Positions 1-64,000 of a stretch of 64,000 bases of DNA are shown in pieces. Within the stretch, counting starts at the first letter, position 1, and the number at the start of each line of letters is the position of its first letter. Source of the DNA: Malacoraja senta (lineage: Eukaryota); assembly GCA_038087875.1 (NCBI GenBank), contig JAXLNO010003834.1:186001-250000 (forward strand). Direction: 5' to 3'. A program made the position numbers and the translations under genes. Below the pieces are notes generated by a model. It ran no database searches and was not told the origin of the DNA. It worked only from the letters and a program-made list of their open reading frames with translations.

Positions 1-552
1 GACTTGGATCAAAGACAGGCATGGGTTATGAGCACGGTTATGGTTTATGCAAAATCATTTGGAGCAGTCGCACTTGGTCATCGGGAACCATCCTATTTTT
101 ACTTAATTGTACACAGTTCATAAATGTATGAGAAAATACCGAGTTTGCATTATCCATGCCTCTGGACTGATTGGGAATTGGCATCATTCCAAAAAAAAAA
201 TCACTCTTGCACGATATCCCTTTAGGTAGTGGTTCAGTTCCAAAAATGTAAACTGTATCATTTTAATGTACATCCGCAATAATATATTGGCCAAGACGAG
301 TTCTTCAACCATTGCTCCTTCATGCTGACATTTACGCACAACATAAACTATTAAACACACACATAGTTGCCCCGCCCACACCCCCCCCCCCACACACACA
401 CACATACATACACACACATCATCCTTCACCATCCTCCCGCCACTCACATTCAAACCTTCCATCACACACCAACGCCTTAATCTTCCAAAACAATCACTGT
501 AAAATATCTGCTCTTTTTTCCCCCAAAATTCTCCCTTTAGACCAAACTAGCC

Positions 553-637
553 ACAGTGCTGGAGGGACTCAGCCGATCAGGCAGTATCTGGGGTGGGAAT
601 GGACAGACAACGATTCAAGTCGGAACACTTCTTCAGA
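553..637 (-). mobile_element. Degenerate PLE-derived arm with decayed hammerhead motif
   Basis: gtgctggagggactcagc...gacaacgattcaagtcggaacacttcttcaga resembles the reverse complement of the family arm seen at 13566-13647. Confidence 0.6.
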
Positions 638-674
638 AGGGAGGTCAGCCACATAGTAACGCATGGAAAAAATT

Positions 675-1166
675 ACCGCAAAAGGCCTGACTAGAGTAGA
701 TATGGAGAGGATATTTCCACTAGTTGGGTCTAGGACCAGAGGGCATAGCCTAAAAATAAAAGGGTGCATCGTTAGAAATGAGATGAGCAGGAATGAGCAG
801 TTATGGGAAGAAGGTAGGATAATGGGGTTAGGAGAGAGAGATAGATCAGCCATGATTGAATGGCGGAGTAGACTTGATGGGCCGAATGACCTAATTCTAC
901 TCCCATCACTTATGACCTTATGCATTTTTCTAGTCAGAAGGTGACAAATCTGTGGAATTCATTGGCATAGACGGCTGTGGAGACCAAGTCATTGGGTATT
1001 TTGGAGCAGGTGATTGACAGATTATTGATTAGTACGGGTGTCAAGGGTTATGGGGAGAAGGCAGGAGAATGGAGTAGAGAGGGAAAGATAGATCAGCCAT
1101 GATTGAATGGCGGAGTAGACTCAATGGGCCAAACGGCCTATTTCTGCTCCTATGACTTATGAACAT
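675..1166 (+). mobile_element. CR1 (HER1-like) LINE 3' fragment with a second same-family 3' tail nested at ~796-921
   Basis: Encodes KGLTRVDMERIFPLVGSRTRGHSLKIKG (CR1 ORF2 C-terminus). The tail gatcagccatgattgaatggcggagtagac...cttatga occurs twice. Confidence 0.85.
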
Positions 1167-1434
1167 GATCATTCTGGATGCTCAGGCTGAGGGCTACCTG
1201 GGCAGAGACAACTCAGACTGTCATTGAACCATGAAACCTGCTGGATAAGCTCACTAACAAAACAACGTAAAGATCTGTTCATCCACCTTGCATTTCATCA
1301 AATGCATTCTCGCTCATTACCATCTGTCCATCTGCCTCAAAATAAAATTTGCTAATGCTGCAGCTCAAAACTGCAGCTACCTCTGCTTTACCTTTAGAGG
1401 GTACAAGTCAGGGTTCTCATTTCCCTCGTTGTTT

Positions 1435-1550
1435 TTGTTTTTTGTCACCTGCACCGAGGTACAGTGAAAAGCATTTTGTGTTGCGAGCTATCCAGTCAGC
1501 AGAAAGACTGGACATGGTTACAATCAAGCCGTCCACAGTATACAAAAAGA
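1435..1550 (-). mobile_element. LINE 3' tail fragment (Rex1/Babar-like)
   Basis: ttgtcacctgcaccgaggtacagtgaaaagc...gctatcca, homologous to 37430-37590. Confidence 0.55.
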
Positions 1551-1784
1551 TGTAGGGCAGGATGAAATGGAGAAGTCACTGGATGGTGAGGATGAAGGTA
1601 CTTGTCCATTTGAACAGTTAAAAAATGAGAAATTATTCTATGAGATTTCAAAGTAGGCAGAGTTTTTCCATGATAGCTCTATTGTAGATATCTTCCAAGG
1701 AACATGTTTCTCTTTGTTGCTGATGAATTCTTGATTCCTGACCATCCCTATAAATCACCTAAAATAATTTCATTCACTAATTTT

Positions 1785-1962
1785 CTTAAATCCAGGTTTT
1801 CGGACGTGGATATCAGTGGCGAGGCCAGCATTTATTTCCCATCCCTAATTAGCCTTAAACTGGGCCATTTATAATAATCATGATGTGACCTCGGGTCTCG
1901 AGGTTGTTAGTTCAGACCTCACAGTTGCTAGTCTGGTAATTTGACCACTGTGCTACCACTGT
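1785..1962 (-). mobile_element. Ancient tRNA-derived SINE remnant
   Basis: Reverse complement has head agtggtagcacagtggtc...actagc and tail aattagggatgggaaataaatgctggcc. Related pieces at ~28640-28840 and ~63845-63955. Confidence 0.5.
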
Positions 1963-3234
1963 ACTCTAATAGGTGGCCAGCTGACAATAACAACACAATG
2001 CTGGCATTTCAGCATTCTGATTTGTCATTGCCAGTTACTGCAAACGCAAGGAGGAAGAGTGATTGTGTCAAGGCCATGTTCAGGCATGTTTAAAAGCAAA
2101 AGCAAGACCAGTCTTCAAACAATCATTTAAACGCAACAAATGCTCCGCAGTGTCGGGGCAATGACAGGAACTCCATAAATGCATTAAAGATTTTACTAGT
2201 AGCTCCTCTAGTTCTGAATCAATTTTGGAAATTAAAAATTATTTTAAAAATAGCTATTTTTAGGAACTCCTCATTTTTTAGGAAGATAAGCCTTTTAGAA
2301 GTCAATGGATAACCTTGTTTAGGCTCAGATGTCAGAATAGAGGGTTCTGCTTCAGTTAACTATACAAGAAGCAATACCACAGTTCAGATGTTAACATAAT
2401 GATCCAAATTAAACTATTCTTGTCTATGTGTTTTGTGGTAGGAAGGAGCTAGTAAAAGCCTTAGGCTTCTATTGTAATTGTTTGGTCTGACAAGTCTCCT
2501 ATTTCTGCTCCACTGCTCAGCAGTAAGGTCAGGTGGCGATTAGTAGAATTGATAGGAAATTCATCTTGGCAAGGAAAAAAAGTCACAACATTGCCTTTGG
2601 AACCACAGTGTTGGGCTCTAATATGGTCAACCATGCACCCACTGAAATGCCAGTGACCTTGCTTTAGTTATTGGCACAAAATTATCTCCAATTGAAGTAG
2701 ATCCGAAAATGGACCTTAAATATTCCTGATAAGTTTTACTTTCAGTAGCAACCACAGGAAAAGCAAGTGCTTCAAATAAGGATGTATACTTTATTACCAT
2801 CTAATAGCAGAGAAGTTAATACATGTCGTATTTACACGCTATATACTTGTCATGATGTCAGTACAACTTCTGACCATCTGATTTATTTACGTTCAATACA
2901 TAAATACACCACAGCTGCGCGACATGAATCTAACACTTCAAATCAGCGGAAAGGATGAGAAATCAGAAGAAGACAATGAATAATTGCTGTTAAACGATAA
3001 ATACCATGCCCAAGAATCACTATAAACTCTTTTGCTACCTCTTAGGAGCAGGTAAGTAAAAAAAAGTCAGTTAAAACATATTCTGATTTGCAATATTTTA
3101 TTAAACATAGTTTGAGATACTAAATCATATAGTGGTGCTAGTTTCAGCACAATTTGATTCCGCAGCATGAACATGATAACTATTCATGGGTCATTTCTCA
3201 TTACTTTGGAAAGTCAACTGAGCACCTCCCAGCC

Positions 3235-3445
3235 TGAAATAAAAACATAAGATGCTGGAGAATTCAGCTCTCCAGGCAACATCTGCACAGAGGGAAACGG
3301 AGTCAATGTTTCAGGTCAGCGACCTGTCATCTTGTGCAACTGAAAACATTAATCCTCTTTCTCTCCACTTCTCTTCTCTCTCCTTGGCCTGCTGACTATC
3401 TCCTTCACTTTCTGGTTTTAGTTCGATTTCCAGTACCTGGAGCTT
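3235..3445. mobile_element. Highly decayed PLE-derived fold-back element
   Basis: gatgctggagaattcagc...catctgcacagagggaaacgg...gtttcaggtc followed by a degenerate inverted arm (...cgatttccagtacctgg). Confidence 0.45.
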
Positions 3446-5133
3446 CTTGACTTTCAACATGCCAGCATGAGTCGTGCTTGCTTCTGACATAGTTTCTACA
3501 TCAGGTGCACATCATTCCCCAGATTGTGAGCAGCGCAGGGGAATTTTGAATATAGTATCTTAGCTGTTACAATCATTAAGCACTCCCAGGATGTCTTTGT
3601 AGCACAGTGCCATTTGAGATCCCATGCTTGTATCCTAGCTGAACCCAACCCCACCCCCGATCCTGATCCTAATCCTCAATGTCAGCTCATACTGGTGGCT
3701 TACCTCAACCCAACTCAGCCACGGGCTCAATCCTGATTTTTGCCTGCATTCTCAGCCACTTTCTTAATTAAAAACCCAACCCCTGGCTGTCTAGATTTGT
3801 CCTCGCCCTCATGGGCACGTTATTGTTTGCAAAGGAAGCTCAACCGCTTCGTTCACGACCACGTGATACCTTGGGCTCTAATGCCGTTTACCAAAGCTGG
3901 CTCACAATGGAAACATTTTCGGTTGCCCAATGCCATCACAGCACGTGAGAATGTAGAGGCAATTATATATATTTTTTAAAGTGTTTAAAATTTGCCTTGC
4001 TGACATCATGGACAGTGGGCAAGATGATCATGATCTGTTTCTGGAAATTCACTTTCCCCTCTCAGTCCGTTCTTCACCACAGGAATATGGCAGAATGCAG
4101 TTCCTTTATTCTCCTCTTTTGCCTGAGCGTACTCACTGACATAATCATCAGTGGACGGTGCAGTGGCAAAGGCAATTTGGATAACTGCTGAAACATGAGA
4201 GCTTCAGTGAGTAGCAAGCTGACTGGGCAGGGTCAATAAGGCAAGCTGCCCACTGAGAGAGCAGACAAGATGTGAGTCATTACTTGTTCCCTGCTGATAC
4301 TGACAGCACTGATGATGATATTCATGAGGTGAATTCTGCTTTGACAAATCCTGTCTCCTTCACTTCCACACTCCTCTCAGATAAGATCTTGTATGATGTT
4401 TCTTTTACCTCAGCGTAAGGTATGTGCGGATGCTTCACTAGCTGTGACCTTGAACCCTTCTACCGACCTGTACATTGTTGTATTGTACCATCACCCCCTG
4501 AACCTCAGTTAACACATTCCTGATGTTAATGATTACAGGTCTAATAGTTAAATCTTATTGATCCCTATGCCAAAGTGACTATTTTCAAAAAATCTATTTT
4601 CAGAATTAAAAGATCTCAGGCTGCATTTCGCTACATAAGAGTATTTAATATCTTGACATTGGTGGCAATGCAGAGTTAGTCAGTAACATTTGGCAATGAT
4701 GTGGGAAAAGAGGCCTCACTGGCGAAGCTCCGTCGGGTACTTACAGAATTACTCATTAGATGGAGGTTGAAAATACATTATTTCCTGACTTACTTGAGGA
4801 CTTTGGGCTGGGGTCTGAAGATTCTCTGCAATAACTTTGAGGCGGGTGTGGGCCCAGTGTCAGTGAGGATGCTGAATTCCTTGAGTTTTCAGGCAGGTGA
4901 GGCTAGTGTAGATGGAGCATCTTGGTCGTCATCGACAAGTTGGGCCGAAGAGCTGTATGACTCTATGACTCCAAGACTATTTGATTAATATGTATAGATA
5001 TTTTTTCCAGATACTATATCAATAGATGATGGATATGTGAGTGATGACATTTCCAATGACATTTAATATGGAGCTCTTTTAAAAAATGAAAAACGCAGCA
5101 CTTTATTTTGAAGCAAGCACACAGAAAAGATAG

Positions 5134-5249
5134 AATGTGTAGGAAGCATGTGGTCTGAAGAAGGGTCTCAACCTGAAACGTCACCCAATCCTTCTCTCCA
5201 GAGAAGCTGCCTGTCCCGCTGAGTTACTCCAGCGTTTTGTGCGTTATCT
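5134..5249 (+). mobile_element. PLE-derived insertion with hammerhead motif, 15-bp TSD
   Basis: TSD acacagaaaagatag at 5119-5133 and 5250-5264; contains ctgaagaagggtctcaacctgaaacgtc. Confidence 0.85.
5155..5182 (+). ncRNA. Minimal type I hammerhead ribozyme motif (PLE type), sense to ERC1
   Basis: CUGAAGA core, stem II AGG..CCU, GAAA, palindromic ACGU in place of helix III, predicted cleavage after C5182; stem I GGU/ACC. Confidence 0.65.
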
Positions 5250-6859
5250 ACACAGAAAAGATAGGTTAGGGACAAAAAAACAAAAAAAACAGGTTGTTTT
5301 TTGTATTGGCTGAACTTGAACAGCAATAGAAGCAGCTGTTCTTGGTGTGCAAAATAAATTGGGGTCAGATGCAAAGTCCAACTACCAATAGGATATTGAC
5401 CAGACAGTCATGTTCAGTCTTCTAGATTGTGGCTGAGGAGGGAATGGGATTAGTGCAAAGGAACAAATATTGTGGTGGCAGTTAAAAGGGTAGATTCGGA
5501 GTTTCTTCACAATGTGAAACACTACCCAGAACACTACCCACTCGTCAAGGACTGTCAATCCAAAATATGTCAATAAATTATTAACCCATGACCATTGATG
5601 TGGATATTGGAACAAATTCTCTTCAGCTGGGAAATTCAAAGTACTTTGGTTTTGCTCTTTTTTTAATCAATAATAATAGTCACTAGGAAAGTTGTTTAAT
5701 GACCTATTGGTTGGTTGAGTTTTATGTGTTTTTTCCTGATAGTCTGATATAAAGTTCCAGTTGACCGAGAGGTGACTGCTCTGCTTCCAGTAATGAGGTC
5801 AGTGATTTCCTCAAAGTGCCATTGCAATGAGGCAGCACAGATGCTGGTCCTTGTAAATCTGATCCTTTACTGGGAGATCGATAAAGCCTTCACAGTTAAT
5901 ACACAGATATTCCATCTTATTTCCCATGATCTATCTTATGCTGATGGATATTCAATTTCCCTTCACATTTCCTGGAGTAAGCATATGGGGAAATGTACTT
6001 TGAAAGTAACACTACAGTAGTGAACTACTAGAAAACACCAACATAGGAAATCTAAACAGAATTGTACACTTGGTACCACGTTCCTTGAATATCAGATTAA
6101 AGCAGGAAGGCAGTATATTTATCCCTATTTTAACCAAAGGAATACTAGAGTTAATTACAGTGTGCCAACTGTTGCCCCAGTTGAGATCATTTAACTCTGC
6201 TTTCTTTCTTGAAGATGGGAGTTATGATAACAGGCATCTAATTAGAAAAAGATCTGATTTCGTACTTATCCATTGGACGCATGGCTTATCTCATGTGCAA
6301 CAGATTACACTTATCCATGGAGGAAATTCATATGGTGTTTGACATTTGGCTTGCATTTCTTCTTACAAAACTCTGCCAGTTTTCAATATTCCTCCAGCAT
6401 TGGTTTAGAATCTGAATTTAAAAAATGCCCATTAACTATATTGAAACTGGCATCAACCAAGTTGCAATTTTTGGTGCCATGCTTTGGAAGCATCTTTTTA
6501 TTAATTAGCATCTATTGATTTAATGGTCTCAAGTAACGGTGCCTTTTAGTATCTACAAAACGGAAACTTTTAGAGAATGAACGTATAACTTTGAAAGCTA
6601 AAAATCATCTTGGGCAGGCAGGCTTTTCATGCCATCTTAATTGTGTTGTGTCCAATCCTTCCACTGACAGGGCTAAAAAGGAGACACGATTGCTCTCTGT
6701 AAGCATTCTGTAATTCAGGAAGCATTTAAAAGAACAAAACACTGTCTGTATCAGTAGTTTTCAGTTAAAAAGCATCTTTTGAAACATTACAATCCCTATA
6801 AAGTTAAAACCGGAAGACAGTTAAATCTATAGCTGAGCTGATATTTTTAAAAGCCAGGG

Positions 6860-7045
6860 GAGGTATTTGAGGCAGGTACGACTTCAGCATTTAAAGACAT
6901 TTGCACAGGTGCATGGACAAGAGAGGTTTAGAGTGATGTGGGCCAAACGTGAGCAAATGGGTCTATCTTTGATGGAGCATTTTGGTCGGCATGAATGAGT
7001 TGGGCCAAAGGGCCTGTTTCTGCACTGGATTACTCTGACTATGAT
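6860..7045 (+). mobile_element. CR1 3' tail, second subfamily (also short copy ~4905-4970)
   Basis: gcatttaaagacatttgcacaggtgcatggac...ggtcggcatgaatgagttgggccaaagggcctgtttc. Confidence 0.75.
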
Positions 7046-9332
7046 TAATGTCCATTTAGGTAGATAAATATCCAATACGTGTGTTCCTTTGATTTTAAAC
7101 CAATGTTGATTGACAAAGTACATTATTATGTTTGATTACACAGTTTCAATATCAAATTTGAGATGAAATTTGAGTTAGTGTAAAATGAATTAAACGTGTG
7201 CTCAAAACAACAGAAAATTTATAAAGAAAGATCAGAAAGATGCACCTGTTGAAAAAAACACATCTTATTCTGGAACAGCTGTTAGATAAATTGAAGGAAG
7301 TTAAGTAAGTTAAATTCAATCAAATAAAAAAAACTACCATGGGTAAACTATGTTGCTATTGCTTTACACATTTTTAATTTTCTCTCCTCTCCCATTGCTG
7401 GCAGTCTCTGTGCCGTGAACTATCCCTGCCAGGAAATTGAGCAAAGGATCTCCTTCTGGCACTGCACCATGTCTGGGAGAGCAGCCAGAACTGAGTTTTA
7501 TATTTCATCTCTGGGTTCAGCAGCCAGGAATAGAAAGAATGTCAGCTCTTGCTAGGAGGAACCCCCGGAGTCACCGGGAGACACAGTTGCCGATGTTTGA
7601 TGTGTGCTTTTCTAATCAGGAAATCTAAATTGGGTGATTTTCTTTTTGAAGTTCCTATTTCTATTTCAGAAATTGAAATATCCATTTTCCTCAAATGTAT
7701 TGCCTCCAATCTGTTACTGATTGATGAGCTGCCCAAGCTCGTTGGTTGTCAGTCTGCAAAGCCAAACATTACCATGAGCTTGTCCCATAATGGGAACTTC
7801 TCCAGGGTGCTGACTCCCCTGTGATTGATCAGGCTCTCCACACTGACCGAACAGGCTTTAAAAGATCCATAACATTGCATTTGCAAATATTCAAAATATA
7901 TCAGAACTTAAACATACTATTAAAAATATTTTAATTTATTTTAAAATGTTTCACACTCCATGACACGACTTCAAGGAGAATTGCTGCAGTTGAGAAATCA
8001 TCTGTGTTGGGGGTCCAGCGTTTACAGATAAACCCCCACAACTGTCCACATACCTTCTGTCATCATCCTTATAATGCTTTTGGGAGTGGTCGTTTTCCTG
8101 TGTTAAGGTTTAGCTTTCAGGAAATATTACTAAGTCTGACCATTAGATATTCCATCACTGAAGGGATGGTTGTAGATTGATGTTCGTAAAGTCGTGGTTG
8201 CGAAGGCAGGTACTTCCACACGACAGTAAATGGAGGACTGAACTATTGTTCAGCTGGTTATTGGGAGCTTGCTTTAACTCTCCATTGGGAGAGGAGCTGC
8301 TCTGTTGTTGGTCTTTACTGTTCAATTGAATGCAAAGACAACTGACTCAAGTAAATACTGCAAGTGGAGACGCAACAGTATTAGTTCATAATATCTGGAA
8401 CAAATTCCGTTGTTTCCGAAGAGGTTGTAAGAGGCGTGTGAAAATGGAAATGTCATATTAGAGCAGTGGGGAGAACTCAGTTCAGGTCAGTGGCTAAGAT
8501 TCATTGCTAGTCTTACGTGGAGAGTGTTTTCAGTTGCATATAAATGTTAAATTTCTGATTTGTTACAAATATTGAGCATTGGAATTTGATCCATTTTTGA
8601 GGTGCACTTTTTTCTCACCAACACGTAAAATTGATTAAGGGCCTGTGCAAGCTGTATTATCAGGAATCTTTTATTCACTGAGATTTCTACAATTAAAACT
8701 CTTTTAAGGGGACTGATTTGCTTATTGTGTTCTGGACATAAAGAATGATTTTGACACCCCTTGAAATGAACAAAAAAGATTTTACGTTTTCTCTCAAGTC
8801 CCAAATTAAAAGTACTTGATCATCCAGTTGAGTTGTTGCTGGGGCAAAATAAATGACAGAAGCTAACAATACTCCCATGAAAATGAATTGATCCACGGAT
8901 CATTACTGGACCCTTCTAATCAGCTCCAACTGGATACTCGTCAATTAAGTCTTGTGATTGAAAACATTTTTGTGATTCAGATTTAAAAAATAGAAGGTTG
9001 GAGAGTAGTTTTTAAATATGTAGAACATTTTCAGTTTGTTTTTGTTCGACCAAATATCTCCCTCACAAAATCTGGAAAGCAAGGTTTGTTGGGGATTGTG
9101 ATTATGACTTGTTTAATAAATGCTCAGACCACAACGGCATTTATGTCAAGATCCTTAGTTCGAAATATTATGAAAATATATTGATTTAAAGATATGGTTT
9201 CCATAGGAAATTACTGGAACTTTACCGAGACTTTGAATCCTCGACAATTCAACAGATTGCTTTGTTCAAAATAAACTAGCTGAGAGAAATATTTTCCTTT
9301 GTTATTCTGGTGGCACATAAAATAATTGTTGG

Positions 9333-9422
9333 CTCTCCATAGATGCTGCCTCACCTGCTGAGTTACTCCAGCATTTTGTGTCTACCTTCGATTTTACCAG
9401 CATCTGCAGTTCTTTCTTACAC
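9333..9422 (+). mobile_element. PLE-derived single arm ending at the long terminus
   Basis: ctccatagatgctgcctcacc...gcatctgcagttctttcttacac, flanked by aaataattgttgg / aaataatttttgg (imperfect TSD). Confidence 0.8.
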
Positions 9423-10028
9423 AAATAATTTTTGGAGTTAGGCTGTGATTTTTTTATTGATGGAAAAACATTCCGTGCATTCTGCTTCCATGTGAATGAC
9501 ACATTTAAAAAGAGAGTGGTTCTTAAAATCTTTGAAATAATATATGCAAGTTATGGATAGTTAAATGCCTTCTCTCTCCACACCTAGCTCAATTTTTCAG
9601 GATTACTCTTGTGCTTTATTCTATCTGCTGCCTACTTTCACAGTATCAATTCTTTTATTTCTATCTATTATACAAATATAATATATTACAGTAGATCACA
9701 GCATAAGCTGCCTTGAATTTAGGGAACAAAGACTTTAAAAAAGAAACAGGGGCAGCTCACAAAAGGCCCAGAGGCCCAGATATTCTGATCCAAGATGGGC
9801 CGTGCAGTTTTAGTAATGAATCTTTTACTGCAAACTTCAATTACACCTGAGGGCCAGACGGCAAGTGCTAGAGACAAGTGTTTGGTTGTTCCAAACCTTG
9901 ATTGAAAATGTGCCCGGCCAGGATTAAAGCTCCAGGTCAGGTTCAGGCGAGCTGGAATAACCAGCAGCATAGTCCCTGTGCTGTGGTTATTTGCTGGAAG
10001 CAGAAAGAGGGGGTAAGGAGATTAGGCA

Positions 10029-10323
10029 AGGGCCTGTCCCACTGTACGAGGTAATTCAAGAGCTCTCCCGAGTAAAAAAAAAAATCAAACTCGTAAGTGC
10101 GTAGAATGTACGTAGCGGCTACGTCGGAGCTCGGGGACGTCTCGTAGCGGCTCGTAACGCTAACGGCAGGTACTCAGGAAACGCGGTGACTTGTGAAGTT
10201 TTTCCAGCAATGTGAAAAATGTCCACGAGAGCCCCCAAGTACCTATTACCTTAATTCTCCGAGTTCGAATCAGGGGAAACTCTGGAGAACTCTTGAATTA
10301 TCTCGTATAGTGGGACAGGCCCA
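10029..10323. mobile_element. Non-autonomous TIR element (MITE), PIF/Harbinger-like
   Basis: ~39-bp TIRs gggcctgtcccactgtacgaggtaattcaagagctctcc / ggagaactcttgaattatctcgtatagtgggacaggccc; CpG-rich; homologous to 49059-49386. Confidence 0.85.
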
Positions 10324-12260
10324 TTAGGACGAAACTGTGCTGTGCCTTGAATTAGGCCCAATTGGAGGTGGAATCACTCCTTTGCCTGGTGTATGGCTAT
10401 GACTGGACCAGTGCCCTGAGTTACGAGAGAGATGGGGGAAATAGGTTTCACAGTGAGGGATCGGAGTGGGATTAAAGCCACCAAATATTGATAGTAGTAT
10501 GAGGAGGTTTAAAGATTGAGCCTCAGTAAGGGATGTTGGAATTGGTGATAGGGAGATTAGAAATTGGCTTTGAGGATCGAGAGAGATTGAGACACTGTAT
10601 GGTTGGGACCTGGTTTCATGGAAGGGGGACCAAAATCAATAAAGTGTTTACATTGTGGGGCTACCAATCCAGATTTGTGCAAGCTAGGCCTAGTTGTCTG
10701 GTAGTGCTCAACAACGGTACCTTCCAAGATAACGTGGTCCAAGATTCCACCCACTTGCTGCAAGAAAATAGCACTGCAAGGAGAAAGATGGCCTTATGTG
10801 CGCCCTGATGCTGCAATCACTTCAAGGGCACAATGGTTAGTCACACGTGGTAGTTCTCAGTCAATTATCCAGCAGGACACATAACAGAAACCGACATTGT
10901 CCCCGATGGAGAAAACAGTTTTCAGTCACGTGGTGCTGATAAAACAGCTTTATGTGATTTAACTTCTGGTCAAGTATGTCTTTAGTGTCTTACTACATCA
11001 ATCAATTGCTTTATATTCTCCTTAACCATTGTGAAATCATACAGTGTAACGAATTATGTTGTTTCGCCAAAAGATTATCTAATACTCTTTTTTTTTACAT
11101 CACCGATTGTCCATATCTTCCAAACAGCCCCAGCAGCATCTGCCATGGAGCCGGTGAGGGGGTGGTGGAAGCATTACTACTAAAATACTACCGAGCACAA
11201 ACTGGTGACCTGTGTATCACCATAACACCCTATTTGTTGGCTTCTGGAAGTCTGTTAACTGCTAATGATGCCCGGACATGAAAAGCCGGCCCAGGGAGTG
11301 GCGCAGTTTTTTGCCATGATGTCTGTCAGCTTTTTCCTTTTCATATGGATGCAGTTAAGTGGGCCTCTTTGGAATGTAATTGGAGGGTGGTGGGGGTGGG
11401 AGGAAGGCCGCCTAGGGCCATCCCCGAGGTACACCAGCAAAGCAGGACTCCAACATCCCAGGCACATTATTTATATGACCAGGAGCATGTGGCTTTGAGA
11501 ATGAACATCAAAGTTTGTCTAGTACATCATAATTTACATCGGTGACAACTAAACCGGATAAAGGTCAGGAGGTGGCTGACTAACTGCTTTTTTTTTTGAA
11601 GTATTGTTCCCCTCACAGATATTCCAAAAATCCTAATTGTTTCTTATTGAAACAAAGTGTATAACCTTGCCCTCAACATGAAAACAAATTACCCTGGGTA
11701 ACATACAGATACAATGCACTAAAGATACAGCAGTGTCCACTGTTGAGTGAGAAGATACAGGTCCATCCCCTCCATTCTTCATACAACCTCTTAATCTCAA
11801 CCTTGCTGCTCTGTGGGTGAGTGAACGGTTCTCTGGGAGACAGGGTGTTGGTAAATTAAAAGAAAGACAAAAATTCCCTTTCTTAGATTTTTGTTTCGAA
11901 TTGCACTCTATGACCTCCCCAATGTCTTTGTTGGAGAGGCAGCGTGTAATTTATCTGTCATTCATTCCCCTGTTTGAACTTCAAGCCAATATTTGCATTC
12001 GAGGGTTGCACGTGAAATATAGCATGTTGGGTACGATACCAGCTGCCATTCCGCACTTGTCAGTCAATAGTCTAACAGAATGCAACATTTTAAGAGTGTA
12101 GAACGTATTTCCACACTGGTGCCCTTTTCAAAGTCAAAAATGCCAACCTTGAATGGCGACAACTATCTGCTCCACTAATCCTTCTCTCCTCCCTGCAGCC
12201 CCATTAACAGTTAATCACCCCATTTTCCGCCAACACTTCTTTTTCCATTGTGCTGCAAGG

Positions 12261-12560
12261 GGGGCAGAGCTGCTATGTCACTGGTTCAATGGTGACTGTT
12301 TGGAGCTTGCACGCTCTCTATGTGACTGCATGGGCTTCCTCCAAGTGCTCCAGTTCCTTCACACATCCCGTGGGTGCATAGGTTAGTGGATCAATTGGCT
12401 ATGGTAAATTGCCCCTAGTGTGTGGAAGAGTGGTAGAATCTGGGGGAGTTGTTGAGAAAGTGTGGAGAATAAAATGGGATTCATGTAGGATCCGTGAAAA
12501 TGGATGCTTGATGGTAAGTGCAGATTCAATGGGCCAAAGTGATATTTTCTGTGCTCAATG
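12261..12560 (+). mobile_element. Old HE1/V-SINE-like copy
   Basis: V-domain-like core ggagcttgcacgctctctatgtgactgcatgggcttcctcc and aaattgcccctagtg. Confidence 0.7.
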
Positions 12561-12789
12561 ACAGAGTTTTAAATTGCTCCACTGTTTACAAAAATGAAAT
12601 AAAATTTTATGTGTGCTCCCGGGAATTCATCTTTCACATGCACTTCAGAGCTTCCAAATTATTGCTTCCATGCTCTTCAAAGACTCTGTTTCCTGACCAC
12701 TGACTCTGTCTCCCTCACTAGCTACTGCCTGAGGCACAGATTACTTACAAATGGTTTGGTCTTTTTTGCTTTGAACTGAGATTCCAACC

Positions 12790-13232
12790 CTTATCCTCTC
12801 ATTGGGACTGTCTTGATCCACCTCCAAACCATTGTACAGCCAGACTCAGCTCATCTGTTCCTGATACTTGTGTTACTACCAGACACAAGTATTCTAAATC
12901 TCTCTTGGCTATCTTCCTGCATTCCAAAACCTATAATCCCATCCAAAGCTCTACTAACTATATCCTAAATAGCATCAAGATTGTTCACCCAGATCGACAT
13001 CATATCATCCTAAACCTTGTATTTACATCTGTCCATTGGTCATTGCTTTTGAAAGGCCAATATGTCAGATACCAAGTTCAGGATTTCCTTCCCTAAACCC
13101 ACATACCCATCTCCTTTCCTATCACCAAAGCTTTTGATACTGGACCTAATTTCTTCTTCTGGGAGACGTTGTCAAATTTTGTCTGATGACACCCCTAAGA
13201 AGAACCTGGGGATATTTTGCTCAGTTAATTAG
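12790..13232 (+). mobile_element. Decayed L2-like LINE 3' end
   Basis: Degenerate translation (TRHKYSKSLLA...IQSSTNYIL...VHW) resembles the L2 ORF2 C-terminus (SRLDYSNALLAG..IQNSAARIL..LHWL). Confidence 0.45.
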
Positions 13233-13244
13233 TCTGTACAAACC

Positions 13245-13549
13245 GGGCGGCACGGTGACACAGCGGCAGAGTTGCTGCCTTGCAGCGCTTACAGCGCCAG
13301 AGACCCAGGTTCAATCCCGACTACAGAGTTTGTACGTTCTCCCCGTGACCGCGTGGATTTTCTCTGTGATTTTCGGTTTCCTCCCATACTCCAAAGACAT
13401 ACAGGTTTGTAGGTTATTTGGCTCGGTATAAATGTAAAAAAATTGTCCCTAGCGTGTGTCGGATAATGTCAATGTGCGGGGGATCACTGGTCGGTGCGGA
13501 CTTGGTGGGCCGAAGGGCCTGTTTCCGCGCTATATCTCTAAACTAAACT
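13245..13549 (+). mobile_element. HE1/V-SINE-like tRNA-derived SINE, near full length
   Basis: GGGCGGCACGG head, A-box-like TGACACAGCGG, B-box GGTTCAATCCC (13308-13318), V-domain core, CR1-type tail gggccgaagggcctgtttcc, (ctaaa)n end. Confidence 0.9.
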
Positions 13550-13565
13550 GTCTTATAATTCACAT

Positions 13566-13815
13566 CTAGCTGGAGTAACTCAGCGGGACAGGGGGCATCT
13601 CTGGAGAGAAGGAATGGGTGACGTTTCGGGTCGAGACCCTTCTTCAGACTGGTTAAGGATAAGGGAAACGAGAGATATAGACGATGATGTCGAGAAATAA
13701 ATAACAGAAACGTCACCCATTCCTTCCCTCCAGAGATGCTGCCTGTCCGCTGAGTTACTCCAGCTTTTTGTGTCTGTCTTCGGTTTAAACCATCATCTGC
13801 AGTTCCTTCCTTCAC
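13566..13815. mobile_element. PLE-derived fold-back element with intact hammerhead core on - strand
   Basis: Inverted arms; imperfect TSD ataattcacat (13555-13565) / ataactcacat (13816-13826). Confidence 0.85.
13620..13647 (-). ncRNA. Minimal hammerhead ribozyme motif (consensus-like copy)
   Basis: Reverse complement CTGAAGA A GGGTC TC GACCC GAAA CG TC: intact catalytic core, perfect stem II, ACGU palindrome. Confidence 0.7.
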
Positions 13816-14579
13816 ATAACTCACATTGTTGTGGTTGTTATAAAGGGAGGAGCAAAAAGGGGAATTCTGCCTCCCCACAAACCAGAATACATCTCAGAGA
13901 AGTAGGTAAAATAAATGTCTTGACATCTCAGGTGGGGCATTACAGCTGAGTGAGTGCATTCTTTCTGCTAATTACATTAGATTTTTAAACAGAGAATAAA
14001 ATTGATCTCCCTTGGAGAAAAGAAATTACATTTCATTTCGAGGGACAGTGTAATTTTCTGACAACATAAAAGCAGAAACTAGGAACTGCATATGCTATAG
14101 AGTTTACTGTAGAGTTGCTTAGCACCACCAACATAAAAGCATTTTTTTTTTGTATCAATCAAACTTTTCTTGTCACATTTATGATAGTTCCTGGATCTTG
14201 TTTGTTCAGCTGGAAATTCTCCCTAATACCATTCTAACTAGTCTCTACGTGAAAGGGCATGGTGACAACCTTCACAGCCTCACTTGTCTGTAGACAACAG
14301 CACATCAAAGTCAGCAAATGATACAGAACTTTGCAAAGCAAGGGTAATGATTATTACCATTAAAACCTATTGAATTACCATGTTCAGAGAACTTGTGGGA
14401 AGAAGTGTAATTGGATGCCCTTAGAAAAGACTGATTTTGAAAAGCAATCTGCAATGAAAAATCACAATTATGTGTGAATGGCTCTTGGTATCCATTAACA
14501 AAATGTGGCACGGACTTTTAAAAAGGCAAACGAGGCTCAAAAAGAATAGAAACACAAAAGTACCCAATTGAGTACTACA

Positions 14580-14767
14580 GGTAGATAAAAATGCTAGCGA
14601 AACTCAGCGGGTGAGGCAGCATCAATGGAGCGAAGGAATGGGTGACATTTCAGGTCGTCGAGACAACCCGACATTCCTTTGCTCCATAGATGCTGCCTCC
14701 CCAGCTGAGTTTCTCCAGCATTTTCATCTACCATCGATTTTTCCAGCATCTGCAGTTCCTTCTTAAA
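14580..14767. mobile_element. PLE-derived fold-back element, 15-bp TSD
   Basis: TSD caattgagtactaca at 14565-14579 and 14768-14782; inverted arms. Confidence 0.9.
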
Positions 14768-15065
14768 CAATTGAGTACTACAAATCAGTGGATATTCCTC
14801 ACTGGAAAACTGAAGGCACTGTCCTTCAGTTGGCTATTAAGTGCTTAGAAGGATTGCAGGTAATGCTCAATATGATATTACTGGGGATGTGGGGTGTTAT
14901 CTGTGAAAGAGCATGTGAAAGTTACGATTGTTGCAGTGGGATAAGATTAAACTGTGAGCTAACAGAGATTTTCATCATAATGCGCATTGTTCATAGATTG
15001 CAGAAAACTCCTCCTCCCACGAGTGAGTTTGTGACCAAAGATTGTGCATTTATAATTACAAGTGA

Positions 15066-15512
15066 GTTTAGTTCAGAGATATAGCATAGAAACAGGCCCT
15101 TCGGCCCATGGAGTTCACATCGACCATTGATCCCCATACACTAGTTCTATGCTATCCCACTTTCACATCCAGCCCACTGGGGGCAATTCATGGGGCGACT
15201 CTTTGCACACTTTGGGTGTACAAAACAAAGAATATCATTGTGACTGGTCACCTGTGGACAATAAAGTATCATTCATTCATTCATTCAATATTATCCAACA
15301 TTCTCATCCACTATCCACACACTAGGGGCAATATACGTAGGCCAATTAACCTGCAAACCTGCATGTCTTTGGAATGTGGGAGGAAACCAGAGCACCCGGA
15401 GAAAACCCACGCAGTCACAAGGAGAATGTACAAACTCCACACAGACAGCATCCACAGTCAGGATCGCACCTGTGTCTTTGGCACTGTAAGGCAGCAACTC
15501 TGCCACTCTACC
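15066..15512 (-). mobile_element. HE1/V-SINE-like copy interrupted by a + strand LINE 3' tail (~15200-15288)
   Basis: SINE tail at 15066 and head at ~15512; the insert ends aataaagtatcattcattcattcattca, like the Rex1 tail at 33398. Confidence 0.8.
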
Positions 15513-16322
15513 GATGTAAAGCAAGGATCTATTTTCATTTGCTTTTGGTCCCACATGAACAGTTCTGTCAGCCAAGGCAATGAAAGGTGATTCCATAAAT
15601 ACATTTAAAGGTTTACAAGTTGCAGTGGCAAAAGGACATCTGCTCATTCAAAGAGTCAGTACGGACATGGAAATGCAGAAGGCTTCCTCAGTTGCAACTA
15701 GTTTCTATGATTCTTTGTTTCATTATTAATGATGGTCTCATGGTGTCTAATGCACTCCTGTTGTCCAAAGGGTGGATTGTAGACTGTTTGTAACATTCGC
15801 AGCACACAACAGTTATACAATGGCTTCATAATCCATTCTAATTTACATCTATATGTTACTGGCAGAATAAAACAATAAAGTTCACGTATGCTATTAAGTT
15901 CAAGTAATCACATCCATTTCTTGATAACCCAAAGATGAAACTCGCTGCTGAGAAAAGGCTACTACAGACTACTGTAAATCTTTTTGATGGAACTCACTCC
16001 CTGAAGAAGCTGAAAGGCTTCTGGCTTTTGTCAAATGCCGTTCCTCTGAGTAATAAATGTCATAGTGCAAAGAACAAAAGGAACAAAATGCATGCAGATT
16101 TGTAACTTTCAAAAAATGATGTGTAAAAATTCATTGAAATAGTTCGAGCATTTCACCTCACTACCTCAAATGGACATTTACTTCTATGATATTAAATAGT
16201 CCACATCATTGTTACCTGCTCTGGTCCCATATTCTTTAATCTCCTTTTCTAGGCTTCACCCATCTAATCTAATTTTGAATGTTGGCAGAGTTCTGTCTAT
16301 AGCCACTGCACAGTCCCTCAAA

Positions 16323-16622
16323 GTTTAGTTTAGATCAGAGGTACAGCATGGAAACAGGCCCTTTGGCCCACCAAGTCAACGTGGACCATCGATCACCCAT
16401 TCACAATAATTCAATGTTACACACTACCAGCGTTTTACAGAGCCCGGTTACTCTACAAACTCTCATTTCTTGGGTGGAAACTGGAGCACCCAGAGGGAAC
16501 CCATGTGGTCACAGGGAGAATATGCAAACTGCGCACTGACAGAACCCGGGGTCAGGATCGAACCTGGGTCTCTGGCGCTGTGAGCCGGCACAAGCTCTAC
16601 CAGCAGTGCCACTATGCCGCCC
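16323..16622 (-). mobile_element. HE1/V-SINE-like copy
   Basis: gtttagtttag tail, ggaaacaggccct, head ...gccactatgccgccc. Confidence 0.85.
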
Positions 16623-16633
16623 TTGTGCACATA

Positions 16634-16893
16634 GATCCTGACTACGGGTGCTGTCTGTGTGGAGTTTTTACGTTCTCAACGTGACCTGCGTGGGTTTTCG
16701 CCGAGATCTTCGGTTTCCTCCCACACTCCAAAGACGTACAGGTTTGTAGGTTGATTGGCTTGGTAAATGTAAAAATTGTCTCTAGTGTGTGTAGGATAGT
16801 GTTAATATGCGGGGATCGCTGGTCGGCACGGACTCGGTGAGCCGAAGTGCCTGTTTCCACACTGTATCTCTAAACTAAAAAAACTAAACTAAA
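16634..16893 (+). mobile_element. HE1/V-SINE-like copy, 5'-truncated
   Basis: Starts at gatcctgactacgggtgctg; V-domain core; (ctaaa)n tail. Confidence 0.9.
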
Positions 16894-17114
16894 TAAATTC
16901 CATAATGATTTCCTATGAAGTTAATTCTCCTAATCCTTACATTTAATTTGTATCAGCTCCCCCTCTCAGTACTCCCCAACAGCACAGTCATGATCTTCTA
17001 GTTTTGGAAATCATCTGCTTCTGATATCGCTGCCCATTGTCTTCAAAATTTTAAACATTTCTTTACTATCTTTATTAATCTGTACTGTTCAGATGACAAA
17101 AGGCCTATTTTTCG

Positions 17115-17245
17115 GGGGCTGGGGGTTAAGGGGAGAAGGTAGGAGAATAGGTTTGAGAGGGAAAGATAGATCAGCCATGATTGAATGGCAGAGTAATCTC
17201 GATGGGCCAAATGGCCTAATTCTGCCAGTGTAACCTATGAACTTT
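17115..17245 (+). mobile_element. CR1 3' tail fragment (another on - strand at ~18112-18232)
   Basis: ggggagaaggtaggagaatagg...gatcagccatgattgaatggc. Confidence 0.8.
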
Positions 17246-20200
17246 TTCAAATCAAAATTGTGCTCAGTCGTTGTCCAATGGCCGAGTTCTGTGTGACATT
17301 GTGTATCAGTATTATGCTAAGATCTTGTACCAGCACAAATACTTATTTGGTTATATTTAAATGTCAGCCAGTATTTGTCCGAGACATGCAGAGAGGAACC
17401 TTCACCCTTAACTGAAGCACAATACTTCATCAGCTAATTTTTGCTTCTCATGTTTTTCCCAAGATGATACTGGGTTATGGCAGTGAGAAATTGATTTTCT
17501 TTGCAGGAAAAAGGAAAGAAAATACACCTGTTTTCTGGGGAAATGGCATTGTGACAGGATAAAAACTCAGCCCTCAATGATAAAATTTCTAAAAAACAAC
17601 CAGAAATGGAAGTTGGGACAGCCAGAGTTTTAATACTGAATGACAGAACCTTAAGAGTTTTCTTAAGGATTGGCCAGTTGTATTTAGTCCTATGTTTGGA
17701 TTTTCATATTTTTATTAAGGAGTTCTTAAAAATTCGGGTGTATAGTGTGAAAGGAACTGTGGCGACATGCATGAAAAGTTGGTTGACAAGCTTAAAACAA
17801 CATGTTTCAAAGATTAGTGAAAATCGGTGATTGAATTGGACAAAGAGCAATGCTGGTTCTTCTCCCTTTTTCAAAGTATATCATTGTCTTCAGCTTGGGG
17901 ACAATTTACTAGTTTTCTAAACAATACTTGGAGTTTCACAAACAACTTTGAGTATTTGGGAAACATTGGTATAGGCTGCTGGTGACGGCCTTTAAATAAA
18001 AACGAATTATAGAAGGCAGTCGAGTAGTGTACTGGTAGTTTTGAAGAACATTTTCCACCGAGGACCAAGAAGAAGGGGATGATGAAGGAACAGGGAGCAT
18101 TGGTAGGAGGAAAGTTCATAAGTGATAGGAGCAGAATTAGGCCATTCGGCCCATCAAGTCTACTCTACCATTCAATCATGATCTTACCGTCTTAAATCCA
18201 TTCTCCTACCTTCTCCCCATAACCCTTGACTAGATAACAGAAGAGCACAGTGCCAACAGCCTGCAGCTCCTACACCATAGCCACGAGAAGGCACAGGAAG
18301 GTAATCACATCCGTAAAGGTGAGCAGGTTCTGTAGCAGCAGAGCAGCTGCAGAAAAGGCTGCCAAGTGGCTGAGGGGAACATCATGGGACTCACAAGGCC
18401 TTCAGTGTGGCCACCCTGCCACATAAACTCCTCAATCCCCTTTTACAATTACTGGCACAGATTGAGCTCTGTACTGCCATTTTCCCTCAGTCCCAGGCAG
18501 ACACAGACCACAGCAATGAGTATTGCGAGACCACGCTGCAAGAAGTATGCAGAGCATTAAACTCTGACAGGCATGAGCAGGCAGCGGCACATCACTGCGG
18601 CCTTTGGCATCCTTGCATTCATATCTGTACATGACAACTTGCTGCCTGTTTTGCTCCCTGTTTTTGCTGGGAGTCGTAAACAAAATTCTAAGTGTAAATT
18701 ATAAAAATGAATGCATTTCTGAGACAAATGATTTTAGTCCATCACCTCTGTGACTTTTCTGACAGCATTTGTACAAATTAGACAAGATTTGTGATGAAGA
18801 ATGATCTAGCCCAGGTAGCGATCTTTGTATTAAGTTGTTTAACACTGATCAGTCTAATTGATCAGTCTAATAATAGAAGCTACTGAAATCCATTGTGTTG
18901 TTCAAGTTCAGTTATTAATATCTAGTCCATGATGATCAATTTTAATGTGCGTGGGTTACGCAGGAATAGAGGTTCATAGCATGAAGTAGATAAGAACAAG
19001 TTGTGTTTTCCACTCAACGTTCTCATCTTAAATTCCCAGCTCAGTACAGCTATTTGACCATTATTGTTTTTGATTCAACATAACTAACTGTATTTTTGAA
19101 TTTCCTAAAACATTACTTTTAGTTTGTTCAAGGGTGCAGGACCATGACACACTGTTTCCTATGGTTGGATGCATTTAAATATGAAAGGATGGCTGAGACC
19201 CAGAGTGCATACAGCATAGCTTAGATCCTGAAGCAGAAAGATTCCATCCAATTTGAGACAAAAACTGCAAGCAATTGGGACATTCCCAGTAACTGACGTG
19301 GCAGCCATTTGTTCTCTTTGTAAGGGGGATTTAATCCTCTTCTATACATCGCACTTGTGGCTTGCAAATGGTACCAAAACCACTAAACACATGGTTTGAT
19401 AATAGTGCACATCATCTAAATTGTAAGCAGGTTGTGTGTCATATTTTACTTGTATCCGCTGCCCAGATGTTGAGTTTAGTGGAATGACTGTTCACTGACC
19501 TTACATTCGCAGGAGCACCAGACCTCGCTTCTCAGCATGGGTCCTGCTGAATGTTGTTGAATTGTGTTGTTAATAAGCCGAATACTTTTCTACGGTTTTG
19601 AGAATCTGTTCGACGAGGCTGTTTTAACTAATCTGATTGTACACTGGTCGAGTGAACTATAAGATTTTGTTCATACACCCCAGAGCTTAAAACCAGAATC
19701 ACAAAATGGTTGCACCATAGAATGAGCCCATTTGCTTAATAAGTCCGTTCCAGGTCCATTGAGGAGCAATTCACCAGTACCTTATTCCCATAGCCAATAA
19801 ATTCCTTTCTTTCAGCTATTTGTCTTGCTTCACTTTAGATGTTACATTCAAATTTGTCTGGCAGTACATTCCAGACCTAATGACTTGCTGTATATATATA
19901 TATATTTTTTTTTTTAAATCCTTGAGTCATATTTGATTCTGTTGCTAATCACCTTTGTTCTGCACTCCCTCATTCTCCACCCCTACACCAATGTGAATGC
20001 TTTCTCTCCATCGGCTGTGTCTATATGCACGTTTTTTAAATTGTTCTATCTGATCCCGGCCCAACCAACCTCTTCTATTTCAAGGGGAACAACCCTGGTT
20101 CTCCAATGTATCCACAAAAAGATCTCATCCCTGGAATAATGATTGGAAATTTCCTCAGCACCCTCTCTTGAACTCTCGTACATTTTCCTAAAGTGTGGTC

Positions 20201-21097
20201 TTTTCTCTTCACTGGAAAAAGTTTGGTACGTTCTTGGCTGGAAATTAATGAATGTTGCACAGAGGTAGTGAGAGTTACGTGGGTGAGTTTGGTCGTAAAT
20301 TGCAGGAATGCCACCATGCTGTGCGATTAGTGTGAACCTGCAACTTTTGGGTGCACTTAGATGATGTCATATCTCATGCACTGCTCATTTGCAGCTGAAA
20401 ATGGGTTATGATTTCTGCTGTGGGGCACTTGGGGAATGAGGTATTCACAGTTACATTTGTTTTATCGGAGCTATTTAAAGGTTACTCAGCAGAAATGTAT
20501 GTGCCCATATGTAATAATAATGTTCTCAGGCTGTTCCACTTTAAGCATTGTATCTTGTAACCAACTGCTGCCTTATGAGGCAACACTGTTCAGAAATATA
20601 GGCAAGTTTTTGGCACTCTGAAGAAGAATGCTGTTCCTGACACTGAAAGCTTTTAATTCATTAATATAATAATTTTATAGTTTGAACTCTGCACTTTTTA
20701 GGAATCCAAATGAGAGATACTTAGGTGTCAGCCATTTTAGCATTCCTGCTGATCAAGTTAGAGCCGTATATCCATGTCATTATCTCTTAGATACTGGAAG
20801 CTGATAAGTTAAACTGGCAAAATGTAAACTTTTTTATTTAGTAAAACAGAGAATGCCAAAATGATTATTTTTGTGTGCTTCCTGTTAGACAAGCAACCAG
20901 TCAAATAATCCCAAAGTAACAAGTAACAATAAACACACAGGGTGCAGTTAGTCAAGTGGTACATATCTTAAAGGAGTGTTTAATAAATATGGCATAAACT
21001 GTCCTACATCCTTGCTTTAATAACGAAAAAAGAAAAAGTGAAACAAAATTAGGCAATGTAAATGTCTGAGTAATTTGACACATCCTTCAGAGACTTT

Positions 21098-21452
21098 ATT
21101 CTTAAGGGGTTGGACAGGCTAGATGCAGGAAGATTGTTCCCGATGTTGGGGAAGTCCAGAACAAGGGGTCACAGTTTACGGATAAGGGGGAAGTCTTTTA
21201 GGACCGAGATGAGAAAATCATTTTTCACACAGAGAGTGGTGAATCTGTGGAATTCTCTGCCACAGAAGGTAGTTGAGGCCAGTTCATTGGCTATATTTAA
21301 GATGGAGTTAGATGTGGCCCTTGTGGCTAAAGGGATCAGGGGGTATGGAGAGAAGGCAGGTACAGGATACTGAGTTGGATGATCAGCCATGATCATATTG
21401 AATGGCGGTGCAGGCTCGAAGGGCCGAATGGCCTACTCTAGTTTCTATGTTT
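21098..21452 (+). mobile_element. Young 5'-truncated CR1 (HER1-like) LINE
   Basis: ORF 21110-21373 (DRLDAGRLFPMLGKSRTRGHSLRIRG...FFTQRVVNLWNSLP) is the CR1 ORF2 C-terminus, followed by a 3'UTR tail. Confidence 0.92.
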
Positions 21453-21867
21453 ATCGTGGACCATTCTTCCATATTTGGACTTTCCTGTATTGTGATAGTT
21501 TTGAGCCTTCTCGCTAGGTTTCCTCACTCTCTCTTGTTGTGTGGGGTTAGTGAAGTACCAAATCTGGGTCACACTGAGGAAATTGAGATTTGGCCTTTAA
21601 ATCTATCAATAAGCTACCGAGTTCTGGGTTTTGCAGTACATGCACTTATATCTGAGACCTGTGGCCACTTAAACTGCTGATTGGAACTCCCAGTAAAACT
21701 GAGCTCAGTCTTGTTGTCAACAAATGTTGATGTGTGGAAAACGCTTCCAGCTGTACATCCTGCTTGCAACGCGGAAATGATTGATGTTTGTGGTTGGTGA
21801 CTGAGTGGAATATACAATAAAGTGAGTTTTGAATCAAGTTAAAACTGTAAAGTTTTGGAGTAATAGA

Positions 21868-22205
21868 CAAATTACAGAGTTATACAGCACAGAAACAGAC
21901 CCTTCAGCCCAACTTGTCCATGCAAACCAAGATGCCCCATCTAAACCAGTCCCATTTGCCCACATTTGGTCCATATCCTTCTAAAAAAACTTTCCTATCC
22001 ATGTAACTGTTCAGTGTCTTTTAAATGTTTAAATGTTGTGTCCCAACTACCTTGTCAGGCATCTCATTCCATATACCATATCCACCACCCTCTGAGTGAA
22101 AAACTTGCCCCTCGGGTTCCTATTAAATCTATATCCTCTGATTCTTGATTCCCCTACCCTGGGTAAATGGCGCTTTGCAGTCACCCTATTCATTCCCCTC
22201 ATGGT
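21868..22205 (-). mobile_element. CR1 3' fragment (second subfamily)
   Basis: acagcacagaaacagacccttcagcccaacttgtccatg...accaccctctgagtgaaaaacttgcccct. Confidence 0.8.
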
Positions 22206-22329
22206 TTCCCAAAGCTCTATGGATTCTGGAATTTGTTCCTGTAGATTGAAATGTCCAAATGTAACCCCACAAATGAAGAAAGAAAGGGGTGGGAAAATAG
22301 GGTCGCTGTTAGTCCAATATCAGTAGCTG

Positions 22330-23245
22330 GGGAAATACTGTTACATATAATGAAAGATTGATTATCAAAACATCTTGAATAGGGTAATAGGATTGAGAAG
22401 AATCAGCATGAATTTATGAAAGGTAAATCAGGTTTGAATAATCCATTGGGTGGCACAGTGTGGCCATTGGTAGAGCTGCTGCCTCCCATCACCAGAGTCC
22501 CAGAGACAATCCTGACCTCGAATGCCGTCTGTGTGGAGTTTGCATGTTCTCCCTGTGACTATGTGGGTTTCCTCCGGGTGCTCCGGTTTCCTCCCACATC
22601 CCAAAGACATACGGATTTGTAGATTAACTACCCAATGTAAATGTCCCAAGTGTGGAGGGAGTGGATGAGAAAGTGAGATATCATAAAACTAGTGTGAACA
22701 GCTGATCGATGGTTGTGGTGGACGAAGGGCCAGTTTCCATGCTGTATGTGTCTCTAAAACTAAAACACTGGAATACTTTGGGGATGTAACAAGCAGAAGA
22801 GATAAGGGGACTTCAAATATATTGGGTTTGCCATACAAGGAGAGGTTGAGTAGACTACGTGTCTATTCTGTAGAATTTAGATGAATGGAAGACGGTTTCA
22901 TGAAACTTACAACATTTCTCTGAGGCTTGAAGGTTGGATGCAGGAAGAATGTTTCCACTGGCAGAGTCAAGAAGCAGGGATCCCATCTCAGAACAAGAGG
23001 TGGGCTGGTTAGTTCTGAGGAGGAGAATTATTTTTACACATAGAGTGGTGAATCTACCAAATTCTCCATCCAAGAGGGCTGTGCAGACTCAGTTGTTAAG
23101 ATTGAAAGATTTCTTGAACGTTAAGGGAATCAGGCTACAGGAGGAACGTGCAGGGACACAGTTGGCAGAAGAAACTCAGCATTGATCTTAATGAATGGTG
23201 GAGCAGGATTCAACGGGCAAGAGGCCTGCTCCTGCTGTTTGTGTT
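22330..23245 (+). mobile_element. Old CR1 RT fragment plus 3' end, split by a SINE
   Basis: QHEFMKGKSGLNNPL before and LEYFGDVTSRRDKG after the SINE (cf. CR1 RT QHGF.KGKSCLTNLLEFFEDVT); DAGRMFPL...HRVVNL downstream. Confidence 0.75.
22448..22766 (+). mobile_element. HE1/V-SINE-like copy
   Basis: gggtggcacagtg head, V-domain core, ctaaaactaaaac tail. Confidence 0.88.
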
Positions 23246-23449
23246 GTTATATTCACAGTTGCAATTTGCCACAGTCACATTGTATTCTGTGAAATTGAAA
23301 AATATCAGGAGTAAAACCAACCCAACAGACAGAAAACACACTCTGAAATAAAACAAAAAATGTACAAAATGCTCGCCAGTATTTCTCCTAAGTATTCACC
23401 TATGGGAAATGTTGTCAACAGCGCTGTCTAGTAACACTTAACCAAAACC

Positions 23450-23700
23450 TGCTCACCGTTGCCAAGTTTGTTTTTTTCCAAGACCACTTGGCTCCACATT
23501 TTATCACAGCCTTTGTCCAAATATGGTCCAAAGAGCTGAATTCAAAGATGAGGTGAGAGTGACTGCCCTTTACATCAAGGCAACATTTGAAGTGTGTGTG
23601 TGTGTGTGTATTCAAGGACCCCTCTGAGAAATCAAGGTGAAAATACTCTTGCGGCTAATTTTATTCTTATACAAAAGAAATTACGTGTGGTTATTGTGGG
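23450..23700 (+). mobile_element. Ancient L2/CR1-group RT remnant containing a (GT)n run
   Basis: Across frameshifts reads HLAPHFITAFVQIWSKELNS..EVRVTALYIKATFE, resembling the RT motif ..ALDIKAAFDRV. Confidence 0.55.
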
Positions 23701-24024
23701 GGCGTGCAGGTAGTGAGCAGGGACCTGCCAGGACTTTTGTGAGTGTCCCTGTTTGAGGGGAGGTTGAGCCATGAAGGGGAAGGATTTGTGTGCAGTGGGG
23801 TTGGGAGAGAGGCCAATGAATGAGGCCTCTCTGGCACATTTGTGTGGCTACAGGGATGGGGAATGGTGTGGAGGGTGAGGAGACTAACCATCACTTTTCA
23901 GGGATGGGGTAAAGGTTGTGATCAGAGGTTCTGTGTAATGGTGCATGAACATGTGAGCATTCGGGGACTTGCCAGCATCCTTGTAAGTGAAGAAAGGGAA
24001 ATCAGTGAGAAAGATATTGGAGCG

Positions 24025-24236
24025 GATACAAGGAACTGCGAATGCTGGAATCTTGTGCAAAATATAAAGTGCTGGAGTAACTCAGTGGGTCAGGTAGCAT
24101 CTCTGGAGAACACGGATAGGCGATATTTTGGGTCAGTCTGAACAATGGTCCCGACCCAAAACGTCACCTATCCATTTTCTCCAGAGATGCTGCCTGACCC
24201 GCTGAGTTACTCCAGCATTTTGTTTTTGCTCAAGAT
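24025..24236. mobile_element. Older PLE-derived fold-back element
   Basis: Long arm acaaggaactgcgaatgctgg..., decayed hammerhead ctgaacaatggtcccgacccaaaacgtc, short arm ending ...gcattttgtttttgctcaag. Confidence 0.8.
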
Positions 24237-27200
24237 GTCTGTGCAGTTCAGTTTAGAATTGATAATAACATGGATGAAGAGTTTTAACAAGGTAGAGATT
24301 GGCAATGATAAGGGGGTAAATTTGGGGAAACTTGGCTGGGTATATAAGGAGCTGTCAGAATTGCTAAACAATTGATTCAGCCTGAGACAAGGAAATGGAA
24401 GGAGTCTAAAGTGAGGGCACGGAGTTGGAGTCGGCCTATTCCTCTGTGAGAGGAAATAACAGATCATTTAAGACTGGATGGCAGCTTAGTCATTTTACAG
24501 CACAGAGGGGTTGGAAGGGTGGAGAGACATTAGCGCGCGGGGTCAGTGGGCATGTGGAACTTACTTGTGTCGGCAGATAATGTTGCCAAGAGGCTGCATG
24601 CAGATGAGGAAGGGGAAGAAATTACAGATAAATTGTTTCAATCATGCTTTTGTTTAAAGAAAAGCTATGAATCAAAACCAGGAAAGTTGGCAAAAGTTTC
24701 TAATTCGTTTTTAAAAAGAAGACAGCAAACCTATCAAATCACTTCAGATACTTTGTGAAAATCCTAACTGTGATAGCATGCTCTCCCCACCAAACTGAAC
24801 ATATAATACAGAAGTAAGCTTTGTAATATAATAAAGGCATAGAAAATTACAAATGTTGAGAACATGATTAAACTTGCATATAGACTAACATTTCCTGTCT
24901 TAGAGATGCCTCTAAGCTCACCAGACACCAGTACCTATGAATTTGTGATGTGGCCTAGAATTTTGTGCAGCTTCCCAGATGTATCACTGTCTGCTAGACA
25001 GACTGAAGTTGGAAGGCCACGGTTCCAGTTTTTCAGACTGCCAAATCCCAAGGTACTTTAGCACAGGTTGAATAAATATTTTTTGGAGCTAGCGAAGAGG
25101 AAAATATATTTTTAAATATTACAAATCATTCTTTAGTTTTTGATTAGTGTGGGTAATCTTTCTAAATGAAGTTTCTCAACTTAAAAGGTAAAATGACGCC
25201 CAGTGAGTGCTGGTGTAAAGTCAGTTCTTTACGTAGATTGGGAGGAGGAGAAAGTACTGTAATAATAATATTAGGACACTTATTTGGATGGGATTGCTAA
25301 ACCAACAAGCATAAGAAAACTGGTTTCAGAATCCCTTAAATAATATGCTGGCTGGGACAAGTTCTTGAGAACATGAGTTCTTGAACAAGCATTTATAGAG
25401 ATTTTGTGTTGTTAATTAAACTTTCATTTAACTGTGATTGCAAACTTTGTGGATGTCATCATGACTGATTATTGAAAGTTGTGAAGGAAGCTATGTTACC
25501 TTCAAATACTGGAGACTGTAAGTTGATGTTTGTCACACCAATTCACCAAATGGCCAGGACAAGTATTCATCAAATTCAAAGAACAATTGCATGATTCATT
25601 TGTTTCTTCGAACAAACATTCCCAATTTGTTATTCAATTTTATTTGATGTAAACCTATGGAACGCCGTTGAACATAAAACCCATTCAACAGTTGTGATTG
25701 CCAGTGTAATCAATAGCACAAATGGGAAGAATTGGTTTGATATGTGAGGCATTGTTCAGAACAGTGACCTTTTCACTTTGGGAATTTTGGATTGAAAGTT
25801 GACCTATTTAAAGGGAAAATAGTATTTTCCGCTAACTAAAAATATCTCCAGGAAATGGGCTTGGGCAGGTATTGTGGGCACAAGACTGTACTTTAAAGCT
25901 GCCTGTTAATTCAGAACAGATTAGTACCAAAATGGTAAAATCGCACAAATATGGGGAAATATAGGCAAAATATTTTCTTCCATTGTAGAAATTCTCCTGC
26001 TTTATAAATAGAACTGAGTTGGCTTTAGAATTATCTGCCTGCTACAGGTTGCCAGCAAATTATTGATGTTGATAGAAATATAAAGGAATTCCATTTCCAA
26101 CCATGAGCTTCCTAATCAAATGCTCAACTTTTCACACTCTTGCCTGAGAATAATTTAAAAGAAACATTCTAAGGTTGTAACGTATAATTTAGTTTCTTAA
26201 GTGCAGAATTTTATTATTTTCCACCACCATTTAGTTCTTTATTTTCTGGCCAACTTCTGTTCTTTGCTCAACTTGATGATTTTTACAGCATATTTCTATT
26301 TTTGAAGCTGTTCCTTGACTGGTGTTTTCTAATTGAAGCAGAGAGTTCAGATGTATATACATATATTTCTACCTTACGTTTTTGTACTTCACCGATGATC
26401 ACGCAATTTAAAAGCATCTCGTAAATCAAGGAGGAACTGTCAAATGAAGGAAGATGTTTTTTAAATCATGGCAAATCATTTCTAAACCTCGTAGGAGCTG
26501 GTTACATGCGAGGTTGCATAATCATGCATATTATGTAATGTCACTTGAAATAACTTTTAAACTTAGATTGAATAAAATAAATCAAGTTTGGAGATTTGAC
26601 ACCAGCCATTAGAATGTCGTCACCATATTTTCATTGCTGGTTTAATGTTTCCTATATTATGGATTATATTATATGGATGTGAACTATAGAGACGAGATTG
26701 GAACTGGCAAAGCCTTGCATTTTTGTAAAGGTTTTGGAAACATTTTTCAGATTCCAGAACGTCCAACCCATAGTCACATGAAAAAATACATCACAAATGA
26801 AGCACGAGACTCACAGGTCCCACGATTCATGTTACTCTGAGATAGGCTTTGTTGAAAAGCCTTTAATACTGGTTGGGAATGCAGATTTGTCTCTGGAAGA
26901 AGTCATAATGTTGACGATGGTCAGGGGAAAGAAGTTGATTTTGGACTGTGATTCTTTGGAACCAATTCAGATAAAGACCCTTGAAGAATTGAAGAGGGTC
27001 AATGCTTCTTTGGAACAAGAATTATTGTTACTTTTAATAATTTTTTAGACCATCGGAGTGTTTTTGTCCAAGCAATAGTTTGTAACTACATTATCGTGGA
27101 ATAGTGTCTCAAAGTTCGTAAGGCACTGTTTAAAACAAAACAAATTGTCTTAGTTACGGGCACATTTAGTATTAAGGGATATCTACAGTTCCAAGGAGCG

Positions 27201-27299
27201 CACTTCCTCGTGGACTATCCTCTCGTCCACACAACCCTTCAGTTACCCCCTGGCCCATTTGTGAAGGAGTCTGCAGTTCATTCATTGGCTTCATCAGTC

Positions 27300-27950
27300 A
27301 CTGTAGACCCACAGAACCAGAATGGAAGCAAGTTATCCACAATCTAAGAAGGGAAGACTCTTGTGATGTAACTTGGTCAGGTTGATGGGTGTTATTTTTG
27401 ATGCTCAAGTACAGTCCTCATCAAACCAGGCTTGAGTCCCTGGGCTTGATGGTAATGTCAGAGTGATGGCAGCCCAAGTGGTTATAGATTGTGCTGAAAA
27501 GTGATTGTGATTCTGCCACTACTGATGGACTACAGCACCTCTCAAAAGGCTATTTTTGACCTGCTGTCTGATGATAGGAATACCAAGTACCCAGACGGAG
27601 TGACCTCAGAATGAGGATAGGACGTTGACTCCACAAGGGCACTGTGTTAGACAGTCACTCCTTCCATTTCTATCGTGCATTGATGCATCTGCGATGCGAG
27701 ATTCATGATGATTCATGAGGATGAGTCGTCCCTTGTGTGAGACCATTTACCACCTACAAGCCTTGACATCTCTGAGGTTAAGGATTTGGCCAGATCAGAG
27801 CTATCTTCCACACTTGCTGATGGCTATTGGAGTCTTCCGCCCACATCACCCAATTTGAACTCTTGCTCCCAAATTCTACTGTAGAATCATGACGCACAAC
27901 ATACCGCCTGCAGTCAACATCCACTCATGGGATGGATGTGTCAAGCCCAT
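27300..27950 (-). mobile_element. Ancient L2/CR1-group LINE remnant
   Basis: Reverse complement of ~27415-27458 reads ITIKP..AWFDE across a frameshift (PWF motif upstream of RT). Confidence 0.4.
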
Positions 27951-29002
27951 ACTTGCCACCTCACAGAGTTTACATCACATCAGGCTTGGATCCCTCTCCA
28001 AAGTAGGAAACTGATTGGGCCTGTGATGAGATTCGTCAAGGATGGGAGTCTGAGGGACTATGTCAGGCCAGTCCAATCTTCCGGGCCCATCCAAATCCTG
28101 CTTTAGTCCCACTACTATCGATGTAGTAGGCATAGAATAGTCACTGTAAAACTGTCGCAGTACTGGTGGGTATATTTCTGCCATTGTATAATTCTATCAT
28201 GCTGTGCAGGAGGCATGTTCTTCATTATATAACATTGGGATATAGGCCTGGCGGGCAAGGTGGAAAGGGGCTTGAGTGTAGTGATGAGTGGTATGGCAAG
28301 AGGCACTAAGTAAAGCAGTAAGGAGCCATGATGAGAGCAGCCAAGCAGTGATGCGAGAGCATTAATAATGATGGTATTTGTGCTTTTAACCATGACCAAT
28401 ATTTTCACTATCTGATTATATATTTTCAAAATAAAACTGATTTCCCACGAATGGCCATTGTAAAAGGTATGAATTTCAATTTGGCCCACAGAATAGGTTA
28501 GGTAATCATATGGAGGACATTTGCAGGTCAGTTGGTCTATGTTTCTCTTTTGTAGTCCTGTCTAATTCTTCTTATATTTGTTAAGAGAGTAAGTCGGTGT
28601 CTATTGCATTGCTGTGATTCCGGCTAAATATAGACCAGACCAGAGGAGTTTAGATCATCTTTCCTTCAGGCTATCAGAGTCCCAGGTGAGTCTTTTCCTC
28701 AGCCCATTGGTTCCATACTGAACTTTATTCTAGAGGGACGTGATTAATTAAATTTAAAATTCCCCAGATGCTGTGGTTAGATTTGAACATGTGTCCCTGA
28801 CTCTGGATTCCTGCTCCAGTGATATAGCCACAGAGATTACATTTTCCTAATTCAACCAGAGTTCACTGTAAAAGGGCAGGTGAACCGTGGTTACTGAGAG
28901 AGCACTTTTACTGACTGGGCACAGGCATGAGGACATAAATTCTGACTTCCATGTTAGATTGCCTATCAATGCGCACAGGCTGATCCCATCTAATTGCTAG
29001 TT

Positions 29003-29880
29003 TTAGACAATAGGTGCAGGAGTAGGCATTCGGCCCTTTGAGCCAGCACCGCCATTCACTGTGATCATGGCTGATCATCCACAATCAGTACCCCGTTCCT
29101 GCCTTTTCCCCATATCCTTAAGAGCCCTATCTAACTCTCTCTTGAAAGCATCCAGAGAATCGGCCTCAACTGCCTTCTGAGGCAGACAATTTCACAGATT
29201 CACAACTCTGTGGGTGAAAAAAGTTTTTCCTCATCTCCGTTCTAAATGGCCTACCCCTTATTCGTAAACTGTGACCCCTGGTTCTGCACTCCCCTAACAT
29301 CGGGAACATGTTTCCTGTCACTAGCGTGTCCAAACCCTTAATAATCTTATATGTTTCAATAAGACCCCCTCTCATCCTTCTAAATTCCTGTGTATACAAG
29401 CCCAGTCGCTCCATTCTTTCAACATATGACAGTCCCGCCATCCCAGGAATTAACCTTGTGAACCTATGCTACACTCCCTCAATAGCAAGAATGTAATTCC
29501 TCAAATTTGGAGACCAAAACGTCACACAATACTCCAGGTGTGGTCTCACCAGGGCCCTGTACAACTGCAGAAGGACCTCTTTGCTCCTATACTCAACTCC
29601 TCTTGCTATGAAGGCCAACGTGCCATTAGCTTTTTTCACTGCCTGCTGTACCTGCATGCTTACTTTCAGTGACTGATGTACAAGGACACCCAGATCTCGT
29701 TGTACTTCCCCTTTTCCTAACTTGACACCATACAGATAATAATCTGCCTTCCTGTTCTTGCCACCAAAGTGGGTAACCTCACATTTATCCACATTAAACT
29801 GCATCTGCCATGCATCTGCCCACTCATCCAACCGGTCCAAATCACCCTGCATCCACATAGCATCCTCCTCACAGTTCACA
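29003..29880 (-). mobile_element. 5'-truncated CR1 (HER1-like) LINE
   Basis: ORFs 29469-29879 and 29166-29441: QGDLDRLDEWADAWQMQFNVDKCEV, LYRALVRPHLEYCV, RTRGHSLRIRG; 3' tail at 29003. Confidence 0.95.
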
Positions 29881-30277
29881 GACTTTTATCAAACTTTTCT
29901 CTGAACTTTAGAACTTGATCCTCTAATCTTTACCCATAGCTCATCCCTGTTGTATTTGGCATCATTTTTGTTATTATTCTTTCCAAATCCATTGCAATAT
30001 GTTCTTTCACTAGCCTAGTGACCTAAATTAAGTATTCCAGATGTGGACTCAACAGCGCATTGCAACATCATACAATAACCTCCAACTGTATTCTGTTGGT
30101 TAAGACACAATTAAGTGTCCCAATTTTAAATAATAAAGACAGAAAATACTGGATATATTCAGCATGTCCAGCAGCCTCTGTGGGGAGAGAAACAATTGAC
30201 CTTCAAATGAATGATTATCTTTGATCTGAGACTGTTATATTTTCCCAGATGCTGTTGAACTGACAGAATATTTTCAC

Positions 30278-30576
30278 TAGTTTAGTTTAGTTTGGAGATA
30301 CAGCGTGGAAACAGGCCCTTCGGCCCACCGAATCCACACCGACCAGCGATCCCTGCACACTAACACTATCCTACACACACTAGGGACAATTTACATTTAT
30401 ACCAAGCCAATTAACTTACAACCCTGTATGTCTTTGGCATGTGGGAGGAAACTGAAGATCTCGGAGAGAACCCACGCAGTCATGGGGAGAACGTGCAAAC
30501 TCCGTATAGTCAGGATTGAACCCTGGTCTCTGGCGCTGTAAGGCAGCAACTCTACCGCTGCGCCACCGTGCCTCCC
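30278..30576 (-). mobile_element. HE1/V-SINE-like copy
   Basis: (tttag)n tail, V core, head ctctaccgctgcgccaccgtg; inserted in a decayed PLE fold-back (~30135-30277, 30590-30625). Confidence 0.9.
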
Positions 30577-30635
30577 TAATTTAACTTTATTTATTTTCAA
30601 CATCTGCATTTATTTTATTTTTGTCTTAATTTTAA

Positions 30636-31038
30636 GTGGCAGCCCTAATTCAGTGGTGATGTCCACATCCCTAAGTCTGAAAGTCAAGATTCATCCAGAG
30701 ACCAAAGCACATGATATAACTGCAGTTACAAAAATGTATTTCAGGTAAGACACTCGACTGAGGTCTACAGCACTTCTAAGAAGAGAAGAAAACTGTTCCT
30801 GATGTCCTAGACAACATTTATCCCTCTATCAATACAGCAAAACTGTATGCCTTCAATTACCATGTAGCCCTTTAGAAAACTCAACTGCTTTTAGATTAGA
30901 TTAGATAGCCCTTTATAGGCTCTTTTGCCTATAAAAGAGCAATGATCACACTTTAGAATGACTTTGCTAACTGCAAAATGCTTTGGAACATCTTGAGGTC
31001 ACGAAAGGTGCGATATAATGCCTGGAACCTTTTTCTTG
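30636..31038 (+). mobile_element. Ancient DeuSINE (SacSINE1-like) remnant
   Basis: tgtcctagacaacatttatccctc (Deu-domain-like) and L2-type tail gctttggaacatcttgaggtcacgaaaggtgcgatataa. Confidence 0.6.
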
Positions 31039-31065
31039 TTTAACACTGAACAGGTTGTTCATGAT

Positions 31066-31218
31066 AGTAGACAAAAATGCTGGAGAAACTCAGCGGGTGA
31101 GGCAGCATCTATGGAGCAAAGGAATATTCCTTCACTCCATTGATGCTTCCTCACCCGCTGAGTTTCTCCAGCATTTTTGTCTACCTTCGATTTTTCCAGC
31201 ATCTGCAGTTCTTTCTTA
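31066..31218. mobile_element. PLE-derived fold-back element, 17-bp flanking direct repeat
   Basis: aacaggttgttcatgat at 31049-31065 and 31219-31235; arms fold at ggaatattcc. Confidence 0.9.
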
Positions 31219-31690
31219 AACAGGTTGTTCATGATGGTGGTGAGAATATGAAATATAAATCTCAAAATCGGGAATAATCAGAAATAAAACCCGGACATGA
31301 ATGTAAGATGTCAAAGAGTGCAGAAAGGAGATCCATCTGCTTCAAATCATTGCACTTACGCTATTTTGAAATAATAGTGATTTTCTTATCCTGCTGCCTT
31401 GATTTTATGGCCCTTGTGTGTTGGGAAGCACTGTTATTGTTGTTGTGAGTTTCAGATCCTTCCTTATTTGTTTGTATGATTTAGTTGTCAGTAACTCATT
31501 ATTTTGTGTTCATTTTTATTTTTATTTCTCTGGCTGCGCTGCAGATATGTCCCTCCAGCTCCTCTGCTTATCTTGGTGATCAACTTTGTGGTGGCAGTGG
31601 CTTCTGCTTGTTCTGGTGGTAATGGCCGTATTTGCAATGGCAACACACACTGATGTTTAACAGGCTGCCCCCTGTGTTTTCTTCCCACAG

Positions 31691-31882
31691 ATCGTCCAGT
31701 CACTATTAGAACTGAACCAGAATCGCAGTAAACTGAAGCTGTACATAGGACACCTCATGGCTTTGTGTCAGGACCGTGACTCACAGATTCTTCAAGGATT
31801 GACACCACCTCCAGCGTACGGTGGCATTGATAACAACAGGGCAATGTGGGAGGAAGCACTGCAGAAGATGACCTCAGAGCAG
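31691..31882 (+). CDS. ERC1: ERC1 (ELKS) penultimate coding exon, 64 codons, phase 0/0
   Basis: Pyrimidine tract and acceptor (ctgtgttttcttcccacag|ATC); donor CAG|gtatga. The open 192-nt frame reads IVQSLLELNQNRSKLKLYIGHLMALCQDRDSQILQGLTPPPAYGGIDNNRAMWEEALQKMTSEQ, matching my recollection of mammalian ERC1 (IIQPLLELDQNRSKLKLYIGHL...LQKMTRGQ). Confidence 0.93.
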
Positions 31883-33397
31883 GTATGAGAAAAGTATGGA
31901 TAGTTATTGGTCAAATATGATTTTCTTTCTTTTGCAATGCAGACAGCTCAGTGAAATTTGCCACACTCCTCTTGTACACCCACTCTCTGATGTGTTGTCA
32001 AGCATCTTCCCACAGCTGTCAAAATAGTCTAATCATTCAAAACCTTTTGAACTAATAAGCCCATGAGTTCACAATTTATAGCTAATTAATTTCTGCTGCG
32101 TGAAGGCTTTATTGGAGCGACATTTATCATTCTAAGGTTATAGCTACATTATTCATATTGTATAGAAAGTCCTAATGTGTTTTTTTCCTTGTACCAAAGA
32201 TGTATCAATGTTGCAATGTCACAATAATTAACTTACCTTTTCATTTCCAAGGCCTGGTAAGGGCTTTGTAGCAGGGGAAAGAAAGGTGTGAATCAAGTTG
32301 AGATGTTCAGGTATATATTGTTGGTTTCCTGAGGGCAGAATGGTGTTTTGCATCAGAGATTCTTAAAGAAAACTGGAAATCTTCATGTAATACATTTGCT
32401 GGACCTGGTTGTCATAGAAATGTGAATGGAATCATGGAGGACAAAATGAAATATGATCACCAATAATAGTCAAATTTATTGAAAAGAGGATTTCTTTGAC
32501 TGCTGTTATTTTACTGACGTGTACAAACAAAAGGACGAAGAATAATCCAGGAGAGTACGTACAATAGCTCAAAGATTTTAATTCAACTCAATAAAATCTA
32601 AAGGGGAAAGCACGTTACTTTGTTCAGGCAACTGAAATGGTGTCAAATGGAGAACTTTCTGCCTTATTTCCGTAAAACAGGAAGGTTTACCACTGCAATA
32701 AAAGGCTTCATTATATTTGCTAACTAATTTTAATCTTTCTTAACATACCCAACAAATTATCCGCTAATAAGTTGTTGTTATTTTGGGTTGTCATTATCCA
32801 GCAATTTACAAAATGTTTTCACTTCTAATGTTTTAGTGTTCTGCAGGATTGTTTATTAAGACAGTCAGACAAACGGGAATATAGGAATTTGTGCATAAAC
32901 GGTGAGGTTTCGTATTTTTTAATGTAGCCTATAATTGCGCGTGAGGTAAACTGGCAGAGTGTATGTCATAATTCTTTTATTTTATTATAAGTACAAAGGA
33001 GTTGTTAGTACACTCTAAATTATACATTGTTTAGCAAATTAGAAAGAGTTTGAAGTGAAGGAATGTCTTATTTATAATGAAATTAAAATTGACCATGGTG
33101 CAGTATTTATGTTATCAAAGTGAGGGCTGTTAATGATGCAAATAGAACTCTTACAATTTCAGACAGCCACTCAAACACTCCCGAGTCCAGTGTTCCCCAA
33201 CTAAATGTGGGATAAAGTTCCCTCTGCCTTGCCCCAATAATATGCTTTGAGCCAAAGCTCAGAAAGACTCTGAAACGACACTAATATGGGTAAAAGATTT
33301 AAAACTATTTTCCACATCAGTCATCCTGTGGCCTCAGTTGATTTGCCAATCTAATATAAACTAGCAGCTGTTTTGTACTTGAATTGGAGGCACACTA

Positions 33398-35064
33398 GAA
33401 TGAATGAATGAATGAATACTTTATTGTCATTATAACATGTAAACATGTACAACGAAATTAGAAATGCCAACCAGTCAGTGCACCATTCACACATTTTCTA
33501 AAAGCAAAAGTCTAAGATAAACAACTAAAATAAATAACATGGAAAAAAAACATTCTTCTGTCGATTTCATAGTCCCTTTGGTGTGTAGCACACCTGTACT
33601 CATTTGGTGGCTACATTAAGTGTAGTTATTGCTGTGGGATAAAAACTGTTTTTGAGTCTGTTTGTCCTTGTCCTCATTGATCTGTACCGTCTGCCTGATG
33701 GCAACAGTTCAAACAGGGAGTGACCGGGGTGGAAAATGTCCTTTATGATGTTCTGGGATTTTTTGAGACAGTGGGAACTGTGTAGGTCCTCCAAGGTGAG
33801 GAGAGGGCAGCCGATAATCTTCTGGGCGTTGTCAATAGCCCTCTGGAGCGCTTTCCTCTTAGCCGCTGTGCAGCTGGTGTACCACACGCATACACAGTAT
33901 GTTAAGATGCTCTCTATTGAAGGATAGCAGCAGTCTCTGGGTGATGTTGTTCTTCCTGAGCACCCTCAGGAAGTACTGTCTCTGCTGGACCTTTTTCAGC
34001 AGCGCAGAGGTGTTCACGCTCCATGTCAGGTCCTCCTCAATGTGGATTCCCAGGAAGCAGAAATCCGCCACCCTCTCCACACAGTCCCCTCTGATGATTA
34101 GTGGTGTAATGTCCATTTTCTTCTTCCTGTAATCTATTATGAGCTCCTTGGTCTTTGAGGTGTTGAGGAGCAGGTTATTTTCTCCACACCACCCTGTCAG
34201 CTGCTCCACCTCATCCCTGTAGGCGTACTCATCCCCCCCAGAGATGAGCCCCACCACCGTGGTGTCATCCACGAATTTGACAATGGTGTTACTGTGGTGG
34301 GCGGGGGTGCAGTCATATGTGTAGATGGTGTAAAGCAGGGGGCTCAGCACGCAGCCCTGTGGAGAGCCGGTACTGAGGCTGAGGGCCGTAGATGTGTGAT
34401 GGCCCACTCTAACTCTCTGACTGCGACCCGACAGGAAGCTCTTTATCCACATGCAGGTGGAGTGTGGAAGTCCCAGGTCCCCCAGTTTGTCCACCAGTTT
34501 GTGGGGAAGAATGGTGTTAAAAGCAGAGCTGTAGTCCACAAAGAGCATCCGCACGTAGCTCCCCCGCTGCTCCAGATGTGACAGTGCAGCATGGAGGGCT
34601 GTGGCTACAGCATCCTCTGTGGATCTATTCGCTCTATACGCAAACTGGTGGGGGTCAAAGCTTCGGGGCAGGAGTGATGTGATGTGACCCCGGACCAGTT
34701 TTTCAAAACACTTCATCACCACTGGTGTGAGTGCGACTGGCCGGTAGTCGTTGAGGCTGGAAATGTGGGGGGTTTTGGGCAAAGGGACTATGGTGGAGGA
34801 CTTCAGACAGGATGGGACAGTGGACTGGGCCAGAGACTGGTTGAAAATCCTCGTAAAGACTCCGGCCAGCTGGTCTGCGCAGTCCTTCAGCACGCGTCCA
34901 GAAACGCCGTCGGGTCCAGCAGCCTTCCTCGGATTGATGGCCCGCAGCGTGCGCCTCACCTCATGCTCCTCTAATTTGAGGGATAAGCTGCTGTGGACCA
35001 TGTGGTGTGATATGGCTGTCTCTGGTGGCTCCACTTCAAAGCGAGCAAAGAAGAGGTTCAGCTC
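33398..35064 (-). mobile_element. Rex1/Babar non-LTR retrotransposon, 5'-truncated
   Basis: RT ORF 33859-35034 (KAAGPDG, LNDYRPVALT, DPHQFAYR, FVDYSSAFNT, GSPQGCVLSP, KFVDD). C-terminus in a shifted frame 33600-33887. 3' tail aataaagta(ttca)n. Possible TSD ctagaat at 33395-33401 / 35065-35071. Confidence 0.93.
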
Positions 35065-37429
35065 CTAGAATTAGGAAACTAAGCAAAATACTTTGTATGG
35101 AACCGATACAATTTACAGAGTAAACTTTTAGTCATCCATCTAGAATGTGTTGAACGTGGGACCAAGAGGTGAATACAGTGAATGTTCACTCAAACACGCA
35201 TTTAACTTCTATTATAACTTCACATTATATTTGTAATATATTGCAAAATTTCAGGTTCTTTCCTCTCCCGATGCTTTCAATACGATGCTCTAGTTAATAA
35301 AGTCATTGTGCCTTTAGTTCACCTATATAAATTGAATTTAAAATAAGGGAATAAAAGACAATTCAGTGGCATCTGAAATTCTGTACATGCCTCATTTTTG
35401 TTATCAGTAGCTACACGGGGAGACATCAAGTACTTCTTAGTGAAAGAGCCACATTGGATTGTTACCAGACATGCACTTTGATGGCAGAGGAGCTAATAGA
35501 TCGTAGCTTAGATCTATCAAATTTTAGATAAAGCAACGTAAAAGCTTATGTACTTACTCTACATGAAAGGTTTTGTGGTTAAGAACAGTTATTGTCTTGT
35601 GCTCCTTGTAGCGATGTAATCTACTTATTATAAATGTACAAAATAATTATTATCCAAAAATATTATGTGTAGCCTTCATGAGAACTCACGGAAACCACAA
35701 CTGAAAATGTGTGTTGGTCTCTCTAGCTGCTTGAACATGCCTCTGCAGCGTAGTAAATGGCATAAGCCTTTGAATGCTCCAATAATTGAAGCCAACCCTA
35801 CACATTCTTCCCATGATTTATCACAAGACAGAAGGTATTCCACACAGCAGTCAGAGCACAGCAAATATTAACTAACAAGAAATTAGTTTTCACCTCAGAG
35901 GTTAGCAGTCAGCTTGGTGAAACGTCTGCTGTCGGTGGAAATTTCCATTTATGAACAAAGACAACAAACCTAGTTGATAAAAAATGTTGATGAAATGATA
36001 TCAACCGGCATCCTATCGAATCCATCTTTAATTGCCGTGACTTTGGACAAGGCTTTGGTTATAAATCGTAAGTGTCTTCTCGTGCACTGAGCCTTTCCAG
36101 GGATAAAAAATGTTCACTGATACACGGGCCAGTGCTTGAAGTCATACTCATTTATCTTGTCAATGTGTTTCCAAAGCTGTGTCAATTTGAGGGCAGCAAC
36201 AAAATGTCAGAATGTGCAGATGTATTTTCAGTAGCATCTTCAGTATCAGTGGCAGATTGTGATGCAGTGTAATTAATGGTGCAATTTAATATTCCCTTGG
36301 CTCCTGTGACATGATAGACAAATTCCACTGCAGGCTGATGAATCATAAACCCGACCAAAAAATAGTACAAAGCATCATTACAACAATTGAGAAGTGAAGA
36401 AAAAGTGCTGGAGGAACTCAGCTGGTCAGGCAGCATCTCTGGAGGACATGGATAGGTGGCACTTTGAGAAGTAAAATTACATTTGTTAGTATTGTGACTC
36501 CAGCATATTTCAGTTGTGATTTAAGTAGGGATTAAGAGCATCTTGAAGGAGTCCTGATTGCAGCAGAATAACAAGTATGTGTTTCATTGATCTATTTCCA
36601 TTCACACTGCAGATTTGCACCAGTTTTAGTGTCAGTCATTTTTCTGTTCTGAGATAAATATTCCAATGAATCTTGGGTATCAAGAAGATATATTGCCAGC
36701 CTTTAATCTTGAATGAAATGTCCCAGTATTGGTGGGAAAATCCCTAGATTGAAGGACACCTTGCTTCTAGACAATCAAAACCCATTCACTATTTGATGCA
36801 GGAAATATAGTCTTCAGGTGGTTGACTTTGAGTTTATTCAACCCTGTGAGAAATAATGGATCGTTCCAACTGCAAATGGGAAATCGCCATTGACAGTAAA
36901 TCAGTCTTCCACCATCTGAGCAGCTGCCTTTAGTGTGAGTGGCATCCTTAGATTACGTAATTGTACAGAAATGGACGGAGGGAAATTTAAATAATCTAAG
37001 GGTTTTTTTTATCATGTTTTTTTTTTAATTGCTCATAAGTCTTAACACTATACTTGCTGTTTTATTAATAACTGCACTGCACTTGCCTTCTGAAACCCAG
37101 AAGTTTATCTCTTCTGCCTTTCATCCAACTGGGTCAAAATCCTGAGGTTTCCGACAACTGACCATTGTCGAGAGTCATCACTAACAGATCAATATTACTG
37201 TAAGAAAACGCACTCCATCTCTTCAGGAACAAAGAATGAGCAGCAACTGCTGCCTTACTAGTATACCCATGTCTTGAGAAATAAAGAAATATCTTACTTG
37301 ATCAATGTTTGAGACACTGAACAATGGAATGGGCACAGCAGAAGATGGTGAGTTTGATCATTTGACAGTTTCATTCTTTGTCAGTCAGCTGCAAGATTTT
37401 ACAATTTGGATGGGTGAAGGGTCGGAATG

Positions 37430-37590
37430 ATTTAGGTTTAAGCTTGTTATTGTCACGTGTACCAAGGTGCAGTGAAAAGCTTTGTTTTGCACGCTATCCA
37501 ATAAAATCAGATAATATACAAAAGTGCACCGTCAAACTTAAGTTCAATAGGTAGAGCAAGCGGAAAGATACAGAGTGCAGAATAGAGGGA
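37430..37590 (-). mobile_element. LINE 3' tail (Rex1/Babar-like); similar tail at ~48565-48690
   Basis: ttattgtcacgtgtaccaaggtgcagtgaaaagc. Confidence 0.55.
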
Positions 37591-38869
37591 TAACATCACG
37601 TTAGATTTGGTTTGGAATGTTGCTTCTGGTAATCATTCATTGGGAGAACTGCAAGAGATTTTCAGATGATCCCATCATTTTTTTAATTATGCAGGGAAAA
37701 AAATGAGAGAGTCTTAAGAAAATCTAGGGAGAGTAATGGGCAGAAATATAACTAAAAACCAAAGAGATTATCTGTAAAGTTCTGACCGAGACAGATGTGT
37801 GTGCTTACCCATATCTATGCAAGTGCAGAGGGTTAAGTAAGATGTAAAACCTCCAGAGTAATAGGTAATTGACTTTGTCAGCTGCCTGGCATGGAACACA
37901 TGGGAATCATTAATACAAGTGCACAGAAGGAGAAGCTATTTGGCTGCAGAGGGTTAAGTTTAACAGGAAGCGACCATCCACTAACATTTTTACAGGGCAC
38001 TTGGCTCTTGTAAATGTCCTAGATTTATAAGAAACGGTTTCACATTTAAAACAAAATATTGAAGCAGTCATCTATCAGTCAAAGAAAATAATTTTCTGTA
38101 ATGAAACAATTTGGGTGTTATTTATTTGTCCATTGGTCCCACGTGTTAAAGAATTCATTTTTGCATCTTTGGAATTCGAAGTTTAAATTAAATGCGGGGA
38201 ATGACAAAAAATATCAAAAGTGTCAAATGTTTATAATGCAAGGAAAATAATAAATCAGTTTTACAGGATGTTCATACTTTTCTAGAAGAACATTTTTAAA
38301 GTTTTGTTGTATTCTTCGAGAATATTTTAACTTGGCCATTCTTTCACAATGACACACACATTTGCTGACTTCACTATAAAACAGTGGATACCAGAAATGA
38401 GAAAGAAGCTTATAGTTGGATTTTTCTTTAATGCAGAAATATCTGACCCAGTCTTGAGAAATGTACTATGTTTTTTATTATTTGCTGGTTTCAGTGTAGC
38501 AGTGTGTGTGTCCTTGCCTGCGTGCATCTGTTTATGTGTTTATTTTGAAAGCAGTTCCTTTGAGAAGTCAGCTTGTTCCAAGTAATATAAACTGACCTTC
38601 TGGAAGGATAGTCTATAATAAAATGCCAAAACCACAAATTGTTATCATTCTGATTTGAGAGGAAGATTTGAGTAGGATCCAAATGAATATCGTTCTAAGA
38701 TATTAATTGATTTCTTAAATAAACAGAATTCAGTTTTAAGACGGACCACACAGTTTGTTCGCCACAAGATATCGTTTTGTAAAGCTTTTTTTTAATGAGT
38801 TATCACAAGCACGCCAAGTAGCAGAAGTTGTGAATGAGATTGGTAGACATAGGTTGGGTTAAAAGGCAT

Positions 38870-39070
38870 GTAAATAAGTAAATAAACCCATAGAATTGGT
38901 TGGTATTTGAGAGTACTGTGGAAAGTTAGGCAATAGATTTATGAGGCAATGAAATCATTTCAATGGATACACTAGACACCAGCAGATTAGAAACAGGCTA
39001 ATGTGATTCCTATCTTTAAAAAGGGTGATAAAAATACATGGGCAGCAACAGACCAATTAGTCTGCAATCA
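38870..39070 (+). mobile_element. Old CR1 RT fragment
   Basis: gctaatgtgattcctatctttaaaaagggtgataaa = ANVIPIFKKGDK. Confidence 0.65.
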
Positions 39071-40129
39071 TATTTCAAATTATACAGACATAGAATTTTA
39101 CAAAATCACAAAGAGCCGGGTGGCTTATTCACTGCATTCTGACTGACCAAACGAAAGGCCATCAGCACGATCCCAGCTCCAAGCCTGGATATAGCCTTGT
39201 ACATTAGGGCATTTCACATTAATGTCCATATCCTCTACCCCCTTCCAGGCAATTAGATTCGGATCACTAATAGCCTGTGGGAGAACTTCCCTTACCTGAT
39301 CGTTATAATCTTGGAATGCTGGGTTCTCTGTTGTGGGATTTGGATCCTTCTTGTACTCTCTGGACCCACCCCCCCCCCCCCCCCCTTATTTTTAAATTCA
39401 CCAACTAAATATGCCCTTGGGTATATCTGTTCCAGTGGAAACAACTTCAACCTACCCACTCTTCTTATAATTGAGAAATGGCTTTCAACATCCTAGTAAA
39501 TCTCCTTAGTATTTCTGCAAACACATCCTGTCTGTCATGTGGAGAGCACCAAATGATTGTTGTACCTTAGTTGTCAGTTTTCTTGTGATTATGCAGTTCC
39601 AGCATAACCACCCTTGTCTTACACTTTATGCCTGAACTAATAAAGTATCCTGTACAACCTTAATCAGTTTATAAAATCTTAAGAAATATCTAGGTGTGGG
39701 CCACATGGCCATTCAACTAGAACTGCTATTTAAGAATCAATCTTCATCAATTTTCCTAACTGATTTTTGTTTACCCTGATTCTTCTGTGTTCCAGGTATC
39801 TATGGATATATTGAATGACAGAGCATCCACTGCTCTCTAGATAGAGAATTCCAGCAACCCTTTACCTGTTAAGTAAAGAAATTCCTCATTGCATAGCTAC
39901 ATATTCATCTATATATTGTGAGACCGTCCCGAACTCCCAGCCGAAGGAAACAAACTCTCAGCACACATCCTGTCAAATCTCTTCAGAATCTAATCTTATT
40001 CGCTCTTATTATTTTCAACTCCAGTTGAAAATATCCAACTTACTATTTCCTTATAGTCAGAACTTCCATCATTTCCTTTCTTGCTTCTATGAAATACATT
40101 TCACCCAGGTCTGAAATTGTACGTAAAGC

Positions 40130-40300
40130 ACAAACTCACAGGTCAGACAGCATCTGTGGAGAAAATGGACAGGCGACGTTTTGGGTTGAATAACGGTCCT
40201 GCCCCGAAATGTCATCTGTCCATTGCCTCCAAGATGCTTCCTGACCCGCTGAGTACCTCCAGCACTTTGTGTTATGCTCGAGATTCCAGCATCTGTAATC
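40130..40300. mobile_element. Older PLE-derived fold-back element
   Basis: aactcacaggtcagacagcatctgtgg...gacgttttggg / cccgaaatgtc...gctgagtacctccagc...ccagcatctg. Confidence 0.7.
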
Positions 40301-41460
40301 CATTATTTCTCCTGGTGATGTATCTACTTTTTAACCCCAATAATATCCCCTTATTATATTCTCCCTAATTAAATTTAAGTCATTCAATACTTCAAAATCC
40401 CCCTCCTTAATTACAGTATCAGTATTGCCCCCATAGTTTGTAAAGATAGACACAACTACTCATGATGAATCATGCCCAAACATTCCACCTGACAACACAG
40501 ATTATATTTCAGCCTCTAAGAGGCCCAGTCTTTCTTTAACTTTGCTCTTACTCTTCATATACTTCTGAAAAAAAAAGGATTTCCTTTATTTTCACATTTC
40601 AATGCTTTCCATGCCCTCTTGTTGCTTTCCCAGTGTCCTCCTTACTTTGACGTCTGGACTTTCACTGCACCTCTAGTCTTTCTGCAGTATGTTTAGATCT
40701 TGCTATCTGATATAAGTTCCCTTTTTTCCCCCCTAACTGTCCCTGTACGCACTTTGACATTCGGGGGTTCTCAAATTGGGAATCCCATTTATTTTTAGGG
40801 AACCTATTTGCTCTGAACCCTCACTGTCACCTTGAATGCCTCACAGTGCTCTGGCATTAATTTACCTTTGAGCAGCTGTTTCCAATTTTTGTTTGCTAAA
40901 TTATATCTCAGCCAAGTAAAGCTTCCCTTCCCCCAATTCCGAACTTTACCCTGATCTATCTTTGGACCTTTCTGTGACATGCTAAATTTAGCTAAATATA
41001 ATCACCAACACCAAAATGCTGTCCCAGTTACCTCTTCCACTGCTCAAATTCATTCTCGAAAACCTGTCCTGAACTTCCCCCACTCATGTTGGTCTCATTA
41101 CATACATGCTGAAACAGTCCCCATGAATTCATTGCCATGCAAACCTTTTAAACTGATTTTATACCAGTTAATGTTGAAATGTGTCCATATATTTGCCCTC
41201 TACAGGGTCTATGAAAACATACCCGCATATTATGATAATGGAGTTATACTCATTTCTGTTCCCTTGTGGGAACCTTCCAGCGTGTGATCTCTCACACGAC
41301 TTTTTAAGCAATGCTATCGACCACCCACCCCCCTCTTTTTTTTGTTTTCCCTACCTCGGACTGAAAAACATATACTAGTAATATTGATCTGCCATCCACA
41401 TCCTTTAAGCTGTGTGGCAATATCTGCTACATTCTCAAATTTCCCAATGTATAGCTGTGT

Positions 41461-41790
41461 CAGAATGAGGCCCAGTGCAAATTGGAGGAACAGCACCTCA
41501 TATTTCGCTTGATGCACCCCAATGGTATGAACGTTGACTTCTCTAACTTCAGGTCGCCCTTGCTTTCTCTCTCCATCCCCTCCCCCTTCCCAGTTCTCCC
41601 ACTAGTCTTACTGTCTCCGCCTATATTCTTTCCTTGTCCCACCCCCTCCTCTGACATCAGTCTGAAGAAGGGTCTCGACTCGAGACGTCGCCAATTCCTT
41701 CACTCCCTAGATGCTGCCTCACCCGCTGAGTGACTCCAGCATTTTGTGTCTACCTTCGATTTACGAGCATCTGCAGTTCTTTCTTAAACA
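41461..41790 (+). mobile_element. Penelope-like element 3' end (GIY-YIG C-terminus + 3'UTR + hammerhead + tail)
   Basis: NEAQCKLEEQHLIFRLMHPNGMNVDFSNF resembles the PLE endonuclease C-terminus. Hammerhead motif at 41662-41689 has GAAA>GAGA. Ends ...gcagttctttcttaaaca. Confidence 0.85.
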
Positions 41791-42212
41791 TATCGCCTCA
41801 TCTGCCTTATTCTCACCATGACTTGCATTCATGTACACACTATTAAACATTGCCAACCTCTTCTCTGTCTATTTTCTGGTCTCTGTTTCCTCTCTTACAA
41901 ACTTGTTTACCGTTTGTCTGTCTGCCATTTCTAGTTTTTTACCTCAGCCTTCTACATGTACAATCTGTTTCTCACTCCCTTGCCAGGCTGGTTTTAACTC
42001 TTGCCAGGAACCCAAGCAGAAATCCTCATCATTCACTTTATTTGTACAATCCATTTGGCTTTCAAAGGTCCCACATCCCCCAAAGAAGCCTCAGTGCTGC
42101 TGCGATCTGAAGAACTTTGTGCATCATCTCTAACCACTTGATTGCCTCCTTTTTCTGTTGATACAATGTTATGGCACTGGGGGTTTCTGGTAATGACAAA
42201 CATTGAGACCTG

Positions 42213-42304
42213 TTTAAGAAGGAACTGCAGATGCTGGAAAGTCGAAGGTAGACAAAAATGCTGGAATCCTCACCCGCTGAGTTTCTCCAGCATTTTTATC
42301 TAAT
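42213..42304. mobile_element. Short PLE-derived fold-back element, 11-bp TSD
   Basis: TSD attgagacctg at 42202-42212 and 42305-42315. Confidence 0.85.
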
Positions 42305-42479
42305 ATTGAGACCTGCATTGATTCCTCTTCTCCTGAGATCCCTCAAATCTTTCTCACTCCTTTTTCTATCCATGTCATTGCTACTGATTTTGGACCACAA
42401 CTGTGTCTCCTCCTACAAGTGATCAGCTCTTGCGAAACCTTACAGAGCAGATGGAGGGGTGATGTTTAATTTGGATGAA

Positions 42480-43300
42480 TAGTGCCACGGCAGAGGTCAC
42501 AGCCTCAAAAGAAGAGGAGAGATATTGTAATCAGTGGGTGGTGAATTTTTGGAAATCGATACCGAAGAGAGTTGTGGAGAATAAATCACGAATGCATTCA
42601 AGACAGAAATAATGGATTTAGGGCATGTTAAGGGCATCGAGATATGGGATTAGCGAAGGAAAATGGGACTGCGGTAAAAAATGAGCCCAGATTTTATTCC
42701 ATAGGAGGCACAAAAGGCTCAATGGTCCTGCTCCTGAGTATAGTGGTAGAGTCATACAGTACGAACACAAGCCCCTTGGCCCAACTTGTCCATGACAACC
42801 AAGATGCCCCAGCTAAATTAGTCCCATTTGGCCCATATCCCTCTAAACCTTTCCTGTCTGTGTACCTGTCCACATGTCTATTAAATGTTGTTATGGTACG
42901 TGCCTCAAACACCATTTCTGGCAGCTTGCTCCATATACCCACCACTCTAGAGAGTTGCGAATCTGTGGAATTCTCTGCCTCAGAAGGCAGTGAAGGCCAA
43001 TTCTCGGAATGCTTTCAGGAGAGAGTTAGATAGGGCTCTTAAAGATAGCAGAGTTAAGGGATATGGTGAGAAGGCAGGAACGGGGTACTGATTGTGGATG
43101 ATCAGCCATGATCACATTGAATGGTGGTGCTGGCTCGAAGGGCCGAATGGCCTACTCCTGCACCTATTGTCTACTGTCTATTGTCTATTGTCTAAGTGGA
43201 AAAAGTTGCCCCTCAGATTCCCATTACATCTTTCCCCTCTCACCTTAAACTTATCTCCTCTGGTTCTTGATTCCTCTAACTTGGGTCAAGGACTCTGTGA
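42480..43300. mobile_element. CR1 cluster: old + tail (42480-42742), - strand copy (42745-43300) split by young + tail (42948-43192)
   Basis: The - copy resumes at gtggaaaaagttgcccctcag after the (ctattgt)n end of the insert. Confidence 0.8.
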
Positions 43301-44012
43301 TCCTTTCTTATATTCATATTATTTAATGCTCAAAATGGTTTGGAGATGCTCAGTGAAAATCTACTTTGTCACCTGGAGGCAGCATTCCATCCTGAAATCT
43401 TGTAGCTGTAAAAGTAGCTCTCACCTTTGAATTCCCATTGTTGTTGCTTCCCTCGTGCACCCTCCTTTCCCACTTCCCCCCTCTCCACCCCACCCACCCC
43501 ACCACGTCTAATCCCAGCACCGCCGATCTCTGTGCAGCTGCACCGCCCACGGCACATGAATGAGCAGTTGTCTTTGCTGAGAAACCATCATCCTAAGCAG
43601 TTTTCTTATCTAAACATTGTCTAGATGTTGAAATACACTCGACTAGATGATTCATGGTTGATTTTTTTTTAGGTTTAGAAATTTACATTGGCATGTACTT
43701 TCAGAATTAATGTCGCGTAGTCATCGGTTCATTCTCGCAACAATCCAACCTTCCTGCTGAGCAGAGGCATTTCATTTCCAATGTAGTTTCGGAAAGGGAA
43801 ACCTACCTTGTCCTTTCATCTGGAAATGGACAACACAAATACACAATGCCAGATAATGACACAATGTGACATTATTTCATATGAAACATTGTTCATAAAG
43901 TTCAAAGCTGTGGAGATTTGGATGAATTTTAAGAATTTCAGAAAGTGCAGGAAACTGTCTAAATAGTAGAAAATAGCAGGTACTTGTAAAATTTAAATCA
44001 TGGTTGGGATAA

Positions 44013-44586
44013 AGGGGCTGTCCCACTTGGGCGACCTAATTGGCGAGTTTAGAAGAGTTTGAAAAAATGACATGTTGTAGACCTCCTTCGACTATGTAGA
44101 AGACCTCCTTCGACCTCCTTCGACTATGTTGAAGACCAGCTTCGACTAGCTACGACAAGCTATGACTAACTTCAGGAAAACTGGATACCGAATAGTGGAG
44201 AGTGGAGACAACCTCCTTCGATCTCCTTCGACCTCCCTTTGACTTCCCTTCGACTATGATGAAGACTATCTACGACTACCTTCAACTACCCTCGATTACC
44301 TACGACTAACATGCCAACCTACTACGACATACTACGACTAAACCTACGAGTAAAAAAAAGTATCGATTTTTTCCATGGCGACCTTTTTTTACTCGCGGGC
44401 ATTTTTTAACATATTGGAAAAAACGCCGCGACCTAGCTGATGCCTCGTGTACGCGGAGACCACTCTCGAGCATGAAGGAGAGTTACGAAGACCTCCTACG
44501 ACCTTGTGTCGACCATGCTGTGCGTACGAGTCGAGGGCAAACTCGCCAGAACTCGCGGATTAGGTCACCCAAGTGGGACAGGCCCT
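44013..44586. mobile_element. Non-autonomous PIF/Harbinger-like TIR element with internal short tandem motifs
   Basis: TAA at 44010-44012 and 44587-44589; 28-bp TIR aggggctgtcccacttgggcgacctaat / attaggtcacccaagtgggacaggccct. Confidence 0.88.
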
Positions 44587-45176
44587 TAAGGGAATTTCTT
44601 AATTTGGATGCTTGGAATTGGATCACTGGTAGTGTTTCAGAAGTTCAATGGAAATTGTTGACACTTGCAGCCATAAACTAATCTACATGGTCAGTGGATT
44701 AGCAGAAGTTGATTCTGTTATGACTATCATTACCCATTCTCTTCTAGCAATCCACACCCTGACGTCATCTGGCTTAGCTGTTGGGCTTATTGCATTACAA
44801 TAAATGCATTTTATTCTATCAGACCTCCCTCCCTCCCTGGCTGGCCCCTCCCTATCTTTTCCACTGACGTGACTTGCATTAACATCTATATGAGACTATT
44901 TTTCTACACCTGCCTCGCTATTGCTTTCGGTCCCATCTCCCCACTCTGCCACTTTAGTTAAACCCTCCCGTTTAGCACTAGTAAATCTCCCACCAGGATA
45001 ATGGTGCCTCTCCAGTTCAGTTACAACCCATCCATCTTGGACACCTCCTACTTTTCCTTGATGGGGGGCCTAATAATTCATATACCTGGATCACTCCCCT
45101 CTCACCAGCTCCTTAGCCACATATTTATCCATACCTTCACCCAGTTCCTTGCATCATGGCACAGTAATCCTGAGAT

Positions 45177-45700
45177 TAGTTTAGCTTAGTTTAGAGATAC
45201 AGCATGGAAACAAATCCTTCAGCCCACCAAGTGCACGCCGACCAGCAATCACCCATACACTAGTTCTATACTAAGGTCATAAGGAATAGGAGAAACAGGC
45301 CAATTGGCCCATCAAGTCTACTCCGCCATTCAATCATGGCTGATCTATCTCTCCCTCCTAACCCCATTCTCCTGCCTTCTCCCCATAAGTTCTGACACCT
45401 GTACTAATCAAGAATCTATCTATGTCTGCCTTGGCCTCCACAGCCTTCTGTGGCAAAGAATTCCACAGATTCACCACCCTCTGACTATAGGGTGACTAAA
45501 GTACTATTCACTGGGCACAAATTGCCAAACCAAATTAACCTACAAATCTACACATCTTTGGAGTGTGGGGTGAAACCGTAGCACCCGGAGAAAATCCACG
45601 TGATCACAAGGAGAACGTACAAACTCCATACAGTCAGCACCTGTGGTCAGGATCAACTCCTGATCTCTGGCGCTGTAAGGTAGCAACTGTACTACCCTCT
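45177..45700 (-). mobile_element. HE1/V-SINE-like copy interrupted by a - strand CR1 tail (~45272-45485)
   Basis: SINE tail ttagtttagagatacagcatggaaac, CR1 tail caagtctactccgccattcaatcatggctgatc, SINE core and head 45525-45700. Confidence 0.82.
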
Positions 45701-46061
45701 AACTCTACCTTGAGGTCTTTGTTTTCAACCTGCTACCTAGCTCCCTAAATTCTCTTTGCAGGACCTCATCTGTCTTCCTAGCCATGACCTGTGGCAGCTC
45801 ACGTTCCCCCTACATAATGTCATGTGCCCGCTCCAAGACGACCTCCACTGTGGCCCCGGGGAGGCAACGCGCCTTCCTGGAGTCTCACTCGTGGCCACAG
45901 GACCACCTGTCTCTGTCTCTGACTATAGAGTCTCCCATCACTAGTGCTGACATTGTCTTTGGCCTACCCAGCTTAACACCAGAGCCAGGCATGTTGCCAG
46001 TGATCTGGCGGCTGCTGCTATTTTCCTCTGAGAGTCCATCCCCCAATAGGATCTAAACTGG

Positions 46062-46214
46062 GTCGACAAAAATGCTGGAGAAACTCAGCGGGTGCCGCAG
46101 CATCTATGGAGCGAAGGAAATAGGCAACGTTTCGGCAACGCTGCACCGGCTGAGTTTCTCCAGCATTTTTGTCGACCTTCGATTTTCCAGCATCTGCAGT
46201 TCCTTCTTAAACAC
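46062..46214. mobile_element. PLE-derived fold-back element, 14-bp TSD
   Basis: TSD aggatctaaactgg at 46048-46061 and 46215-46228. Confidence 0.9.
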
Positions 46215-47436
46215 AGGATCTAAACTGGAGTGCTTGTTTGAGAGGGAGATAGCAGTCACCCAACAACCTGTGATGTGACCACTCCCTGAAACTATTTGTT
46301 GAGAATCATCGAGACCAGCAAGCTCACTGTATGAGAGAAGCGAAACCCACTCGATATGACAATTGTTCCTGTCCCATATGATAAATATTTTGTTTATTTG
46401 TTTTAACGAAGGAAAAGTTACGCTCTGGTGCAGAAACAGCATTTTGGTTGTCTTTAGTGCTATTTGACCAAATTATAAATTTCAGTAGGTTTTCAACGAA
46501 ATATTTAAATGAAAAAGTATTAACTTCACTTTTTGCTGCATGAAGTGTCAGGTTGAGAGAAACAGTGTCCCATTGTCTACAGTTAATCATGATGTGAGAA
46601 TTGTTTATACAGCTGCTGTAAGTGAATGAAACACTAATTATTAGCTGGTGAGTGGAAAATGCCACCAACTGTTTAAGGCTTTTTGTATGTGATCTGATAA
46701 TATATAACATTTTGTTGTCTGATTTTTATACAAAATTCTCTGCCCCCAATTTCTCAAATAAATAATGTTTTGAGTTAATTTCTGTATAATTGTGAGTGAA
46801 AAGAAAGGTGCTCATTTTGTTTGCTGATCTTGTTCCCTCTGGCACTGTAGATGTGAATTTGCTCATTGGCATTTTGAAGTCCTTAATTGGTATTTTATCA
46901 TAATGTTGGTTTAGTAAGATTTTATTTTTTATGGTTGCTTTAATTTCTATTTTAGAGTGAAGGAGTTCCAGAATGGAATATGTACACTTATTTATCTATT
47001 AATGATATATATTTGTCCAACAAAAAAACAAATTCCTCCAGGACTTAAATCTAAGTAGTTGCGATGATGAATCGGAAATGTAGGGATTAGTTGTTGCAGA
47101 CATAGAAATCTATCAGTAAGTCAAGCTCCATATTCTGTGCCTCACTTCACAAACTTAAGGGTCCCCTTTTGTTGGGCTGCATGGGATAACTCTCCTACTC
47201 CCCCCCCCCCCCCCCCCTTCCCCAGGGGCTTTGAATCCCAGTCCTGCCTCTGTCTAAAGCCCCAAGACCTCATTCCTAACAGCCAAATACTTCCAATAGG
47301 GTTGAACTTTCAATGGAGGAGCAAGGACATTTTTAGGCGATGTTCCCAGGGATCGCTGCAGGCACCAGCACTATTCCTGAAATATTTTAATGGCTCGGAC
47401 TGGGGTGCACAAGGAGCAGATGACACAATATCTTGG

Positions 47437-47571
47437 AGAAACAAGGAACCACAGATGTCGGTTTACCAAGGTCAGTCTGAAGAAGGGTCCTGACCCATAA
47501 TGTCACCTCTCCATGTTCTCCAGGGATGCTGCCTGACCTGCTGAATTACTCCAGCATTTTGTGTCTTTCCT
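47437..47571. mobile_element. PLE-derived insertion with decayed hammerhead (47477-47504)
   Basis: ctgaagaagggtcctgacccataatgtc; imperfect flanking repeat tgacacaatatcttgg / tgacacacatcatgg. Confidence 0.8.
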
Positions 47572-48747
47572 TGACACACATCATGGCTTACGTTCATCGA
47601 TAGCCTGGTGTAATGGGCACACAATCAGTTTCTGAATGTTAACACAGGAAATCAGTTCCATGTGGGAAGAACAAAAAAGATGCAATAATTAAAAGGTTCA
47701 TTTCCAAAAGGAATGCAGGAGATGAGGAATCTGGAGGTATATGCACATAAATATGTGAAGGTGACAGGATAGAGAAACAGGATAAAGCATTTGGCACAAA
47801 ATACAGAAGTGGTAATGGACAAACATATCATGAGCTCTGGAATTGAGTACATCTAGAACTTAATTATTTCACTCATTTCTACTCACTTAAATTTGAGAAG
47901 GATCATGAAAACCTGGGAAGGTGCAAAGAAAAATTGAGCAGTTGTATCATGGGGAAATTGTTCTCCTTGGATTTTGATTTTATTGACATTTTATTTTTCA
48001 TGGGATTGCGCCGTGTATAACTGCATGGTACAAGATGATCTCATTTTAGAGGCATAATTTTCCATTCTCTATTCGATTGCTTCTTTATTCTGTACTCTCT
48101 TCTCTAATTCCCTTGATTACAGTTTAGTGACTTTGTTCTACACCATCTTTACAACTTTGACCTCTGATGTAGAGGTTCCAAATCCAGCCACTATATTCTA
48201 ATGTCATTTATTTATTTATCCTTTTCTCCAGAGATGCTGCCTGGCCTGCTGAGTTACTCCGGCATTTAGTGTCATTTATTTATTCTTTGTCTTAAAATCT
48301 GTGAACTGGTATGGCCTTTTGCCATTTAGCAGTTTCTCTTCTTGCTTCTGAAGATTTGTGTATCTGATTCCCTGCAATTTTTGCTTTTTTTCTTTCTTTC
48401 TTCGGGTTAGGGGTATGTGTTCACTCATTCTTTCTGAGATGCAAGACCCTCACCCTTTATTTGAGGATAATAATCCCTGAATGCTGAACAAGGGGAGAAT
48501 GCTACCATTTGCATTCTCCACTCAACACATTCCTTACTTCCCATGCTGGTTGTTGTTGTTCATCCAAGAGTCAAGAGAAAGTCAAAAGTATTTAATTATC
48601 ATATGTACCGAAAATGGAACAATGGCATTCTTATGTGTAGCAACATAACAAGTCTGTAAACACAATACTCATAGATAACACAATAAACGGAGGAAAATAC
48701 AATATTTTTTGAAAATCACATCTTCACTAGCACGCTCAGTTTAACCT

Positions 48748-48930
48748 CAGCTATATTTAAGAGGGAATTAGATGTGGCCCTTGTGGCTAAAGGGATCAGG
48801 GGGTATGGAGAGAAGGCAGGTACGGGATACTGAGTTGGATGATCAGCCATGATCGTATTGAATGGCGGTGCAGGCTCGAAGGGCCGAATGGCCTACTCCT
48901 GCACCTAATTTCTATGTATCTATATATCTA
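48748..48930 (+). mobile_element. Young CR1 3' tail
   Basis: Near-identical to 21290-21450. Confidence 0.9.
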
Positions 48931-49058
48931 TGTAACCTTGTATTCATCAATAAGCTTCCTACAGTCATTCCATGAACATCTTTTGCAAATGCAATTACAC
49001 AAGGAATCACAACATAAGCTGGCAAATTGAGTGATCTGTTGTTGCAATAATGTGTTAT

Positions 49059-49386
49059 GGCCCTGTTCCACTGTACGAGTTCATTCAAGTGCTCTCCCGA
49101 GTTTAAAAAAAAATCAAACTCGTGGTAAGCACGTAGAATGAACGTAGCGGGTACGTCGGAGCTTGGGGACGTCTCTTAGCGGCTCGTAACGCTAACGGCA
49201 GGTACTCGGGAAGACTCGCTAACGGCAGGTAAGCTCGGGAAGACTCGGGAAGATTTTTCAACATGTTGAAAAATGTCCACGAGAGCCCCGAGTACTTATG
49301 AGCGGCCATTATCGTAAATCTCCGAGTTCGAATCAGGGCAAACTCGGGGAGAACTCTTGAATGAACTCCTACAGTGGGACAGGGCT
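49059..49386. mobile_element. MITE, same family as 10029-10323
   Basis: TIR ggccctgttccactgtacgagttcattcaag / cttgaatgaactcctacagtgggacagggct; internal tandem duplication of cgctaacggcaggta(ag)ctcgggaagact. Confidence 0.88.
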
Positions 49387-50354
49387 TTAAGTATTTAAGA
49401 ATAGATACCAATTTCATGCGGAGTCAGTCTTTTCTTCTATCCCGCTTCTCCATACATTGGTTATTAATTACTTTGTGATGTTCAGGTGCTTTAGACAGAT
49501 TTGCAAAGCCATTTTTAATGGTCAGAGACAAAACAAGTAGGGTGTGCCTGTTTTGGATAATTGTTCAGAAATGAAGGTGGCTTTTTAAGACATGGGGTGG
49601 CAATCAGAAAAAGAAAAAGGAGACTGTGAAGATGATCAAATCAGAAATGGATAAATGTTGAAAGAATTCAAACGCTATGGGATAGGGTTGAGAATCAGAC
49701 TGAATGAACAGCTGAATCGGAGAACTGATAGACTGGTGAGGAAAGATATTTTATAATTCCTAAAGATAGTATAGAGTAGATTTCTACCCAATGGCACCCT
49801 GGAGTACAGAATCAGATCTGCCTCCAGTCAACCGAAAAGAGGAAAAAGTGAAGAAAGCACGTGAAATTGATTACAATTAAAAGCCTTGCGTTTCTGTATA
49901 TTTTTTTATTCTATGTTATTGTTGCCAATGTTGGCAATTATCATTGAAATTTAGGATGTACAATCTGGGAATGTTTATCTTGCCATCCCAGGTAAATGAA
50001 TTGAAAGGAAGTTTACTGCATCAAAGGAGAATGTTTACTGATTTTCATACAGATTAGAACCATATGGGAATGGGGGAGACTGATGTGGTGCTGGATGTTT
50101 CCTCAAGTCTTGATTTTGGCACAATAAGGGTGGGGGAAATAGACATATTTTGCTGTTCCAACATCACCAGACTGAATGAGTTGACAAACCTATATCGCTA
50201 AATGGATGATAATCAATGATTAGCAGTGCAGTTGCTGTTCACAACAGCGACAGATAGAGAAGTCGTACATACGATTACTGTAGTGCTCCCACACTTGCAC
50301 TTCTTCTGCGGTGCAGGGACTAGCTCCCAGGAATTTGGACATCTAGCACATTGG

Positions 50355-50700
50355 CATAGATAGGATAGACAGTCAAATCTTTTTTCCAGGATGCAAATAT
50401 CAAATACTGGAGAGCGTAGCTTTAAGGTGAGAGAGGCAAAGTTTAAAGGAGATGTGCTTGGCAAGTCATTTTACACAGAGGGTGGTGTGTGTCTGGAACA
50501 CACTGCCAGGGGTTGGTGGTGGAGGCAGATACGATCGCAGCAATTAAGAGACTTTTGGATAGGGACATGGATATGCAGGAAAAGGAGAGATATGGGTTAT
50601 GTGCAGGCAGATAAGAGTTGATCTCGGCATCATGTTTGGCACTGATATTGTGGGCCGAATGGCCTGTTCCTTTGCTGCACCCTTCCATTTTCTATGTAGT
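50355..50700 (+). mobile_element. CR1 3' fragment
   Basis: FKVREAKFKGDVLGKSFYT...; tail gggccgaatggcctgttcc. Confidence 0.8.
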
Positions 50701-51299
50701 CCTTATAATATGGCTAAGTCATGCAGGGGTCAGAGGGATCACAACATTGCTGGACACACATAATGGAAAAACATACCCAGTCCCTCCTGACATGTCAAAG
50801 TGATACTGATCCCTGTGAGATCATGTTGCTCTGGTCAATGACTAACTGAAAGAGGGAGGTGGTGTCATCATAGTGGGATCATAGTGGGAAAAGGAATTCA
50901 GTCTCGCAAGGCAACTGCTGATATAATCTTCTTCCTAATAAACTTCAAGAAGAGGCAGAATTTAATGGACGAAAACAGAAATTAACATTCAGGATCCATT
51001 CCATGTTGTTCCAATCTGCATATTCCTGGAGCAGAAGCCTTTTCTGCTGAGAAAATCAGTTCCATGAATGGTCATTGGTCTCTCAGTGCGACCCCCTGTG
51101 TTACAGCCAAGCCCTCACAGTGCCTGTACTTATGCAGCTACATTGAGTGCCGTCCACTTGTGGTGGGCCAGCCAGGCCAGCAGAGAAGTAAGGAAAGCTT
51201 TTGATTTATATAGATTGTAAGGTCATGTGCAGCTAAAGATGTATCTTTCGAACTGCAGTTAGTGTTGCAATATAGAATGGAAGTCCATTTCTGCGCCAT

Positions 51300-51572
51300 C
51301 ATAGTGACCAGATTTATCCGTTCTTGTGATTTCAATTGAAAGATAAGTATTAACTGGCGGACTAGGTCATCGCAAATGCTTTTCTTTCCAACAGGCCACA
51401 AGATCTATTACATCTTCATGGGTGGTGGTGGCAAAGCTCAGCTCAATGCCTTGTTTGGAAGAATGAACTCATTAAATGGATAACCAGCCTGGAATTTTGT
51501 GCGCAAAGCTTTGGCGTGGGACTTAAACCCACAATCTTCTGTGTCAGAGATGATACCACTATCTACCGAGCC
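51300..51572 (-). mobile_element. Ancient DeuSINE (SacSINE1-like) remnant
   Basis: Reverse complement ggctcggtag...ctctgacacagaagattgtgggtttaagtcccac...gcacaaaattccaggctg. Confidence 0.55.
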
Positions 51573-51980
51573 TCAAATGCCACAAGGAAGTTTTGCTTTC
51601 CAGTTACACTTTGTTCTCGGTAGGGACATTAATTCTGAAACTGCTTTGGATTTATTTCGTGGCCCTGAGTCATGCTCTCTGTTGCCCATTGTCTTCCCCA
51701 CCCTGTTTCTGGAATGCAGCTGACCAAAGAAATAATACAGGACTGATTTTGCAATTAATTCTGATGCCGTAATCCAAAGAAAAAAGATCTATATGAAATG
51801 CCATCAGTTACCCTGCCTTCACCGCAGTTGACTCAAGATGAATGTATGGCTGATCCATGGATAGCATTCCATTGTAAAAAATCACTTCCTCTGCATTGCC
51901 GTTCTATATAGTGCCTAATCCAGACATTGCCCCTAAAATATAGACTTGCTCTGAGAAAAAACGGCTGCCCCTAACTATCT

Positions 51981-52937
51981 AAGATAGACACAAAAAGCTG
52001 GAGTAACTCAGCGGGACAGGCAGCATCACTGGAGAGAAGGAATTTTTAAAAACAATTTTTTTCCAAAATATACTTTATTCCAGAAATAAATATATACAAT
52101 ACATGTTCCTTACAAAACTCCATCCGACAATTCTCGGAGGCTATACATACATTCAATACTGTTTACACAAATTGCACAATTTTTCAACGTGCGCAGTGTG
52201 AAGAACACTTTGCGATGTGTAAACGCCTTGCAGTACCTGGCCACGGTCAAGGCAGACGTGACTTTTCTGCAGGACTGCGGGCTGCCACACCTCCGCGGCT
52301 CTCGGAGGTGGTCGCGATGATGGCCCCACGGACTGTCGGTATGGGGAGGGGGTGGTTTGGGTGGGAAGGGATGTTAACCAGGGAGTTGCGGAGGGAACGG
52401 TCTCTGCAGAAGTCGGAAAGGGGTGGAGATGGGAAAATGTGGTTAGTGGTGGGATCCCATTGGAGGTGGTGGAAATTTCGGAGGATTATGTGTTGACTGC
52501 TACGGCTGATGGGGTGGAAGGTAAGGACTAGGGGGACGCTGTCTCTGTTGCGACTAGGGGGAGGGGGAGCAAGGGCGGAGCTGTGGGGTACTGAGGAGAT
52601 ACAAGTGAGGGCCTAATTTATGATGGGAGAGGGGAGTCACCGTTTCCCTAAAGAATAAGGACATCTCTGATGTTCCAGTATGGAACACCTCATCTTGGGC
52701 GCAGATGCGGTGTAGATGGAGGAATTGGGAGTAGGGGATGGGGTCTTTGCAGGAAGCAGGGTGGGAAGGCGTGTAGTCAAGATAGTTGTAGGAGTCAGTG
52801 GGTTTGTAATAGACGTCAGTCAATAGTCTATTTCTTGTGATGGAGACTGTGAGATCATGAAAGGGGAAGGAGGTGTCGGAGATGGTCCGAGTAAATTTGA
52901 GTGCAGGATGAAAATTAGTGGTGAAGTTGATAACTAA
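51981..52937 (-). mobile_element. Penelope-like element fragment (RT C-terminus + 3' arm), interrupted
   Basis: ORF 52554-52823 (TDVYYKPTDSYNYLDYTPSHPASCKDPIPYSQFLHLHRIC) is PLE RT thumb region, Neptune-like. Flanking repeat ctaactatct at 51971-51980 / 52938-52947. Confidence 0.85.
52043..52347. mobile_element. Tx1/L1-clade LINE pieces: 3' tail (- strand, ~52043-52170) joined to APE endonuclease N-terminus (+ strand, 52186-52347)
   Basis: + frame NVRSVKNTLRCVNALQYLATVKADVTFLQDCGLPH...*WPHGLSVWG (NVR and D..FLQE/D motifs); - strand aataaagtatattttggaaaaaaa. Confidence 0.7.
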
Positions 52938-53231
52938 CTAACTATCTGTCTTAATTGCTTAGCTTAGTTGAAGTGTCAGTGCCTTTGCCGTTCCTTTATG
53001 ATTTTTTTATTTTATTTTTTAAAACATAAGGAAAGTTCTATGATTTAAAAGTCAGTTATAGTATTGCTGAAAGTGGGAGGTACAAATTTTACAATTTCTG
53101 CAGTCGTCCATCATCATAAAATACTGATCTAAAACATAATTTCTGTAGCTAAATAGGTATACATGAATCGCAATTCGTCTGTAGCTTCAAAAACCCTCTG
53201 ATCTAAAGACTGAATTTGGTTTTCTGAGGCC

Positions 53232-53635
53232 TTGGATAGAGTCATAACGACATACAGCACGGAAAATACACTTCGGCCCAACTCGTCCATGGTGACCAAG
53301 ATGCCCCATCTATGCTAGTCCCATTTGCCCACATTTTGTCCATATCCCTCTAAATCTTTTTATTCCATGTAGCTGTCCAAGTGTCTTTTAAATACTGTTG
53401 TACCTGCCTCAATGATCTCTTCTGGCAGTTCATTCCATATACCCACCACCCACTGTGTGAAAAAGTTGCCCCTCTGACCTATTAAATCTTTCCCCTCTCA
53501 CCTTAAACCTATGTCCTCTGGTTCCTGACTTGCCTACCCTGGGGCAGTCTCTGTGCATTCACCCTATCAATTCCCATCATGATTTTATACACCTCTATAA
53601 GATAACCCCTTTGCATCATGTGCTGCAAGGAATAA
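53232..53635 (-). mobile_element. CR1 3' fragment (second subfamily)
   Basis: Homologous to 21868-22205 and 42745-43300. Confidence 0.85.
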
Positions 53636-54419
53636 TCAGACAATAATTCCATCTAATGATAGTCATTGTCTGATTATTATTGTCCCCATATCAAGCTGTG
53701 AAGTAGGGAGATGTTGAAGAGATATTATTGGCCTTGAGTGTGTAAGGGTATGCAGTTTAACAATGACGGTCCCCACAATTATACTCCTTTCCACGCTATC
53801 TTTCTATCTTGCATGCACTTTGTTTCTGTTTTGTTTCGCTTAAAGCCATTAACAGCTGCAGTAACGAGAACTGAGCATAAATATTTATTCCAATGGGATT
53901 CCTAAGGCACATTACTGAAATTCTATTTATTAAACTGTTTAATAGTTTGTATCCTTTTAGTACAAATAATTATCCGTTAATCATTGTTACCACAAAACAG
54001 AGGAGAAGATGAGATCTAGTGACATTTTTATCTGTGGGACCAAAATGCAAATTGGATATCCGCAGTTAATTGTATTTACAGATAAATATTTCATGTTCCT
54101 TTACATCTTGTGTATTAATTCATTACTAATGATGGGGTTTAATCACCTCACCTGAAATGCTCTCACGTTGAAATACCTGTCACCTGACCAGGCTCATTTC
54201 CCAATTAATGCAAGGTCCAATATAATCCCTCCTCTGTTTGTACGATCAAGAGACTCTTTCAAGGAAACTTGCATTGAAGTGAACTAACTTTCTGCCCACC
54301 AGTCTGACCATGTTCATCAAACTGTCACTGTCTAACCTTCCTTTTAGCTTTGCTCCCCATAACCTCGATCTTGTCATCAGTCTCTCCACATGCTACTACT
54401 CAGGTTTCCACCCCACGGT

Positions 54420-54900
54420 CACTAGTTTAAACCCTTCCGGCGAGCAGGAACGAGCCTCTCTGCTAGGACATTAATTCACCCGCTGTTCGGATGCAGCACA
54501 TCCCTCTTGCACAGGTCTCCCCTGCCCAGGAAGAGATCCCAGTGATCCATATACAAAGCCCATCCTCCTTAGTGCATTAGCTCCTTAGCCACATATTGAA
54601 CTGCACTATCTTTCTACTTCTTGCCTCACTAGCTAGTAGCACTAGCTCATTACAACCCTGGAGGGTCCAGTTTTTTAACCTGTTACCAAACACCCTAAAT
54701 ACTCCTTGCAGGACCCCATCTCCCTTCTCCTTATGTCATTGGTAGCAATGTGGACCACAATCTCTGCTTGCTCCCTCTCCCCACTCAGAATATGCCATCT
54801 CCCCACAGAGGTATCCTTGACGCTGGCACCAGGAAGAGAACACCCCATCCTGGAGTCTCATTTCCAGCCACAGAGACTCCTATCTGTACCCCTGATGTAG
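54420..54900 (-). mobile_element. CR1 ORF1 esterase-like remnant
   Basis: Reverse complement reads GRGDLCKRDVLHPNSG*INVLAERLVPARRKGLN*. Confidence 0.65.
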
Positions 54901-55159
54901 AGGTTTCTATCAGTATTAACCCCTTATACGATCATCACAGTTTGTTGATTTCCTATCTTGAAAATAGTTGCATTGAATTTCAAATAACTCAGACATGGTT
55001 AATGCTGTCCAATCATTTCTACTTTACATCCCTGGCCCAGATAAACATGATTAGCCTAGATTGTCACTAAAATTCTGTTCATAGAAATATGTATAAATAC
55101 AATGTTTTTTTGGTAAATTTGTGGGTAAACCTGCTAAAAGATGGAATCATTGACTCAAA

Positions 55160-55377
55160 GGTAGACAAAAATGCTGGAGAAACCCAGCGGGTGAGGCAGC
55201 ATCTGTGGAGCGAAGGAATAGGTGACGATTCGGGTCGAGACCCTTCTTCAGACTGAAGGGTCTCGACTCGAAACGTCACCTATTCCTTCGCTCCATAGAT
55301 GCTGCCTCACCCGCTGAGCATCTCCAGCATTTTTGTCTAACTGCGATTTTTCCAGCATCTGCAGTTCTTTCTTAAAT
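55160..55377. mobile_element. PLE-derived fold-back element with two opposed hammerhead motifs, 16-bp TSD
   Basis: TSD gaatcattgactcaaa at 55144-55159 and 55378-55393; ~90-bp inverted arms; motifs at 55224-55251 (-) and 55253-55277 (+). Confidence 0.92.
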
Positions 55378-56549
55378 GAATCATTGACTCAAAACTGTGA
55401 AAGTACAGCAATCGTCAAACAAAAAGAAAAAACATTTGAATGGGAAAGACCCACTAAGGAAGTGAGCGTGGGGTATAATGGAGCAAGACTTTGTAACCAC
55501 CACCAAGGGAATTGTTTCTCTCATTATAACCTCTGGCGGAAAGGACTGTAAATTGTTCTGAGAGGCAGTCATTTGTTGTAGATTAGACTGTACAAATATT
55601 TTGACACTTTGGCACTTTGGTAACAAATCACGGAGATGTTGGGAAAATCTGCCATCAATTCAAATCCATTCACTTGACAATACTGGCCAATGGGAGCGAG
55701 CTGCAGATAAATGTTACTTTTAAGATTACGATTTCTTAATTTTCCAAACAGCATCGTGTTATCCACTACCCCACTACCCCAAGTCTTTTACCCACAACCA
55801 GAGGACATAGGTTTAATGTAAAAGGGGTACAATTTAATGGGAACCTGAGGGGTAATTTTTTTACGCAGGTATTTATATTGCGTTATCTGCGTTTAGAATT
55901 ATGCACTATTGTCCAACAAGTTGTCCAATGTTGTGTGAAATATATAGAATGAGAGTAGAATATGCACATAATGTAGCAGAAACACTGCCATTTTGCTCAT
56001 TCTTCATAATGTATTTCTGTTTACACAAAACAAATCCAATACAGGGACATTTATTCTCCTGAAACATCCTAAATTCTACCCACTCTGTATTTAGTGCAGA
56101 CGATGGTACAGAAGATACCAGAGTGGTGCAGGATGGGGATGGGGCTCCAATGGGGAGTTTGCAGAAAGCACACTGTTGGTAAATCATTGATCGCATTCCC
56201 ATACTCTGAGAGAACACTCCAAGTTGGAAGCATTGAATTGTGAAATCACTATGTTCGCTACAGCATAATTATAATAATAATCAGTCTTATCAGCACAGTT
56301 TTGTAATGCAATAGAAACTGTTTAGTTTCATTACTTTATAATCTAATTGTTGATCACACTGCCCTTGTGATTCTAGAAAGTATGCCCCAAAACTACTTTC
56401 TTATTTTTGCAATGTCGAATTCCATTCGTTTAATTATAATTTATCTTTACAATCTCCTTACAAAATGGAAACACAAATGTTAGGAAACTTGCGTTATTGC
56501 GTGTCATGAAGCGTGAATATATTCAATCGATTAGATTCATATCAAATGA

Positions 56550-56715
56550 AGTTTCACTCAGGGTGCCATGGAAATGGAATGGGTTGCCGGAGGAAGTGGT
56601 AGAGGCAGTTTCAATGATGACATTAAGTGGGACGAGCTCAGTTAGCCCACTTGTTTGGCATCGATGAGTTGGGCCAAAATGCCTGTTTCCATGCCACTAT
56701 GCCTTCATGACTCTT
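56550..56715 (+). mobile_element. Decayed CR1 3' tail
   Basis: tggaatgggttgccggaggaagtggtagaggcag...gagttgggccaaaatgcctgtttcc. Confidence 0.7.
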
Positions 56716-56884
56716 AAGTATAACAGATCAGGTTACTCATTAACCAATTAAGTTATACATTCTGTTCAAAGTCATAATAAGTGCGAGATTCACTTAAGGA
56801 GGAAATATTAATCCTTCAATAACCAAAAAGCCAACAGTCCATTGTTTTCAATAATAAACACTTAAAATTGAAAATTGAGAGACA

Positions 56885-57075
56885 ACACAGAACAGGTCGT
56901 TCAGCCACCAAGTCCTCAACAACCATCAACCACCTCAAGCTGTACATCCATCCCATCAATTTACCAACACGATAGAGGCAAATTATTATGACCAATCAGC
57001 CTACCAACCCACACATCTTTGTGGAATCCCACATGGTCAAAGGGAGAACATGCAAACTCCACCTAGACAGCACCC
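56885..57075 (-). mobile_element. Decayed HE1/V-SINE-like copy
   Basis: cccacatggtcaaagggagaacatgcaaactccacctagacagcacc. Confidence 0.65.
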
Positions 57076-57866
57076 TTTGGTGGCAATGGAGGGGCAGGAT
57101 GGGGGGTGGAATGATTGGTGACATAAAAGGAGAAAGTTGCTACACACAATAAACTACAAACTTTAGGTGCCATTTTTAATGTATGGGTATGCAGTGTGAT
57201 TGTACAGGAATGCACTGCTACAGGTTGCTGGATTAGAAATTTGTACCTTTGAGACCATTTCCTTTGTAAAAGTGCTATTTGTGAAATGTCACTGTGTCTG
57301 ACATATTCTTGCATGGCAGCAGAGGAACTTGGAGGAATAGTCACTCTTGTGGCTGAGAGCAACTTCAAATTCCCTTCCACATGTCTTAGTATTTGGCACT
57401 GTTGCTGGAAAGTTGGTCAGCTGCCTGCCTTCTTGGCAGCAGTGGATATTTAATGTGTGGCTGTACAGACTAACTTACACCGAATATAACATTTTGGATG
57501 AGGTTCAAAGTATATATCAGAGAATGGTCTCTCCATAAAATGCTATAAAAATGACAATTGTAAATCAAATAGCATTTGCTGAAACTGGCAATTCACTTCA
57601 CCAATGTCTTCAAGCCATTGTGGGTGAAGGAAATAATGGATATTGTTGGATGGATGCCCCTTGAATTCTTATTTAAACGGAGTACCAAACATTAAGTTCT
57701 TGGCTGAAGCTTTTTTTTTTAAGGAGCAACATTTACAAAAGCTGTAGTGGGCAGAATTCTAGCAATTTTTTTCTGTCACTGAATATACATGGAGTTCCCT
57801 TTGTCTGAAAGAGTGGAAATAAGTGGAGTGATATCTACAAAGTGTTTACAACACAAGATTACATCG

Positions 57867-58174
57867 TTTTTTAGTTTTGGAGATACAATGGTAACAGGCT
57901 CTTCGGCCCACCAAGTCCACACCGACCAGCAATCTCCGCACACTAACACTATACTACACACACTAGGGGCGATTTACATTTATATCAAGCTAATTAGCCC
58001 AAAAACCTGTACGCCTTTGTAGTGTGGGAGGAAACCGGAGCACCCAGAGAAAATCCACGCAGGTCACGGGGAGAACATACAAACTCTGCACAGGCAAGCA
58101 CCCGTAGTCAGGATCGAACCTGGGTCTCTGTCGCTGTAAGGCAGCAACTCTACCGCTGTGCCACCATGCCGCCC
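57867..58174 (-). mobile_element. HE1/V-SINE-like copy, full length, antisense, 82 nt upstream of the last ERC1 exon
   Basis: Tail, V core, B-box (caggatcgaacc), head ...gccaccatgccgccc. Confidence 0.92.
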
Positions 58175-58256
58175 TCCAGTCTTCTCACAGCCTTCTAACT
58201 TTATTTCGTAGCCTGAGGAATGGATAAAATCTGTTGTGTCTACTTTTGTTTTGCAG

Positions 58257-58394
58257 CTGAACGCTGAGCTTGAACAGTGTGAGAAAGAAAGTTCACAACT
58301 TCAGGACTACGCCAACACCATCCTCCAGCAGATTGCCGACCACTGCCCTGACATCCTTGAACTGGTAGTCAATGCCTTGGAAGAATCCTCGTGA
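58257..58394 (+). CDS. ERC1: ERC1 terminal coding exon (FIP-RBD-like C-terminus) including TGA stop
   Basis: Acceptor tacttttgttttgcag|CTG. Translates LNAELEQCEKESSQLQDYANTILQQIADHCPDILELVVNALEESS*, in frame with the 31691 exon. Matches the recalled ERC1 end (...ILQQIADHCPDILEQVVNALEESS). Confidence 0.94.
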   Translation: MNAELEQCEKESSQLQDYANTILQQIADHCPDILELVVNALEESS

Positions 58395-60800
58395 GTCCCC
58401 GTGATTGGACATCAGTGCTGAGCTAAGAAAGAAAAATTGTTGCTGTCGGTTTTTTTAGAATTTGTATTTGTTTCTTTAAAATTTCTTACGGTCACGTGAC
58501 ATTGATCACACTTACTGCAAATAAATGTTCTATGCAAATTTTGATAAAAAGAAAAGGCAAGGCACCAAATTACAGCTGTTTCTGTTGAACCCTTTAGATC
58601 CTAAAATAACTGTAAACCCCCTTAGTGTTAAATCCACAAAGGGGTGTGAGGATATGGAATTTCATAACTCTCTTACAATTGCTTGAGTTTTGTATTATTA
58701 CTACTAAGTTCTCTGTCTTGGGCACACAAACTGCAATTATTCCAATCGCACTTACATTGGCTCATTGTCACAGTAGCCCTCTGGAAAATGGACATGTTCC
58801 ATTCTATATCTTATCGCACATGGTTCTCCATGGTTTCTGGCTTGAGTTTAAAAAAGTGCAAAAAAAGAGAACAAAGGGACCCAATAGGTCTTGTTATATA
58901 GCAGCGATTCGATGACTTGCTCAGAGATCTACAGTTTTGTACTTAATATCAAAAATGCTGTCATCAATTCTGTGGAGCAGTGATTAAAACAGACTATTCA
59001 TCTTTTCAATTGGTGTGCCTGAGCTGGATTCCCAATTGAACAGATTATTCTTTCTTATTTTTACTGGGTTCCTCAAAGGGCCTTGATACTTGAAAATATT
59101 TCATGTCATTTATTTTAGGTTCTGAAGGGTTGTCGCAATGCAGTAACAGAATCTTCCAGGCCCACTCCAGCTCTGGGTGGTATCAGCATTCTTAATTCCT
59201 ATGGTGCATAAGTACAGCAAACTACGGCTATACATTCTAATGTAAAATTGTTGTTTAGCAACGACATGGAACCTCCATTCTCTGCCACAGAGTGCAATGG
59301 AAATTGGCAGACAAGCAAAAACCACCAAATTTTGGTTTTAGCCGTATAATGCGAAAATCATTCAGGCTGAAGCATAAAGAAATCACATATGTAAATAATA
59401 TGAATTGCATGGACTGTCTTTATGATGTGCGATTTATGCTATTCATTAGGAGAGTATATTTAGTGGGCTGCAATACAAGTTTATCTCTCCTGCAACCAAT
59501 TGGCCTTGGCAAATTCTAACACATAATTAGGAAGACAATTGTTTAATTGGAGTGTAGGTAACAGAGGTCACATCGTGTGCATAAAGACACTTGTAACTTA
59601 ACTCCGCACAAAGCAAATACTTAAAGCACAGCACTGCCAAAACTGGACTTGTCAGTCCATCTAAAGGAACTTTGCATTTGTGGACAACATCCCCCTCTCC
59701 AACAGTACACTCTTAAAATATTTGTCTCCTTTGCAACACTATATTGTGATTTAATAGTGCAATTGATGCCACTTTTTATTGCATGGTTTTAGTTGTTCCA
59801 CGGTGCCACCAGGGCATTGAGAAGGTTGGGAATTTGAATTGTCATAGTCTTTTAAAACTAGACAAGTGTTGTCCAAAAGAGGGCAGATCTGTCACCAATT
59901 TTTGATAAGACTCCTTTGAGAGGAATGAGCAGCAGAGGACACTGTCATTGTAGTGGAGTTCAACTAGCTGTGAATGAAATCCATTCTGAGAAAATGCTGT
60001 GGTAATCTGCTCTACGTTTGATCAATTTTATACATACATTATTCCAAATATTCTTGTTAGATCAATGGTCTGAATTCTGTAGAATGACATCATGTTTTGA
60101 TATTTACATTGTTACAATGACTAGGACACTTTAATTCAATGCCTTAAACATTAAACATTCAAGCTATGTGCTGGGCATTTCCTCTTCGGTTAATATTTAG
60201 TATTAATTAGTAAACCTGAAGTTTAGGTGATATGCTGTTGTTTGCTCATGTAAAAATATAGCAATTCAGAATCAGAGTCCACTGATATTAAACTCCCCAA
60301 GTGTCTGAATGAGCGATAGATGACTGACACAGCAAACAACACTGTTTTGAGTTACACTTAAGAAATAAATGGGAATAGTTTTGTGCAGAAGACAGCCGTT
60401 AACATAGCCATTGAATCATAGTCAATTAAGTTTGAAGCTGAAATTAGAGAGTTGAAAAATTCAAACCACTAATAAGGAATCAAAGACATAGGGTTATACT
60501 GCATGGAAAAGGAGCCCTCTGGTTCAATGAAACCATACTAACCATCAGACATCCATGAGGCAGAAGCACATTTAGTTACATCTGTATCAAGGCTGTTATT
60601 ATATAACATTTTATGAATGTCACTTTCAGTATTTCATTTGAAAATTTCTATGCAAACAAATACTAGGCTTAGCCTCTGATGCTTTTTGTTAACTGATCAA
60701 AATAAATTATAACTTAATGCTCTAAAACATGCATATATGTCTCACAAAGTCTCAAATGTGTGCTAGATTTGCATTAATAATCGACTGCTAAAAGTGGACA
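58395..60800 (+). other. ERC1: Probable ERC1 3'UTR (extent uncertain)
   Basis: Follows the stop codon; no recognisable TE for more than 2 kb. AATAAA hexamers at 58520, 60364 and 60701, with further ones at 61322 and 61991. Confidence 0.5.
58520..58525 (+). promoter_or_regulatory. Candidate proximal polyadenylation signal AATAAA
   Basis: First AATAAA after the ERC1 stop, about 125 nt downstream; use not demonstrated. Confidence 0.3.
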
Positions 60801-60964
60801 CTTATTTTTAAACAGTTCTGGCCACATAATAATATAACATTCAGCAAATTGAGAAAAAATATGTCTTATTAGATCTAATTCCTGCTCAGCATATATCCCA
60901 TGAACATGCTTGGGGAACGGTGGTGCACAGCTATATACAGTTATTCAATGTGCCTAGAGTTAGT

Positions 60965-61192
60965 GTGTGCAGGTATATTGGATCATAGTAGAGTGTACAA
61001 ATACACTAAACTTTGGTCGAGTATACAGATGCACTGGACTATGGTACGGTCTACAGATACATTGGATCATGCTGGAGTAGGCTGGACTGTGGTAGGATAG
61101 ACAGAAGATATGCTTGGCTGTAGTAGGGTGGACAGATACACTTGGCCATGGTAGGGTCTATAGACATGGATGTACAGATATGCTGGACTATG
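60965..61192. repeat. Degenerate 28-bp minisatellite (~8 units)
   Basis: Units at 60965, 60993, 61021 and 61049 approximate gtgtacagatacactggactatggtagg. Confidence 0.8.
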
Positions 61193-62300
61193 AAGCTCAG
61201 TTTAAGATGCACTGATATACGGAGTGCTGCTTTCTATTAAGAGATGGAATATGTGATTTATTAGCAAGAATTTTACAGCACAGATGGCATATGACAATAG
61301 CTGATTGAGAATTAAAGCAGAAATAAAATGAAATTGCTCAGAACTTCAGTGCTTCAGTAAATAACCACGTGGGTGTTACAAGGCAGTAATTGTATTGAGC
61401 TGGGCTTTGTAACATGAGAGCAAATCTCAAATTATTTCCGAAGATCAACACATTGAACTACTGTCTAAATTCATTGCCCGGCAATATTGGTCATAGTTTT
61501 GTTTATAATGTTGACTTTGTTGTATTGAGAGTGACTGTTGGTTTTATGCCTGAACGAAAATATTAGTGGTGCTTATTTAGGAGCTAAAAGTATGCATCAT
61601 TGGCTGGTGCCGCAGAATATCAGGTTTGTAGGAATGAGGAGATTACTGGGAAACAAACCAAATAATATGCTGTTGAACAAACTATCTGCAGCTCCTTAAA
61701 TGTAAAAGGTAAAACACTAAGCAACAAAGTACTACCCTGTACATAGTCTAAGGATTTGGGATTGAATTTCAGTTCCTGCTACATCTGAGGTCCTCACAAT
61801 TGGGTCCAGCAACATTCTCGGCAGCTCTGAAGGATAATCAGCCAAGATTTCCACTTCTGTTTGGTATTCAATGACTGCTAATGGAAAATATAAAACGTTA
61901 CACAGGTTTGGACCAGGAATCTCCTTACCTCGTGTTTGTGATGTTAGCTATACCGAGGTAAAGAGGTGTTCGGCATTTCCTTTTCCGTACAATAAAGAGA
62001 ACTCTCATAAGGCTAATTTCAAAGTGATAATATTAGGATCCAGGGAAAGAACAGAAACTATTAATGTAATTGAAGCAGTCAGCTCCAGTCCTGAGAGGAA
62101 ATTGTACTCTATGCAATTTAATCATATAATAACTTTTTAATTAAAGCACATTTCCCTTGGAAAATATATTCATATTTTATGACAGAAATTTTTCCTAATA
62201 ACAAAAAAAACAATGATTAAGAGTTTTCAGTCACTCTGTTCTTTAATATCTGGTGAATCAATCAACATTCCTCCAGTCCCAATACTACACTTGCATGCAG

Positions 62301-62341
62301 CACACACACGCACAACACACACACACACACACCACACACAA
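62301..62341. repeat. (CA)n microsatellite; others at ~355-420 (CA/C-rich), 19891-19914 (TA)n+Tn, 23592-23609 (GT)n
   Basis: Directly visible. Confidence 0.9.
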
Positions 62342-63083
62342 CGCATGCAGACTATCTGTTATGCACTGAAGTAACAGGATGTCGTCAAGGCATTTAGTAA
62401 ATATGTCACAAAGTAGCTAACATCCCTGCTGCGTGCAACACTTTCCAATGTCTCAGCTGGATCGTTGCCAGAACTCCCCCCTGTGTCCTTGTTCTGTTGT
62501 ATTAACGCTCTCAACAACAAAAAAATGGAACCGAGAACATAAACTGATGATTTGTTATCACCCACTCTAGACGGCTGAGCAGGGCAATTTTTAATTCTGA
62601 TGAAAGGTCATTGACAAAAAAGGTTTCTTCGTCCACAGATGCTGTCCAACCAACTGAGTATCTCCAACGTTTTCTAATTTTATTTCATGTTTCCAACATC
62701 TGCTGCTTTACAATGACATAATTCTTTGTCATTGCCATGTGCCTCACTTTGAACAAATGGATTATAGCCAGGGTTCTCCTCAAAATTCTTTGCTTTTTCT
62801 CTTGGGCATGGATTTCATTAACTCTTCCTCCACTTCAACTTTAATTAAAAGATATGTGTCCTTCCTGGTTTACAGCAGGATTCTGTTCCTGAGAACTGTT
62901 CATAAACCAAACATTTTGTTAGTTGGAAATGGGGCCGCAAACCTAGTCCTTGCTCTGCAGAAGATGTCGGGGAGGTGGGTCGTCCCACAGCGGGGGGGTC
63001 ATTTCAAATCTCATTTTGCCATTCTTAATATGATATGATATTAGCAATTTTAATAGGTTCCAGCTAATAATAATATTTTAAAA

Positions 63084-63404
63084 GGACAGCACTGTGGCGC
63101 AGCTGGTAGAACTGCTGCTTTACACCACCAGAGACCCGGGTTGGATCCTGACTTCAAGTGCTGTCTGTGTGGAGTTTGCACATTCTCCCCGTGACCATGT
63201 GGTTTTCTTCCGGGTGCTCTGGATTTCTCCCACATCCCAAAGACATGTGGGTTTCTAGGTCGGTTGGCCTCTGTAAATTGCCCCTAGTGCGTAAAGAGGT
63301 GGATGATAAAGTGGGATAACATCAAACTAATGTGAACGGGTGATCCATGGTCGGCGTGGACTCAATGAGCCAAAGGACCTGTTTCCATGTTGTATCTTTC
63401 AACA
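63084..63404 (+). mobile_element. HE1/V-SINE-like copy
   Basis: gcactgtggcgcagctggtagaactgctg head, V core, tail gagccaaaggacctgtttcc. Confidence 0.9.
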
Positions 63405-64000
63405 ATAAAAAAAATGTTGCCGTTCAATGTGATTTTGAAAAAGACGCTGCTGCTGACCCAGATTGCGTGTCTCCCAAATAATTCATAAAATGGACAAGAA
63501 TGTGTTAACTAGAATTTAATGTTCCTGGGTTCAATGTGCCTTTTAAATCAATTTGTATCAGTTAAATGTGTGTTCTACATTAATATTTTAAACATCTATT
63601 TTACCAGCAGAAAAGGCTTTTGAAACTTATGTTGGACTCTGTGGTGGGGAGTAATGTTGGGAAATTCTGGCCAGCTCTGGAATCTGGGAGTTTTATGTTT
63701 GTTTTGTAGGGGTGTCTTGAGAAAGATTACTTACTTGCAGTTGGGGAGTTCAGCCCGGGTGCATGAAACACCATCAATTAAAAATTGGCACAAAGAGTTT
63801 AGGAGAAATGGCCTTTTGGCAGAAATTTGTTTGACATATCTTTTAAGGTTAGCTGAATTTGAGTCCAAGTGGCCACTGTGTGATTTTTCTCATCTCTTGA
63901 TCATAAGTTTAGGTCTCTGGATTGCTTGTCCAGTAACTCAATAACTGTGCTACTGCAGAAGGCTATCGAACCATGATCTGAACACTTCAGCACAATTAAA

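What the first reader, a model, noticed from the sequence alone, without database searches (positions are those of the whole stretch)
5119..55393. Penelope-derived fold-back insertions with two fixed outward-facing ends ~37 nt apart: signature of priming on both target strands
Seen: copies at 5134, 13566, 14580, 24025, 31066, 42213, 46062, 47437 and 55160 are inverted-arm structures, most with 11-17 bp direct repeats at the flanks (none found for 24025). The two ends are not equivalent. End A runs to ...ctgcagttctttcttaaaca (or ...ctacacat). End B stops near ...gtctacc/gtctatct, about 37 nt earlier on the same parent sequence (13566 is a little shorter). Both ends point outward, and the fold point differs between copies. 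At 5134, end A is only ~13 nt (aatgtgtaggaag); at 55160 both arms reach the hammerhead. Established: PLEs often show inverted pseudo-LTR arrangements and a short 3' extension. Inference: these are not MITEs. Each would be an independent retro-insertion in which both strands of a staggered cut primed cDNA at two defined RNA positions, and the aborted cDNAs were then joined. I cannot say whether this regularity is already described for elasmobranch PLEs.
Basis: partly seen in the sequence, partly recalled or inferred. Interest (0 to 1): 0.8.

Follow-up and report, generated by a model that had tools for sequence, protein, structure and literature searches.

The report
Penelope retroelement fold-back insertions, known "tail"
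The window is peppered with short, independently inserted, often hairpin-shaped end-pieces of a Penelope-like jumping gene whose two alternative ends lie about 36 bases apart; this is real, but it is the "tail" signature and two-start-site, both-strand priming already published for this class of elements.

Summary
I found 19 copies of one family: 10 fold-backs and 9 single arms. Outer ends fall in two clusters on a natural reference copy, B at ref 152±4 (…GTCTACC) and A at ref 189±3 (…CTTAAA[CA]), 35-37 nt apart. Inner ends and fold points differ in every copy. Ten copies have 11-16 bp flanking duplications, which chance gives at under 0.5% of random placements.

Contigs of two related species skip fold-back 46062-46214 plus one 14-nt duplication exactly. 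That shows a single insertion event.

Seven fold-backs are clearly A+B and two probably are. 24025 carries the tail on both arms.

The family is Penelope-like. It has a minimal hammerhead core, a 35-37 nt tail, inverted 5'-truncated arms, and the C-terminal end of a GIY-YIG endonuclease 100 nt upstream in copy 41455-41790.

- Frangieh et al. 2024 showed in vitro that a PLE protein cuts and extends both strands, and starts reverse transcription at two internal sites that bracket the tail.
- Arkhipova 2013 and Craig 2021 describe the tail on only one of the inverted ends.

The scan has noted this family on many other windows of this genome.

Possible small additions, all from small samples: near-obligate A+B pairing, the A arm almost never reaching further than the B arm, and inner ends clustering beside the hammerhead.

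The parts
5134..5249 (.). Fold-back. Inverted A piece 5134-5146 (13 nt) and sense arm 5147-5249 ending at B. TSD at 5120-5133 and 5251-5264.
   Evidence: The strict hammerhead core is intact at 5155-5182.
13566..13815 (.). Fold-back. The left arm (minus strand) ends 11-14 nt short of B and reaches ref 19. The right arm runs from ref 83 to A. TSD is 11 nt with 1 mismatch.
   Evidence: The hammerhead core is intact at 13620-13647, minus strand.
14580..14767 (.). Fold-back with B on the left and A on the right. The fold lies at hammerhead stem II. TSD is 15 nt.
24030..24253 (.). Old fold-back with the tail on both arms (A/A) and no TSD. It is the exception to A+B pairing.
   Evidence: (the palindrome runs through both tails)
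31066..31220 (.). Fold-back with B on the left and A on the right. Both arms stop at ref 95, giving a spacer-free GGAAT|ATTCC junction. TSD is 15-16 nt.
40124..40305 (.). The left end is probably B and carries an 11-nt deletion. The right end is A. No TSD.
42213..42302 (.). Fold-back with A on the left (inner end ref 133) and B on the right (inner end ref 117). TSD is 11-14 nt. Contigs of all four organisms laid enter it.
46062..46214 (.). Fold-back with B on the left (inner end ref 82) and A on the right (inner end ref 117). TSD of 14 nt at 46048-46061 and 46215-46228. It is absent, with an exact empty site, in two related organisms.
   Evidence: table 8, records 15 and 30. Both arms share GTCGACC and a 3-nt deletion.
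47433..47570 (.). Inverted tail only (about 40 nt, A end) joined to a sense arm running from ref 58 to B. The TSD is weak.
55160..55376 (.). Fold-back with B on the left and A on the right. Both arms reach the hammerhead. TSD is 16 nt.
41455..41790 (+). Longest copy, a single arm. It holds the last 34 codons of the GIY-YIG endonuclease (41455-41556), about 100 nt of spacer, a decayed hammerhead, the probable ORF start ATG at 41711, then B at 41752-41754 and A at 41788-41790.
9335..9421 (+). Single 5'-truncated arm ending at A. TSD is 13 nt with 1 mismatch.
36397..36462 (-). Single arm ending about 6 nt short of B. TSD is 12 nt with 1 mismatch. Its inner end lies at the hammerhead cut.
48217..48273 (+). 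Single arm ending at B, 4-9 nt short because of microhomology with the target. TSD is about 15 nt.
51954..52044 (-). Single arm with a decayed tail, so an A end. No TSD found.
   Evidence: 1 of 500 shuffles
548..648 (-). Old single arm ending at B.
62596..62709 (+). Old single arm ending near A.
3245..3331 (-). Very old single arm (64% identity) ending near B.
30127..30198 (-). Very old single arm. Its end is unclear.

Best explanation
These are independent insertions of the 3' end-piece of an endonuclease-bearing Penelope-like element (PLE). They were made by target-primed reverse transcription.

The element's GIY-YIG nuclease makes a staggered cut 11-16 bp wide. The 3'-OH of either or both target strands then primes cDNA synthesis on the element RNA at one of two fixed start sites. 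B lies about 64 nt downstream of the hammerhead cut and A about 100 nt downstream.

When only one strand is extended productively, the result is a plain 5'-truncated copy ending at A or at B. When both are extended, the two short cDNAs face each other. They are joined at wherever each stopped, by a template switch or by end joining. This gives a fold-back whose two outer ends both abut the TSD. The 35-37 nt between B and A is the PLE "tail".

Shown here: the two end clusters, the TSDs, the different junctions, a single-event insertion, and PLE identity.
Shown in the literature for a lizard PLE: both-strand cleavage and extension, and two internal start sites.
Inferred: that this fish element does the same, and how the two cDNAs are joined.
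For: - Two tight clusters of outer ends against scattered inner ends.
- Both ends directly abut TSDs of 11-16 nt in ten copies.
- Single arms with a TSD end at A (9335) or at B (36397, 48217), so each site is a true terminus on its own.
- All ten fold junctions differ.
- An exact empty site for 46062 in two related organisms.
- A minimal hammerhead core (2 strict matches against 0.01 expected) and the GIY-YIG C-terminus next to it.
- Literature: PMC11167929 for both-strand priming and for the tail being the interval between the two start sites. PMC3846280 and PMC8557442 for a tail on one of the inverted ends.
Against: - No biochemistry exists for this element.
- In vitro, the lizard protein showed no strand preference between the two start sites. 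On its own that would predict A/A and B/B fold-backs, yet only one A/A (24025) and no B/B is seen here.
- B is fuzzier than A, ranging from -14 to +2 nt.
- The sample is 19 copies from one 64-kb window.
Confidence: 0.8

Rival explanations
1. Self-priming (snap-back). One cDNA is made, folds back on itself and copies itself.
For: Junctions without a spacer, or lying at a natural hairpin, occur in 31066, 55160 and 14580. Arkhipova 2013 proposed self-priming on the basis of palindromic junctions.
Against: A snap-back copy cannot be longer than its template, and it cannot add a tail the template lacks. Yet in 5134, 47437, 42213 and 46062 the tail-bearing A arm is the short one: 13, about 40, about 58 and about 74 nt. 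The tail-less B arm reaches 16 to about 120 nt further. The B end abuts the TSD directly, so it was joined to the target rather than trimmed afterwards.
Confidence: 0.1
2. A MITE-like or hairpin unit that amplifies as such, as DNA or as a hairpin RNA.
For: The copies have inverted arms and TSDs. Rfam's microRNA-precursor models score the hairpin weakly, well below their gathering thresholds.
Against: No two copies share a fold junction. TSD length is not fixed. The ends are asymmetric. Single arms of the same family are equally common.
Confidence: 0.02
3. Two separate insertions, with a second copy landing head-to-head beside an older one.
For: The family is very abundant, with a summed contig depth in the millions, so chance neighbours will occur.
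Against: One TSD pair brackets each whole fold-back. In two related organisms the whole 153-nt fold-back 46062, plus one TSD copy, is missing at once. The two arms of 46062 share two private changes.
Confidence: 0.03

Closest known systems
The PLE "tail" and inverted pseudo-LTR arrangement (Penelope/Poseidon clade; PMC3846280, PMC8557442)
   Same: A 30-40 bp extension on only one end. An inverted 5'-truncated copy. Variable TSD. A hammerhead in the terminal repeat. The ORF start apparently lies inside the repeat: about 14 codons before B and about 26 before A here, against 12 and 22 aa in Adineta Pen2a.
   Different: Here nearly all copies are tiny (60-250 bp) with no ORF body. No full-length element lies in the window.
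PAc, the Poseidon element of Anolis, assayed in vitro (PMC11167929)
   Same: Two start sites that bracket the tail. Both target strands are usable. The distal site is 85-92 nt downstream of the hammerhead cut in PAc and 99-101 nt here.
   Different: In vitro the two strands show no difference in start site. Here the two ends of one insertion are almost always different (A+B).
LINE-1 twin priming (Ostertag and Kazazian 2001; cited from my own knowledge)
   Same: The second target strand also primes on the element RNA, which gives an inverted segment inside one TSD pair.
   Different: In L1 the second primer anneals at a variable internal place by microhomology, and the two segments cover different parts of the RNA. 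Here both start at fixed sites near the 3' end and largely copy the same stretch.
Minimal hammerhead repeats and animal retrozymes (PMC4209133, PMC7229834, bioRxiv 10.64898/2026.07.22.740005)
   Same: The same minimal hammerhead on dispersed PLE-derived fragments. Cervera and de la Pena 2014 noted pairs of motifs on opposite strands 100-700 bp apart.
   Different: Retrozymes are direct tandem units thought to cycle through circular RNA. These copies are single or inverted, TSD-flanked and mostly decayed.

Membership tests
Endonuclease-bearing Penelope-like elements | A GIY-YIG endonuclease encoded by the element | tested here: met
   41455-41556 encodes 34 residues that align at 58-70% identity with the C-terminal end of protein fragments. 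Four of those fragments pass Pfam's GIY-YIG cut-off. Only the last 34 codons are present here.
Endonuclease-bearing Penelope-like elements | A telomerase-like reverse transcriptase in the same ORF | not testable with these tools
   The window holds no PLE RT. The only RT ORF (33859-35034, minus strand) carries RVT_1 and ALKBH8_N. I read it as LINE-type from its C-terminal ...RLKNSFYPTAITTLN motif, which I recall from LINEs and did not test. No PLE tail or hammerhead lies downstream of it.
Endonuclease-bearing Penelope-like elements | A hammerhead ribozyme motif in the terminal repeat | tested here: met
   CTGANGA-stem-GAAAYGTC is intact at 5155 and at 13620 (2 found, 0.01 expected). It is recognisable but mutated in the other long arms. 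Rfam has no model that scores it.
Endonuclease-bearing Penelope-like elements | An optional 30-40 bp tail on one end | tested here: met
   The A and B clusters lie 35-37 nt apart. Seven to nine of ten fold-backs have exactly one tail.
Endonuclease-bearing Penelope-like elements | 5' truncation, an inverted adjacent copy and a variable TSD | tested here: met
MITE / DNA transposon | Uniform copies with the same terminal inverted repeats, one internal structure and a fixed TSD length | tested here: not met
   There are ten different junctions, the ends are unequal, and TSDs range from 11 to 16 nt.
Animal retrozymes | Direct tandem repeats, each carrying a hammerhead | tested here: not met
   The window holds no direct tandem of the unit. 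All paired arms are inverted.

The most novel reading that the evidence does not exclude
The two start sites are used in a coordinated way on one RNA molecule. One target strand primes at B and runs ahead. The other strand primes at A on the still-free RNA tail and follows behind. So an insertion gets exactly one tail, and the A arm never passes the B arm.

This would turn fold-back mini-insertions into a natural record of the order of events in PLE integration, which in vitro work has not resolved.

Pointers, all from small samples:
- A+B pairing in 7 clear and 2 probable of 10 fold-backs. The binomial gives P=0.011 for 9 of 10 and 0.055 for 8 of 10 at p=0.5.
- The B arm reaches as far as or further than the A arm in 8 of 9 fold-backs.
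- In 47437 the A arm stops exactly where B begins.
- The two arms of 46062 share two private changes.
Probability: 0.3. Interest if true: 0.55.

Novelty: new member of a known kind. Interest (0 to 1): 0.3.

Why it matters
It gives an independent, in vivo confirmation of the two-start-site, both-strand priming reported in vitro for one lizard PLE, in a distant vertebrate lineage. It also shows that these tiny abortive insertions are a rich natural data set. A genome-wide tabulation of which end pairs with which, and of how far each arm runs, could test how the two cDNAs are ordered and joined, a step the published work leaves open.

For annotation, these hairpins should be masked as PLE fragments. 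They should not be called MITEs or microRNA precursors.

Tried and rejected
- Rfam at gathering threshold over the whole window, and at E-value threshold on 55100-55450, found no hammerhead. It gave only weak microRNA-precursor scores caused by the hairpin.
- Pfam on the 34-residue ORF remnant alone found nothing. Its identity came only through homologues.
- Of the eight hits of the representative search, three carry unrelated domains (a GPCR, VKOR, ALKBH8_N) and one a scatter of stretch-less hits. They look like chimeric gene models that swallowed a PLE fragment.
- Two metagenome scans for the tail and for the conserved core found nothing. The look-up of encoding contigs had no record for P0010. 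So the sample could not be enlarged beyond this window.
- I tested whether the two arms of a fold-back are each other's nearest relatives. The test is uninformative: arm-to-arm identity (0.73-0.97) is no higher than identity to other copies, as expected for star-like decay from one conserved master.
- The tail-like continuation of the left arm of 40141 was not significant (324 of 500 shuffles).
- RNAalifold of the 3' region gives a 7-bp helix between AGAUGCU and AGCAUCU with almost no covariation. I make no structural claim from it.
- Target sites are AT-rich but show no sharp nick motif in ten cases.
- The ESM Atlas look-up gave only a weak GIY-YIG lead.
Full report
**What is there.** A blastn search with one natural arm (window 55250-55376) found 25 arms. 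nhmmer with eleven natural copies as queries added two very old ones. I aligned every arm to the longest natural copy, window 41600-41800 (ref 1 = 41600), rather than to a consensus. I also aligned the two arms of each hairpin to each other.

The family has 19 members in 64 kb:
- Ten fold-backs: 5134, 13566, 14580, 24030, 31066, 40124, 42213, 46062, 47433, 55160.
- Nine single arms: 548, 3245, 9335, 30127, 36397, 41455-41790, 48217, 51954, 62596.

**Ends.** On the reference, the CTGAAGA core is at ref 63-69 and the hammerhead cut falls after ref 90. Outer ends fall in two clusters: B (…GTCTACC) at mean ref 152.2, sd 3.5, n=13, and A (…CTTAAA[CA]) at mean ref 188.9, sd 2.8, n=15. The interval is 35-37 nt.

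Inner ends run from ref 19 to 179, and no two fold junctions are alike. In three copies the TSD begins with CA directly after CTTAAA. So a 2-nt microhomology at A cannot be told apart from the element's own last letters.

**Insertions.** An automatic search found flanking duplications of 11-16 nt for ten copies. The same procedure at 2000 random placements reached a score of 9 or more in 0.45% and 12 or more in 0.05%. The old copies (548, 3245, 24030, 30127, 40124, 41455, 51954, 62596) have no detectable TSD, and 47433 has only 7 perfect letters.

Direct proof of one event came from public contigs laid on 41450-47440. One contig of organism B (record 15) and one of organism D (record 30) run from 45666 to 46047 and continue without a break at 46215. 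They therefore lack 46048-46214, which is the 153-nt fold-back plus one 14-nt TSD copy (sequence). Contigs of all four organisms enter the 42213 fold-back and the end of the 41455-41790 copy. Those two insertions are therefore older and shared.

**Identity.** The strict minimal hammerhead pattern is intact at 5155 and 13620 (2 matches, 0.01 expected). It is visibly mutated in the other long arms.

Copy 41455-41790 continues upstream into an open frame ending …KLEEQHLIFRL..PNGMNVDFSNFR. A HMMER scan of 1.84 billion representatives found eight fragments with this motif. A word-indexed search from one of them found 141 relatives. Four proteins tested pass Pfam's GIY-YIG cut-off, and the window peptide aligns with their C-terminal end. 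So the repeat is the 3' end of an endonuclease-bearing Penelope-like element.

The only RT ORF in the window (33859-35034, minus strand) matches RVT_1 and ALKBH8_N. I read it as LINE-type and unrelated to this family.

**What is already known.** Three papers cover the phenomenon:
- Arkhipova et al. [quoted passage not shown]
- Craig et al. [quoted passage not shown]
- Frangieh et al. 2024 purified the Anolis Poseidon protein. They showed that it cleaves and extends both strands. Reverse transcription starts at two adjacent internal sites. The tail is the sequence between them. The distal site lies 111-118 nt into an ORF that starts at hammerhead stem II, with the cut 26 nt into the ORF. That puts the distal site 85-92 nt past the cut.

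Here A lies 99-101 nt and B 63-65 nt past the cut. I found no paper on this in cartilaginous fishes and none newer on the mechanism. Other windows of this genome carry many first-reader notes on the same family, and one follow-up called it ordinary.

**Rivals.** Snap-back self-priming cannot explain copies in which the tail-bearing arm is the short one (13 nt at 5134, about 40 at 47433, about 58 at 42213, about 74 at 46062). It also cannot explain why the tail-less end abuts the TSD. A MITE is excluded by ten different junctions and variable TSDs. Two successive insertions are excluded for 46062 by the empty site and by two private changes shared by its arms (GTCGACC and a 3-nt deletion).

**What may go beyond the literature.** All of this rests on small samples.

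1. *Pairing.* Seven fold-backs are clearly A+B, two are probably so (5134, 40124) and one is A/A (24030). Single arms use A and B about equally. At p=0.5 the binomial gives P=0.011 for 9 of 10 and 0.055 for 8 of 10. In vitro, no strand difference was seen.
2. *Reach.* In 8 of 9 A+B fold-backs the B arm reaches as far as or further 5' than the A arm. In 47433 the A arm stops exactly at B. This fits two primers on one RNA with the A-primed enzyme trailing. However, an A arm must also travel 36 nt more to reach the same point, so the null is not 0.5.
3. *Inner ends.* The deepest inner ends cluster at ref 56-65, just 5' of the hammerhead core, and at ref 88-97, just 3' of the cut. Seven lie in one 10-nt window (P=0.005) and twelve of 18 in two windows (P=0.0002 against a uniform spread; the windows were chosen post hoc). 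The cause could be run-off on ribozyme-cleaved RNA or stalling at the folded ribozyme.
4. *Reading frame.* The frame from the ATG at ref 112 stays open to end A in three copies of two subfamilies, which differ by compensating -1/+1 indels. The ORF probably starts about 14 codons before B and about 26 before A, as in Adineta Pen2a (12 and 22 aa).

**Limits.** This is one window of 19 copies, most of them decayed. I could not enlarge the sample. No full-length element and no RNA data were available.

Noticed in passing
window 46048-46214: Contigs of two related organisms (coded B and D) skip exactly this stretch. The 46062 fold-back is therefore specific to the lineage of the window's species. 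The 42213 fold-back and the end of the 41455-41790 copy are shared by all four organisms laid.
   Followed up: partly
inner ends of arms, ref 56-65 and ref 88-97 (for example window 31125/31126, 36462, 48217, 52044, 47472, 55252): The 5' truncation points are not random. They cluster just upstream of the hammerhead core and just downstream of its cleavage site (P=0.005 and 0.0002 against uniform). This hints at ribozyme-cleaved templates or at RT stalling at the ribozyme.
   Followed up: partly
window 41711-41790, 14690-14769, 31143-31222: An ATG in AGATGCTGCC opens a frame that runs to end A (…QHLQFFLK). Two subfamilies keep it open through compensating -1/+1 indels. It is probably the start of the PLE ORF, so both start sites lie inside the first 27 codons.
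   Followed up: partly
window 24030-24253: An old fold-back with the tail on both arms and no TSD. It is the only A/A case, and its subfamily is shared with 40124-40305.
   Followed up: partly
window 33600-35034, minus strand: A 391-aa open frame with RVT_1 and ALKBH8_N, followed after a frame break by a second ORF piece that ends …RLKNSFYPTAITTLN. I read it as a LINE-type element that is not part of the Penelope family.
   Followed up: partly
window 42850-43250 and 45050-45650: These stretches have by far the highest summed contig depth in all four organisms (up to 2.5e7). They are other, even more abundant repeat families. Many contigs join 43173 to 45186.
   Followed up: no
ref 110-116 and ref 170-176 (window 41709-41715 and 41769-41775): AGAUGCU at the putative start codon can pair with AGCAUCU inside the tail. 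CCAGCAU occurs twice, about 12 nt before B and about 19 nt before A. There is almost no covariation, so this is only a lead for what marks the two start sites.
   Followed up: partly
proteins P0004, P0005, P0007: Public gene models fuse this PLE endonuclease tail to a VKOR domain, a GPCR or a LINE fragment. These are probably annotation chimeras caused by the repeat.
   Followed up: no
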